A DNA stretch of 47,978 nt from Verrucomicrobia bacterium UBA673 (lineage in GTDB: Bacteria; Verrucomicrobiota; Verrucomicrobiia; Limisphaerales; UBA1096). The stretch spans positions 1 through 47,978 of the forward strand of contig DBNL01000101.1 in assembly GCA_002299785.1 (NCBI GenBank). The letters run 5' to 3'. Of the stretch, positions 1-47,978 are shown piece by piece. The notes under the pieces are model-generated. The model was not told where the DNA came from, did no database searches, and saw only the letters and a list, made by a program, of their open reading frames with translations. The first letter of the stretch is position 1, and the number at the start of each line of letters is the position of its first letter. The position numbers and the translations under genes are program-made.

Positions 1-136
1 CCAGCCGGGACAGGTTATCGGCCTGAGCGATGAGTGTGTAGGCTTGGATGAATGAATCGTTGGGCCCTGCAGCCTGGGCTGTGAACAGGAGGCCAATAGA
101 AAGGACCAGTGTTGTAATGGATGAAAACCGTTTCAC
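1..136 (-). CDS. 5' end of a gene for an exported protein (partial; continues past the window start)
   Basis: Not in the ORF track. The reverse-complement frame from GTG (136..134) reads VKRFSSITTLVLSIGLLFTAQA/AGPNDSFIQAYTLIAQADNLSRL. This is an n-h-c signal peptide with an AQA cleavage site. The frame is open to position 1 and has an in-frame stop 3 codons upstream of the GTG. I prefer it over the featureless overlapping ORF 15..209. Confidence 0.35.
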   Translation of the reverse strand, partial: MKRFSSITTLVLSIGLLFTAQAAGPNDSFIQAYTLIAQADNLSRL

Positions 137-338
137 GCGGGCGATTTAGCCAAAGGTCATTCGAGTTAGCAACCATTGAAAGAGACAAAGTGTCGATTAG
201 CTTGGCCAAAGCGTAGCGATGTAACTTTTTCGTGACAACTGCGTATTACGCGTTAAATTGCCCTGCCTTCGGGCTTTTTCGAGTGAAATAGGACAGACAG
301 GGAGGGAAGTGCATCTTTTCAATTGATGCGAATTTATT

Positions 339-1133
339 TTGGCGGACAATTTGCAAAAACAACGATACGAGCACAAGTACATCATCGGTGATGATGTAGC
401 GTTGTCTGTGCGTGATTTTGTGTCCTCATATCTTGATTTGGATCCTTTCGGTGCGACCCAGCCCAATTTTTCCTACCCGGTGCACAGTCTATATCTGGAT
501 TCCCCGGGTTTGCGTCTTTACCAAACGACGATCAATGGAGACAAAAATCGCTATAAGCTGCGCATTCGCTTTTACGAGGATCGTCCGAAGGCGCCGGTTT
601 ATTTCGAGGTCAAGCGTCGCACGAACAACACGATAGCGAAGGAGCGGGGTGGCGTGAATCGCGAGGATTTAGGGCATGTGCTGAGTGGTCAGTTGCCGTT
701 ACTTGGACAAATGTCCAGCGGGGAGCCGGCACATCGTGCGGCCGTCGAACAGTTCATACATCACATGCAGGAATTGGAGGCGGCACCGAAGGCTCACGTT
801 GCTTATTACCGTGAAGCATGGACGAGTCGTCATGACAACTCGGTGCGTGTGACGCTGGATCGGCAGATCCGGATTGAGGTTGAGCACAAGTCGCATTTGA
901 TAACTCAAATGAAAGATCCCAAGTTAGTGTTTGGCGACAATGTGGTGCTGGAGTTAAAGTTTACCAATCGTTTCCCAGACTGGTTCCGCGAATTGGTCAG
1001 AATATTTGGCCTGACACAATGTGGTGCAGCCAAGTACGTTGACGGAGTCACTGTGTTGGGTTCACAATTCGTTCAGGAAGGGCTGGATTCTAGCGGTTGG
1101 CCAATCGCTCACTCAAGGGAAAAGGTTACATAA
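339..1133 (+). CDS. VTC-domain (CYTH-like, polyphosphate-polymerase-like) protein
   Basis: 264-aa ORF with a TTG start. It has an N-terminal RYEHKY motif, then the basic strand motifs YKLRIRFY and YFEVKRR typical of bacterial VTC/CYTH tunnel proteins. Its usual DUF4956 partner follows 6 nt downstream. Confidence 0.8.
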   Translation: MADNLQKQRYEHKYIIGDDVALSVRDFVSSYLDLDPFGATQPNFSYPVHSLYLDSPGLRLYQTTINGDKNRYKLRIRFYEDRPKAPVYFEVKRRTNNTIAKERGGVNREDLGHVLSGQLPLLGQMSSGEPAHRAAVEQFIHHMQELEAAPKAHVAYYREAWTSRHDNSVRVTLDRQIRIEVEHKSHLITQMKDPKLVFGDNVVLELKFTNRFPDWFRELVRIFGLTQCGAAKYVDGVTVLGSQFVQEGLDSSGWPIAHSREKVT

Positions 1134-1139
1134 CGATTA

Positions 1140-1826
1140 ATGGATCACTGGTTTTTACAAGGAGACTACACTCCGGTTCCCACGGATGTTCCCATGATGC
1201 TTATGGGTTTGCTGCTGGCTTTTGTCTGCGGGCACGCCATTGCATGGGTTTATATGTTCACCCATACAGGGTTATCCTATTCCAGGTCATTCGTTAACTC
1301 TCTTGTGGTTATTCCGACCATCGTTTCGATGGTGATGCTTGTTCTGTCCAATAACCTGGTGACAGCTTTTGGATTGATGGCAATATTTGCCATCGTTCGA
1401 TTCCGCAATGTACTCAGGGATACGCTGGACACCTCGTTTATCTTATCGGTCATCGTCATCGGCATGGCCTGCGGCACGTTAAAATTTGCGACGGCCATAG
1501 CCGGATGCATGATGATCTGTCTGATTATGTTTTACATTCGGATGACTTCGTTCGGTACCCGGCATCGGTACGACACCATTCTCAATCTTCATTGGGAGCG
1601 CTCTGCCCCGGAAATTAGAGTGTTGGACGATATATTCGGGCGTCATACCCGCCGTTCCCGTTGTGTCAGCGAGCGAACGGTTGACGGTTCCTCAGGAGTG
1701 GGTTTTTCCTATCGGTTGCTTTTGCGCGATCCTTCACGCTTGGAGGATCTGCTAATCGAGTTGCGAGAGATGGACGGCGTGTCCCGAGTCACAGGACTGA
1801 AGGCGGAGGCAGAATCAGAAGTCTAG
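1140..1826 (+). CDS. DUF4956-family integral membrane protein (usual partner of bacterial VTC proteins)
   Basis: 228 aa. The N-terminal half has 4 predicted TM helices, with FAIVRFRN followed by a further TM segment, matching my recollection of DUF4956. The C-terminal half is soluble. Tightly packed between the VTC and HlyD-like genes. Confidence 0.75.
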   Translation: MDHWFLQGDYTPVPTDVPMMLMGLLLAFVCGHAIAWVYMFTHTGLSYSRSFVNSLVVIPTIVSMVMLVLSNNLVTAFGLMAIFAIVRFRNVLRDTLDTSFILSVIVIGMACGTLKFATAIAGCMMICLIMFYIRMTSFGTRHRYDTILNLHWERSAPEIRVLDDIFGRHTRRSRCVSERTVDGSSGVGFSYRLLLRDPSRLEDLLIELREMDGVSRVTGLKAEAESEV

Positions 1827-1829
1827 CAC

Positions 1830-2954
1830 ATGAGCGATAAACAGCCCATTCCCATCCCAGCCGAACAAAGATGGCAGGACTTCAGGCAGGTCACCCTGCC
1901 TGTCATCGTGTTTCTGCTCTGCATCGCCGGGGTGATGATTCTTTGGTTCAGTCGCGTCAGCCCGTCTTCAGTGGTGGGCGAGGCGCGTTCAGAGAATATC
2001 GTTCTCTCCAGCCCCCGCCCAGGGTTGTTGACAAAGGTTGCCGTCGGCCGTTTCGACACGGTGAAAGCAGGCGACCCTATTGCCTATATTGATTACTCGA
2101 TGGATCCGGACTTTGCCGACGCAACCGTGGAGTGGGTTCGGGCACAGGTCGATTTGCTCACACTGACCATAGACCCCATGCAGCGGGCGCGGACCACCCT
2201 GAGCTACAATCAGCTCCGATTGGACTGGCTGAACGAGCGGACGTCAGTTGCGGCATTGAAGATCGAGCTTCAGAATTCAGAAAAAGAGTTTCAGCGAATT
2301 GAAAATCTGTTCAAGGACACGCTTGTTTCAGAGTCAGTTTACAACAAGGCCAAGACAGATCGCGACAGCTACGCCGTGCAGGTTCAACAAAAAACCGAGT
2401 TGGTGGCCTCGATAGAGGAGGCCCTCCGCGAGGCACAGGAAAACGATCCGTCAAGCCAGTTGGATCAATCTCAAATCAAGAGACTCGACCAGGGTTTGAG
2501 CCGCGTGGAGAAATTGCTGGATGACATTATTTTATTGTCCCCAATTGACGGCGAAATTGGGAGTATCAGCAAACAAACCGGCGAGAGCGTCCAGGCAGGT
2601 GAGACCATCGCCACTATCAGTTCCACGCAGGTCAAGAAGATCGTTGGATACGTCCCTCAACCCATTTACCTGGAGCCGGAGGCTGGAATGGAGGTTGAAA
2701 TAAGGACACGACGCCCCACCACATCCGGCCTCTTTTCTTGGTTGGGAGTCGACAGGAAAGTTGCCCGGGCCAAGGTGTCCAAGGTCAGCAATCGGCTTGA
2801 GGCCGTCGGAAGCGGTGTACTGAGGAACCGGGCTGCCTACAAAAAAGTTTTACCTTTCACGATTGACTTGGTCGATGCCGAGGGCGAACCAATCAAGCTG
2901 GACATCCATCCGGGCGAGCTGGTCGATATCCACTTCATCAGAGCCGGTGAGTAG
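1830..2954 (+). CDS. HlyD-family periplasmic adaptor / membrane-fusion-like protein
   Basis: 374 aa. One N-terminal TM helix, then a lipoyl-like hairpin half (VKAGDPIAYID), a long coiled-coil segment, and the second hairpin half (LLSPIDGEIGSISKQTGESVQAGETIATI). Starts 3 nt after the stop of the DUF4956 gene. Confidence 0.7.
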   Translation: MSDKQPIPIPAEQRWQDFRQVTLPVIVFLLCIAGVMILWFSRVSPSSVVGEARSENIVLSSPRPGLLTKVAVGRFDTVKAGDPIAYIDYSMDPDFADATVEWVRAQVDLLTLTIDPMQRARTTLSYNQLRLDWLNERTSVAALKIELQNSEKEFQRIENLFKDTLVSESVYNKAKTDRDSYAVQVQQKTELVASIEEALREAQENDPSSQLDQSQIKRLDQGLSRVEKLLDDIILLSPIDGEIGSISKQTGESVQAGETIATISSTQVKKIVGYVPQPIYLEPEAGMEVEIRTRRPTTSGLFSWLGVDRKVARAKVSKVSNRLEAVGSGVLRNRAAYKKVLPFTIDLVDAEGEPIKLDIHPGELVDIHFIRAGE

Positions 2955-2990
2955 CTCTGCCCCTTGGCCAAGCGTTACCCGTCCACGATC

Positions 2991-4808
2991 TTAAATCGTG
3001 TTTTCCAAACCGCTCTTGGCGATCGCTTCCGACATCAGACCTAGCGTCTTGCTGCGCGACACCGAGCCAACCAAGTGCATCTCCCTGTTCGAGTTTACCA
3101 CCGGGATCATCTCCATCTCAGAGCCCATGATCTCAGGCAGGGCATCCATCAACTGCCGGTTGGGTGTTAGGACCGTGTCCACCGGCCGCATCAGATCCAG
3201 CGCGATCACCGCCCGCATCTCGTCCCCCGCATTGAGGTGGGCTTTAACATCTTGAAGCGAAATCACCCCCACTAATCGATTATCTGCGCTTAATACCGGC
3301 AGATAGTTTCGAGGGCTGGCAAGGAAGAGTTCCGAGATTTCAGGCAAGGCTGCCGTCTCCTTGATCGGCGAAGTCGGCCCCACCATCACGTCCCCGATGC
3401 AATGGTCGTAGGCAGATCCCATCCTGCGGTTTTCCTGGTCCACCACCAATCCGCGCCGATGAAGCGGCGCCGAGTAAACCGATGCTTTAAAAAACTTCTT
3501 CGAAACCAAAGTCGCCACCACGCAGCTAATCATCAGCGGCGGCATCAACTCATATTTCAGCGAGATTTCAAATATCAGGATCATCGCCAACAAAGGCGAG
3601 CGGGTGGTTGCTGCCAAGACACTGCCCATGCCGACTAATGCAAAAGCAACCATCGGTGTCTCTTCCGCAAAGCCTAGCAGGCCAAGCGCTTGGCTAAAGG
3701 CCGCCCCAAGACCTGCTCCAAGAAATAGAGTCGGGGTAAACACCCCTCCGATCGTTCCAGCGCCAACCGTGACAACCGTGGCGACGAACTTTGCCACAAG
3801 CAATCCGGCCAGCACAAACAGCGGGATCTTCCAAGCATCGAGACTTTTGAGAACAGAACCCTGTACGAGCACCGAAAACCCTGTTTCCGTTGATTCAGCC
3901 TTCAAAATCTGGTTCGTGACCTCATATCCGTTACCCCAGACACCCGGAAAAACCAAGGCGATTAAGCCAACCGACAAACCAGCCAAGCCAAGTTTCACCG
4001 AGCTTGGCCAAGTACTCTTCTCAGTCGCGGACTCAACTTTCTGAATCGACTTTAGAAAAAAAGCACCCCCAACGCCTGAGAGTGTTCCCAAGATTAAAAA
4101 CCAACCCATTTGTGAAAACCGGGCTGCTTGGTTGAAATCAATCGATTCGGGCAGCACATACCAAGGCTCAATGCCAAACCAAAATCGTGAAACCATCGTG
4201 GCCACAACCGAAGCCATGACCAACGGAGCAAATAGGTTCATCGAAAAATTCCCAACCAAAACCAAGGCGGCAAAAAGTGCTCCAGCAATCGGGGCATTGT
4301 AGGCGGCAGCCAGACCGGCCGCCGCCCCACATGCAACCATCAGTCGAAGCCGATAAGGCTGCCATTGGTGAAATTGACCCCATTTAGACGCAAAAGTAGC
4401 CGTTAACTGCGTAATCGCCCCCTCCCGGCCAATCGAAGCCCCCGTCCCGATACTTAAAAGGGACGACCAAGCATGAATCAGCGTTGCCCGCATGCCAAGC
4501 CGACCATCTCCAACGGCGACTGCCTCCAAAACATTCGTAACCTTCTTGTTTCCAGAAAGATGTGTTCTAAGCAAAAGAACCAATCCAGCCAACAAACTAC
4601 CTAATGTAGGAATAATAATCCTCTCAAAAGAGCTCAAACCCTGAGCCAAATCCCCTGGAGAGTCAGATTGCCAAAAAACGATCCACTGAATTGAGTTCAC
4701 CAAAAATAAGAACACCAGATTCACTAATCCACCAATGACACCAATAAAAGCAGCCAAAAAAAGGTGAAATGCCTCCTCATTAGCCATGATTCGATTGATT
4801 AGTTTCAT
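2991..4808 (-). CDS. ClC-family chloride channel / H+:Cl- antiporter with a C-terminal CBS pair
   Basis: Polytopic membrane protein with the ClC selectivity motifs GSGASIGREGAITQ-like (IGTGASIGREGAITQ) and GGVFTPTLFLGA. The C-terminal roughly 140 aa resemble two CBS domains. I chose the start at the second Met (MKLINR, 4808). The ORF is open to 4853, and 4787 (MANEE) is also possible. Confidence 0.88.
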   Translation of the reverse strand: MKLINRIMANEEAFHLFLAAFIGVIGGLVNLVFLFLVNSIQWIVFWQSDSPGDLAQGLSSFERIIIPTLGSLLAGLVLLLRTHLSGNKKVTNVLEAVAVGDGRLGMRATLIHAWSSLLSIGTGASIGREGAITQLTATFASKWGQFHQWQPYRLRLMVACGAAAGLAAAYNAPIAGALFAALVLVGNFSMNLFAPLVMASVVATMVSRFWFGIEPWYVLPESIDFNQAARFSQMGWFLILGTLSGVGGAFFLKSIQKVESATEKSTWPSSVKLGLAGLSVGLIALVFPGVWGNGYEVTNQILKAESTETGFSVLVQGSVLKSLDAWKIPLFVLAGLLVAKFVATVVTVGAGTIGGVFTPTLFLGAGLGAAFSQALGLLGFAEETPMVAFALVGMGSVLAATTRSPLLAMILIFEISLKYELMPPLMISCVVATLVSKKFFKASVYSAPLHRRGLVVDQENRRMGSAYDHCIGDVMVGPTSPIKETAALPEISELFLASPRNYLPVLSADNRLVGVISLQDVKAHLNAGDEMRAVIALDLMRPVDTVLTPNRQLMDALPEIMGSEMEMIPVVNSNREMHLVGSVSRSKTLGLMSEAIAKSGLENTI

Positions 4809-4875
4809 CTCAAAAAAGCAGTAAACGGAGACCGAGCAGCCCTTTTTTTTCAAGAACCTAACGGATTATGAGGAG

Positions 4876-4892
4876 TGAGTCAATTTGACTCA
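4876..4892. promoter_or_regulatory. Perfect 17-bp palindrome TGAGTCAA-T-TTGACTCA upstream of the ClC gene (candidate operator)
   Basis: Read directly from the sequence. It lies 68 to 84 bp upstream of the preferred ClC start (24 bp from the longest possible start), inside a 546-bp AT-rich divergent spacer. Confidence 0.3.
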
Positions 4893-5399
4893 GTGAAGCT
4901 AAGTCTAAAGATAAGTTTGGCTGGTCATATGCTCTCGTTAAGACGACGCAATTCATGGAAGTGAATGTCTCAATAAATCAAAAATTATTTAGCTTTTCTA
5001 AGTTGTGGCGAACTAAGCGGGCGAAGTCGTTCGTCGCATCATTTATTATACACTCAACGTACTTGTTTCAAACCAAGCCATTTGAACACATGAGACTCAA
5101 GTGCACTTTTGGAAACTTGTGAAACGTGCGAACAAGAATGCCTGTTTCCGAGGTTATTTGATTGACGTTAAACTCTAATTAAGTTGCGGTCGAGGTAACT
5201 TAAATTGGGCCCTTTCCAAGCCCCAGACTAAGTCTTCAAATGGGCAAGTTTAAGTAACTTGGACTAATTCTTCAGATCAATTTTTTCGGTGCGGAATAGC
5301 ACGCTTTTTTTTGTCTTACAGGGCTTGGCCAAGGGACGGCCTTTGTTTAGTTTGTGCTTTTCCGTTTTGGGCTAGTCGCTTGCCCAAGCGGATAATCAC

Positions 5400-6632
5400 A
5401 TGAAAATCAATAGTGTTGAGGCTTTTCTGGTTTCCTGCCCATTGCCGGAGCCGCTGGTACTGCCGTTTTATGGTGGGGAGAGAACCGTGTTGAAGCGGGA
5501 TGCGATGTTCATTTGTGTCACGGCGGATAATCGGCTTCAGGGGTTTGCCCCGGGACCGGCGCATGAGAGGGCTGAGCGTGAGATTCGTGAGATTATCTCT
5601 CCGTTCTTAGAGGGGCGCGATCCCAGCGCTTGGACAAGTTTTGATTTCAAAGGCGACTTGGAACTGACCAAGACGTATCAGGCCGTGGAGATTGCCGTCA
5701 TGGATTTGATGGCCCGATTTGAAGGGTGTCCGTTAAGTGACATCACGGGAGGGGCCAAGCGGGACAGGATCAAGCTTTATGGCAGCGCGGGGATGTACAT
5801 GGAGCCGGAGCGATTCGCGGAGGAGGCTGTGGCGATAGCCGGGATGGGGTTTTCAGCCTACAAAATGAGGCCGGCGCGAGGGCCTGATGCGGATTTGGAG
5901 ACGATGCGGCAAATGCGCGCTGCGGCCGGGCCGGATGTTGGGCTGATGATCGACGCGCATTCTTGGTGGCGGATGGGGGATAAAACTTATTCGCTTGAGA
6001 CGATTTTAGGCTTGGCCAACGCAATGGCTGAATTTGCCCCGACTTGGCTGGAGGAGCCTTTGCCGCCAGAGGATCACGAGGCGTACGCGCGGTTGAAGGA
6101 TGCTGCGAAGTTTCCAATTGCCACCGGGGAGCATGAGCCGGATGAAGCGGGCTTCATGGATTTGTTTGACAAGGGTTGCGCAGATTTCATCCAGATGGAT
6201 GTATGTTGCCAAGGTGGTTTTGCGATGGGCCGACGAATTTTTGAGAAGGTGAAGCAACATGACCTTCGATTTGCGTTTCATAGTTGGGGCACAAATCTGG
6301 AAGTGCTTGCGGCAGCGCATCTCGGCGTTTGCTGGGAGGAGGATGTTGTGGAGTGGTTGGAGTTTCCGTGCTACTCGAATGATGGCCGACCCGGGATGTA
6401 TCCGTTCCCGGTGGCAGATGAAATCCTAAAGGAACCGCTTGCGATGAAAGACGGTTATCTAATTTTGCCGGACGGGCCGGGGCTGGGTATTGAAGTGGAC
6501 AAGAGTATCGTCGAGAAATACCCCTTTATCCCCGGGCCTTGGTCTTATTTCAGAATCGACTCGCCACCGGAGACGGTGGCCGTGACAGGCGACCACAGCG
6601 TCAAGTGGATTGAGGGTGATCAACCAAATTAA
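5400..6632 (+). CDS. Enolase-superfamily enzyme (mandelate racemase / muconate lactonizing family; probable sugar-acid dehydratase)
   Basis: 410 aa. Capping-domain N-terminus, then barrel motifs in the expected order: KMRPARG, IDAHSWW (metal Asp), LEEPLPPED (metal Glu), ATGEHE (metal Glu). Followed 6 nt later by a GntP permease gene. Confidence 0.8.
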   Translation: MKINSVEAFLVSCPLPEPLVLPFYGGERTVLKRDAMFICVTADNRLQGFAPGPAHERAEREIREIISPFLEGRDPSAWTSFDFKGDLELTKTYQAVEIAVMDLMARFEGCPLSDITGGAKRDRIKLYGSAGMYMEPERFAEEAVAIAGMGFSAYKMRPARGPDADLETMRQMRAAAGPDVGLMIDAHSWWRMGDKTYSLETILGLANAMAEFAPTWLEEPLPPEDHEAYARLKDAAKFPIATGEHEPDEAGFMDLFDKGCADFIQMDVCCQGGFAMGRRIFEKVKQHDLRFAFHSWGTNLEVLAAAHLGVCWEEDVVEWLEFPCYSNDGRPGMYPFPVADEILKEPLAMKDGYLILPDGPGLGIEVDKSIVEKYPFIPGPWSYFRIDSPPETVAVTGDHSVKWIEGDQPN

Positions 6633-6638
6633 ATTCAA

Positions 6639-8147
6639 ATGGATCCGCTGATTATTTTGTTGATAGGGATGGCTGTGGTGATCGGCGGTGTCTTGTGGTT
6701 GCGGTTGCATGCTTTTATGGCGCTGATCGGTGGGGCGTTGGTGGTTGGTTTGCTGGCAACGCCGGATGCCATCAAGGAGTCGGTGATGAATGATACCCGG
6801 ATTGAAAAAGACATTCTTAAACAGGCGACCAATCGACTTGGCCAAGACGATCCAAACTTAACTAACTTGGTTCAGGAGTTGCACAAAACCAAGGCCAAGC
6901 ACACAGCGGCGCAGTCTGTGATTTCCCGGGTTACGGGTGCGTTTGGAAAGGCATGCGGCAGCTTAGGGATTCTCATCGCGATGGCTGCGATCATTGGCAA
7001 ATGCCTTTTGGAGAGTGGCGGTGCAGAGCGGATCATTCGATCGGCGCTGGGGCTGCTCGGCGAGAAACGTGCACCGCTGGCTTTCACTGGAAGTGGGTTC
7101 CTGCTCGGCACACCGGTTTTCTTCGACACAGTTTTTTATTTGATGATCCCGCTTGGCAAAGCGCTGGCGATGCGGTTTCGCGAAAACTACGGGCTATACA
7201 TCATGACAATCGTGGCCGGTGCGACTATGGCGCATTCGCTGGTACCGCCGACACCGGGGCCCTTGTTCGTGGCCGTTCAACTCGATGTCGAGCTAGGAAT
7301 GATGATCCTGATGGGGTTGGTGGTCGGTTCGGTGGCGTGCGCGACTGGTTATGTTTATGCCAAGTTCGTCAACGTGCACGACAAGTGGCAGGTGCCGTTG
7401 CGCGACTCGGCTGATTTGCCCTTGGCCAAGCTGGAGGAGATAGCTCAGCGCGACAACAAATCGCTGCCATCGCTTGGCCTAGCGTTGCTGCCGGTGCTAT
7501 TGCCGATTGTGCTAATCGGCGGCAACACCATTCTTCAAAAGCTCATCGCTGCCCCGCCGGTCGGTTTGGCCTATTTTCTTGGCTTGGTCGGCGACAAAAA
7601 CATTGCGCTGATTATTGCGGCGGCTGTGGGGCTTGGCTTATTGGCGATGCAAAAACGAGGTGACAAGCAGGCGCTCTTCGACTCCGTGCAATCGGCCTTG
7701 GCCAGCGGCGGGGTGGTGATTCTGATCACAGCCGCTGGCGCGTCGTTCGGATCGATGCTGCAGCAGACGAACATCGCAGCGCGCATCGGCGGTTTGGCGG
7801 CGGATTTTGAAATCACCGGGCTGCTTCTTTTACCGCTTGCTTTTTTTGTGACGGCGGTGGTGCGCACGGCGCAGGGCTCGGCGACGGTTTCGATGATCAC
7901 CTCGGTGGGCATTTTCGCAGGGATGGCGGCAACACTGCCGTTCCATCCAGTCTATTTGGCGCTGGCGATTGGCTGCGGTTCAAAGCCGTTTCCGTGGATG
8001 AACGACAGCGGCTTCTGGGTGATTAACCGGATGAGCGGAATGACGATCCGCGAGTCGATTCGAAGCGTCTCGTTTCTGATGACTGTAATGGCGATCGACG
8101 GCTTGGTTGCCGTGATGTTGCTCGCCTGGCTGTTCCCGATGAGTTAG
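6639..8147 (+). CDS. GntP-family (gluconate/sugar-acid:H+) permease
   Basis: 502 aa, polytopic. The N-terminus (MDPLIILLIGMAVVIGGVLWLRLHAF) is GntP-like, as is SGGAERI. A hydrophilic segment of about 45 aa between TM1/2 and the first re-entrant region looks like an insertion compared with enterobacterial GntP as I remember it. Confidence 0.8.
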   Translation: MDPLIILLIGMAVVIGGVLWLRLHAFMALIGGALVVGLLATPDAIKESVMNDTRIEKDILKQATNRLGQDDPNLTNLVQELHKTKAKHTAAQSVISRVTGAFGKACGSLGILIAMAAIIGKCLLESGGAERIIRSALGLLGEKRAPLAFTGSGFLLGTPVFFDTVFYLMIPLGKALAMRFRENYGLYIMTIVAGATMAHSLVPPTPGPLFVAVQLDVELGMMILMGLVVGSVACATGYVYAKFVNVHDKWQVPLRDSADLPLAKLEEIAQRDNKSLPSLGLALLPVLLPIVLIGGNTILQKLIAAPPVGLAYFLGLVGDKNIALIIAAAVGLGLLAMQKRGDKQALFDSVQSALASGGVVILITAAGASFGSMLQQTNIAARIGGLAADFEITGLLLLPLAFFVTAVVRTAQGSATVSMITSVGIFAGMAATLPFHPVYLALAIGCGSKPFPWMNDSGFWVINRMSGMTIRESIRSVSFLMTVMAIDGLVAVMLLAWLFPMS

Positions 8148-8165
8148 CGCCGCCTGGAGCGAGGC

Positions 8166-8735
8166 CTAAATCTCGAGGTCGAGGAAGTTTTGCATCATCG
8201 TGTGGCCGTGTTCGGTGAGGATGCTTTCGGGGTGGAACTGCACACCCCAGATGGGGAGTTCCTTGTGCCGCAACCCCATGATTTCACCTTCCTCCGTTTC
8301 TGCAGTGACCTCCAGGCAATCCGGCAACGTCTCGCGTTTTACGACGAGCGAGTGGTAACGCGTAGTGACGTAAGGGGAGGGAATACCTTTGAATAAGTCC
8401 TTGCCGTTGTGGCTGATGGACGATGTTTTGCCGTGCATCATCCGGTAGTTCACGACGACCTCACCACCGAAGGCATGGCCGATGCATTGGTGCCCGAGGC
8501 AAACGCCCATGATCGGCAGCTTGCCGGCGAAGTGCTTGATGACGTCGTTGGACAGGCCTGCTTCGCGAGGGGTGCGCGGGCCGGGGGAGACGAGGATGCG
8601 ATCGGGTCTGTCGGCCTCGATCTGCTCGATGGTGACCTCGTCGTTCCGGTGCACGAGTACGTTGGCCTTCAACTCGCCAAGATACTGGACGAGGTTGAAG
8701 GTGAACGAATCATAGTTGTCGAGGACGAGAACCAT
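8166..8735 (-). CDS. trpG: Anthranilate / aminodeoxychorismate synthase component II (glutamine amidotransferase)
   Basis: 189 aa. [16 protein letters not shown]-terminus, catalytic GVCLGHQ, and C-terminal VQFHPES triad motif. From sequence alone I cannot tell TrpG from PabA. Confidence 0.9.
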
Positions 8736-8786
8736 CGGCGGGCAAAGTACAATTCAAATCCTGCTTGGCCAAGCGCGGAGGGGAAA

Positions 8787-10037
8787 TCAAAATTCAAATT
8801 TTACGTCACCCAAGCGGGAGGCGATTTCGTTGATTACGCGATCCTCATCGGCTTCATTCTTAGCGTCGAACGTTACACTGAAGCGGATCGCTGATTCGGC
8901 GTCGTCCCACGGCACGGTGGAGATAAGTTTTTCGCGGATGAGCCACTGCGAAAGGGCTTCCCCGTTTTCGAAGTCTTCACGCTTACCGTCGGCCTTGATC
9001 GCCGCCTTGGCAGCGCTCATGTAGAGGAAGAATGAGCCGCCTGATTTGCTGATCTGGAAGCCTGCATTTTGCAGCACGCCGACGAGCTTGTCCATGCGGC
9101 GCGAGTACTTGGCGGCGATGGCTTCGGTGATCTTGGGGTGATCGTAGCAGTAGGCGGCGGCGTTTTGGATGGCGAGGAACTGGCCGGAGTCGCTGTTGTC
9201 CTTCACATCGCCGTAAGCCTTGACGAGCAACGGGTTGCCGACCACAAAGCCGCAGCGCCAGCCGGTCATGTTGAAATTCTTGCTGGTCGAGTGCAACTCG
9301 ATGCCGACATCTTTCGCGCCCGGAGTGGCGAGGAAGCTCAGTGGTTTGTTGCCGTCGTAAACCAAGCCGATGTAGGCGGCGTCGTGGATGACGATGAGGT
9401 TGTTGCCCTTGGCGAAGTCGACGACCTTGGCGAAGAACTCCGGAGTGGCGCTGGCGCCGGTCGGGTTATTCGGATAGTTCAGCACGAGCACCTTGGCCTT
9501 GGCCAATATGTCGGCCGGGATACTGTCGAGGTCCGGCAGATAATTGTTCTCCGCCGTCAATGCGAGGTTATGCACTTGGCCTCCGTAGTACTTGGCGTGC
9601 GTGCCGAGCACAGGATAACCCGGGATGGTCATGAAGACAGCATCTCCGGGGTTGATGAAGGCGGCCGGCAAAATGGAGAGCGCCGCCTTGCTGCCGATGG
9701 AGTGGAGCACTTCCGTTTCGGGGTCTATGCCGCTGACGCCGCAGACATTGTCGAGGAACCGGGCGGCGGCTTCCTTGAGCGATTGGCCACCATTATCGGC
9801 GTAACCGCGGTTGGCCGGTTTTTGTGTCTCCTCGTGGAGTTTGGCGACGACCTCCGGAAAAGCCATTTCGTCGGGCTCGCCGACGCCCATGTCGATGATC
9901 TCAGCGCCGGGGTTGGCCTCAAGCACTGCATTTTTGGCACGCTTGATTTTTTCAAACTTGTAGATGGCCGTGTCTTTTCCGTAGTCGACGCCGCCGATTC
10001 GTTCCGCGAACAGATTTTGAATGTAGCTTTCTGACAT
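8787..10037 (-). CDS. Class I/II PLP-dependent aminotransferase, LL-diaminopimelate-aminotransferase-like
   Basis: 416 aa. N-terminus is YIQNLFAERIGG..YGKDT.IYKFEKIKRAK, then GVGEPD, NYPNNPTG, and STSKNFNMTGWR (Schiff-base Lys context). I recall this N-terminal signature from proteins auto-annotated as LL-DAP aminotransferase. Substrate specificity is unverified. Confidence 0.8.
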   Translation of the reverse strand: MSESYIQNLFAERIGGVDYGKDTAIYKFEKIKRAKNAVLEANPGAEIIDMGVGEPDEMAFPEVVAKLHEETQKPANRGYADNGGQSLKEAAARFLDNVCGVSGIDPETEVLHSIGSKAALSILPAAFINPGDAVFMTIPGYPVLGTHAKYYGGQVHNLALTAENNYLPDLDSIPADILAKAKVLVLNYPNNPTGASATPEFFAKVVDFAKGNNLIVIHDAAYIGLVYDGNKPLSFLATPGAKDVGIELHSTSKNFNMTGWRCGFVVGNPLLVKAYGDVKDNSDSGQFLAIQNAAAYCYDHPKITEAIAAKYSRRMDKLVGVLQNAGFQISKSGGSFFLYMSAAKAAIKADGKREDFENGEALSQWLIREKLISTVPWDDAESAIRFSVTFDAKNEADEDRVINEIASRLGDVKFEF

Positions 10038-10321
10038 TGTTTATTTTGGGAAACAGCGTTTGGCAAACGTGGCCAAGCCGCGGAAAGCTTATTCGCGAAA
10101 AAAGATTGTGCAAGCCAGTGTGATAAATGCTCGGCCAATTGCGTACTAAATCACAAGAATAAAGTTGCTTAAGAACTTGCTCCTGCGGTTAAAAAAGAGG
10201 AAGTGGGACATTTTGACCAAGCTTTGTGGATTTAAGTTGCTATTTGAATAAGCGGGGGCAGAATCGGGCCACTTTGTCCCTATTTGGGGATTAGATTTGA
10301 ACACTAAAAAACAGCAGTCTT

Positions 10322-11323
10322 ATGGTGAGGTCATTCGCATTTACGACCGAAGGCAAGTTGCACAGCAAGGACATCGAGTTGTTCCTGATGCCCACGCTGT
10401 TGGCGGACACCAAGCTGTTCCTATGGGTTGACCTCGAGGATCCCACACCTCAGGAAACCGGTTTTCTTCTTAAAAACGTCTTCCATTTTCATCCCTTGTC
10501 CATCGAGGACAGCGTGACAGAGAGTCCGTCGCCGAAGGTTGAGGAATATCTGCCGAAGGAGAAAGACGAGTTTTCGCCGTATCTTTTCATGGTGATTCAC
10601 GCAGTGGATTACAGCCGCAAGGACGGGGTGTTTGCGACGTCTGAGCTAAGTTTTTATCTCGGCAAAAATTTCCTAGTGACGTTTCACCGCAAGCCGATGC
10701 GGCCGGTTGAGTTGGCCGGGGAGATGTGCCTGCGAAACACGGCGGACATTGCCACGGAACCGGGCCGGGTGGCTCACACGCTTCTGGATTTGATCGTCGA
10801 GAACTATAAACCGGCCCTCGATGAGTTGGCGATGGAGGTGGCGGAGGTGGAGCAGAAGGCGTTGGCTGATCCCGGCAAGGAGACGCTCAACACGATTTTG
10901 CAGATCAAGAAGGAAGTGCTGCAACTGAGGCAAATTATCAGGCCGCAAAAGGAAGTGCTGAGCCGGTTTGTCTGCGGTGAGTTCAAGCTCATTCAATCCC
11001 ACTTGATCCCATACTACCGTGACGTGTACGACGGGCTTTACAACATCGGCGAGTTGGCGGCGCGGTATGCTGAGTCGCTGACCGGTGTGCTGCAGGTTTA
11101 CCTCAACATGTCCTCGAACAAGACCGGCGAAATCGTGAAGCTACTGACGGTGTTCACCGTGATCACGACGCCGATGATGCTGGTGGGCACGTGGTACGGG
11201 ATGAACTTTCAAGACATGCCTGAGATTGCGGCGGGTAAGATAGGGTATCTTGTGGCGTTGGTGGTGACAGCAATGTCCACGCTGGGGACCATTGTGTATT
11301 TCAAAATCAAAAGTTGGCTCTAA
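10322..11323 (+). CDS. corA: CorA-family magnesium/cobalt transporter
   Basis: 333 aa. Soluble N-terminal domain, then two C-terminal TM helices with the signature YGMNF (WYGMNFQDMPE). Confidence 0.9.
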   Translation: MVRSFAFTTEGKLHSKDIELFLMPTLLADTKLFLWVDLEDPTPQETGFLLKNVFHFHPLSIEDSVTESPSPKVEEYLPKEKDEFSPYLFMVIHAVDYSRKDGVFATSELSFYLGKNFLVTFHRKPMRPVELAGEMCLRNTADIATEPGRVAHTLLDLIVENYKPALDELAMEVAEVEQKALADPGKETLNTILQIKKEVLQLRQIIRPQKEVLSRFVCGEFKLIQSHLIPYYRDVYDGLYNIGELAARYAESLTGVLQVYLNMSSNKTGEIVKLLTVFTVITTPMMLVGTWYGMNFQDMPEIAAGKIGYLVALVVTAMSTLGTIVYFKIKSWL

Positions 11324-11328
11324 GCCGC

Positions 11329-12570
11329 ATGCCTTCGACCAAGTCCAGTTTTGTGGAAAAAGTTCTCGGACGCATTGACGTCTTGAACCCCGAGAATTTG
11401 CAGTCGTTTGTCGAGCGACTTGCCCGGGATCGGTCGTTTCTGGAAACGCTGTTCAACACGATCGAGGACGGTGTGCTCGTTGCCGACCAGGAGGGGAAGG
11501 TCACTTACCTAAACGCCGCTGCGAGTCAGTTGACCGGCTTTGATGAGGATGCGGCAATGGATCAACCCGTGACGCGACTGCTCCCCGAGTTTGACTGGGC
11601 ATCCCTGCAGGCGGCGGATCACGAAGGAGGCCGGAGTGTCATGCGGCGGGAGTTCGAGCTGGATTATCCTCGGAAACGCTTCATCCGGCTTTACGCCGCA
11701 CCGCTCGATGGCGAGGCCATGGGCAGCACCGGCATGGCGCTGATTCTGCACGACGCCACCGAGGCGCGGGAGCAAACTCACGAGGCGATCGAGAGCGAGC
11801 GCATCCAGGCCCTAACCCTGCTGGCGGCCAGCGTGGCCCACGAGCTTGGAAACCCGCTGAATGCCCTGAGCATTCATCTGCAGTTGGTGGAGCGCGAAAT
11901 CCGCAAGCTTGGCCAACCGGCGGGGGGCGTCGAGGGGGGCGTGGCCAAGCGTGAGGGCGATCCCGACGAAGTGAGAGACATCGCCGCTAAGCTGGAAAAA
12001 TACATCTGCGTGGCCAAGGGCGAGGTCAACCGGCTCGACTACATTGTGACCCAGTTTTTGCAGGCCATCCGTCCGAGCAAGCCGAAGCTTAAAAAAAGCT
12101 CACTCAACGACACGATCGAGGAGACGATCGAACTGCTGCGCCCGGAGTTTGACAACCGAGGACAGTCGATCAAGCTGGAGTTCGCGAAGTCGCTGCCCTT
12201 GGCCGTGTTTGACGCCGTGCAGATCAAGCAATCGCTCATCAATCTGATGAAAAACTCGATGCACGCAATGAGCACTGGCGGTGAGTTGGGCATCAAGACC
12301 GGCGAAGCCGGCGGAGGAGTATGGGTCAGCCTAACCGATACCGGCGGTGGGATTCCGCAGGAACAGATCAAGAGGATTTTTGAGCCGTACTACACAACGA
12401 AGGAAAAAGGCTCCGGTCTTGGACTGATGATCGTTCAGCGAATCGTGCGTGATCACGACGGGCGGCTGGAGCTTATGAGCCACGGAGGCAAGGGAACGAC
12501 CTTCCGGGTTTGGCTGCCTCAGGAGGAGCGTCGGCAGCACCTGCTCGAGACGGCAGCCAACGAGACATGA
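11329..12570 (+). CDS. Cytoplasmic PAS-domain sensor histidine kinase (NtrB/AtoS-like)
   Basis: PAS-like N-terminus (LFNTIEDGVLVADQEGKVTYLNAAASQLTGF), H-box SVAHELGNPLNA, N-box LINLMKNSMHAM, G-boxes DTGGGIP and GSGLGL. I chose the ATG at 11329; the track ORF begins at a TTG at 11314 that overlaps the corA stop. Its stop overlaps the response-regulator start (ATGA). Confidence 0.85.
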   Translation: MPSTKSSFVEKVLGRIDVLNPENLQSFVERLARDRSFLETLFNTIEDGVLVADQEGKVTYLNAAASQLTGFDEDAAMDQPVTRLLPEFDWASLQAADHEGGRSVMRREFELDYPRKRFIRLYAAPLDGEAMGSTGMALILHDATEAREQTHEAIESERIQALTLLAASVAHELGNPLNALSIHLQLVEREIRKLGQPAGGVEGGVAKREGDPDEVRDIAAKLEKYICVAKGEVNRLDYIVTQFLQAIRPSKPKLKKSSLNDTIEETIELLRPEFDNRGQSIKLEFAKSLPLAVFDAVQIKQSLINLMKNSMHAMSTGGELGIKTGEAGGGVWVSLTDTGGGIPQEQIKRIFEPYYTTKEKGSGLGLMIVQRIVRDHDGRLELMSHGGKGTTFRVWLPQEERRQHLLETAANET

Positions 12571-13940
12571 ATCCTAACCTACTTATTGTTGACGACGAGA
12601 AGCCGACCCGCGACGGACTGCGCGCCGCGCTGGAGGATCGTTACGAGGTGTATGTGGCCGAGGATGCCGCCTCGGCGGCTAACCTGCTCGAGGCGGAGTC
12701 GTTCGAGGTGTTGCTGACTGACTTTCGGCTGCCGAACAACGAGGACGGGATGAAGTTGATCGCCCGGGCCAAGTCGCTGGCTAAACCGCCGATCTGCATC
12801 CTGATGACCGCCTACGGCTCGGAGGAGTTGGCGGTCGAGGCGCTCAAGCAGGGTGCTGACGACTACTTGGCCAAGGGGCGGATGCAGATTGACGAACTCG
12901 AGACCCGCATTGCCCGGGCTCTCAAGCTGCGCACCCTCGAGAGCGAAAACAAGACGCTTAAGCAGCAATTAAACAAAAAGTTCGGGCTCGAGAACATCAT
13001 CGGCGAGTCGGAGCCGATGCAAAAGGTGATGGATACCGTCAGGCAGGTGGCGCCATCGAGGGCGACTGTCCTGATCCAAGGCGAGAGCGGCACAGGCAAG
13101 GAGCTTTTGGCCAAGGCGATCCACCAACTTAGCCCGCGCTCGAGGCGTCCGATGGTCACTGTGCACTGCGCTGCGCTGTCGCCTACACTGCTTGAGAGCG
13201 AGTTGTTCGGCCACGAGAAGGGGGCATTCACCGGCGCGCATGAGCGTCGTGTCGGGCGGTTCGAGCAGGCCGAGGGCGGCACGTTGTTCCTCGACGAGAT
13301 TGGCGAAATCGACGAGACGACGCAGGTCAAGGTGCTGCGGTTTCTCGGCGAGCGCACGTTCGAGCGGGTCGGTGGCAACAAGACGTTGACGGCGGACGTG
13401 CGAGTCGTCGCGGCCACTAACAAAAACCTGAAGGAGATGGTAGGCAACGGCGAGTTTCGCGAGGACCTCTATTTTCGATTGAGTGTAGTGGAGATTTGGG
13501 CGCCTCCCCTGCGTGATCGCACGTCGGACATCCCGATGTTGGCACTGAGTTTTCTTCGCGAGTTCGCCGAAGAGAACGCCAAGTTGGTGAGCGACTTCAC
13601 CGCCGAGGCGCTGGAGGCGATCATCCGTTACGCTTGGCCGGGGAATGTGCGGGAGTTGCGCACCGCAGTGGAGCACGCCGTGGTTCTGGGCAGAGGTGAC
13701 ATGATCGAGTTGACCGGCCTCCCTCAGTCGGTGCAAAGCCGTGGTGTCATCCAACACGAAAAACAATTGACCCAACCGCTCGTCGACAAGGGCGTGACGC
13801 TGGAGGAGGCCGAGAAGCAGTTGATTATCCGCACGCTCAAGGAATGCCGCGGCAACCGGACGACGGCGGCCCGAAAAATCGGCATCAGCCGCCGGACGCT
13901 TCATCGCAAGCTCAATCGCTACGGCTTGGAGGGAATTTGA
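12567..13940 (+). CDS. Sigma-54-dependent response regulator (NtrC family: REC + AAA+ + Fis-type HTH)
   Basis: REC domain (LLIVDDE...DFRLP), AAA+ Walker A GESGTGKE, the sigma-54 contact loop GAFTGA (EKGAFTGA), ESELFGHE, and a C-terminal HTH (AARKIGISRRTLHRKL). The start is set at MNPNLLIVDD; the 19 upstream codons in the track ORF overlap the kinase gene. Confidence 0.9.
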   Translation: MNPNLLIVDDEKPTRDGLRAALEDRYEVYVAEDAASAANLLEAESFEVLLTDFRLPNNEDGMKLIARAKSLAKPPICILMTAYGSEELAVEALKQGADDYLAKGRMQIDELETRIARALKLRTLESENKTLKQQLNKKFGLENIIGESEPMQKVMDTVRQVAPSRATVLIQGESGTGKELLAKAIHQLSPRSRRPMVTVHCAALSPTLLESELFGHEKGAFTGAHERRVGRFEQAEGGTLFLDEIGEIDETTQVKVLRFLGERTFERVGGNKTLTADVRVVAATNKNLKEMVGNGEFREDLYFRLSVVEIWAPPLRDRTSDIPMLALSFLREFAEENAKLVSDFTAEALEAIIRYAWPGNVRELRTAVEHAVVLGRGDMIELTGLPQSVQSRGVIQHEKQLTQPLVDKGVTLEEAEKQLIIRTLKECRGNRTTAARKIGISRRTLHRKLNRYGLEGI

Positions 13941-13994
13941 ACGCGACGTGGCATCAGCGTATCCAAGTATGATCAAGCATCGGCATTACAACGG

Positions 13995-15890
13995 ATGATC
14001 CGGGTTCAGGAAATCATACACAGCCTCGAGGATGGCAATTGGGCCAAGCGCATTCGCGGCTTAGTTTTGTTGTTGCTTATCGGGAGCTTGGGGCTGGTTT
14101 ACCACCTTAACCTCACGCGCAACTTCACCGCACCCGAGGCGATGGACTCAGCGCAACTGGCCCGCAACATCGCTGAGGGACGCGGCTACACCACGCAGTT
14201 CATCCGGCCGCTAAGCCTCGATATTTTGCGGCAGCAAGGTGCTGTCTCTGATGTGGATCTTCGCAGTAAATTCCCCGACATCACCAACCCGCCTGTGTAC
14301 CCGATGCTGTTGGCCGGATTGATGAAAGTGTTGCCGTTTAAGTTTGAAATCGATCTCCAAAAAGCAAACGAGTTTAAGCGGTATCAACCGGAATCCATCA
14401 TCTGGCTGCTAAATCAGGCGTTGTTTTTTGTGGCGCTGATTCAAGTCTTCCGGTTGGGCGAAAAGCTGTTCGACCAGCCGGTGGCCTGGTGTGCGGCGCT
14501 GCTCTTTTTAGGGACGGAACTTTACTGGAAGTTCAGCACATCGGGCCTCCCGACGATGCTACTTCTGGTGCTGTTTATGGCCCTGGCTAAAACGCTCGTT
14601 AGGCTGGATGAGCGGGGGAATGACGGGGTCCCGCGAGGCGGCGGCTGGTTTGCCGGGATGGCGCTTTGGGCCGGCGCGCTGGCTGGCTTGGGTGGGTTGA
14701 CCCGTTACGGCTTTGCCTGGGTGATCCTGCCGGTGCTGGTTTATCTCGGCTGGTTCATGGGCCGGCACCGGGGCCGGACGGTGGGGATGGCGCTGCTTGG
14801 GTTTCTGCTAGTGATGTCGCCCTGGCTGGTGCGGAACGCGCAACTGAGTGGCAACCTGTTCGGTACGGCCGGCTTGGCCCTGTACTCTCAGACCAATGCC
14901 TTCCCCGGGGACACGCTCGAGCGGACCTTGTTTTACGATCGAAGTGACGCACCGGTGAACGATGAGGATGAAATCAAGGTGAGAGTGGTGGATCATGTCG
15001 GACTGTGGGATATCGAGAATAAGCTGAAACGCAACCTCCGTCATTTGCTGGCTCATGAGTTGCCACAGTTCTCCGGCAGTTGGTTTGCGGTGGTTTGCCT
15101 CGTCGGCTTGGTCGTGCCGTTTCGGAACCGCTCGTTGCGGCGGCTGCGGGTTTTTTTGTTGATGACACTCGCGGTGTTTGCGCTTGGTCAAGCGCTTGGC
15201 CGCACACACCTATCAGCAGCCAACAGCACGCTGGCTGAGTTGCTGGCGAGGTCGCTTGGCCAAGATGCACCGGTGACCGCTGTATTGGGCGTGAATGGCG
15301 AAAACCTTTTGGCTCTTCTTGGGCCGGTCTCTTTCCTATTTGGCGCGGGGTTGTTTTTTTCGCTGCTGGACCGGTGGAAAGTGGATCTGCCGGAAATGCG
15401 ATTGGCTGCATCCACAGGGTTGGTCATATCTGCTTCGCTCCCGATGGCCTTGAGCTTTCTACTGCCCCATCCTTATCCCGTGGCTGATCCGCCGTATCAT
15501 CCGGCGCGCTTACAGTCCCTTCGCTTCGTTCCGGCCGAGTATGGCTTGGCTGAGATCAAGGAGGACGACTTGTTGATGAGTGATATCCCCTGGGCCGTGG
15601 CGTGGTATGGCAATCAGCATTGCGTGTGGCTGACCCAAACCGTCAAGCCAGATTTTTACACCATTTACGAGCAGTTTCAGCCTGTCAATGCCTTGTATTT
15701 TACGGAGGTCACCACTGATCAGCGTTACACTTCCTCGGTGCTAAATGCAAATGAGTTGAACTGGGAGCGATTTATGCTGGATATGCAGATGAAGGGGGAT
15801 GTGCCCGATGGATTCCCTATAAAGGCTGTTTCTGACATTTTCGCACCGGACCAATGGCTGTTTTTTGCTGCCCCGGAAGAACAGCCATAG
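13995..15890 (+). CDS. Large polytopic membrane protein, GT-C-fold glycosyltransferase-like (ArnT/PMT_2-like)
   Basis: 631 aa with at least 10 predicted TM helices. After TM1 there is a first-loop acidic motif (EAMDSAQLARNIAEGRGY) resembling the DE..A..GxG loop of GT39/GT83 enzymes. Soluble C-terminal domain. The family assignment is tentative. Confidence 0.55.
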   Translation: MIRVQEIIHSLEDGNWAKRIRGLVLLLLIGSLGLVYHLNLTRNFTAPEAMDSAQLARNIAEGRGYTTQFIRPLSLDILRQQGAVSDVDLRSKFPDITNPPVYPMLLAGLMKVLPFKFEIDLQKANEFKRYQPESIIWLLNQALFFVALIQVFRLGEKLFDQPVAWCAALLFLGTELYWKFSTSGLPTMLLLVLFMALAKTLVRLDERGNDGVPRGGGWFAGMALWAGALAGLGGLTRYGFAWVILPVLVYLGWFMGRHRGRTVGMALLGFLLVMSPWLVRNAQLSGNLFGTAGLALYSQTNAFPGDTLERTLFYDRSDAPVNDEDEIKVRVVDHVGLWDIENKLKRNLRHLLAHELPQFSGSWFAVVCLVGLVVPFRNRSLRRLRVFLLMTLAVFALGQALGRTHLSAANSTLAELLARSLGQDAPVTAVLGVNGENLLALLGPVSFLFGAGLFFSLLDRWKVDLPEMRLAASTGLVISASLPMALSFLLPHPYPVADPPYHPARLQSLRFVPAEYGLAEIKEDDLLMSDIPWAVAWYGNQHCVWLTQTVKPDFYTIYEQFQPVNALYFTEVTTDQRYTSSVLNANELNWERFMLDMQMKGDVPDGFPIKAVSDIFAPDQWLFFAAPEEQP

Positions 15891-16040
15891 GTGCTTGATG
15901 CCAACAAGGTTGTGACAATGAAAAAAGCCAAAAAAAATTTGAAAATTGAGGTTGACATGACCTGGTGAACATAGACAATGCCCCTCCATTCAGCCCTACT
16001 GGCCGTTCGGGGTGTTGAATGTGGGTTTTTAATTAAGATT

Positions 16041-17246
16041 ATGAACAGAAAAATTGTTACCTTGGGAGTCGCCGCTTTCGGCGTTGCTGGATTGCAGGCT
16101 GCTGATGCAGGTAAAATCTGGGAAGTGACAGGTTCGTTGCGTGGATTTTACGACGACAACTATACAACCTCGCCCGAGGATCTCGCTGAGGAGAGCTGGG
16201 GTATCGAAGTTAGCCCCGGGATCAATCTCACCATCGGTGAAGGAACGGACTTGGAGTTCAGCGCCGGATACGCGTTCGGCATACGGTACTACGAAGACAG
16301 GGAAACAGACAACGAGGACTACGGTCATGAATTGGGCATCAGCCTCAACAAGGCATTTTCCGATACCTCGGTTTTGCAATTGTCGAATAGTTTAGTGATT
16401 GCCCAGGAACCCGAAATACTGAACGGGGGCACCCCGCTGCGTACCGAGGGTGATAATTTGCGCAACACTCTTTCAGCCGTTTATCGCCAGATTGTTTCAG
16501 GAAACATCAAGGCGGAGCTCGGATACGGGAATTCCTTGTTTGATTATGACGAGGCGTATCACTCTGCGCTCCTGGATAGAACCCACAACCAAGTGAACCT
16601 TGATGTGATTTACGACATGGATCAGACTGAATACTTCGTAGGTTACAAGTTTGCTTCGATCGATTTTGACGGTGGCGATTTGAAGGTACCCGGTTTGTAT
16701 TTCAATTCGGATGCCCGCGACAACGACTCTCATTATGGGTATGTTGGTGTTCGCCACCAACTGAACAAGGAGTTTGTCGCCAGTGCTCAGGCGGGTGCCC
16801 AGTATGTCGACTATTATAATTTCGACTTGATGCCCGGTTTGATACCGGAGGATGAAACCAGTCCGTATGTGAATGCCTCTATGCAATGGGGGTATGCCGA
16901 GGGGAGCCAATTGGTGGCGGGGGTAAGCTTTGCGCGTGGTGCCACCGATTTGCAGGCTGCTGATCAGGAAACCAGCGCGGTCTATGCTCAGTTTCTCCAC
17001 AAAATCACAGCCAAAGTTCACGGGACTTTGACTGCTCGATATCAGGATTCGGAGATTAACGGGGGTGGTGTGCAAGTGGACGGCAAGACGGAGTCTCTAA
17101 TGTTGCTGGGAGCCAGCCTCACCTATGCCATCGCTGACAATATCTGGACCGAGTTGGCCTATAACTTCGACGAGCTCGATTCTGACATACCTCGCCGTAG
17201 TTTTGAGAGGAACTATTTGTCCATCGGAATTGGCACGAGTTATTGA
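16041..17246 (+). CDS. Outer-membrane beta-barrel protein of a polysaccharide-export cluster
   Basis: The start is set at MNRKIVTLGVAAFGVAGLQA (signal peptide). Alternating amphipathic strands rich in Y/G/D/N, ending in a C-terminal aromatic residue (SIGIGTSY). Sits directly upstream of Wzc/Wza homologues. Confidence 0.65.
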   Translation: MNRKIVTLGVAAFGVAGLQAADAGKIWEVTGSLRGFYDDNYTTSPEDLAEESWGIEVSPGINLTIGEGTDLEFSAGYAFGIRYYEDRETDNEDYGHELGISLNKAFSDTSVLQLSNSLVIAQEPEILNGGTPLRTEGDNLRNTLSAVYRQIVSGNIKAELGYGNSLFDYDEAYHSALLDRTHNQVNLDVIYDMDQTEYFVGYKFASIDFDGGDLKVPGLYFNSDARDNDSHYGYVGVRHQLNKEFVASAQAGAQYVDYYNFDLMPGLIPEDETSPYVNASMQWGYAEGSQLVAGVSFARGATDLQAADQETSAVYAQFLHKITAKVHGTLTARYQDSEINGGGVQVDGKTESLMLLGASLTYAIADNIWTELAYNFDELDSDIPRRSFERNYLSIGIGTSY

Positions 17247-17270
17247 TTTCCTCGAACTAAAACTTTTCTT

Positions 17271-17309
17271 GGGAGGCCAGAAGTGTTTATCTGGCCTCCC
17301 TTTTTTTTT
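17271..17309 (+). terminator. Rho-independent terminator after the OMP gene
   Basis: Perfect 10-bp stem GGGAGGCCAG / CTGGCCTCCC with a 10-nt loop, followed by T9. It lies 25 nt after the OMP stop and ends only 12 nt before the wzc-like ATG. Confidence 0.75.
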
Positions 17310-17321
17310 AGGTTTTAGAAA

Positions 17322-19508
17322 ATGGATAAAAAACCAAGTACAGATCAGTCCTCCGACAAGCTCCATATTCTGGATTATTGGCGGATCATTCGCGTTCGGC
17401 TTGTAACCATCCTGCTCGTCTTTTTGCTTACCGCTGTGACGACCACCTTGGTGACACTCTTCATGCCCAAGACCTACATGAGCCTCTCCCGGATATCCAT
17501 CGAGAAGGATACATCGGATATTGCACCGTTGCTTGGCATGCAATCTGGGCCATCGGCATTCGACCCTTACTTCATCCAGACCGAGTTCGAGAAAATTCAA
17601 TCACAAATGGTCCTGGATAAGGTGGTTACCAAGTGCGAATTGACTGAAAAGTGGAAAGGCTTCAATGGCGGTAAGTCGTTGACGATGATTGAGGCCCGGA
17701 AAATCCTGAAAAAGGCGATTGATATTCGTCAGTTTCGGAACACTAGCATCATTGAGCTTCGGGCGTATGATCGGGAACCAGCGATGGCTCAAAAAATCGC
17801 CGATGCCCTTGCTGATGAATACCAGAACCACAGGACAGAGGCGCAGAAAGATCGGGTGGAATTGGGAATCAAGGCGCTCACAGGCAAGATGGATAAATAT
17901 AACGTAGATATTGCCGTAATGCAGGCCGACGTCGATAAACTGCGGGTAGACTTGGGCATTTCTGATGCCGCCGGTGAGGAAAGCTACTCGATCATCGAGC
18001 CGGAAATCGTACGTCGTTATGAATCCAGCTTAATCGACGCAAGGGGGGTTTACACATCAATGTCCACATTATTTGAGGGGCTCAAGTTACAGTCCCCCGA
18101 GGAACTGCGGGATTCCATATCGACGGCCTACCCCGACTCCCAGTTGGATGTCTTGATCCGCGAATTATATACCGGCCAGCAAACGTTGGCCAATAGTGGT
18201 ATCGACCTTGGGGTGGAGCACCCTAAGATAAAAGGATTGAAAAAGGTGGTAGCCACGCTTGAGCAACAGATTGAAGATCGAATTCAAGGCGTTCTTGCAG
18301 GACTGGAACTGAAGGTCAGCTCTGCTTTCGCTCAGGTGGAACAGCTACAGAGGGATGTCAGTGATGCAAAAAAACGGGAGTCCGACATGCGAGAGACAGG
18401 TCGGGAATACTTCGACAAAAAGCGGAAGTTGTCCAATACAACGCGCATTCGTGACACCATTCTGTTCCGGATCATGCAGGAGCAGGTGGACTTGGCGCTA
18501 CCCAAGGATTCCACCGTGGAAATAACCGATGTAGCGGATATGCCCTTGAAGGCAGTTCGGCCGAATATACCCCTGAACATCACGCTGGGAGTTGTGGTCG
18601 GCCTGATTCTGGGCGTGGGGTTGGCGTTTTTTATCGAGTATCTCGACACCAGCGTGAAGACGATTGATGACGTCGAGCGTGCCCTTGGGGCGGCAGTCCT
18701 CGGTGTCATTCCTCAAAACGTCGGATCCCTCCTGGAAGAAGGGGACGAAAGCCCCCACGCAGAGGCGTACAGGGTGCTGCGCACAAACATTCTTTTTGCT
18801 GGACGCAAGGACGAGAGCCAAACCACGTTCAGCGTGGTGAGTGGTGGTGCGGGCGAGGGCAAGACAACGACCATGTTCAATCTTGCAGTAGTCTTTGCGC
18901 AGATGGGGGATAGAATTCTGATTGTGGATTCCGACCTACGCCGTCCCTCAATGCACCGTTACATGAATGTGTCCAACAACATTGGACTGACCAACTACCT
19001 TTTGGGACAGGTCACCATCGATGAGGTCATCCAGACCACGGAATTACCGTCGCTCCATTTCATACCCAGTGGCAAGTTGCCCAGCAGTTCCATGGGCATC
19101 CTTAGTTCGGCCAAGATGAAGGAGTTCGTGACTGAAATGAAGAGCCGTTACGACTACGTGTTTTTGGACGCTCCACCCATCATGGGTGTGAGTGATGCTT
19201 CGGTTCTGGCCAGCATGGTAGACATGTGTGTGCTGGTGGTGCAGTATCGTAAATACCCGCAAATGATGACCCAACGCGCCAAGGAAATGGTGACTAAGGT
19301 TGGCGGCGAACTTGTGGGTGTCGTGCTCAACAACATCAATATTTCCCAAGATTCCTATTACTACTATTACAGCGGTTATTATTACGATAACTATTACAAG
19401 AGCCGTGAAAATGAGGGGTCCGCCGCCGATGGTGCCAGTAGCACGAAGAAAACCAAGCTTCTGGCGAGTGCCAAAACTGGTGGGGAAGATGAGAAGCCCA
19501 AGTATTAA
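17322..19508 (+). CDS. Polysaccharide co-polymerase / bacterial tyrosine autokinase (Wzc/GumC-type)
   Basis: 728 aa. Wzz-type N-terminus with a TM helix, a long periplasmic coiled coil, a second TM helix, then a BY-kinase domain. Kinase motifs: Walker A GGAGEGKTTT, Walker A' ILIVDSDLRRP, Walker B YVFLDAPP. C-terminal tyrosine cluster SYYYYYSGYYYDNYY. Confidence 0.9.
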   Translation: MDKKPSTDQSSDKLHILDYWRIIRVRLVTILLVFLLTAVTTTLVTLFMPKTYMSLSRISIEKDTSDIAPLLGMQSGPSAFDPYFIQTEFEKIQSQMVLDKVVTKCELTEKWKGFNGGKSLTMIEARKILKKAIDIRQFRNTSIIELRAYDREPAMAQKIADALADEYQNHRTEAQKDRVELGIKALTGKMDKYNVDIAVMQADVDKLRVDLGISDAAGEESYSIIEPEIVRRYESSLIDARGVYTSMSTLFEGLKLQSPEELRDSISTAYPDSQLDVLIRELYTGQQTLANSGIDLGVEHPKIKGLKKVVATLEQQIEDRIQGVLAGLELKVSSAFAQVEQLQRDVSDAKKRESDMRETGREYFDKKRKLSNTTRIRDTILFRIMQEQVDLALPKDSTVEITDVADMPLKAVRPNIPLNITLGVVVGLILGVGLAFFIEYLDTSVKTIDDVERALGAAVLGVIPQNVGSLLEEGDESPHAEAYRVLRTNILFAGRKDESQTTFSVVSGGAGEGKTTTMFNLAVVFAQMGDRILIVDSDLRRPSMHRYMNVSNNIGLTNYLLGQVTIDEVIQTTELPSLHFIPSGKLPSSSMGILSSAKMKEFVTEMKSRYDYVFLDAPPIMGVSDASVLASMVDMCVLVVQYRKYPQMMTQRAKEMVTKVGGELVGVVLNNINISQDSYYYYYSGYYYDNYYKSRENEGSAADGASSTKKTKLLASAKTGGEDEKPKY

Positions 19509-19543
19509 TTGGGAGGAGAATTCAGTTCGAGGGTTGATATAAA

Positions 19544-20170
19544 ATGGGTTTTGTTGATAACTTGATGAAATATGTTTTTAGAGCTTTATTGGTTGCGACC
19601 GTGCTGATGGCAGCTGGTTGCGAGACAACACGACCACGGCCGGTGGATCCAGTCGCTGTGACAAATGACGTGCCGGTTACTGTCAACTCCACGGACAGCC
19701 TTGAGCCCGGAAATCAAATCACCATCACTTTTAGCGGCCTGAATACGGTCCCGATTCCCTACAGTTGCCGCATCCGCGAGGATGGCACCATCAGTCCACC
19801 ATACCTGAATGAACCCGTTATTGCCGCTGGGAAAACAATCGGTGAACTCGAGCGGGAACTCGAGAAGGAGTACGTGCCCGCCATCTACAAGACGATTAAC
19901 GTTACCATCAGGACAGCCGACCGGTTCTTTTACGTCGGAGGGGAGGTTCGGCAGCCGAGTCGCCAGATTTTCATCGGTCGGATTACGGTTACCCAGGCAA
20001 TACAATCCGCTGGTGACTTCACCGATTTCGGGGATCAACGGGCGGTGCGAGTTATACGGGCCAGCGGCAAAGTGGACATTATCGATTGCAAGGCGGCTCT
20101 GGATGACCCAACAAGGGATTTGCCAGTTTATCCGGGTGATAACATTGTTGTGGGACGAAGGCTTTTTTGA
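19544..20170 (+). CDS. Polysaccharide export protein (Wza-like Poly_export + SLBB), lipoprotein
   Basis: 208 aa. Lipobox LMAAGC. The P..YR.G..D.L.I-like N-terminal region (LEPGNQITITFSG) and a GEV..PG-type beta-grasp segment (FYVGGEVRQPS) are typical of the family. An alternative start at 19565 (MKYVF) is possible. Confidence 0.8.
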   Translation: MGFVDNLMKYVFRALLVATVLMAAGCETTRPRPVDPVAVTNDVPVTVNSTDSLEPGNQITITFSGLNTVPIPYSCRIREDGTISPPYLNEPVIAAGKTIGELERELEKEYVPAIYKTINVTIRTADRFFYVGGEVRQPSRQIFIGRITVTQAIQSAGDFTDFGDQRAVRVIRASGKVDIIDCKAALDDPTRDLPVYPGDNIVVGRRLF

Positions 20171-20562
20171 AGATTCGACTTGAGAGAGTTGATGGCACAG
20201 CGGCGGGCAGTCCAATAGAGGCCAGCCGTTTCCCTTTTACGCTTGGCCAAGCGAAGAGTTGCGATTTACAGATCGTAGCAAAGGGCGTTTGGGATACACA
20301 CCTGATTTTGGACAATGCCGGCGAAAAAGGGATTACAGCCACCCCAATCTCCGACGCATTGATTATGATCAACGGCGTCTCCCAAGGCAAAACTGTTCGA
20401 TTGAAAGACGGCGACCTATTAGGATTGGGTGCGGCCAAGCTCCGATTTTGGCTGGCGCCGCTTGGGCAAACCGACCGCTCAGTATTTGATGCTTTGATTT
20501 GGATCGCCTTGCTCTTGTTGGGCCTGGGTCAGGTGGCAGCGATTGCCTGGCTTCTTAAATAA
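20167..20562 (+). CDS. FHA-domain protein with a C-terminal TM anchor
   Basis: 131 aa. The TTG start overlaps the wza-like stop (TTGA). FHA-like pattern: FPFTLGQAKSCDLQI...VWDTHLIL...NGVSQGKTVRLKDGDLLGLGAAKLRF. One C-terminal hydrophobic helix. Confidence 0.65.
   Translation: MKIRLERVDGTAAGSPIEASRFPFTLGQAKSCDLQIVAKGVWDTHLILDNAGEKGITATPISDALIMINGVSQGKTVRLKDGDLLGLGAAKLRFWLAPLGQTDRSVFDALIWIALLLLGLGQVAAIAWLLK
20240..20253. repeat. Perfect 14-mer CGCTTGGCCAAGCG (inside the FHA gene, read as TLGQA)
   Basis: Read directly from the sequence. Confidence 0.95.
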
Positions 20563-20760
20563 GACTTTACAAGTAATTTGTATCCATTGGTTTAAGGCGT
20601 ATTAAATAACGAATAAACGGTGGTTTTATACTAAAAAATGAATAGTCGATTGACAGTCGAATTTAATCATGAGAAAATATAGTTGTGTCTTGCGTAACTA
20701 GCAGGACTACTTCTTGAGTCATGAGGTGAAGTGTTTCTTCACCTGATTGAGGTTAACGGA

Positions 20761-22893
20761 ATGGCAAAAGCAAAAACCAAAAAAAACGTAGTCAAAAAAA
20801 CAGCCACAAAGAAGGCACTGGCCAAAAAGGTCAAAAAACCCGCGCAATCCAAGGCGACTGGCGCGAAGAAAAAAACAGCCGCCAAAAAAACAGCAAAACC
20901 ACCGGCCAAAAAACCGGTCAGTAAGGTAGTCAAAAAACCAGCAGCCAAAAAGGCTTCGCCGAAAAAAACCGCTCCAAAAGCGACTTCAAAAAAGAAGGTA
21001 CCGTCCAAGAAAGTAATAGCGAAAAAGGCTCCTGCCAAGAAACCGGTTGCCAAGAAACCGGTTGCCAAGAAACCGGTCAAGCCGGCTTCCAAGTCTCCGA
21101 TCCAAAAAACCACGCCTAAGAAAGCGGGAAAGAAACCTCCGCCCAAGGAAAACAAGGCCAAGGAAAAGGTTATTTCTCTGCCAGTTGATGAAAGGGATGA
21201 GAGTGCCAACCGAGGAGAGTTGGTCGATGAATTGCCTGTGGAGCCGGATTTCACCAAGGACGAGGAATTCAACTTAAAGGAAAAGATCAAAGAGTTGGTG
21301 CACTTGGCCCAAGATCAAGGTCACCTGACCATTTCCGACATCAATGAGGCTCTACCCAAGGATTTGGTTACTCCCGAGAAACTGGATGAGGTTTTCGCCA
21401 AGTTAAAAAGTCTTGATGTGGAGATTGTCGAGCAGTTGGATTCGGCACCGCGCCAAAAGCCGGTCGAGTCGGCGAGCGAGGCCGAAAAAAGCCGGCTGGA
21501 CATTCTGGACGATCCGGTTCGCATGTACCTCAAGCAGATGGGGCAGGTGCCGCTGTTAACCCGTGAGCAGGAGGTGGAGATTTCCAAGCGAATTGAGGCT
21601 GCCGAACTTGAGGTTAAGCGCATCCTTTACAGTTTGGGCTTCACCGCAAAGGAGCATATTGCTCTGGCCGAAAAGCTGACAGCCGATCCCCCCAAGGAAC
21701 GGTTCGACCGGGTTACGGTCGACAAGGTCATCGAGACCCGAGAAAAACACATCAAAGCGCTTCATCGTCTCATCAAAAAAGTGAGGGATGAGGACAGCGA
21801 AGTGGACAAAAAATATCTGGCTTGGCGCCGTGCCCCTAAAGCCAAGTCGAAGAAGGCATGCGCAGTCTTCCTGCAACTGAACGACAAGTTGCAGAAATAC
21901 TTCCCGAAGTTTTTGTTTAAACAAAAGGTCATCGAAGAAATGGGACTGGTTGCGGATAACATCCACGACAAAATACAGCAGAACCTCCAAGCCATCGAGC
22001 AGTTGAAAAAGGCTTCAAAGTCGTCCCAAACCGATATGATGCTCAGGGGAGAGGAAGGTAAGCTCACAGCCCTCGAGGCATTCGTCCGGAAGCCGGCAGA
22101 AGAATATCTCACGACCTACGAGGAGCTTCAGCACTTCGCCCGCAAGGCGCATCAGGCTAAGAGCGAAATGATCGAGGCCAACCTTCGCCTCGTCATTTCC
22201 ATCGCCAAGAAATACACCAACCGCGGACTTTCCTTCCTCGATCTCATCCAGGAGGGTAACGTCGGCTTGATGAAAGCGGTTGAGAAGTTCGAATACCGCC
22301 GCGGCTACAAGTTCTCCACCTACGCCACGTGGTGGATTCGGCAGGCGATCACACGCTCGATCGCCGACCAGGCTCGCACCATCCGCATCCCTGTGCACAT
22401 GATCGAAACGATCAACAAGCTGATGCGCGTTCAGAAGCAGCTAGTGCAGCAATTCGGGCGCGAAGCCACCCCGGAGGAAATCGCCGTTGTGATGGAACTG
22501 ACCGTCGAGCGGGTGCGTCAGATCATGAAAATGGCGCAGCAGCCCATCTCGCTGCAGGCTCCTGTCGGCGACAGCGAGGACACGAGCTTCGGCGACTTCA
22601 TTGAGGATAAGAGTGCCGAGAACCCGACTGACATGGCGAGCTACGCCCTGTTAAAGGACCGGCTTGGCGACGTGCTGACTTCTCTCACCGAGCGCGAGCG
22701 CAAAGTGCTCGAGCTGCGCTTTGGCCTGGCCGACGGCTACTCCCGCACCCTCGAGGAGGTGGGCAAACAGTTCAAGGTCACCCGCGAGCGCATCCGTCAA
22801 ATCGAGGCCAAGGCCCTTCGGAAAATGCGCCATCCGACGCGTATCCGGCAGTTGTCCGGCTTTCTCGAGCGGGAAGAGTTTCTCGCCACATAA
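20761..22893 (+). CDS. rpoD: Primary RNA polymerase sigma factor RpoD with a Lys/Ala/Pro-rich N-terminal extension
   Basis: Region 1.2 [11 protein letters not shown], region 2 [58 protein letters not shown], plus regions 3 and 4 ([28 protein letters not shown]). I prefer the ATG at 20761, which has GAGG 8 nt upstream, over the GTG at 20731. Confidence 0.95.
21034..21078 (+). repeat. 3 x 15-bp tandem repeat GCCAAGAAACCGGTT (third unit ends C), encoding (AKKPV)3 in the rpoD tail
   Basis: Read directly from the sequence: units at 21034, 21049 and 21064. Confidence 0.85.
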
Positions 22894-22907
22894 GCTGAAA
22901 CCACTAA

Positions 22908-22934
22908 AAGCCCTTTCACTGGAAGGGCTTTTTT
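22908..22934 (+). terminator. Rho-independent terminator of rpoD
   Basis: 8-bp stem AAGCCCTT / AAGGGCTT with a 7-nt loop. The stem runs into a 6-nt T run (TTTTTT, 22929..22934). Starts 15 nt after the rpoD stop. Confidence 0.8.
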
Positions 22935-22956
22935 GTGTCCCCTTGGGAAAGCGCAC

Positions 22957-23661
22957 GTGGAGAATATAAACGACATCCCCCGATTCGAAGAACTGTTTGG
23001 GTTTGGTAAAACTGAGCACGCGAGCATGTTTGACTCACTTGGCCAACCGTGGGAGATGCTATCGCGAATCGGAGCCTATCTGCGCGACACACTTGAGCCT
23101 CGGCAGCTTGGCCAGGTGCACAGCCAGGCGGTGATCGAGGGCGACGTGTTTATTGGCGAAGGGACATTGATCGAGGCCGGTGCGCTGATCTGCGGCCCGG
23201 TTTGGATTGGGGAAAACTGCCGCATCGGCCACGGCGCAACGCTGCGCGGCAACGTCATCGTTGGCGACGGCTGCGTCGTCGGCCACGCCGCCGAGCTGAA
23301 AAACTCGCTGCTCTTTAGCGGCTGCGACGTGCCGCACTTTAACTACGTCGGCGACTCAGTGCTAGGCCACAGCGTCCATCTTGGCGCCGGAGTGATGCTC
23401 TCCAACTACCGGCTCATCCGAGGCAACGTAACCGTCCGCGCTGCTTCAGGTTCGGTGGACAGCGGCTTAGCTAAGTTCGGCGCGTTGATCGGCGATCGAA
23501 CCGAGATCGGCTGTAACACGGTTCTCAACCCTGGCACGATCATTGGCCGTGACTGCGTGCTGTACCCGAACGTCAACTTCACCGGTGTGCTGCCGGCCGG
23601 ACGTTTGGTCAAAAATAAAACTGAGTTGGCCATCATCGAAAAACGGGAGGTCGACGAGTGA
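22957..23661 (+). CDS. Left-handed beta-helix (hexapeptide-repeat) transferase-like protein
   Basis: Repeated [LIV]G..xx hexapeptides throughout (VIEGDVFIGEGTLIEAGALICGPVWIGENCRIGHGATLRGNVIVGDGCVVGH...). I chose the GTG at 22957 because it lies downstream of the rpoD terminator and keeps the conserved-looking FEELFGFGKTEHASMFD N-terminus. The track ORF starts at a TTG at 22933, inside the terminator. Confidence 0.7.
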   Translation: MENINDIPRFEELFGFGKTEHASMFDSLGQPWEMLSRIGAYLRDTLEPRQLGQVHSQAVIEGDVFIGEGTLIEAGALICGPVWIGENCRIGHGATLRGNVIVGDGCVVGHAAELKNSLLFSGCDVPHFNYVGDSVLGHSVHLGAGVMLSNYRLIRGNVTVRAASGSVDSGLAKFGALIGDRTEIGCNTVLNPGTIIGRDCVLYPNVNFTGVLPAGRLVKNKTELAIIEKREVDE

Positions 23662-25760
23662 TCAGCTTCGTGGATGAAGAACAGGGTGCTGGCTTGGACT
23701 TGGTCGCCGAGACTGAGACGTTTTTTTCCGACAGCGGCCTATTGTCGAAGGCCAGGAATTTCGAGTTCCGCCGCGAGCAACAGCAGATGGCCGTGGCTGT
23801 GGCCAAGGCATTGAAGGGCAATGAGCATCTCATCGTCGAGGCCGGCACCGGCGTTGGTAAAAGCCTAGCCTATCTCATCCCGGCTATTCTTCACGCGGTT
23901 GGCCAAAATAAAAAAGCCGTCATCTCCACACACACGATCAATTTGCAGGAGCAGTTGACCGAGAAGGATCTGCCGATGCTCAGACAGGTTTTGCCGGTCG
24001 AGTTTTCGTTCACAATGCTAAAGGGCAGGGGCAACTACCTATGCACGCGGCGACTCCAGCGTGCGCGACATCAGGCGACGACACTTTTGACCTCCACCGA
24101 AATGGAGGAACTCAAGCGCATCACCGAGTGGGCAAAGAAGACAACCGACGGCAGCCTGTCCGATTTCGACATCACGCCAGACGCGAAGGTATGGGACCTA
24201 GTCAACTCCGAGCGCGGGCTTTGCTCGGCGAAACTCTGCGGCCACGGCTCTGACATCGCCAAGATGGGACAGACCTGTTTTTTCCAGCGTGCGCGCAGCA
24301 GGATTCTTTCCGCCGATGTGCTGGTGCTGAACCACTCTCTGTTTTTTAGTTTGCTCGACGACGACGGCCGCGAAGACGACGAACCGAACAAGGACGCAGG
24401 TGTGCTGTTTAAGAACGATTTTGTGATCCTCGACGAGGCTCACAATGTAAGCTCGGTCGCCTCAAGGCACATGGGCTTGAGCGTCTCGAGCGGCCAAGTG
24501 CGGTTCAATCTTCAGCGGCTCTGGAATCCCAAGACCGGCAAAGGTTTATTGGGGCTACTTCGCGAGGCCAATGCAACCCGGAACGTTGAGGACGCCTCTG
24601 CGGCGATGGAGCAATTCTTCGGTGAACTCGAGGTGGCCTGCGACGAACTCAACGAGGGGCAGGCCAAGGCTAGCAAATTTGGTGGTAATAGAAACCGCAT
24701 GTGGAAGGAACTACGCGTGCGCAACCCGGGCCTGATCGACGATACGTTGACGTTGCCGCTTCAGCGCGTGCGCGAGGCATTGGTGCAGGCGCGAGATGGC
24801 ACCGACGACGCCGACACCGGGCAGGAGTTGGCCGAGTTCAACCGGCGTGTTGGCGAGCTTCGCGACGGTGTGAAGCTGTTTCTCTCGCAGGAGTCGGAGG
24901 AGCACGTTTACTGGGTGGAAAAGTCAGGCAAGGCCGGAACGATTCTGTCGCTAAACGCCGCGCCGGTGGATGTCGCGGTACACCTGCGACGTCGGTTGTT
25001 CCGATGTAACTCGCCGGTGGTGCTGACCAGCGCTACGCTGGCCCTGAGCGATTCCACCTCGGCTAAGGCCGGTGCTAGCGACAAAAACGGACTAGACTAT
25101 TTCGCCGGCCAAATTGGTGCGGAGCAGGTCAAAAAGCTGCAGGTTGGATCGCCCTTCGACTACGAGCGGCAGATGAAACTGTTCATCGCCGGCAAAATGC
25201 CGGACCCGCGCGAACCTGAATTCCGCGACGCTCTGGCCGGGCAGCTTCGCCATGTTATCAAGTTGAGCGAGGGCCGCGCTTTTGTGCTATTCACCAACTT
25301 CAAGCTGATGCGCGAGGTGGCGGAGGAACTCGAGGGATTCTTCGCCGATCACGGCTGGGACTGTTTGGTTCAGGGCACCGGCGTGCCGCGCTCGACCATG
25401 CTCGAGCGATTCAAGCGCGACGAGCATTCGGTATTGTTCGGTACGGACAGCTTTTGGCAGGGCGTCGATGTGCCGGGGGATGCGCTGCGCAATGTCATCA
25501 TCACACGACTGCCGTTCGCCGTGCCGGATCATCCGCTGGTCGAGGCGAAGATCGAGGCGATCGAGGCCCGCAATGGCAACCCGTTCATGGAGTTTTCGCT
25601 ACCAGTTGCTGTGCTGAAATTCCGGCAGGGTGTTGGCCGGCTCATTCGCACCAAGAGCGATGAGGGCATCGTCGTGGTGCTCGACAGCCGCGTGCTGACC
25701 AAGCGTTACGGTCAAATTTTCCTCGATTCCCTCCCCAAGTGCCCAACAGAAATCGTGTGA
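23658..25760 (+). CDS. DinG/XPD-like (Rad3-related) ATP-dependent DNA helicase
   Basis: 700 aa. Walker A EAGTGVGKSLAYLIPA, DEAH box ILDEAHN, and four Cys spaced as an Fe-S domain (NYLC...GLCSAKLC...QTC). C-terminal helicase motifs (FWQGVDVPG, RQGVGRLIR). The GTG start overlaps the previous stop (GTGA). Confidence 0.85.
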   Translation: MISFVDEEQGAGLDLVAETETFFSDSGLLSKARNFEFRREQQQMAVAVAKALKGNEHLIVEAGTGVGKSLAYLIPAILHAVGQNKKAVISTHTINLQEQLTEKDLPMLRQVLPVEFSFTMLKGRGNYLCTRRLQRARHQATTLLTSTEMEELKRITEWAKKTTDGSLSDFDITPDAKVWDLVNSERGLCSAKLCGHGSDIAKMGQTCFFQRARSRILSADVLVLNHSLFFSLLDDDGREDDEPNKDAGVLFKNDFVILDEAHNVSSVASRHMGLSVSSGQVRFNLQRLWNPKTGKGLLGLLREANATRNVEDASAAMEQFFGELEVACDELNEGQAKASKFGGNRNRMWKELRVRNPGLIDDTLTLPLQRVREALVQARDGTDDADTGQELAEFNRRVGELRDGVKLFLSQESEEHVYWVEKSGKAGTILSLNAAPVDVAVHLRRRLFRCNSPVVLTSATLALSDSTSAKAGASDKNGLDYFAGQIGAEQVKKLQVGSPFDYERQMKLFIAGKMPDPREPEFRDALAGQLRHVIKLSEGRAFVLFTNFKLMREVAEELEGFFADHGWDCLVQGTGVPRSTMLERFKRDEHSVLFGTDSFWQGVDVPGDALRNVIITRLPFAVPDHPLVEAKIEAIEARNGNPFMEFSLPVAVLKFRQGVGRLIRTKSDEGIVVVLDSRVLTKRYGQIFLDSLPKCPTEIV

Positions 25761-25822
25761 TTTCTCCCCTTCTGGAGTTCGTTCATTGAACAAATGTCGC
25801 CCGGGTGGCATCCTAAACCGCG

Positions 25823-28003
25823 ATGAGAGCCTGTCGTCTCTGTTTCATTTTTCTGCTGACATTTGTCGATAACCTCAACGCGCAGTTTGAAGATCCGTTC
25901 GGCGTTGGCCAATCAGGTGCTGCCAAGCCGGCGACCACGGTCAAGTTGCTTTTATCCCACGATACGGCCAAGCCGGGTTCGACGGTTATGGCAGGACTGG
26001 CGTTGACGATGGACGATGGTTGGCACACGTATTGGATCAACCCAGGCGAGGCCGGCATCGCGACCGATGTCGAGTGGAAGTTGCCCAAGGGTGTGAGCGC
26101 CGGGCCGATCCAGTGGCCAACGCCGGAAAAGTTCACCGCGCTTGGTTCGGTCGGCTACGGTTACCACGGTAAAACAATACTGCTCGTGCCACTTGTCATC
26201 GCTGCCGGCGCTGCGCCTGTTCAAGCGACAATCTCTGGTAACGTCAGTTGGCTTGAGTGCAAGGAGAGCTGCATCCCGCGCGACCAGCAGGTGAGCGCAA
26301 CGTTGACGATCGCCGGGACGAATGCGCGTTCGGCTGCCGCCGCCAAGTTTGATGCCGCAAAACGGAAACTGCCGGAAACCGTTGGCAAGTTGTCTGCTAG
26401 CGCCCGGTGGGATGGCGAAGCTAGGGATGATGAACGGACACTGCTAATCGAGTTCGCCGCCGGCCGATCGGGAGTCGATGCCGATTTCTTTTCGATGCCG
26501 TCCGAATCGTTCGAGGTGTCGCCGAAGAGCGAAGTGACCGTCTCCGGTGAAGCCAAGGTTCGCATCAAAAAAACGGTGACGAAGTATGAAGGCGCCTGGC
26601 CAAGCGAGCTCGCCGGCTTGGCTGTTCATAACCTGAAAGACCACGACAAGACAGAAGCGTTCGAGGTCAAGTTCCCTATCTATTCCATCTCATCGGGTGA
26701 CCCCGGGACGCCAGCTTCGCAGACCCCGCCCTTTGCTGCCGGCAATCCGCTTTGGAGGATGTTGCTGTATGCGTTCATTGGCGGTCTGATTTTGAATGTC
26801 ATGCCGTGTGTGCTGCCGGTGATATCGCTGAAGATTATGGGCTTCGTCAACCAAAGCAAGGAGTCGCCGGCGCGCGTGCGGTTGCTCGGTATGCTCTACG
26901 GCGCGGGTGTAGTCGTTTCGTTCTTGGTGCTGGCCGGCGTAGTGATCGGCGTGAAAAGCGCGGGTGAACTGGCTAGTTGGGGCATGCAGATGTCCAACCC
27001 GCAGTTCGTCGTTTTGCTGACCGTTATCATCATGCTGGTGGCATTGAATCTGTTTGGGCTGTTCGAGGTAACGCTGGGTTCGGTGGGTGCTGCGGCCGGA
27101 TCGGTAGTGACGAGGGAGGGTGCGGGTGGCGCATTTTTCAATGGTGTTCTGGCTACGGTGTTGGCGACGCCCTGCACAGCGCCATTCCTCGCACCGGCGC
27201 TTGGCTTTGCCTTCACACAAACTAATCCCGTGATCGTGCTGCTGCTGTTTGTCACCGTTGCGCTTGGCCTCGCGTTTCCATATGTGGTGCTGAGTTGGAA
27301 TCCTAGGCTTCTGCATTTCCTGCCCAAGCCGGGGCCGTGGATGGAGAAGTTTAAGGTTGCGATGGGCTTCCCAATGCTGGCCACGGGCGTTTGGCTTTTC
27401 ACTGTGAGCATCGAATATTACGGCGGCCGGGTTTTGTGGTTCGGTATTTTTCTGACCGTGATAGCCATGGCGGCCTGGGTTTTCGGCGAGTTTTTTCAGC
27501 GCGGTATCAAGCGGCGCGGCTTGGCCCTGGGCATCGCTGGGGCGCTTGCGCTTGGTGGGGTCGTGTTCGGTCTTGAGGGGCAAATGCAATGGCGCACCCC
27601 GACCGACCCATCGGAGGCCAAAGCCGGCGTGGTTCAGGATTTCCCCGGTGGAATCCGCTGGCACCGCTGGTCGCAGGAGGCGGTGGTCAAGGCGCGTGAG
27701 GCTGGTCAACCGGTGCTGGTGGATTTTACGGCCAAGTGGTGTGCCACCTGTATTTGGAACAAAAAAACGAGCATAGATATCGACTCAGTACGCGCTGTAA
27801 TGGCCGATAAAAAATTCAAGGCATTTCGGGCTGACTACACGCGGCGGCCGGATTACATCACTGAGGAATTGCGCTACCGGGGTAGGGCGGGCGTACCGCT
27901 CGTGTTGGTTTTCTCACCTGACAAAACAAGGGAGCCCGAAATGCTTCCCGAGTTGCTGACCGCCGAAACCGTCGTCACCGCCCTTAAAAAAGCCACCCGC
28001 TAA
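25823..28003 (+). CDS. DsbD-family thiol:disulfide interchange (protein-disulfide reductase) membrane protein
   Basis: 726 aa. Signal peptide, periplasmic N-terminal domain (WHTYWINPGEAG...ECKESCIP), and a central DsbD TM core with Cys in NVMPCVLPVISLK and ATPCTAPFLAPAL. C-terminal thioredoxin fold with WCATC. Confidence 0.9.
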   Translation: MRACRLCFIFLLTFVDNLNAQFEDPFGVGQSGAAKPATTVKLLLSHDTAKPGSTVMAGLALTMDDGWHTYWINPGEAGIATDVEWKLPKGVSAGPIQWPTPEKFTALGSVGYGYHGKTILLVPLVIAAGAAPVQATISGNVSWLECKESCIPRDQQVSATLTIAGTNARSAAAAKFDAAKRKLPETVGKLSASARWDGEARDDERTLLIEFAAGRSGVDADFFSMPSESFEVSPKSEVTVSGEAKVRIKKTVTKYEGAWPSELAGLAVHNLKDHDKTEAFEVKFPIYSISSGDPGTPASQTPPFAAGNPLWRMLLYAFIGGLILNVMPCVLPVISLKIMGFVNQSKESPARVRLLGMLYGAGVVVSFLVLAGVVIGVKSAGELASWGMQMSNPQFVVLLTVIIMLVALNLFGLFEVTLGSVGAAAGSVVTREGAGGAFFNGVLATVLATPCTAPFLAPALGFAFTQTNPVIVLLLFVTVALGLAFPYVVLSWNPRLLHFLPKPGPWMEKFKVAMGFPMLATGVWLFTVSIEYYGGRVLWFGIFLTVIAMAAWVFGEFFQRGIKRRGLALGIAGALALGGVVFGLEGQMQWRTPTDPSEAKAGVVQDFPGGIRWHRWSQEAVVKAREAGQPVLVDFTAKWCATCIWNKKTSIDIDSVRAVMADKKFKAFRADYTRRPDYITEELRYRGRAGVPLVLVFSPDKTREPEMLPELLTAETVVTALKKATR

Positions 28004-28021
28004 GCCCCTTGGCCAGGGGCT
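28003..28021. terminator. Hairpin shared by the convergent dsbD-like and M3 peptidase genes
   Basis: 7-bp stem AGCCCCT / AGGGGCT with loop TGGCC. It overlaps both stop codons. The centre (CTTGGCCAG) is a one-mismatch copy of the iterated palindrome. There is no convincing T-tract on either side. Confidence 0.35.
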
Positions 28022-30149
28022 ATTTGTCCAAGATCCCGAGGTCTTTCAGAAACGGTTTCAGGGAGCGGGGGCGGCCGAGGAATTCCTTGATCGACTCGCT
28101 GACGTCGCGCGAGTCGCCCACTTCATAAATCTCCCGCCGCAGTCGCTGCCCTGCTGTGCTGTCGAAGTAGCGGTCGGGAGCGCTTTCAAAAACCGTGGCC
28201 ATGTCAGCAGAGATCGAGTCGGCCCAGGCGTAGCCGTAGTAGCCCGCGTCGTAGCCCATGAGGTGGCCGAAGTAGCCGACAAACGATGTGTTATCCTGCG
28301 GCTTAAGATAGACCTCCTCGGTGATTTGGTTGGACAGCGCAACCGGCTCGACGATCCGCGCCTCCTCCACCGTCAGTGAGTGTAGGGTCAGGTCAACAAG
28401 CCCGTAGGAAAGCTGGCCGCGATAGTGCCGAGCGATCGTGGCTTTCTTCGCTTCCTTTAGTTTTGCAATGATGGTTTCCGGGATTTTTTTCGACGAGTCT
28501 CGATAGTCAGCGGCGAACGAGTCGAGTACGGTTTTGTCCCAAATCCAGTTCTCGAGCATCTGCGACGGGGCCTCGACGAAGTCGCGCGGCACGCTTGTGC
28601 CGGCGAAACGGGTGTACTTGGTTTGCGTCAGGATGCCGTGCAACGCGTGGCCAAACTCGTGAAAGAGCGTCTCGACGTTGTCATGCGAGAGCAGCGATGG
28701 CTTGTCTTTTCCCGGCGTGGGGAAGTTGCAGATCAGTGCGACGGTGGGCCGCTGGTAGACGCCGTCCGATAGCCGTTTGCCGGAGATCAGCGGGAACATC
28801 GCGAAGTGGTTGTACTTGCCGTCGCGTGGGAACATGTCGAGGTACAACGCGCCGAGAGGATTCCCAGTGGCTGCGTCGTAAACGAGGTGCAGCGTCACTT
28901 GATCGTTCCATTTATACGGCGCGGTGGACGCCACGATCCTCAGGCCGAATATGCGCTCGTACACGCGGAACATGCCGTGTAGCGTCTGTTCGTATGGGAA
29001 AAACACGCGAAGTTGCTCGGTGTCCACGGAGTACTTTTCCTTTTTCAGCATGTTCATGTAGTAGAAGGCATCCCACATTTTAAGGGTGGCGTCGGGGTCG
29101 CCGGTCTCGCGTCGTTTCAGCGTGTTGAACTGCGCGAGCTCGGCCTGCCACTTTGGCTCGAGGCCGCGCTTGAGGTTCATCAAAAACTCGCGCGCCGTGG
29201 TACCGTCGCCGGCCATCTTGACTTCGCACTTGTAGTCGGCCCACGTCTTGTAGCCGAGCTTGTCAGCGATGTTGGCACGGAGTTGCAGGACGGTTTTTAG
29301 CAGCGGGATGTTTTTTTCGCGGGCAAGTCGCTTCCGCTCGCCGGAGATACGTTTGCGTGTTACCTCCAGTTTGGCGCTGCGCATGACGTTGAGGTAGTGA
29401 AACGTCACATTGGCCTGAAGAGTGTACTCGTCGTCGCCGGTCTTGACCTGTTCAAGGAAATTCTCCGGCAACCCTTCGAGCTGCGCTTTCGTGAATTTCA
29501 GTTCCTTCTTCGCGTTGGTGATGTTGGTTCGGAACTCGGTGGTCGTGGCGGAGAGCTGCTTGCGGAGCTGTTCGACCTCGCCGCGCTCGGCCTTGGCCAG
29601 GTGCAGACCGGCCCGTCGGTAGTCGCGCAGTGTCTGCTCGAGCAGTCGCTTGGGCTCGCCGCTCAATCTAGGTTTCGAGTCGGCGTACGCCTTGACCACG
29701 CGATAAACATCCTCGCGATAGTCGAGGCCAACTGCCCACTCGTCGAACTGCGTGATAGCCTCTGTGGCTTGGGCGCGGTGCTCGGCATTTTCGCTGGTTT
29801 CCTTTAGCATGTAAGTGCGGTTGGCCACGAGCGACAGGTCAAACGCCAAGTCGTCGAGCGCTCCGATCGTGTTGTCGAAGGTCGCCTCGCTCGGCTTGAT
29901 TTTGCCAATGTCATCGAGCCGTTCGTTGGCTACTACGATCGCTGCGGTGACGGCGTCGAGCGAGGCCTGCGGCGTGGTCTCAAACGGTGGCAGCGCGACG
30001 TGCGTACGATTGCGCTTGGCCAAGCGCTCGAACTCCGCCCAGTCGCCGGAGAACTCGGCCTTGGTTGTGTCTCTTGTTTTTGAGGTGGAACAGGCGGCGA
30101 GAATGCCGGTGGCGACGATCAGTGCTATGCGAAAAAACATGGGGGACAA
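28020..30149 (-). CDS. M3-family zinc metallopeptidase (oligopeptidase A / Dcp / thimet-like), lipoprotein
   Basis: 709 aa. Lipobox ILAAC and the zinc motif HEFGH (TLFHEFGHALHG) with a downstream E (DFVEAPSQ). Confidence 0.9.
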   Translation of the reverse strand: MSPMFFRIALIVATGILAACSTSKTRDTTKAEFSGDWAEFERLAKRNRTHVALPPFETTPQASLDAVTAAIVVANERLDDIGKIKPSEATFDNTIGALDDLAFDLSLVANRTYMLKETSENAEHRAQATEAITQFDEWAVGLDYREDVYRVVKAYADSKPRLSGEPKRLLEQTLRDYRRAGLHLAKAERGEVEQLRKQLSATTTEFRTNITNAKKELKFTKAQLEGLPENFLEQVKTGDDEYTLQANVTFHYLNVMRSAKLEVTRKRISGERKRLAREKNIPLLKTVLQLRANIADKLGYKTWADYKCEVKMAGDGTTAREFLMNLKRGLEPKWQAELAQFNTLKRRETGDPDATLKMWDAFYYMNMLKKEKYSVDTEQLRVFFPYEQTLHGMFRVYERIFGLRIVASTAPYKWNDQVTLHLVYDAATGNPLGALYLDMFPRDGKYNHFAMFPLISGKRLSDGVYQRPTVALICNFPTPGKDKPSLLSHDNVETLFHEFGHALHGILTQTKYTRFAGTSVPRDFVEAPSQMLENWIWDKTVLDSFAADYRDSSKKIPETIIAKLKEAKKATIARHYRGQLSYGLVDLTLHSLTVEEARIVEPVALSNQITEEVYLKPQDNTSFVGYFGHLMGYDAGYYGYAWADSISADMATVFESAPDRYFDSTAGQRLRREIYEVGDSRDVSESIKEFLGRPRSLKPFLKDLGILDK
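30012..30027. repeat. Perfect 16-mer GCGCTTGGCCAAGCGC (inside the M3 peptidase gene, read as RLAKR)
   Basis: Read directly from the sequence. Confidence 0.95.
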
Positions 30150-30183
30150 GCTACCGTTGGCCGGCGGTGAGGCTCAAGCAGAT

Positions 30184-30990
30184 TCACAGAATGACGATGC
30201 TAGCCGTCGCCGCTTGGCCAAGCGGCGGTGTGGCGATGCGCCGCGCTTTGATGGCGACGTATGGCGGGATGTATTGGCTGCGGTGCCGAAATGTTCCCGG
30301 TTCGGCGGCGGGATCGCCGTGCTTTGGCTCGGCGAGATCCTCTATGACGAAGCCGCTACGGCACAGTCCGCCGACAATTTCCTCCCAGCGATGCACGAAC
30401 TCGAGCGCGCCTTTTTCCCGGTGCTCGAACTCACCGTGCATCGGTGGCATCGGCCCCTTGGCATAATAATTCTCGGTGACGGCGTAGCCGCTGGGGAAGG
30501 GCGTAGCCGCGGCCTGGAGATTGGCCGGCTGTTTGTGCTGGCTGAGGTACTGTCCGCCTACTCGCAGCACGCGGGCGATCTCATCGTAAACCTTAGCGAG
30601 GTTCGGCACGTAGCATGTGCTGACTGGCTGGGTGACGATGTCGAACGACGCACCGGCCAACATCGGGAGATCGTCCATCGACGCGGCGATGGTCTGTAAC
30701 TCAAGGGCGCGCTCGCGGGCGACGCGTTGATCCTGCTCGAGCATCTCCGGACTGATGTCCACCACCGTGACCTTGGCCCCGGCGGCAGCGTAGAGCGGCG
30801 CCTGTAACCCGCCGCCGCCGGCTAGGCAGAGGACGTATTTGCCGTCGAGCCCGCCGTCGAGCCAGCCCCGACCGTTGATGGCTTTTAGCGGGTCCTCGAA
30901 CTCGTCGTCGCGGGCGGTGCGAGTGTGCAGGAGGCCTCGGCGGGCGCGCTCGTCCCAGACGCGGCGGTTGTGATCCTGAGCAATTTCCAC
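30184..30990 (-). CDS. Class I SAM-dependent methyltransferase (small-molecule type)
   Basis: 268 aa. Motif I VLCLAGGGGLQAPLYAAAGAKVTVVDISPEML and post-I/II acidic residues. I saw no DNA-methyltransferase motifs (DPPY/NPPY or PC..ENV). Confidence 0.75.
   Translation of the reverse strand: MEIAQDHNRRVWDERARRGLLHTRTARDDEFEDPLKAINGRGWLDGGLDGKYVLCLAGGGGLQAPLYAAAGAKVTVVDISPEMLEQDQRVARERALELQTIAASMDDLPMLAGASFDIVTQPVSTCYVPNLAKVYDEIARVLRVGGQYLSQHKQPANLQAAATPFPSGYAVTENYYAKGPMPPMHGEFEHREKGALEFVHRWEEIVGGLCRSGFVIEDLAEPKHGDPAAEPGTFRHRSQYIPPYVAIKARRIATPPLGQAATASIVIL
30210..30225. repeat. Perfect 16-mer CCGCTTGGCCAAGCGG (inside the methyltransferase gene, read as PLGQA)
   Basis: Read directly from the sequence. 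Confidence 0.95.
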
Positions 30991-31003
30991 GCAGGCGTTT
31001 TAG

Positions 31004-31029
31004 CCTTGGCCAAGCGCTTGGCCAAGCGC
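31004..31029. repeat. Tandem pair of the iterated palindrome (CCTTGGCCAAGCG-CTTGGCCAAGCGC) in a divergent promoter spacer
   Basis: Two TTGGCCAA cores sit 12 bp apart (31006 and 31018). The second lies within a perfect 16-mer GCGCTTGGCCAAGCGC (31014..31029). Located between the methyltransferase start (30990) and the helicase start (31082). Confidence 0.9.
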
Positions 31030-31081
31030 GATCGTCGATTTGGATTTCTCATCGGCTGCGTTTCTGTTACACCCAGCGGCC

Positions 31082-32326
31082 ATGTCTTTCAGTTCACTGG
31101 GGCTTTCCGACAACATTCTCAAGGGGATTCGCGCGATGGGTTACGAAGATCCGACGCCGATTCAGCTCCGGGGCATCCCGCTGTTTCTCGAGGGCCGCGA
31201 CTTGATTGGCAGCGCCCAAACCGGCACAGGCAAGACTGCGGCGTTCGGCCTGCCGATCCTCACGAAGCTCGATAAACCGCAGAGCAACCCGCGCGCATTA
31301 ATCGTCGAGCCGACCCGCGAGCTGGCTTCGCAGGTCGAGACGGCGTTTCGGGATTTTTCGCGGTACTCCGATCTGCGAACAACCGTTCTTTACGGCGGCG
31401 TGAAGTACGGCAAGCAGAACGAGGAACTGGAACGAGGAACTGACATCATCGTCGCCACGCCCGGGCGTTTGCTCGATCACGTCTCTCAGAAAAATTTGAC
31501 ACTGAAAAACATCGATTACCTCGTGCTCGACGAGGCCGATCGGATGCTCGACATGGGCTTCATGCCGGACGTCAAGAAAATCATCCAGCAATGCCCAGAG
31601 AAAAGGCACACTTCCCTTTTCTCAGCGACCATCCCTCCGATCATCGAGACGATCATCCAGTGGGCGATGACCGATCCGGAGACGGTGGAAATCGGGATGC
31701 GCCGATCGGTCGCTGAAACAGTTTCGCACGCTGTTTATCCGGTCGCATTCGACCAGAAAAACGACCTCGTACTCGCGCTGCTAGATAAGGTTAACTACGA
31801 TTCAGTGATCGTTTTTTGCCGAACGAAGGTGGGCGCCGACAGGTTGGGCAGCCTGCTGAAACGAGAGAATCACTCCGTGGCAATCCTTCATTCAAACCGA
31901 ACCCAGGCCGAGAGAGAACGCTCGCTCAATGGTTTTAGGGACGGTAAGTATGGGGTGCTGGTCGCTACCGACATCGCCTCGCGCGGACTCGACGTCGCCA
32001 ACGTCAGTCACGTCGTTAATTTCGACGTGCCACAGCATCCTGAGGATTACGTGCATCGTATTGGCCGAACTGGCCGCGCGGCTGCATCTGGGGACGCTTT
32101 CACTATGATGGTGGCTGAGGATCGCCAACACATGGAGGCGATCGAGCGGTTCATCGGCAAGAAAATCAACCGGGAAAAAATGGAGGGCTTTGATTACAAG
32201 TACACTTCACTGTTCGACGACGGTAAGCATGCATCGCCGCCACGTTTCCGGGGTGGCTCAGTAGGTCGCGGCTACTCCTTCGGAATGTCCTCCCGCAAAG
32301 GCGGCGGCCGCCGAAAACGCCGCTAA
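31082..32326 (+). CDS. DEAD-box ATP-dependent RNA helicase (RhlE-like)
   Basis: Q-motif context (FSSLGLSDNILKGI...PTPIQ), AQTGTGKT, PTRELA, DEAD (VLDEADRMLDMGF), SAT, HRIGRTGRA, and a basic RGG-like C-terminal tail. The start is set at the ATG at 31082; the track begins at an upstream TTG. Confidence 0.9.
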   Translation: MSFSSLGLSDNILKGIRAMGYEDPTPIQLRGIPLFLEGRDLIGSAQTGTGKTAAFGLPILTKLDKPQSNPRALIVEPTRELASQVETAFRDFSRYSDLRTTVLYGGVKYGKQNEELERGTDIIVATPGRLLDHVSQKNLTLKNIDYLVLDEADRMLDMGFMPDVKKIIQQCPEKRHTSLFSATIPPIIETIIQWAMTDPETVEIGMRRSVAETVSHAVYPVAFDQKNDLVLALLDKVNYDSVIVFCRTKVGADRLGSLLKRENHSVAILHSNRTQAERERSLNGFRDGKYGVLVATDIASRGLDVANVSHVVNFDVPQHPEDYVHRIGRTGRAAASGDAFTMMVAEDRQHMEAIERFIGKKINREKMEGFDYKYTSLFDDGKHASPPRFRGGSVGRGYSFGMSSRKGGGRRKRR

Positions 32327-32505
32327 TTCTACCGGGAGGGAAGGATTTGACCTCGTCCCAAATTAACTAATATTGGGAAAATGGAACCTGCTCTCCCGTG
32401 CCCAAGGCGGCACGCGGGCGCTTCACGCTTTTAGCTTCCTTTCCCAAGGAGAGGGCTGATGAGATAGATGAATCGTACATCTTAACATATACGACAGCGC
32501 TTGGC

Positions 32506-33288
32506 CTAAACCCAACCCCGCAGCTTGTAGTAGAGCCACCCGACCTGCTCGTGCAGATAAAAACTAAGTGCCTGAAAACCACCTAAGCCGGGAACTATGC
32601 TATATATTCTAAAATCTGCCTCGAGCGAGCTTAGTCCCTCGAAATCTGACCCGACAGCAACCACCTCCAATCCTGTTTTTTTGAATAGTGCTTCAGCTCT
32701 TCTCATATGGTTAGCGGAAGTCACAAGTATGATTTTTTTCCATCCATTCTTTTCTGCCAATACTTTTGTATGATCAGCTTCATCTTTGGTGTTACTGGAG
32801 TAATCCAATACGTGAATGGGTGAATCGAACGGTTTCCAAGATTCCAGCCATTCGGCGATTAGTTGCCCATGCAATCCTGTTTGCCCAGATGAGGAGTATT
32901 TACCGCCACCGATCACCAACGCTTTACCTTTTTTTAATCGGACGAGTTCAGCAGCAGTGATTATTCTATCGGTCGCTGTGCTGAATTCAATTGAGTTAAC
33001 GCCATAATTTGAAAATTCATGTGAACCGCCCAGCAAGACAACGGCGTCGCACTCGGGGAGGGAGTTAAAATCCTCGATTGCGTAGGGTCTTTCAAGTGTG
33101 GAGAGGAGGTAAGCGGGGAGTTTCGTGCTGCCGACGAGGGTGATGAACAGGGCCAGGCTACCGTTGAAAAGTGCCTGTCGCTTCTCTTTTTTGATCACGG
33201 CACGAACGCAGGCAATAAGCAATACCAGCCAAATCAAACTGATAGGGTTTAAGAATTGATTCACCATTTTTGATAAAAAATACATCAT
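32506..33288 (-). CDS. YdcF/ElyC-like DUF218 family protein
   Basis: 260 aa. N-terminal TM helices, then DAVVLLGGS, a second glycine-rich segment (LVIGGG), and LVTSANHMRRA, as in DUF218 proteins. By eye it is noticeably more AT-rich than its neighbours. Confidence 0.75.
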   Translation of the reverse strand: MMYFLSKMVNQFLNPISLIWLVLLIACVRAVIKKEKRQALFNGSLALFITLVGSTKLPAYLLSTLERPYAIEDFNSLPECDAVVLLGGSHEFSNYGVNSIEFSTATDRIITAAELVRLKKGKALVIGGGKYSSSGQTGLHGQLIAEWLESWKPFDSPIHVLDYSSNTKDEADHTKVLAEKNGWKKIILVTSANHMRRAEALFKKTGLEVVAVGSDFEGLSSLEADFRIYSIVPGLGGFQALSFYLHEQVGWLYYKLRGWV

Positions 33289-33381
33289 GCGGTGCGCATG
33301 CTTCGATGAATTTGCCTTAGTTGCCCAGCATAAAACGTCTGATTGAGTTTTCCGGGCTAAGCGAGCAACCTTCGTGGCAGC

Positions 33382-33930
33382 ATGAAAGGGAGGTCTTTTG
33401 GATTACTCACAGCCCTGTTAGCCGGTGCCACGCTTGGCCAAGCGGCGAGCCAGGTGCCGCTGGCGATCGAGACGCTGGCGGCCAAGGCTGACGCAGTGGT
33501 GCATGGCACGGTCGTCCGCATGTCTTGCCAACGAGACGACGAAGGCCGGATTTTCACTACGGTGCATCTGCAGATCATCGAGCAGATGAACAGCCGGCAA
33601 CGCGGCGGGACGCTGGTAATTGTCCAGGGCGGCGGCGTTCTGGGGCGGCGGATTGCCCGCTCGCCGATCCAGCCGACGTACCGGATTGGGGCGGAGGTGG
33701 TTGTGTTTGTGGTGTTCAACAGCCGCGACGAGGCGGTGACGCTTGGGCTGAACCAAGGCAAGTTTGATATCGCCAGGCAGCCTGAGACCGGCTTGGCTAC
33801 GGTGCGGAATCCGTTTCACGGCTTGGCCAAGCGGGACGACCCGCGCGCGGTGGTGAAGCGCGCGCTTGGCCAGTCAAAGCCGCTGACATTGGCCGAGTTG
33901 AAGCGGCGGGTGAGGAGGGCGGCGAAGTGA
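33382..33930 (+). CDS. Small secreted beta-rich protein of unknown function, coupled to the matrixin gene
   Basis: 182 aa. Signal peptide MKGRSFGLLTALLAGATLGQA/AS. The mature part has alternating hydrophobic strands (AVVHGTVVRM, IFTTVHLQI, LVIVQGG, EVVVFVVF). Its stop overlaps the next gene's GTG (GTGA). I recognise no family. Confidence 0.6.
   Translation: MKGRSFGLLTALLAGATLGQAASQVPLAIETLAAKADAVVHGTVVRMSCQRDDEGRIFTTVHLQIIEQMNSRQRGGTLVIVQGGGVLGRRIARSPIQPTYRIGAEVVVFVVFNSRDEAVTLGLNQGKFDIARQPETGLATVRNPFHGLAKRDDPRAVVKRALGQSKPLTLAELKRRVRRAAK
33431..33444. repeat. Perfect 14-mer CGCTTGGCCAAGCG (inside a signal-peptide coding region, read as TLGQA)
   Basis: Read directly from the sequence. Confidence 0.95.
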
Positions 33931-35696
33931 GTCGCTGGCTGGCAATCGCCATAGCAATTGGCTTGGCCCATGCCGCCACGGCATTCGTCCTGTTCAAAAA
34001 CGACGACGGCCAGCCCCTGCGTTGGCGGCTCGATGACTTAGATCCGCTTGTGCATCCGAATGTGGTGAACCGGGACACAAGGGCGATCCGCTACTATTTG
34101 TCCAGGGATGCGTGGTCGGCGAAAAATGCCGAAGCGGAGTTGAATGGCATCCGGGCCGCGATTGGCCAATGGCAGTCGGTGCCAGAGACGATCCTTAAAT
34201 TCGAGGAAGGCGGGCTGGTGCCACCCGGCGTGGATGTCAACGGCGAGGACAATACGAACGTCGTTTACTGGGTGAAGAAAGCAGCTGAGAACGGTGCCGT
34301 GTGGGTCAACAACGAGCGGATGGAGATCAGCGGCGCGTTGGCGGTGACGTTCCCGATGTATTTCGATGATCACACGATCGTCGAGGCGGACATGGTCTTT
34401 AACGGCGTCGATCACCGATGGTTCGCCGACTACAACAACTCGTTCTCCGCTGACAACTTTGTCGAGGCGGTTGCATTGCATGAGTTCGGCCACTTCATCG
34501 GCTTGCAGCATTCGCCGCTGGGGGCGGCAACGATGTTTTCGCGAACTGGCGCTGGTGTGGGCCTAGCAGTCGGGTTGCTGCGTGACGAGATTGCAGCCAC
34601 GCAGACGCTGTACGGAAAACCAGATGCCTTGGCCAAACTCGGGTCGATCGCCGGCAAAGTGACGATGGAGCGCGGCTTAGTCTTCGGTGCGGTGGTGTTG
34701 GCCGAGGATGTCCACGGCAACATCATCCAGTCGACGGTCAGCGCGAAAGACGGACGGTACGAGATGTCCTCGCTGCCTGCTGCGACGTACCGACTGCGCG
34801 TGGCCCCTTTGCATTCGCCGGATACCCTGCCTCAGCCGCTAGTTCGCGGCATCGACATTTCGATCGAGCATCAGGGCGCCGAGACGAATTTCCGGACAAC
34901 TGGTTATAAGCAGGTGTCCTTGGGCGTTGGCAAAACAGTGACGCTGGATTTTGCGGTCAAAAATGGCAAAGCGCCGTTTTACATCTCCGCAGTGAGACCA
35001 CCGACGACGAAGCAGAATCTGCTCGAGTTGGCGTTCGAGCCGATCGCGATCGGGCGCACCGGCAAAAAACAGATGATCGGCGTCTATTCGCCAACGTTGC
35101 CAACGAGTGGAGCGACGTTACGACTCACCGGCGACGGAGTGGTTTACGGAAAAACGACATACGATCCGAACGCATTTGACGGCTTCAACCTGATTTCGGT
35201 GGAAGTGACCGTGGCGAAAAACACCGTGCCAGGGGTGCGAAGCCTGTTCGTTCAAAGAGGAAATGACGAGGCGTACCTCAACGGCTTCGCCGAGATTCTC
35301 TCCGGCGAGGAAGATCATAATTTCGATGGCTTGGACGACCGCTGGCAACGGGAACAGTTCGCTGTTTTTTCTAGCGTTGAGGCGCACGCCGACGCCGACG
35401 CCGACGCCGACGGCTACACCAATCGCGAGGAGTATATGACCGGGAAAAACCCGACGGCCGCCGGCTCGTTCCCGCTGCTCGAAATCGGTAGCATCACAGT
35501 TGACGAACAAGGCACAACCATCCAGTGGAGCAGCGTGCCCGGGAAGCGCTACCAAGTTTGGAGCAAGCCCGACGCCGCCCTGGCCAAGTGGCGCAAAACT
35601 GGCGTCCCGGTGACAGCCCGCCGATCATTCACATTTTTCACCGATCCAAACGAGCGGGAGGCGTTTCAATTTTACCGCGTACAGGCGTTGCCCTAG
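33927..35696 (+). CDS. Secreted matrixin/M10-like zinc metalloprotease with a CarboxypepD_reg-like domain, TSP3-like Ca-binding motifs and a C-terminal beta-sandwich
   Basis: 589 aa. Signal peptide, then the extended zinc motif HEFGHFIGLQHS (HExxHxxGxxH) with a downstream Met (AATMF). A GKVTM...DGRYEMSSLPAATYRLRV Cna-B/CarboxypepD_reg-like module follows. Then DGLDDRWQ and DADADADGYTNREEYMTGKNP, and the C-terminus [10 protein letters not shown]. Confidence 0.8.
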   Translation: MSRWLAIAIAIGLAHAATAFVLFKNDDGQPLRWRLDDLDPLVHPNVVNRDTRAIRYYLSRDAWSAKNAEAELNGIRAAIGQWQSVPETILKFEEGGLVPPGVDVNGEDNTNVVYWVKKAAENGAVWVNNERMEISGALAVTFPMYFDDHTIVEADMVFNGVDHRWFADYNNSFSADNFVEAVALHEFGHFIGLQHSPLGAATMFSRTGAGVGLAVGLLRDEIAATQTLYGKPDALAKLGSIAGKVTMERGLVFGAVVLAEDVHGNIIQSTVSAKDGRYEMSSLPAATYRLRVAPLHSPDTLPQPLVRGIDISIEHQGAETNFRTTGYKQVSLGVGKTVTLDFAVKNGKAPFYISAVRPPTTKQNLLELAFEPIAIGRTGKKQMIGVYSPTLPTSGATLRLTGDGVVYGKTTYDPNAFDGFNLISVEVTVAKNTVPGVRSLFVQRGNDEAYLNGFAEILSGEEDHNFDGLDDRWQREQFAVFSSVEAHADADADADGYTNREEYMTGKNPTAAGSFPLLEIGSITVDEQGTTIQWSSVPGKRYQVWSKPDAALAKWRKTGVPVTARRSFTFFTDPNEREAFQFYRVQALP

Positions 35697-38350
35697 CCGA
35701 AAAACCTTTTTAGGAACTGACCGGTGTGCGATTTTTTGGATTGGGCGATTTTGGCTGGGGGGCCTTGAGCGATGATTTCCCCGCCGCCTTCGCCGCCTTC
35801 TAAGCCGAGGTCGATGACCCAGTCGGCGGCGGCGATCAAGTCGAGGTTGTGCTCTATGACCAGCACCGTGTGGCCGCCCTCCACCAGGCGTTGCAGCACC
35901 CCAACCAAGCGCCTTACATCCGCCATGTGCAGGCCGATCGTTGGCTCCTCGAGGAGGAACAGATTCTTTTTCGAGTCGGACTTGAGCCGGGCTGGGTTGT
36001 CGCTGAGGCCGCTTAGTAGGTGGGTGACTAGTTTGATGCGTTGGGCTTCGCCGCCGCTAAGCGTTGGGCTGGTCTGGCCCAATTTGAGGTAACCAAGACC
36101 GGTGTCGCGGAGCGCCTTTAGGGGTCGGAAAATCTTTGGCACAGCCCCGAAAAAATCGGCGGCCTCGCTGACGCTTAACTCGAGGACATTGGCGATTGTT
36201 TTGCCGTTGTAAACGATGTCCAGCACCTCTGGGCTGTAGCGGCTGCCCTCGCAGGTGTCGCACGTCATGAAAGAGGGTGGCAGGAAGTTCATCTCAAGTT
36301 TCACGATGCCCGCTCCCTTGCACTCGGGGCAGCGGCCTTGCGGGCTGTTGAACGAAAACCGTGCCGGGCCAAAGCCACGTATCCGAGACTCTGGCACCTG
36401 CGCGAACAGTTGGCGGATGGTGTCGAAAAAACCAACGTATGTCGCCGGCACAGAGCGTGGCGTACGGCCGATCGGCGACTGGTCGACTTCGTGCACGGCT
36501 TTGATCTGTTCGATGCCCTCAATTGTTTTTTTGCGCCTGGCTTTCAGAGCGGTCCGTATGATGGGCAGGATACACTCGCGTACGAGCGTGCTTTTGCCGG
36601 AGCCGCTCACGCCGGTAACGACTGTGAACCGGCCAAGCGGCACCGCGACGGAGACGTTCTTCAAATTGTTTTTATGCAATCCGCGGAAGATGAGGGACGA
36701 GGTTTTGTTTTTCTGGCTGGCTCCGCGCCTGGTCAAGGGTGGGGCAGTGGGGCGCGCTTGGCCAAGCGTCTGGCCGCAGGAGTGTTGACGGGACAACTCG
36801 ATACCGGTCAGCGATTTTTTGTTTCTTAAAATCTGTTTGAGCGAACCGGCTGCGACGACCAGGCCGCCCTCCACGCCAGCGCCTGGGCCAAGGTCGATGA
36901 TGTAATCGGCGCGTGCCATCGTGTCTTCGTCGTGTTCGACGACGACGACTGAGTTACCGCGCGATCGGAGTTGCTCGAGCGCGCCGAGCAGTTGCTGGTT
37001 GTCGCGTGGGTGCAGGCCGATCGTCGGCTCATCGAGCACATATAGAACGCCGCTCAGGTTTGAGCCAAGCTGCGCGGCCAGGCGGATGCGCTGGGCCTCG
37101 CCACCACTCAGGGTGGTGACTGCCCGGCCAAGTTGCAAGTAATCGAGGCCGACTTCTCGAAGGAAACTCAGCCGTGAACCGATCTCCGGCAGGATGTCGC
37201 GGGCGATCTCCGCGCCGCGCCCGCGCCATTTGAGCGCTGCGAACAACTCGTCCGCCGTCTCGACGCTGGCTTGGGCGAAGGCGTCGATGGTCGGCTCGTC
37301 GGCAAAGTTGCGCTTGGCTAAGCACGGCAGTGGCAGTCGGACGGCTCGGGCGAGCGAGGCAAGCCGCGCGCCGTTGCAGTCGGTGCACAATTCGCGGCTC
37401 TCTTCCTGCCAGCCGAACCATGTTTCCTCGACTGCTTCCTGCGCGTCACCACGCTCGATGTCGGGAATGTAAAAAGTTTCGCCAAAACCCCGGCAGGTGG
37501 GGCACCAGCCTCGGGCGGAGTTGTAGCTGAAATCTTTCGGGTCGAGCGGCGCGAACGACCGGCCGCAGCCGCTGCACGCGTTACTCGTCGAGTTAACGGT
37601 CTCGCTGCCGGAGTCATCGACGGCGAAGAGTGTACCTTGGCCAACGGCGAGGCATTCGGCGATCAGATCAGCGGCGTTTTTTGAGCCGTTTTTTTTGAGC
37701 CGGCCGACGACCACCTCGACGTCGTGCTCGCTGTAGCGGTCGAGCCGCAGCGGCTCGGCAGTGGGGTGAAATTTGCCGTCGGCGCGAACCTGTTCGTAGC
37801 CGTGCCGCGCTGCCCATTCGCCGACGTCGGTGTGGAAGCCTTTTCGGTTGCGAATGCGCGGGGCGAGAAGCAGTAGGTCACCGCGTTTTTTTGCTTGAGC
37901 TTTTAAACTGCTGACGAGCGAGTCGAGCGTCTGTGCCTGCACCGGTAACTGGCAGTCAGGACAGTGGATGACACCGAGCTTGGTGAAGAGCAGCCGGATA
38001 AAATGATAAATCTCGGTGACTGTGGCGACAGTGCTTTTGCCGCCGCCGCGCGAGATGCGTTGCTCGATGCTGACGGTGGGGGGTAGGCCGTGGACGGCGT
38101 CGACATCGGGCCGGGGCATTTGCTCGACGAACTGCCGGGCGTAGGCATTGAGCGAGTCGAGAAACCGGCGCTGGCCTTCAGAAAAAAGAATGTCAAAAGC
38201 GAGCGTGCTTTTGCCGGAACCGCTGACGCCGGTGACGACGACAAGCTTGTTGCGTGGGATGCGGACGGAAAGGTTGCGGAGGTTGTGTTCGCGCGCGCCT
38301 TCGACGGTGATCCAGCGTGAGTCGGCCGACTTGTTGCTCCGCGCGGCCAC
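35693..38350 (-). CDS. UvrA-family ABC ATPase (excinuclease subunit A-like), non-canonical architecture
   Basis: 885 aa, GTG start 3 nt after the argS stop. Two ABC modules ([10 protein letters not shown] twice; LSGGEAQRI twice; Walker B LDEPT and LEEPT). Cys pairs: HCPDC / CSGC flank a UvrB-binding-like module ([22 protein letters not shown]); CPTC / CTDC lie only about 35 aa apart; plus the C-terminal finger CPEC..CDTC. Confidence 0.88.
36755..36768. repeat. Perfect 14-mer CGCTTGGCCAAGCG (inside the uvrA-like inter-module linker, read as TLGQA)
   Basis: Read directly from the sequence. Confidence 0.95.
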
Positions 38351-38353
38351 AGT

Positions 38354-40072
38354 TCACATACGCTCAGTGGTCTCGAGGCCAAGCGTTTCGAGGCCGGTAT
38401 TTAGCACTTTGCCGGCGAGATCGCAGAGGGCTAGTCGTTGCATGCGGATGTCGCCCTCGGCCTGGAGTACGGGGCAGTTTTCGTAAAACGAGGCGAAGTG
38501 CCCCGCCAGTTCGTAGAGGTAGTTACAGAGGTAGTTCGGGCGGCACTCGTCGATGACCAATTCGAGCACGAGGCCAAACCTCAACAGGTGCTTGGCCAGC
38601 GTGAGTTCCTCCGCCTGGGCAAGCGCAAACGACTCAGGGCGTGTCAGCGACTCGTCGCCAAGCTTTCGGAAGATGCTGCGGATGCGCGTGAAGGCGTAGA
38701 GCAGGTATGGCGCGGTATTGCCGACGAGTGCGAGCATGGTGTCCCAGTTGAACACGTAGTCGCTCTGTCGGTTGCCGGAGAGGTCGGCGTACTTGATTGC
38801 TCCGATGCCGACAACGCAGGCGATATGGCGTCGCTCCTCCTCGGGGAGGTTGGGGTTTTTTTCGCTCACGGCGTCGAAGGCGCGTTGCTCGGCCTCGTTG
38901 AGCAAACCGGAGAGGCGGATGATTTCGCCGCTACGCGTCTTGAAAGGCTTGCCATCCTCTCCGAGGATCGCGCCGAACCAGACGTGGTTGAGCTTCATGC
39001 CGTGACCCGGTTTCCAGCGGTTATACAGCTCGAAGAGTTGCTGGAAGTGTAGTTGCTGCCGGCCGTCGGTGACGTAAATGACTTCGCTCGGCTGCCAGCT
39101 TTTTTTACGGTGCTCGAGCGTCGCGAGGTCGGTCGTGGTGTAGTTAGCTGCGCCGTCGCTTTTCTGGACGATGGCCGGATGTTTCTTGAGCGACTTGTGA
39201 TGATTAAAAAAGACGACCTGCGCGCCGTCGCTTTCCTCCGCTATGCCTTGAGTGACGAGTTCGTCGACGACGCCCTTGAGGCGGTCGTTGTAAAAACTCT
39301 CGCCGAGCGTCTCGTCAAAATCGACACCGAGGCGGCCGTAAATCTCGTCAAACTGATGCCGGGACAACTCAATCATTTCATTCCAAATGGCCAGATTTTC
39401 TATGTCGCCGCTTTGCAGCTTAACGAGCTCGCTCCGTGCGCGGATGAGTACGATCTCGTCTAGTTCGCAAGCGGAGTTGATGAGCTTGTAGAGGCGCTCC
39501 ATCTCGGCGAGGGCGTCCCTGCCAAGCGCGTCCCGGTCGAGGTATTCCTTCCAGCCGACGAGCAGTTTGCCAAACTGCGTGCCCCAGTCGCCGATGTGAT
39601 TGTCGGTCACTACGCTGTGGCCGAGCAGTCGGAACGCTTTGGCCAAGGTGCTGCCGAGAATGGTCGAGCGTATGTGACCAACGTGCATCGGCTTGGCCAC
39701 ATTGGGCGACGAGTAGTCGATAACGATGGTGCGAGGGTCAGTGGCGGTACGGTAAAAAAGATGCTCTCCTTTGGCCGCGCCGACGAGGGCATCGGAGAGG
39801 GCTTCGGTCTTGAGCCGGAAATTGAGAAAACCTGGCCCGGCGATCTTAATCGGTTCGCAGTAGTCATCGACGTCGAGTTGATCGACGACTTGGGCGGCGA
39901 GTTCACGAGGGTTGAGTTGGTTGCGCTTGGCCAAGCCCATGAGAGCGTTGGATTGATAGTCGCCAAACTTCGGTTCGGGACAGGGGCGGACGAGGACGCT
40001 TGAGACGTCGGCATCGGGCATGAGCGCGAGGACGGTTTGCTGCAGTTTTTCCTGTAAGACGAGATGAATCAC
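38354..40072 (-). CDS. argS: Arginine--tRNA ligase
   Basis: 572 aa. N-terminal Arg_tRNA_synt_N-like region, HIGH motif ([16 protein letters not shown]), and a C-terminal DALR anticodon-binding end ([17 protein letters not shown]). Confidence 0.95.
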
Positions 40073-40081
40073 GGTTGGAGT

Positions 40082-40095
40082 CGCTTGGCCAAGCG
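40082..40095. repeat. Perfect 14-mer CGCTTGGCCAAGCG (in the 60-bp spacer between ptsN and argS)
   Basis: Read directly from the sequence. Confidence 0.95.
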
Positions 40096-40132
40096 GGATG
40101 CAGGCTTGGGCGAAAGGAAAATTATTGCCGGC

Positions 40133-40597
40133 TCAGCCCTCCTGCGAGGTGCGGATGATCTGGTACATCTCCGCGGCGTCGCCAGCATCCTCGAGGGACT
40201 TGCGGAATTCATTCTTGTGCAGCACCTTCGCGATCTTGGCCAGCGTATGGAGGTGTTTTTGGAACTGACCCTGTGGCACGAGGAAAAGCATCACGAGATT
40301 GACTGGCTGGTTGTCGAGCGCGTCGAAGTTGACACCCGCCTTGCTGCGTCCGAAAGCGCCGGTGACGTCGTCGATCAGGTCGGTCGAGGCATGCGGTATG
40401 CCGATACCGAACCCGATGCCAGTGCTCATTGAGGTCTCGCGTTTCTTGACGACAGAGACGATGGCCTCGCGGTGTTCGGACTTGATACGTCCCTTGTCGA
40501 CCAGTAAATCGATCAGTTCCTCGATTGCTTCCCAGCGATCAGAGGCTTTCAGATCCGTTACAACCTGCTCTTTGGTGAGAAAATCAGCCAGCTCCAT
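40133..40597 (-). CDS. ptsN: PTS EIIA-type-2 domain protein (PtsN / EIIA-Ntr-like)
   Basis: 154 aa. Start is MELADFLTKEQV..DL.A.D.WEAIEEL; the phosphorylatable His context is GIGIPHA; LFLV follows. Layout is typical of EIIA-Ntr. Confidence 0.8.
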   Translation of the reverse strand: MELADFLTKEQVVTDLKASDRWEAIEELIDLLVDKGRIKSEHREAIVSVVKKRETSMSTGIGFGIGIPHASTDLIDDVTGAFGRSKAGVNFDALDNQPVNLVMLFLVPQGQFQKHLHTLAKIAKVLHKNEFRKSLEDAGDAAEMYQIIRTSQEG

Positions 40598-40712
40598 GAT
40601 ATGCGCCCAACACCGTATCCCGGCCCGGATTTGCTACCCTTTATTGGGGCGGCTTACAAGCGCGAACTTCATTGCCAAATCGATAGACAAACTCCAGACT
40701 GTCCCTGCCCAA

Positions 40713-41456
40713 ATGAATATCATAGTCAAGCATTGCGTAGGTTTGGCCGCGGGTATTGCCGCCTGGGTTTGTGTCGGCTTGGCTGAGGAAGCGGCCAATC
40801 TGCCGTCGGTGGACGATATTATCAAGCGGAACGTCGAGGCGCTCGGAGGCGAGAAGGCCATGCGCAAACTGAAGAATCGCGTGGCTCGGGGGAAGATCGA
40901 GTTGGCCGTATTCGGTGCGGAGTTCCCTGTCATCATGCGGCAGACGGTGCCCAATAAGGAAATGATGGAATTGACGATTGAGGAGTTGGGGACGATTCGC
41001 GACGTGTTCGCCGGAAGCAAGGGCTGGACGGAAACGCCCGATGGGACGGTGACCGAAAAAAAGGAGCGTGAATTGGCCAACAAAAAAATTGACGCTGATT
41101 TTTACGCTTACCTGAATTTCAAAAAAAACTATTCCACGATTAAGTTGCAGGGCGTGGAGAAGGTAGACGGTAAAAAAGTCTTTGCTGTCAGGATGACGCC
41201 GAAGAAAGGGGATGCCGACACGTTTTATTTTGATGCCGTGACGGGATTGGTTGCCGGTGTTGCCTCCACCGCTGAGATGCAGGGGCAGGAGGTTAAAACG
41301 AGGGTGCTTTTTCGAGGCTACAAGGCTGTGGACGGAGTGCAGATCCCGCACACTCTGGAACTGGAGGAGCCGGCATCCGCTGGGTTTACGATTCGGCTTG
41401 AGTCGGTGAAGCACAACGTCAAGCCCGACTCCAAATGGTTTAAGAAAGCGAAGTGA
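40713..41456 (+). CDS. Secreted protein of unknown function (possibly a LolA-like/outer-membrane-lipoprotein-sorting-like fold)
   Basis: The start is set at MNIIVKHCVGLAAGIAAWVCVGLA (signal peptide). The upstream part of the track ORF (40299..) is antisense to ptsN. The mature protein starts SVDDIIKRNVEALGGEKAM..LKN..A.G, a pattern I associate with LolA-like beta-barrel domains. Unverified. Confidence 0.6.
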   Translation: MNIIVKHCVGLAAGIAAWVCVGLAEEAANLPSVDDIIKRNVEALGGEKAMRKLKNRVARGKIELAVFGAEFPVIMRQTVPNKEMMELTIEELGTIRDVFAGSKGWTETPDGTVTEKKERELANKKIDADFYAYLNFKKNYSTIKLQGVEKVDGKKVFAVRMTPKKGDADTFYFDAVTGLVAGVASTAEMQGQEVKTRVLFRGYKAVDGVQIPHTLELEEPASAGFTIRLESVKHNVKPDSKWFKKAK

Positions 41457-42112
41457 GCGAGCGGGAGAAGATTGTCTCGGGGATTGAGGCCGAGGGACTG
41501 GTGGCGATCGTGCGCGTGCCGCGGCCAGAGTTGACGCTGCCGTTGGCCAAGGCGCTTGTTGCGGGAGGTATCCGGGCGGTGGAGTTGACGATGAGCATAC
41601 CCAATGCGCTCGAGGCGGTACGGACGATTGACCGCGAACTCGGCGACAAAATTTTGCTCGGAGTCGGCACGGTAATCGACGACGACACGTGCCGGGCGGC
41701 GATCGATGCTGGGGCGAAGTACGTCATCAGCCCGATTACCCGGCCGTCACTTGTCGCGGCGGCGCACGCGCTAGACCGGCCGGTGATGCTGGGTGCCTAT
41801 ACGCCGACCGAGGCACAGGCCGCACACGAGGCCGGCTCGGACTTCGTCAAGATTTTCCCGGCCGACACGCTTGGCCCAAGCTATATCAGGTCGCTACTCG
41901 CGCCGCTGCCTCACCTGAAAATCGTCCCCACAGGCGGGGTGAATCTCGACACGATGGAAGCATACCTTGCGGCAGGCTCGGCGGCGCTGGGCACAGGCTC
42001 GGCCCTGTTGAAAAAAGAGATCATCGCCGGCGAAAACTGGGAGGAACTTGAGCTCCTGGCCAAGCGGTTCGCCGATAGGGTGTCCGGGCTGAAAGCCAAG
42101 ATGTTGCTGTAA
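41453..42112 (+). CDS. eda: KDPG / KHG aldolase (Eda family)
   Basis: 219 aa. GIRAVELTM, the Schiff-base Lys context FVKIFPA, and PTGGVN. The GTG start overlaps the previous stop. Confidence 0.85.
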   Translation: MSEREKIVSGIEAEGLVAIVRVPRPELTLPLAKALVAGGIRAVELTMSIPNALEAVRTIDRELGDKILLGVGTVIDDDTCRAAIDAGAKYVISPITRPSLVAAAHALDRPVMLGAYTPTEAQAAHEAGSDFVKIFPADTLGPSYIRSLLAPLPHLKIVPTGGVNLDTMEAYLAAGSAALGTGSALLKKEIIAGENWEELELLAKRFADRVSGLKAKMLL

Positions 42113-42166
42113 CGCGGTGGGCCAAATTGGCTTTACGACGGGGATGCTGTTTGATACTCAATACGC

Positions 42167-42982
42167 GTGACTGAAAAACTTACCATCGGGTTCATTGGCG
42201 CTGGAAAAATGGCGGCGGCCCTGGCGAAGGGCTTCGTCAACGCCGGTATAGTTTCGCCGGAAAGCCTTATTGGCAGCGATCCGGTTTCGGCCGGCCGCGA
42301 GGCGTTTGGCCAAGAGATTGGTTGCGAGACGACCGACTCGAATGCCGAAGCTCTGACGAAGGCCAAGGTCGTTTTTTTGGCGTTCAAGCCGCATCAACTC
42401 GACGAGGCGACGGAGGCGGTGCGCGACCAGTTCGATGAAAGTCATCTCGTGATTTCAATCCTGGCGGGAGTGCCCCTGGCCAAGCTCGATGCAGCTTGCG
42501 GCGGGCGGGCGCGGGTGGTTCGCGTCATGCCCAACACGCCAGCGCTGGTGGGCGGGGGCGCTTGTGGCTATGCGCTTGGTCAATCGGCGACAGCCGAGGA
42601 CGGCGAGTTGGTTAAGCGGTTGTTGTCCGCTGTCGGCGTGGCTTACGAGGTGAAGGAGGGGTTGATCGACGCCGTGACTGGGTTGAGCGGTAGCGGCCCT
42701 GCATACGGGTACATGATCATCGAGGCACTGAGCGATGGCGGCGTGGCGGCGGGTTTACCCCGGGGCATCTCCACCCGTTTGGCAGCACAGACGATGCTGG
42801 GGGCGGCGAAGATGGTACTCGAGACAGGCAAGCACCCCGGCGAACTCAAGGACATGGTTTGCAGCCCGGGCGGCACGACGATCGAGGGAGTTCACGAACT
42901 GGAGGAGGGCGGCTTGCGCAGCGCACTCATCAACGCCGTGCGAGCAGCGACAGAGCGGGCAGTCGAACTTGGATTGGAATAA
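42167..42982 (+). CDS. proC: Pyrroline-5-carboxylate reductase
   Basis: 271 aa, GTG start. Rossmann motif IGFIGAGKMAAALAKG, then VMPNTPALVG, SGSGPAY and SPGGTT. Confidence 0.92.
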   Translation: MTEKLTIGFIGAGKMAAALAKGFVNAGIVSPESLIGSDPVSAGREAFGQEIGCETTDSNAEALTKAKVVFLAFKPHQLDEATEAVRDQFDESHLVISILAGVPLAKLDAACGGRARVVRVMPNTPALVGGGACGYALGQSATAEDGELVKRLLSAVGVAYEVKEGLIDAVTGLSGSGPAYGYMIIEALSDGGVAAGLPRGISTRLAAQTMLGAAKMVLETGKHPGELKDMVCSPGGTTIEGVHELEEGGLRSALINAVRAATERAVELGLE

Positions 42983-42988
42983 AAAATT

Positions 42989-44206
42989 ATGGCGTACCCC
43001 CCTCCAACCGAGAAGCAGGCCAAGTTACTTTGGGCGTCGGTGACGGCGCTCGCGATTGGCATACTGATTGGTTTGACTGGGGGTTTGGTACTAGGAATGG
43101 CGAAGCTAGCCAGCATGATTTCCTCGGTGTTGCTCCCCTTGGCTATTGCCGGCGTAATCGCGTATTTGCTCGATCCGGTGGTCGATTGGTTTCAAAAAAA
43201 ACACGGTTTCAGGCGACAGAACTCGATCATTCTGGTGTTCATTATCGCGCTGCTGCTGGTGGGGGGAATGGTGGCGTCGGTGGTTCCTCCGCTGATCGAG
43301 CAAACAACCAAGCTCACGAGCGAGTTACCGAAGATCGTCAAGACGTTTCAGGCTAGGGTTGGCACCGGCCCGGCCTCGAACGAGCCGGGCGATTCTCAAA
43401 CGACTTCCACCAACGCGCTAGCCAAGCCGGATTGGTTCGAGGCGATGCGGGAGAGAGTGAAGAAAATAGGCTTCGTCAACGAGGAGCTGATCGAGAAAGC
43501 GTCCAAGTTCGCTGTCAACACCGTTTCAGAGGTTTCCACCTGGCTGCTGGAGCAGTTGAAGAAAATCACGTCGCTCTTTGGCTTCCTCGCCGGCTTGGCG
43601 CTGGTGCCGGTGTATGTGTTTTATTTTCTACTCGAGAAGCGGGGCATCAACCGAAACTGGACGGATTATCTCCCGGTGCGCGACTCGTGGGTCAAGGAGG
43701 AGATCGTGTTCGTGCTGCGTTCGATCAACGACTGCCTGGTCGTCTTTTTCCGGAGCCAAGTGCTGGTGGCCATGTGCGTGGGCGCCCTGCTCACGGCCGG
43801 CTTTTTCGCGATTGGCCTGAAGTACGCGATTCTGCTGGGTGTCATTGCCGGCCTGTTGAGCATCATCCCATACCTTGGCGTGGCGTTGAGCATCATCCCG
43901 GTATTCGTACTGGCGATGATCCAGTTTGTGCCGGAAGACGGCTGGCTCAAGCCGGTTCTCATTCTTGTTTGGTTTGCTGCCGTGCAGGCGATGGAGGGGC
44001 TATTCATTTCGCCGAAAATCATCGGCGACAGGGTGGGACTACATCCGCTGACGATCATCGTTGCCGTGATGGTGGGCACTACGCTGTTGGGAGGGGTCAT
44101 TGGCGGCGTGCTGGCCATTCCATTGACCGCCGCGCTGCGGACGCTGATGTTCCGTTATGTCTGGAAGGATCGCGTGCACGCCGGTGACGCGATCGCAGCA
44201 ACGTGA
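42989..44206 (+). CDS. AI-2E family transporter (PerM/YhhT-like, UPF0118)
   Basis: 405 aa, about 8 TM helices. Conserved C-terminal half: IPYLG, then EGLFISPKIIGDRVGLHPL. Confidence 0.8.
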   Translation: MAYPPPTEKQAKLLWASVTALAIGILIGLTGGLVLGMAKLASMISSVLLPLAIAGVIAYLLDPVVDWFQKKHGFRRQNSIILVFIIALLLVGGMVASVVPPLIEQTTKLTSELPKIVKTFQARVGTGPASNEPGDSQTTSTNALAKPDWFEAMRERVKKIGFVNEELIEKASKFAVNTVSEVSTWLLEQLKKITSLFGFLAGLALVPVYVFYFLLEKRGINRNWTDYLPVRDSWVKEEIVFVLRSINDCLVVFFRSQVLVAMCVGALLTAGFFAIGLKYAILLGVIAGLLSIIPYLGVALSIIPVFVLAMIQFVPEDGWLKPVLILVWFAAVQAMEGLFISPKIIGDRVGLHPLTIIVAVMVGTTLLGGVIGGVLAIPLTAALRTLMFRYVWKDRVHAGDAIAAT

Positions 44207-45060
44207 GTGACGAAACTCGACAGCGAGAGCCAAGCCAGCCCGCCAACGTGGAGAGGTTGCACATTTATTTCCTGCCCAACCTGATGACTGCGGGCAACCT
44301 GTTGTGCGGGTTCCTTGCACTGACGTTCATCGTGCAGGTGGTTCCGGAGGGACCGGTTTTCAGTGACGCGGACGTCGAAAAAATTAAGAACGCTCTTTGG
44401 CTGATTCTGGGGGCGTTTGTATTCGACGGACTGGATGGCAGAATCGCGCGATTGATTGGCAAGGAGAGCCCGTTCGGGCTTCAGTTCGATTCGCTGGCGG
44501 ATATCATTTCGTTTGGAGCGGCGCCGGCGTTCCTGATGCAGAGGGTGATTCTGCACGACTTTGACGTTGAACTTGAGCGGCTTGGCCTTGTGGTGGCATC
44601 GGTCTATCTGTTGTGCGGCGCGCTGCGTTTGGCCCGTTACAACTGCCTCTCAGCGATGCCCGACTCCGGGAACAGTCGGGAGTTCCTAGGGTTCCCCATT
44701 CCGGCTTCAGCGGCGATGGTGGCTTCATTGACGATGTTTCTCGTCTGGCTGGAGGAGAAAAATTTGCCCACCAGCTCGTGGCGATGGGTGCTGCTAGCGG
44801 TGCTGGTGTTTCTCTCTGTGATGATGGTCAGTGAGGTCAAGTATCCGTCATTCAAAAAACTGGATTTCCGGTCGCGCAGACCGTTTACGAAGTTTGTGGT
44901 CGCTGTGGTAGTGATTGCATGTTTCGTTTTTTTGTGGAAATACCTCGTGCCTATCGTGCTACCTCTGATCTTCACTTCGTATCTGGTTTACGGTTTTGTT
45001 CGACCTCGGTTGTCACGAAAGCTGAGGAGGGAAATTGAGGAAGACTTTGATGATGTATAG
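44203..45060 (+). CDS. pssA: CDP-diacylglycerol--serine O-phosphatidyltransferase
   Basis: CDP-alcohol phosphatidyltransferase motif DGLDGRIAR(x8)G(x3)DSLAD. YFLPNLMTAGN N-terminus typical of type II PssA. The GTG start overlaps the previous stop. Confidence 0.88.
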   Translation: MSDETRQREPSQPANVERLHIYFLPNLMTAGNLLCGFLALTFIVQVVPEGPVFSDADVEKIKNALWLILGAFVFDGLDGRIARLIGKESPFGLQFDSLADIISFGAAPAFLMQRVILHDFDVELERLGLVVASVYLLCGALRLARYNCLSAMPDSGNSREFLGFPIPASAAMVASLTMFLVWLEEKNLPTSSWRWVLLAVLVFLSVMMVSEVKYPSFKKLDFRSRRPFTKFVVAVVVIACFVFLWKYLVPIVLPLIFTSYLVYGFVRPRLSRKLRREIEEDFDDV

Positions 45061-45078
45061 GCCGAGGGGCGCCCGTAG

Positions 45079-45744
45079 ATGACTCCGGTCGACTATGCAG
45101 TGGCCGTTGGCGCAGGGGCGTTGACCGGGTTTGTGTGCGCGGTGCCGGTGGGACCGATCAACGTCGCCATCATGGAGGTGGGCATCCACAGCGGCCGGAC
45201 ACGGGCGCTCACCATCGCGCTCGGTGCGCTGCTGATGGAAATGATCTACTGCGTCATCGCCTTCGGCGGGTTTGCGAGTTTGTTTGAGGATCCCACTATC
45301 CGGGCGACGGTGGAGCTGATCAGTTTCCTTGCGGTGACCGTCTTTGGCATCCGCTACCTGATGGCTGACACCGTAACCGTGCAGGGTAAGCGTGCCCGGA
45401 TGATCGAGCAGCGGCTGCACCCTCACACGATATTTTGGACCGGCTTCGTTCGGGTGCTGGTGAACCCCAACGTACTCCTGTTTTGGATTATGATTTCCGC
45501 CGTGCTCCTGGCCAACGGAACGTTGCAAGCCGCCTGGCAAAGCCGGATGGCCTGTGCCGCTGGTGCCGGCCTGGGCATTGCAGCCTGGTTTATGCTGATC
45601 GTGCTGGGAAGTGCCCGGGTGGGAAATCAGTTCTCGGACAGGACTCTCGTGCGGTTTTCCCACGTATCCGGCCTTCTTCTACTACTTTTGTCGGTGGTGA
45701 TTGCAGTGCGCCTGATTGGCACCGTGGCCCAACAAGGCAATTGA
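45079..45744 (+). CDS. LysE/RhtB-family amino-acid exporter
   Basis: 221 aa, 5 to 6 TM helices. N-terminal PVGPINV motif and NPNVLLFW in the second half. Confidence 0.75.
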   Translation: MTPVDYAVAVGAGALTGFVCAVPVGPINVAIMEVGIHSGRTRALTIALGALLMEMIYCVIAFGGFASLFEDPTIRATVELISFLAVTVFGIRYLMADTVTVQGKRARMIEQRLHPHTIFWTGFVRVLVNPNVLLFWIMISAVLLANGTLQAAWQSRMACAAGAGLGIAAWFMLIVLGSARVGNQFSDRTLVRFSHVSGLLLLLLSVVIAVRLIGTVAQQGN

Positions 45745-46173
45745 GCAAGCACACCGCGCTTTAGTAACCGTGAGGATTTCGGAGCTTAAGATAGAGAACA
45801 GATAACTTTTTACATCAGATTATGTTGCATATTCTTGTTATGAAGCGATCACCTTCATCCCTCTTTTAAATTTTCACATTTACAATAGTTACCGGCTGTC
45901 GATTAAAGTAATTTAGCTTCTTCAGGCTAGGTTGCCGCACCCTCAGGGGGCACACTCCTAATGCACTAAAATATCCTATGGCACTCGACGTTCGCATAGC
46001 AATAAAGAACAGTGTCATAAAAATTCAGTTTATCCCGGTGCGGGTGTGCATTGAGTTCCAGCCGAACAGGGAAGACGGGTTCAAGGAAAATGGTTTCGAT
46101 CTCTTGATCTCGTTGCCCTTGAGCAAGCGCTTGCGGGGTTGGGGAGTGCACACGGTTTGCTCCAGCGCTTGGC

Positions 46174-46204
46174 CAAAAAAAGACCGGCGGTTTATCGCCG
46201 GTCT
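46174..46204 (-). terminator. Rho-independent terminator of glnII
   Basis: On the minus strand there is a 9-bp stem AGACCGGCG / CGCCGGTCT with a 6-nt loop, followed by T7. It begins 26 nt after the glnII stop. A TTGGCCAA copy (46169) abuts the T-tract. Confidence 0.8.
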
Positions 46205-46230
46205 TTGATTTAATGGGGTAGAGGCCGGGT

Positions 46231-47247
46231 TTAAGCAAGCGCCTTTTTGGTGGTCTTGATGATGGCGGCCGCGATTTTGTACGGGTCGCCGTTGGACGCT
46301 GGGCGACGGTCTTCCAAGCGCCCTTTCCAGTCATTATCGACAGTGCCAATTGGGACGCGGATGGAGGCGCCACGGTCGGAAACTCCGTAGGAGAACTGGT
46401 CGATCGCTTGGGTTTCATGAAGACCGGTGAGGCGTTGGTCATTGTCGGCGCCGTACACGTCGATGTGCTCTGAAATATTCTTGCCGAATTCCTCACAAAT
46501 CTTGTTCATGAGAGGCTCGCCGCCCTGATCGCGCATGGCTCCGTTGGAGAAGTTGGCGTGCATGCCGGAGCCATTCCAGTCGCCCTTGATGGGCTTTGGC
46601 TCCAGATTGACGGAGACGCCGTAACGCTCGCCAATGCGCTCGAGCAGGTATCGTGCAACCCACATTTCGTCGCCGGATCGGGCTGCGCCCTTGGCAAAAA
46701 CCTGATACTCCCATTGCCCCATCATGACCTCGGCGTTGATGCCCTCGACATTGATTCCTGCATCGAGGCAGATTTGCAAATGCTCATCGACAATGTCCCT
46801 GCCTATTGCGTTGGCAGCACCGACGGAGGTGTAGAAAGGACCCTGCGGGCCGGGGAAACCGCCTTTCGGGAAACCAAGAGGGAGATTTGTGTCGGTGTCC
46901 CACAAGACATATTCCTGCTCGAAGCCGAACCAGAAATCGTCGTCGTCATCGTCGATGGTGGCTCGGCCGTTGGACTCGTGCGCGGTGCCGTCGGCGTTGA
47001 GGACTTCGCACATGACCAGCCAGTTGTCGGTACCGATCTTGTCGGGGTCCGGAAACAGGGCAACTGGCTTGAGGAGGCAATCGGAATCGTTGCCTGCAGC
47101 CTGCTCGGTCGATGAGCCGTCAAATGACCACATTTTGCAGTCTTCCAATGTTCCACCAAAATCGGTCTCGACCTTGGTCTTGCTTCGCAGGCTTTGGGTC
47201 GGCTTGTAGCCGTCCAGCCATATGTATTCTAGTTTCGCTTTACTCAT
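46231..47247 (-). CDS. glnII: Type II (eukaryote-like) glutamine synthetase
   Basis: 338 aa. Start is MSKAKLEYIWLDGY.PT..LR.KT. Then FDGSST.QA, WFGFEQEY, GINAEVMMGQWEYQ, NGSGMHANFS and DRGASIRVP. Co-linear with rhizobial GlnII as I recall it. Confidence 0.9.
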   Translation of the reverse strand: MSKAKLEYIWLDGYKPTQSLRSKTKVETDFGGTLEDCKMWSFDGSSTEQAAGNDSDCLLKPVALFPDPDKIGTDNWLVMCEVLNADGTAHESNGRATIDDDDDDFWFGFEQEYVLWDTDTNLPLGFPKGGFPGPQGPFYTSVGAANAIGRDIVDEHLQICLDAGINVEGINAEVMMGQWEYQVFAKGAARSGDEMWVARYLLERIGERYGVSVNLEPKPIKGDWNGSGMHANFSNGAMRDQGGEPLMNKICEEFGKNISEHIDVYGADNDQRLTGLHETQAIDQFSYGVSDRGASIRVPIGTVDNDWKGRLEDRRPASNGDPYKIAAAIIKTTKKALA

Positions 47248-47453
47248 GTTTTTAGGGATAAAAATTACGCAATACAGCCTGAAACCTTACTGGCCTACAA
47301 AACAAGGGCCCGCTCAAGGCTCATAGCCATTAGGGGTACTAATGACATGGTTTTCAAGTCTTTTTTCGCTGTCGTTGACTGCGTAATCACGGTTTAGATT
47401 AAAATCAACGCACTGTTCGGTTTGGCCAAGCTGGCCTACAAACATTGGAGGTA

Positions 47454-47469
47454 TGCAATTACAATGCCA
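47454..47469 (-). promoter_or_regulatory. Candidate sigma-54 (-24/-12) promoter for glnII
   Basis: The minus strand reads TGGCAT-TGTAA-TTGCA, matching TGGCAC-N5-TTGCW at the GG and GC dinucleotides with the exact spacing. The -12 element lies about 205 nt upstream of the glnII ATG. Confidence 0.5.
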
Positions 47470-47731
47470 ATAATTGAAGTTCCCTTTGTCAATTGCTTGA
47501 GTGAAGGCACATTTTCTCTGTAACCGTTGTTAATTTAATACAAAAGAAATCGGCCGGATACCAAGCGTTTGTGTTGCGTTATTCTAGCCTAAATGAGCAA
47601 AAAGAAACAATTTGTAAAAAATGTGTATTGCTTTTGAGTCGAGGCACTCGCATGAAAGTTTCCTTTTTGATGCGCATAAGTCGTTGTGACGCTGCTCATT
47701 ATCAAGTTAATATAATATAACTGAAAAATAA

Positions 47732-47747
47732 TGGCATTTATATTGCT
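47732..47747 (+). promoter_or_regulatory. Candidate sigma-54 (-24/-12) promoter for the downstream exported-protein gene
   Basis: The plus strand reads TGGCAT-TTATA-TTGCT with exact GG-N10-GC spacing. It lies about 113 nt upstream of the ATG at 47860 and is divergent from the glnII candidate promoter. Confidence 0.5.
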
Positions 47748-47859
47748 CCTAAGTGATTGGTCTCAAGCTGGTTAGATTTTATAGAAGATTCGTTACATTG
47801 GATCTGCCTGCTAGACTGGGTTAATAATAGTTTACCAAACCAAAACAACTGAATTATCA

Positions 47860-47978
47860 ATGAAGAGATTCTCTTATATTCTATCGTTAATGGCAGGCTT
47901 TTGCCTGATCTCGTTCCCCGCCTTCGCTCAAGAAGCAGCAGCAGCTATTGCAGAAGCATCTACAGCTGAGGAAACCGC
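47860..47978 (+). CDS. 5' end of a gene for an exported protein (partial; runs off the window end)
   Basis: Not in the ORF track. ATG at 47860, then MKRFSYILSLMAGFCLISFPAFA/QEAAAAIAEASTAEET, a clear signal peptide, open to the window end. Function unknown; an ammonium transporter or porin would fit the context but is a guess. Confidence 0.5.
   Translation, partial: MKRFSYILSLMAGFCLISFPAFAQEAAAAIAEASTAEET

Follow-up and report, generated by a model that had tools for sequence, protein, structure and literature searches.

TTGGCCAA, a lineage-specific highly iterated palindrome in uncultured marine Verrucomicrobiota

Abundance of TTGGCCAA in the window

The window (the whole stretch of DNA analysed, 47,978 nt) is ordinary chromosomal DNA. 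Its source lineage, marine and uncultured, belongs to the Verrucomicrobiota and carries the label Pedosphaera or Verrucomicrobiales. The commonest octamer of these 48 kb is the 8-base palindrome TTGGCCAA, the core of CGCTTGGCCAAGCG, with 37 copies by exact count, compared with 8 for the runner-up palindromic octamer. The copies are distributed over genes and spacers (Table 1) at approximately 1 per 1.3 kb (~0.8 per kb; ~770 per Mb), without strand asymmetry. The exact counts of TTGGCCAA, CTTGGCCAAG, GCTTGGCCAAGC and CGCTTGGCCAAGCG were 37, 18, 10 and 7, respectively; the 14-mer CGCTTGGCCAAGCG starts at 20240, 30013, 30211, 31015, 33431, 36755 and 40082, and three perfect 16-mers start at 30012, 30210 and 31014. 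A first-pass annotation had listed 37 octamers, 18 first extensions, seven 14-mers and three 16-mers, all of which were recovered. Its octamer coordinates were right except for 9500, which is 9499, and of its variant coordinates 21304 and 14039 were right, whereas TTGGCCCAA, placed at 41876, lies at 41871.

Table 1. Copies of TTGGCCAA (octamer) and its extensions along the window
Feature	Position	Location	Peptide	Orthologues
Octamer	202..209	non-coding, upstream of VTC-domain gene (339-1133)		
Octamer	1097..1104	CDS 339-1133 (+)	G-W-P-I	
Octamer, as CTTGGCCAAGCG	2964..2971	spacer, convergent genes 1830-2954 (+) / 2991-4853 (-)		
Octamer, 10-mer	4004..4011	CLC channel gene 2991-4853 (-)	W-P	
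Octamer, 10-mer	5325..5332	non-coding, 68 nt upstream of gene 5400-6632		
Octamer	6012..6019	CDS 5400-6632 (+)	L-A-N	
Octamer, 10-mer	6838..6845	GntP permease gene 6639-8147 (+)	L-G-Q	
Octamer, 10-mer	7422..7429	GntP permease gene 6639-8147 (+)	L-A-K	
Octamer, 12-mer	8765..8772	51-bp spacer, co-directional genes 8166-8735 (-) / 8787-10037 (-)		
Octamer	9499..9506	aminotransferase gene 8787-10037 (-)	L-A-K	
Octamer	11909..11916	histidine kinase gene 11314-12570 (+)	L-G-Q	
Octamer, 10-mer	12867..12874	sigma-54 activator gene 12510-13940 (+)	L-A-K	
Octamer	13107..13114	sigma-54 activator gene 12510-13940 (+)	L-A-K	
Octamer, 10-mer	15256..15263	CDS 13995-15890 (+)	L-G-Q	
Octamer	18186..18193	Wzz/tyrosine-kinase gene 17322-19508 (+); sole copy in lower-GC polysaccharide-export block 15978-20170	L-A-N	
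14-mer CGCTTGGCCAAGCG	20240..20253	non-coding, downstream of gene 19544-20170		
Octamer	23039..23046	CDS 22933-23661 (+)	L-G-Q	
Octamer	23899..23906	DinG-like helicase gene 23658-25760 (+)	V-G-Q	
Octamer	25905..25912	DsbD gene 25823-28003 (+)	V-G-Q	
Perfect 16-mer GCGCTTGGCCAAGCGC	30012..30027	M3 peptidase gene 28020-30149 (-)	R-L-A-K-R	conserved in L119, L120
Perfect 16-mer	30210..30225	class-I methyltransferase-fold gene 30184-30990 (-)	L-G-Q-A	conserved in L119
Doublet CTTGGCCAAGCGCTTGGCCAAGCGC, octamers at 31006 and 31018	31005..31029	divergent spacer, 30184-30990 (-) / DEAD-box helicase gene 31040-32326 (+)		
14-mer	33431..33444	CDS 33382-33930 (+)	L-G-Q-A	conserved in L119, L120; octamer also in low-GC sister L126
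Octamer, 12-mer	33823..33830	CDS 33382-33930 (+)	G-L-A-K-R	
Octamer	34162..34169	M10 peptidase gene 33927-35696 (+)	I-G-Q	conserved in L119, L120
Octamer	34629..34636	M10 peptidase gene 33927-35696 (+)	L-A-K	
14-mer	36755..36768	UvrA-like gene 35693-38350 (-)	L-G-Q-A	window-specific; one-/two-base variants in L119, L120
Octamer	37637..37644	UvrA-like gene 35693-38350 (-)	V-G-Q	conserved in L119, L120
Octamer	39639..39646	ArgRS gene 38354-40072 (-)	L-A-K	window-specific
Octamer, 12-mer	39927..39934	ArgRS gene 38354-40072 (-)	G-L-A-K-R	conserved in L119, L120, L126; one-off in L122
14-mer	40082..40095	60-bp spacer, PTS-EIIA gene (40133-40597, -) / ArgRS start		
Octamer	41073..41080	CDS 40713-41456 (+)	L-A-N	
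Octamer	41543..41550	KDPG aldolase gene 41453-42112 (+)	L-A-K	conserved in L119, L120
Octamer	42306..42313	P5C reductase gene 42167-42982 (+)	F-G-Q	
Octamer	46169..46176	convergent spacer 45745-46230		
Octamer	47422..47429	non-coding, upstream of glutamine-synthetase-like gene 46231-47247 (-)		

Comparison with chance and coding constraints

When the entire window served as training data, Markov models predicted 0.69 (order 0), 1.2 (order 1) and 3.9 (order 3) copies of TTGGCCAA, and the maximum among 100 order-3 simulations was 9; for the 14-mer, the order-3 expectation was 0.005 against 7 observed. Higher orders approached the observed octamer count (25 at order 5 and 35 at order 6), in keeping with an excess that stems from base composition, from codon usage or from the favouring of an amino-acid motif; however, these models were trained on the motif itself, and with the 37 sites masked in training, orders 0-6 predicted only 0.7-6.8 copies. 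Synonymous-codon shuffling within genes left 3.2 ± 1.7 copies in coding sequence (maximum 9, n=1000), compared with 27 observed, and 27 of the 49 peptide contexts permitting the octamer carry it, where codon usage predicts 3.3. The excess over chance noted in the first pass was thus confirmed. Together with the use of three frames and non-coding DNA, and with relatives of like GC (62-66%) that lack the motif, these results contradict the compositional explanation, to which we assign a negligible probability.

The 27 coding copies, on both strands and in all three frames, read as LA(K/N) in 13 cases, (L/V/I/F)GQ in 12 and WP in two; the earlier figures were ~13 for LAK/LAN, ~13 for (L/V)GQ and two for WP. 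The non-coding excess was also real, although it concerns 10 rather than nine of the 37 copies, in 8.4% rather than ~7% of the window (binomial p = 7e-4; ~3.5-fold enrichment). The 73% of copies inside genes lie in frame in conserved housekeeping genes, without insertions relative to orthologues. LA[KN] and [LFIV]GQ tripeptides were 2-4 times commoner than in the sister clade's versions of these genes; reversed control tripeptides showed no such rise. Overall, the copies have tripled the numbers of LAK/LAN and (L/V/I/F)GQ in the proteins. TTGGCCAA is therefore neither a protein motif nor a codon artefact: as first proposed from its spread over unrelated genes, strands and peptide readings, and now from its persistence after codon shuffling and its presence in all frames and in spacers, the force acts at the DNA itself, and is strong enough for rare synonymous codons to become fixed (TTG for Leu) and for amino acids even to be replaced.

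Symmetry of the extended site

The signal depends on the exact sequence and keeps its two-fold symmetry as far as (G)CGCTTGGCCAAGCG(C). The flank consensus is CGC...GCG, and beyond ±7-8 bp neither information nor palindromy was detected, in agreement with the graded, HIP1-like extension described at first sight. Among CGC-N8-GCG sites in ~1 Mb of clade DNA, 308 had perfect cores. One-off cores numbered 31 for position 1/8, compared with just 4, 9 and 5 for 2/7, 3/6 and 4/5; several of the central changes would be synonymous transitions. In well-flanked sites the central TGGCCA is thus near-invariant, and deviations accumulate at the outer core positions. These observations define a short two-fold symmetric site in which graded arms flank an invariant TGGCCA centre. 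Sites also recur as doublets in 12-bp register: the two copies at 31005..31029 together form a perfect palindrome of 20-24 bp, and the tail-to-tail half-site junction CCAAGCGCTTGG was observed 99 times against 11.5 expected. A tandem duplication of 208 bp in one related MAG carries the 14-mer at each junction.

The repeated, palindromic and spacer-enriched nature of the motif recalls REP/BIME elements and MITEs and, together with that duplication, might mark TTGGCCAA as what is left of a miniature mobile element, or of a REP-like repeat, after many insertions. Those elements, however, are imperfect palindromes of 20-40+ bp, extragenic only, with transposition-like spread, whereas TTGGCCAA is conserved over at most 14-16 bp, is mostly genic and arises by substitution. 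Since the flanks are uninformative beyond (G)CGCTTGGCCAAGCG(C), the motif is neither a mobile element nor a REP; in-frame genic copies and single-base differences between orthologues likewise contradict this origin, which we regard as very improbable.

Lineage distribution and turnover

TTGGCCAA occurs at 0.4-1.9 copies per kb in approximately 20 related species-level MAGs, as well as in numerous contigs from marine metagenomes, whereas neither a low-GC sister clade that is syntenic nor more distant relatives show this abundance. The motif is lineage-specific, a possibility raised in the first pass. In orthologous alignments, TTGGCCAA was conserved in 50 of 78 comparisons (64%), compared with 96 of 382 (25%) for other palindromic octamers (Fisher p = 1.5e-10). 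Of 20 sites followed over three genomes, six were present in all three, seven in two and seven in one. Copies and their non-copy orthologues differ by single bases. At the ArgRS site at 39927, the clade has TTG GCC AAG and the outgroups CTC GCC AAG. This combination of conservation with single-base gains and losses bears out the notion of a decaying or renewing family gained by point substitution. Ordinary point substitutions create new copies anywhere in the chromosome and, once formed, these far outlast the neighbouring sequence. Site conservation alone cannot distinguish selection for function from ongoing biased repair or uptake.

Relationship to known iterated sequences and possible origin

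Cyanobacterial highly iterated palindromes (HIPs) comprise HIP1 (GCGATCGC), the alternates GGGATCCC, TCGATCGA and GGCGCC, and CAGGCCTG in Synechococcus PCC 6312. For HIP1, published work describes 500-2500 copies per Mb, extensions that are themselves palindromic, ends that vary around a constrained centre, and stronger conservation than that of control palindromes. TTGGCCAA resembles these in being a perfect 8-bp palindrome and the top octamer, at a density within the same range, with an observed/expected ratio in the tens, in all coding frames and in non-coding DNA; its extensions preserve the palindrome, it spreads by point substitution, orthologous copies are retained above control palindromes with deviations at the ends and rarely at the centre, and it is lost in some low-GC relatives. 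The resemblance to HIP1 claimed in the first-pass annotation holds, and it covers density, conservation and outer-position deviations. The two differ in that the core here is GGCC/TGGCCA without GATC, information extends to 14-16 bp, 12-bp-register doublets recur, and the hosts belong to unrelated phyla. In addition, cyanobacterial HIPs have cognate methyltransferases, whereas a low-power motif-regex and Pfam screen of ~1 Mb of clade DNA revealed neither a DNA methyltransferase nor a Vsr-like gene here, and so gave no candidate for the GGCC- or TGGCCA-specific methyltransferase envisaged in the first pass. Full-text literature searches found no published description of TTGGCCAA, as had been supposed, or of any HIP-type element outside cyanobacteria. 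TTGGCCAA is thus a real palindrome of the highly iterated kind, new to the literature as searched, and provides a close parallel, in an unrelated phylum of uncultured marine Verrucomicrobia, to the long-unexplained HIP1.

We favour, with a probability of roughly 0.6, a lineage-specific HIP-type palindrome driven by a sequence-specific protein system reading the symmetric site. Most likely, such a system would recognize the site in the form of a symmetric dimer, biasing the persistence of alleles. By analogy with proposals for cyanobacterial HIP1, it would either link an orphan methyltransferase to mismatch correction or rely on DNA uptake or recombination that depends on methylation, in either case with TGGCCA or GGCC as the core. 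It would act on any DNA replicating in these cells, which would explain the host-level density (8 copies in 13.7 kb) on L195, the single phage-like contig that provides the phage evidence. The ancestor of the GC 55-62% clade would already have had the system, which the low-GC sister clade would either lack or have lost. Several points count against this reading: no recognizing protein came to light in the ~1 Mb screened, the recurrent doublets are not predicted by a simple model, one-off variants in the window are slightly enriched (1.5-1.9 times) rather than depleted, and the graded 14-16 bp footprint is longer than what a single type II methyltransferase is known to specify.

The uptake sequences USS (Pasteurellaceae) and DUS (Neisseriaceae) occur about once per kb in genes and spacers, are clade-specific, alter peptide composition and are thought to spread by molecular drive. 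TTGGCCAA shares the density, clade specificity, location and peptide effect, and could be a comparable self-recognition sequence, preferred by a competence receptor and spread by uptake and recombination; its conserved orthologous positions, its tripeptide footprint from copies in all frames, as reported for USS, and its spacer enrichment are consistent with this. Known uptake sequences, however, are asymmetric, and inverted DUS pairs are common at terminators, whereas TTGGCCAA is a strict palindrome with symmetric arms, is not paired into terminators and has no link to them. The density on the phage-like contig is also hard to explain by uptake unless the contig is an old prophage. We consider an uptake sequence possible but unlikely. 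In recent work, HIP1 is proposed to enhance natural transformation in a way that depends on methylation, and to co-vary with proteins placed by the authors in a DNA-uptake (type IV secretion) system; this alternative therefore overlaps with the HIP-type reading.

A chromosome-structure role has also been argued for HIP1. An abundant dimeric protein, nucleoid-associated or chromosome-organizing, could bind the copies, with each site kept under direct selection. The two-fold symmetric graded footprint is typical of helix-turn-helix dimers, the exact 12-bp register of neighbouring sites might reflect side-by-side binding, the sites are conserved, and their spacing is a little more even than random (CV 0.78 vs 0.96, p = 0.09). 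Nevertheless, more than half of the permissive peptide contexts are filled, a saturation that resembles genome-wide drive rather than per-site selection; palindromic organizer sites such as parS, matS, NBS and SBS number tens per genome, far sparser than about one per gene; the phage-like contig carries the motif too; and a candidate protein was not found. This role appears improbable.

The invariant centre coincides with the recognition sequences of MscI/BalI (TGGCCA) and HaeIII (GGCC). Active restriction targets are normally avoided, and in this clade GGGCCC, GAGCTC, CAGCTG, CCGCGG and GGATCC are (O/E 0.16-0.42); TGGCCA, in contrast, is 2.8-fold over-represented, including on the phage-like contig, which lacks all of nine common 6-bp palindromes.

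Abundance of the palindrome in the window

The octamer palindrome TTGGCCAA occurred in 37 exact copies in the window (47,978 bp, 55.6% GC), corresponding to 771 copies per Mb. This is the number reported in the first-pass annotation, and the positions listed there were also reproduced, except that the copy placed at 9500 starts at 9499 and the indel variant placed at 41876 starts at 41871. TTGGCCAA was the most frequent octamer of the window; the next eight on the list all overlapped it, and the next palindromic octamer was present in 8 copies. The palindrome extended to the 10-mer CTTGGCCAAG at 18 of the 37 sites (49%), to the 12-mer at 10 (27%) and to the 14-mer CGCTTGGCCAAGCG at 7 (19%), three of these seven being perfect 16-mers.

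Markov models of orders 0, 1 and 3 predicted 0.69, 1.2 and 3.9 copies, respectively, the highest count in 100 order-3 simulations was 9, and the 14-mer was expected 0.005 times in the window at order 3. The excess was 54-fold at order 0, 30-fold at order 1 and 10–15-fold at order 3. Higher-order models trained on the unmasked window approached the observed count, but they did so because they learned the motif from their own training set; they were rejected as an explanation and replaced by masked training and codon shuffling. When the 37 sites were masked in training, models of orders 0–6 predicted 0.7–6.8 copies. The over-representation claimed at first pass therefore stood against both kinds of control, at 5-fold or more in masked models up to order 6 and at 8.5-fold over synonymous shuffles.

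Placement in genes and spacers

The window is ordinary chromosomal DNA, with genes for ArgRS, RpoD, a UvrA-like protein, DinG-like and DEAD-box helicases, DsbD, peptidases, transporters and a two-component system. Coding DNA held 27 of the 37 copies (73%), compared with 3.2 ± 1.7 copies (maximum 9) after shuffling of synonymous codons within each gene (n=1000). Among 49 peptide contexts able to encode the octamer, 27 carried it, while codon usage predicted 3.3. The coding copies were read as LA(K/N) (13), (L/V/I/F)GQ (12) or WP (2) on both coding strands, and the octamer was found in all reading frames as well as between genes. The 10 non-coding copies lay in 8.4% of the window (p = 7e-4) and occurred in spacers of every type (promoter-side, co-directional and convergent). 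TTGGCCAA is a feature of the DNA and not of the proteins or their codon usage.

Two regulatory roles were considered and rejected. None of the exact copies fell in a hairpin of terminator type (with a T-run), and promoter-like matches were at background level. The sole motif-like sequence caught by the terminator scan was the variant palindrome CCCTTGGCCAGGGG, located downstream of dsbD. The copies were spread evenly over the window (4–8 per 8 kb, approximately 0.8 copies per kb). A polysaccharide-export block (porin-like, Wzz/tyrosine kinase and Poly_export genes) of lower GC, with a single copy, fits more recently acquired DNA in which the motif has yet to accumulate.

Anatomy of the site

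In the window, TTGGCCAA was flanked by C, G and C at positions −3, −2 and −1, mirrored on the other side, with no signal further out. Among 112 14-mers, the next position was only weakly biased to G/C, and complementarity beyond it was at chance level. This defines the unit as (G)CGCTTGGCCAAGCG(C), which is no piece of a longer repeat. Generic quasi-palindrome correction was rejected as the origin of the extensions, since the flanks past the 14–16-mer were complementary no more than by chance. The two half-sites occurred 21 and 20 times on the plus strand of the window, indicating the absence of strand polarity.

We then compared perfect and one-off forms of CGC-TTGGCCAA-GCG in approximately 1 Mb of pooled clade DNA. 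Besides 308 perfect sites, there were 31 one-off variants at core position 1/8, 28 of them T>C, and only 4, 9 and 5 at the inner positions 2/7, 3/6 and 4/5; at some of these, transitions would be synonymous in both main frames. TGGCCA is the invariant centre of the site.

Doublets of the form TTGGCCAAGCGCTTGGCCAA, in an exact 12-bp register, were detected in 20 perfect cases at no fewer than 19 independent loci, forming perfect palindromes of 20–24 bp; no triplets were seen. The tail-to-tail half-site junction CCAAGCGCTTGG occurred 99 times in approximately 1 Mb, while an order-5 model predicted 11.5. No other arrangement of the two hexamer half-sites, in spacing or orientation, rose above background, enrichment being confined to the head-to-head arrangement (436) and the 12-bp tiling. 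In a single case from a MAG assembly, the 14-mer lay at each junction of a tandem duplication, and duplication or recombination may have its end points at motif copies.

The uptake sequences of Pasteurellaceae and Neisseriaceae (USS/DUS) are asymmetric, occur in either orientation, often form terminators as inverted pairs, and are taken up preferentially by the competence system (type IV pilus receptor, ComEC, DprA). TTGGCCAA is like them in being clade-specific and present at about one copy per kb in both genes and spacers. Its strict palindromy and its lack of any terminator association set it apart from the known uptake sequences. An uptake signal of this kind is an unlikely, though not refuted, explanation.

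Lineages carrying the motif

The window ArgRS, for which an exact match among recorded proteins was lacking, was 95–84% identical to proteins of marine metagenomes and of MAGs labelled Pedosphaera sp. or Verrucomicrobiota, with a second tier at 78–80% and a third at 66–68%. In a scan for the 14-mer with one genome per species, half of the stretches among the matches listed came from about 20 MAG species of marine Verrucomicrobia, in which 2–5 copies per 8 kb were common, while other taxa gave single chance-level matches only. Besides the seeding 14-mers, octamers were present at 0.4–1.1 per kb in the marine Verrucomicrobia MAG loci but at 0.05 per kb elsewhere. In the metagenome scan for the 16-mer, 71 of 120 stretches carried 0.35–1.9 extra copies per kb.

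Loci in synteny with the window
Locus	Group	ArgRS identity to window	GC	Copies of TTGGCCAA	Length
L119		90%	61%	14	21.7 kb
L120		86%	58%	19	21.7 kb
L376		84%	57%	13	11.9 kb
L126	sister clade	80%	42%	3	21.7 kb
L122	sister clade	78%	40%	1	21.7 kb
L377	sister clade	78%	41%	1	18.7 kb
L124	more distant	66%	62%	3 (10-mer 0)	21.7 kb
L125	more distant	67%	66%	1 (10-mer 0)	21.7 kb

The lineage specificity raised at first pass was thus borne out: the motif is abundant in about 20 marine MAG species, among the matches listed, and scarce in the sister clade and in the distant loci. The three sister-clade loci of the table share the gene order of the window. The two distant loci are motif-poor despite their high GC content, indicating that high GC alone is not enough for the motif. 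Sister-clade loci (L122, L123, L126 and L377) have a GC content of 40–42%, compared with 55–62% in the motif-rich clade; this shift is large for an ArgRS divergence of 20–22% and coincides with the absence of the motif.

Evolution of the copies and effect on proteins

We aligned the codons of 15 orthologous genes. Many copies of TTGGCCAA lay at the same position in the window and in its two relatives L119 and L120, among which synonymous-codon identity was only 61–71%. The motif was conserved in 50 of 78 ordered comparisons, in contrast to 96 of 382 for all other palindromic octamers (Fisher p = 1.5e-10) and 12 of 78 for palindromes of 50% GC. Of 20 sites, 6 were shared by all three genomes and 7 by two, and the other 7 were confined to one. 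The genomes differed at the sites by single substitutions (e.g. CGCTTGGCCAAGCG, CGCTTGGCTAAGCG and TGCTTAGCCAAGCG), so that the gain of copies by point substitution, which the first-pass annotation had borrowed from HIP1, was seen here as single-base gains and losses. The near-identical MAG loci L120 and L121, searched for recent gains or losses, had 6 differences, none of them at a site. TTGGCCAA copies arise by point substitution and are preferentially retained, under a two-fold symmetric constraint at the DNA level that weighs most on TGGCCA. Conservation of sites is the argument made for selection on HIP1 (Xu et al. 2018, PMC5861425), but taken alone it cannot distinguish selection from biased repair that is still going on.

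The proteins are altered by the motif. At most sites, the amino acids of the sister clade differ (RLAKR versus SSAKD, AIGQW versus AAAQW). Over the same genes, LA[KN] occurred 15–16 times in motif-rich genomes versus 4–5 times in the sister clade, and [LFIV]GQ 9–10 versus 3–4 times, while reversed control tripeptides over these genes did not rise in motif-rich genomes. This rough tripling of LAK/LGQ tripeptides clearly illustrates how a force at the DNA level reshapes proteins.

The L-A-K codons of ArgRS are CTC GCC AAG in outgroups but TTG GCC AAG in the clade, and two sites are kept in the sister locus L126. Few as they are, these sites hint that the motif system may be older than the clade split and may have decayed in the low-GC lineage.

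Palindrome avoidance and a phage-like contig

In pooled clade DNA, including the window, several 6-bp palindromes were avoided (observed/expected: GGGCCC 0.16, GAGCTC 0.23, CAGCTG 0.25, CCGCGG 0.36 and GGATCC 0.42). Restriction pressure typically leaves such a pattern, which is opposite to the enrichment of TGGCCA (over-represented 2.8-fold). The viral collection yielded 27 stretches with the 16-mer, about chance level, and one clearly motif-rich phage-like contig (L195) among the first 120 14-mer matches listed. This 13.7-kb contig encodes a terminase large subunit, DnaB helicase, DnaD-like helicase loader and exonuclease. Its two top octamers were TTGGCCAA and the overlapping CTTGGCCA, with 8 copies each; TGGCCA was present in 20 copies, while CAGCTG, GGGCCC, CACGTG, GGATCC, GAATTC, CTGCAG, GCGCGC, AAGCTT and CCGCGG were all missing. 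L195 is probably a phage of the motif-rich clade that shares the motif of its host and avoids restriction-type palindromes. This single contig suggests that restriction in the host does not target the motif core, and that the motif-building process acts on phage DNA too.

Comparison with known repeat systems

HIP1 came to light about 30 years ago, and biased repair, chromosome structure and DNA uptake still compete as accounts of its function. HIPs are present at 500–2500 copies per Mb, and HIP1 is over-represented 15–300-fold. TTGGCCAA resembled a HIP in every phenomenological feature tested: it is a short perfect palindrome and the top octamer, its density is within the HIP range, and its excess goes beyond composition and codon usage. 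It lies in genes (in all frames) and spacers without being part of a longer repeat. Copies are gained by substitution, and orthologous copies are conserved above control palindromes. Deviations are few at the centre and most frequent at the outer positions, and the extensions stay palindromic. HIP copies have a periodicity of 10–90 kb along the chromosome; along the 48-kb window, beside which the related contigs are shorter, the spacing had only a weak trend to evenness. Strictly, the name HIP1 applies to GCGATCGC and its GATC-centred derivatives in cyanobacteria. Since both the sequence and the phylum differ, TTGGCCAA of Verrucomicrobiota belongs to the same kind of element without being HIP1.

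REP and MITE elements are extragenic units of 20–40 bp or more, conserved throughout and spread by insertion. In contrast, TTGGCCAA lies mostly in CDS, has no conservation beyond ±7–8 bp, and differs between orthologues by substitutions, not insertions. Sites such as parS, matS, Noc/SlmA sites and transcription-factor operators number tens per genome, mostly in defined regions or promoters, whereas TTGGCCAA is frequent, evenly spread and mostly within genes. It is rather improbable, somewhat more so than the uptake signal, that the octamer is directly selected as the binding site of a nucleoid protein.

A GGCC-centred octamer, CAGGCCTG, is over-represented in one cyanobacterium (Xu et al. 2018, PMC5861425). 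The searchable literature held no description of TTGGCCAA as an iterated genomic motif and, for Verrucomicrobia, neither a HIP-like element nor an account of the motif as an uptake sequence; as far as it shows, no HIP has been described outside cyanobacteria. A second case, with another sequence in an unrelated phylum, makes the phenomenon general and no cyanobacterial peculiarity. As a simple marker, the motif also allows contigs from marine metagenomes, and possibly phages, to be assigned to this lineage of Verrucomicrobia.

Possible mechanism

Genomes with HIPs encode a DNA methyltransferase, usually an orphan, that recognizes the motif or its core. For TTGGCCAA, a lineage-specific protein system probably reads the site and biases the survival of alleles. 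The best-supported model is of the HIP1 type, with mismatch correction linked to an orphan methyltransferase (Elhai 2015, PMC4390886). Recent preprints on HIP1 describe a methylation-dependent boost to transformation and recombination (bioRxiv 10.1101/2024.09.10.611283, 10.64898/2026.06.24.733823). A search by catalytic-motif regex and Pfam gave no C5 or N4/N6 DNA methyltransferase in approximately 1 Mb of clade DNA, a sample that is well under one genome equivalent per species and too small to show absence. All regex candidates were unrelated proteins (TPR/cytochrome, FG-GAP, sulfatase, SerRS, DUF1501 and Band 7).

We tentatively give a probability of about 40% to an independently evolved HIP system outside cyanobacteria. 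Dedicated machinery would tag all resident DNA, including the phages of the clade, and would have rewritten thousands of codons; examples are an orphan methyltransferase of TGGCCA/GGCC specificity coupled to repair, or a receptor for uptake or recombination that depends on methylation. Motif-rich species beside a syntenic motif-poor sister clade form a natural contrast in which motif-covarying genes can be sought. If the HIP reading holds, the comparison of gene content could name the responsible genes, because the sister clade is fully syntenic and lacks the motif, and could by analogy expose the role of HIP1.

Other features of the window

Coordinates of individual features (window unless a locus is named)
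Feature	Position	Strand	Remark
Polysaccharide-export block	15978-20170		GC ~51%, one motif copy in 4.2 kb
RpoD homologue	20731-22893
Tandem repeat in RpoD homologue	21033-21077		15 bp x 3
Stretch syntenic with sister clade	22933-47247		same gene order in L122, L123, L126, L377
Variant palindrome CCCTTGGCCAGGGG	28006-28019		directly after dsbD stop codon, then T-rich run
Doublet TTGGCCAAGCGCTTGGCCAA	31006-31025, within 31005-31029		12-bp register
Other doublets, e.g.	L022 5025; L040 7436; L075 2515; L258 3174
PTS-EIIA-like gene	40133-40597	minus	154 aa
Mechanical ORF	40299-41456	plus	over-extended across PTS-EIIA-like gene; real start 40713
247-aa protein gene	40713-41456	plus	beside ArgRS
Tandem duplication	L001 1938-2367		208 bp, 2.1 copies, 99% identical
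Phage-like contig L195	IMGVR_UViG_3300032087_002358, 1-13670		IMG/VR

The gene for the 247-aa protein was present at this locus only in motif-rich genomes. The protein is unlikely to be a DNA binder: from the alignment, its N-terminus is signal-peptide-like, and it is therefore probably exported. At its N-terminus, the RpoD homologue is extended by approximately 140 aa with a match to the histone H1-like HC2 family.
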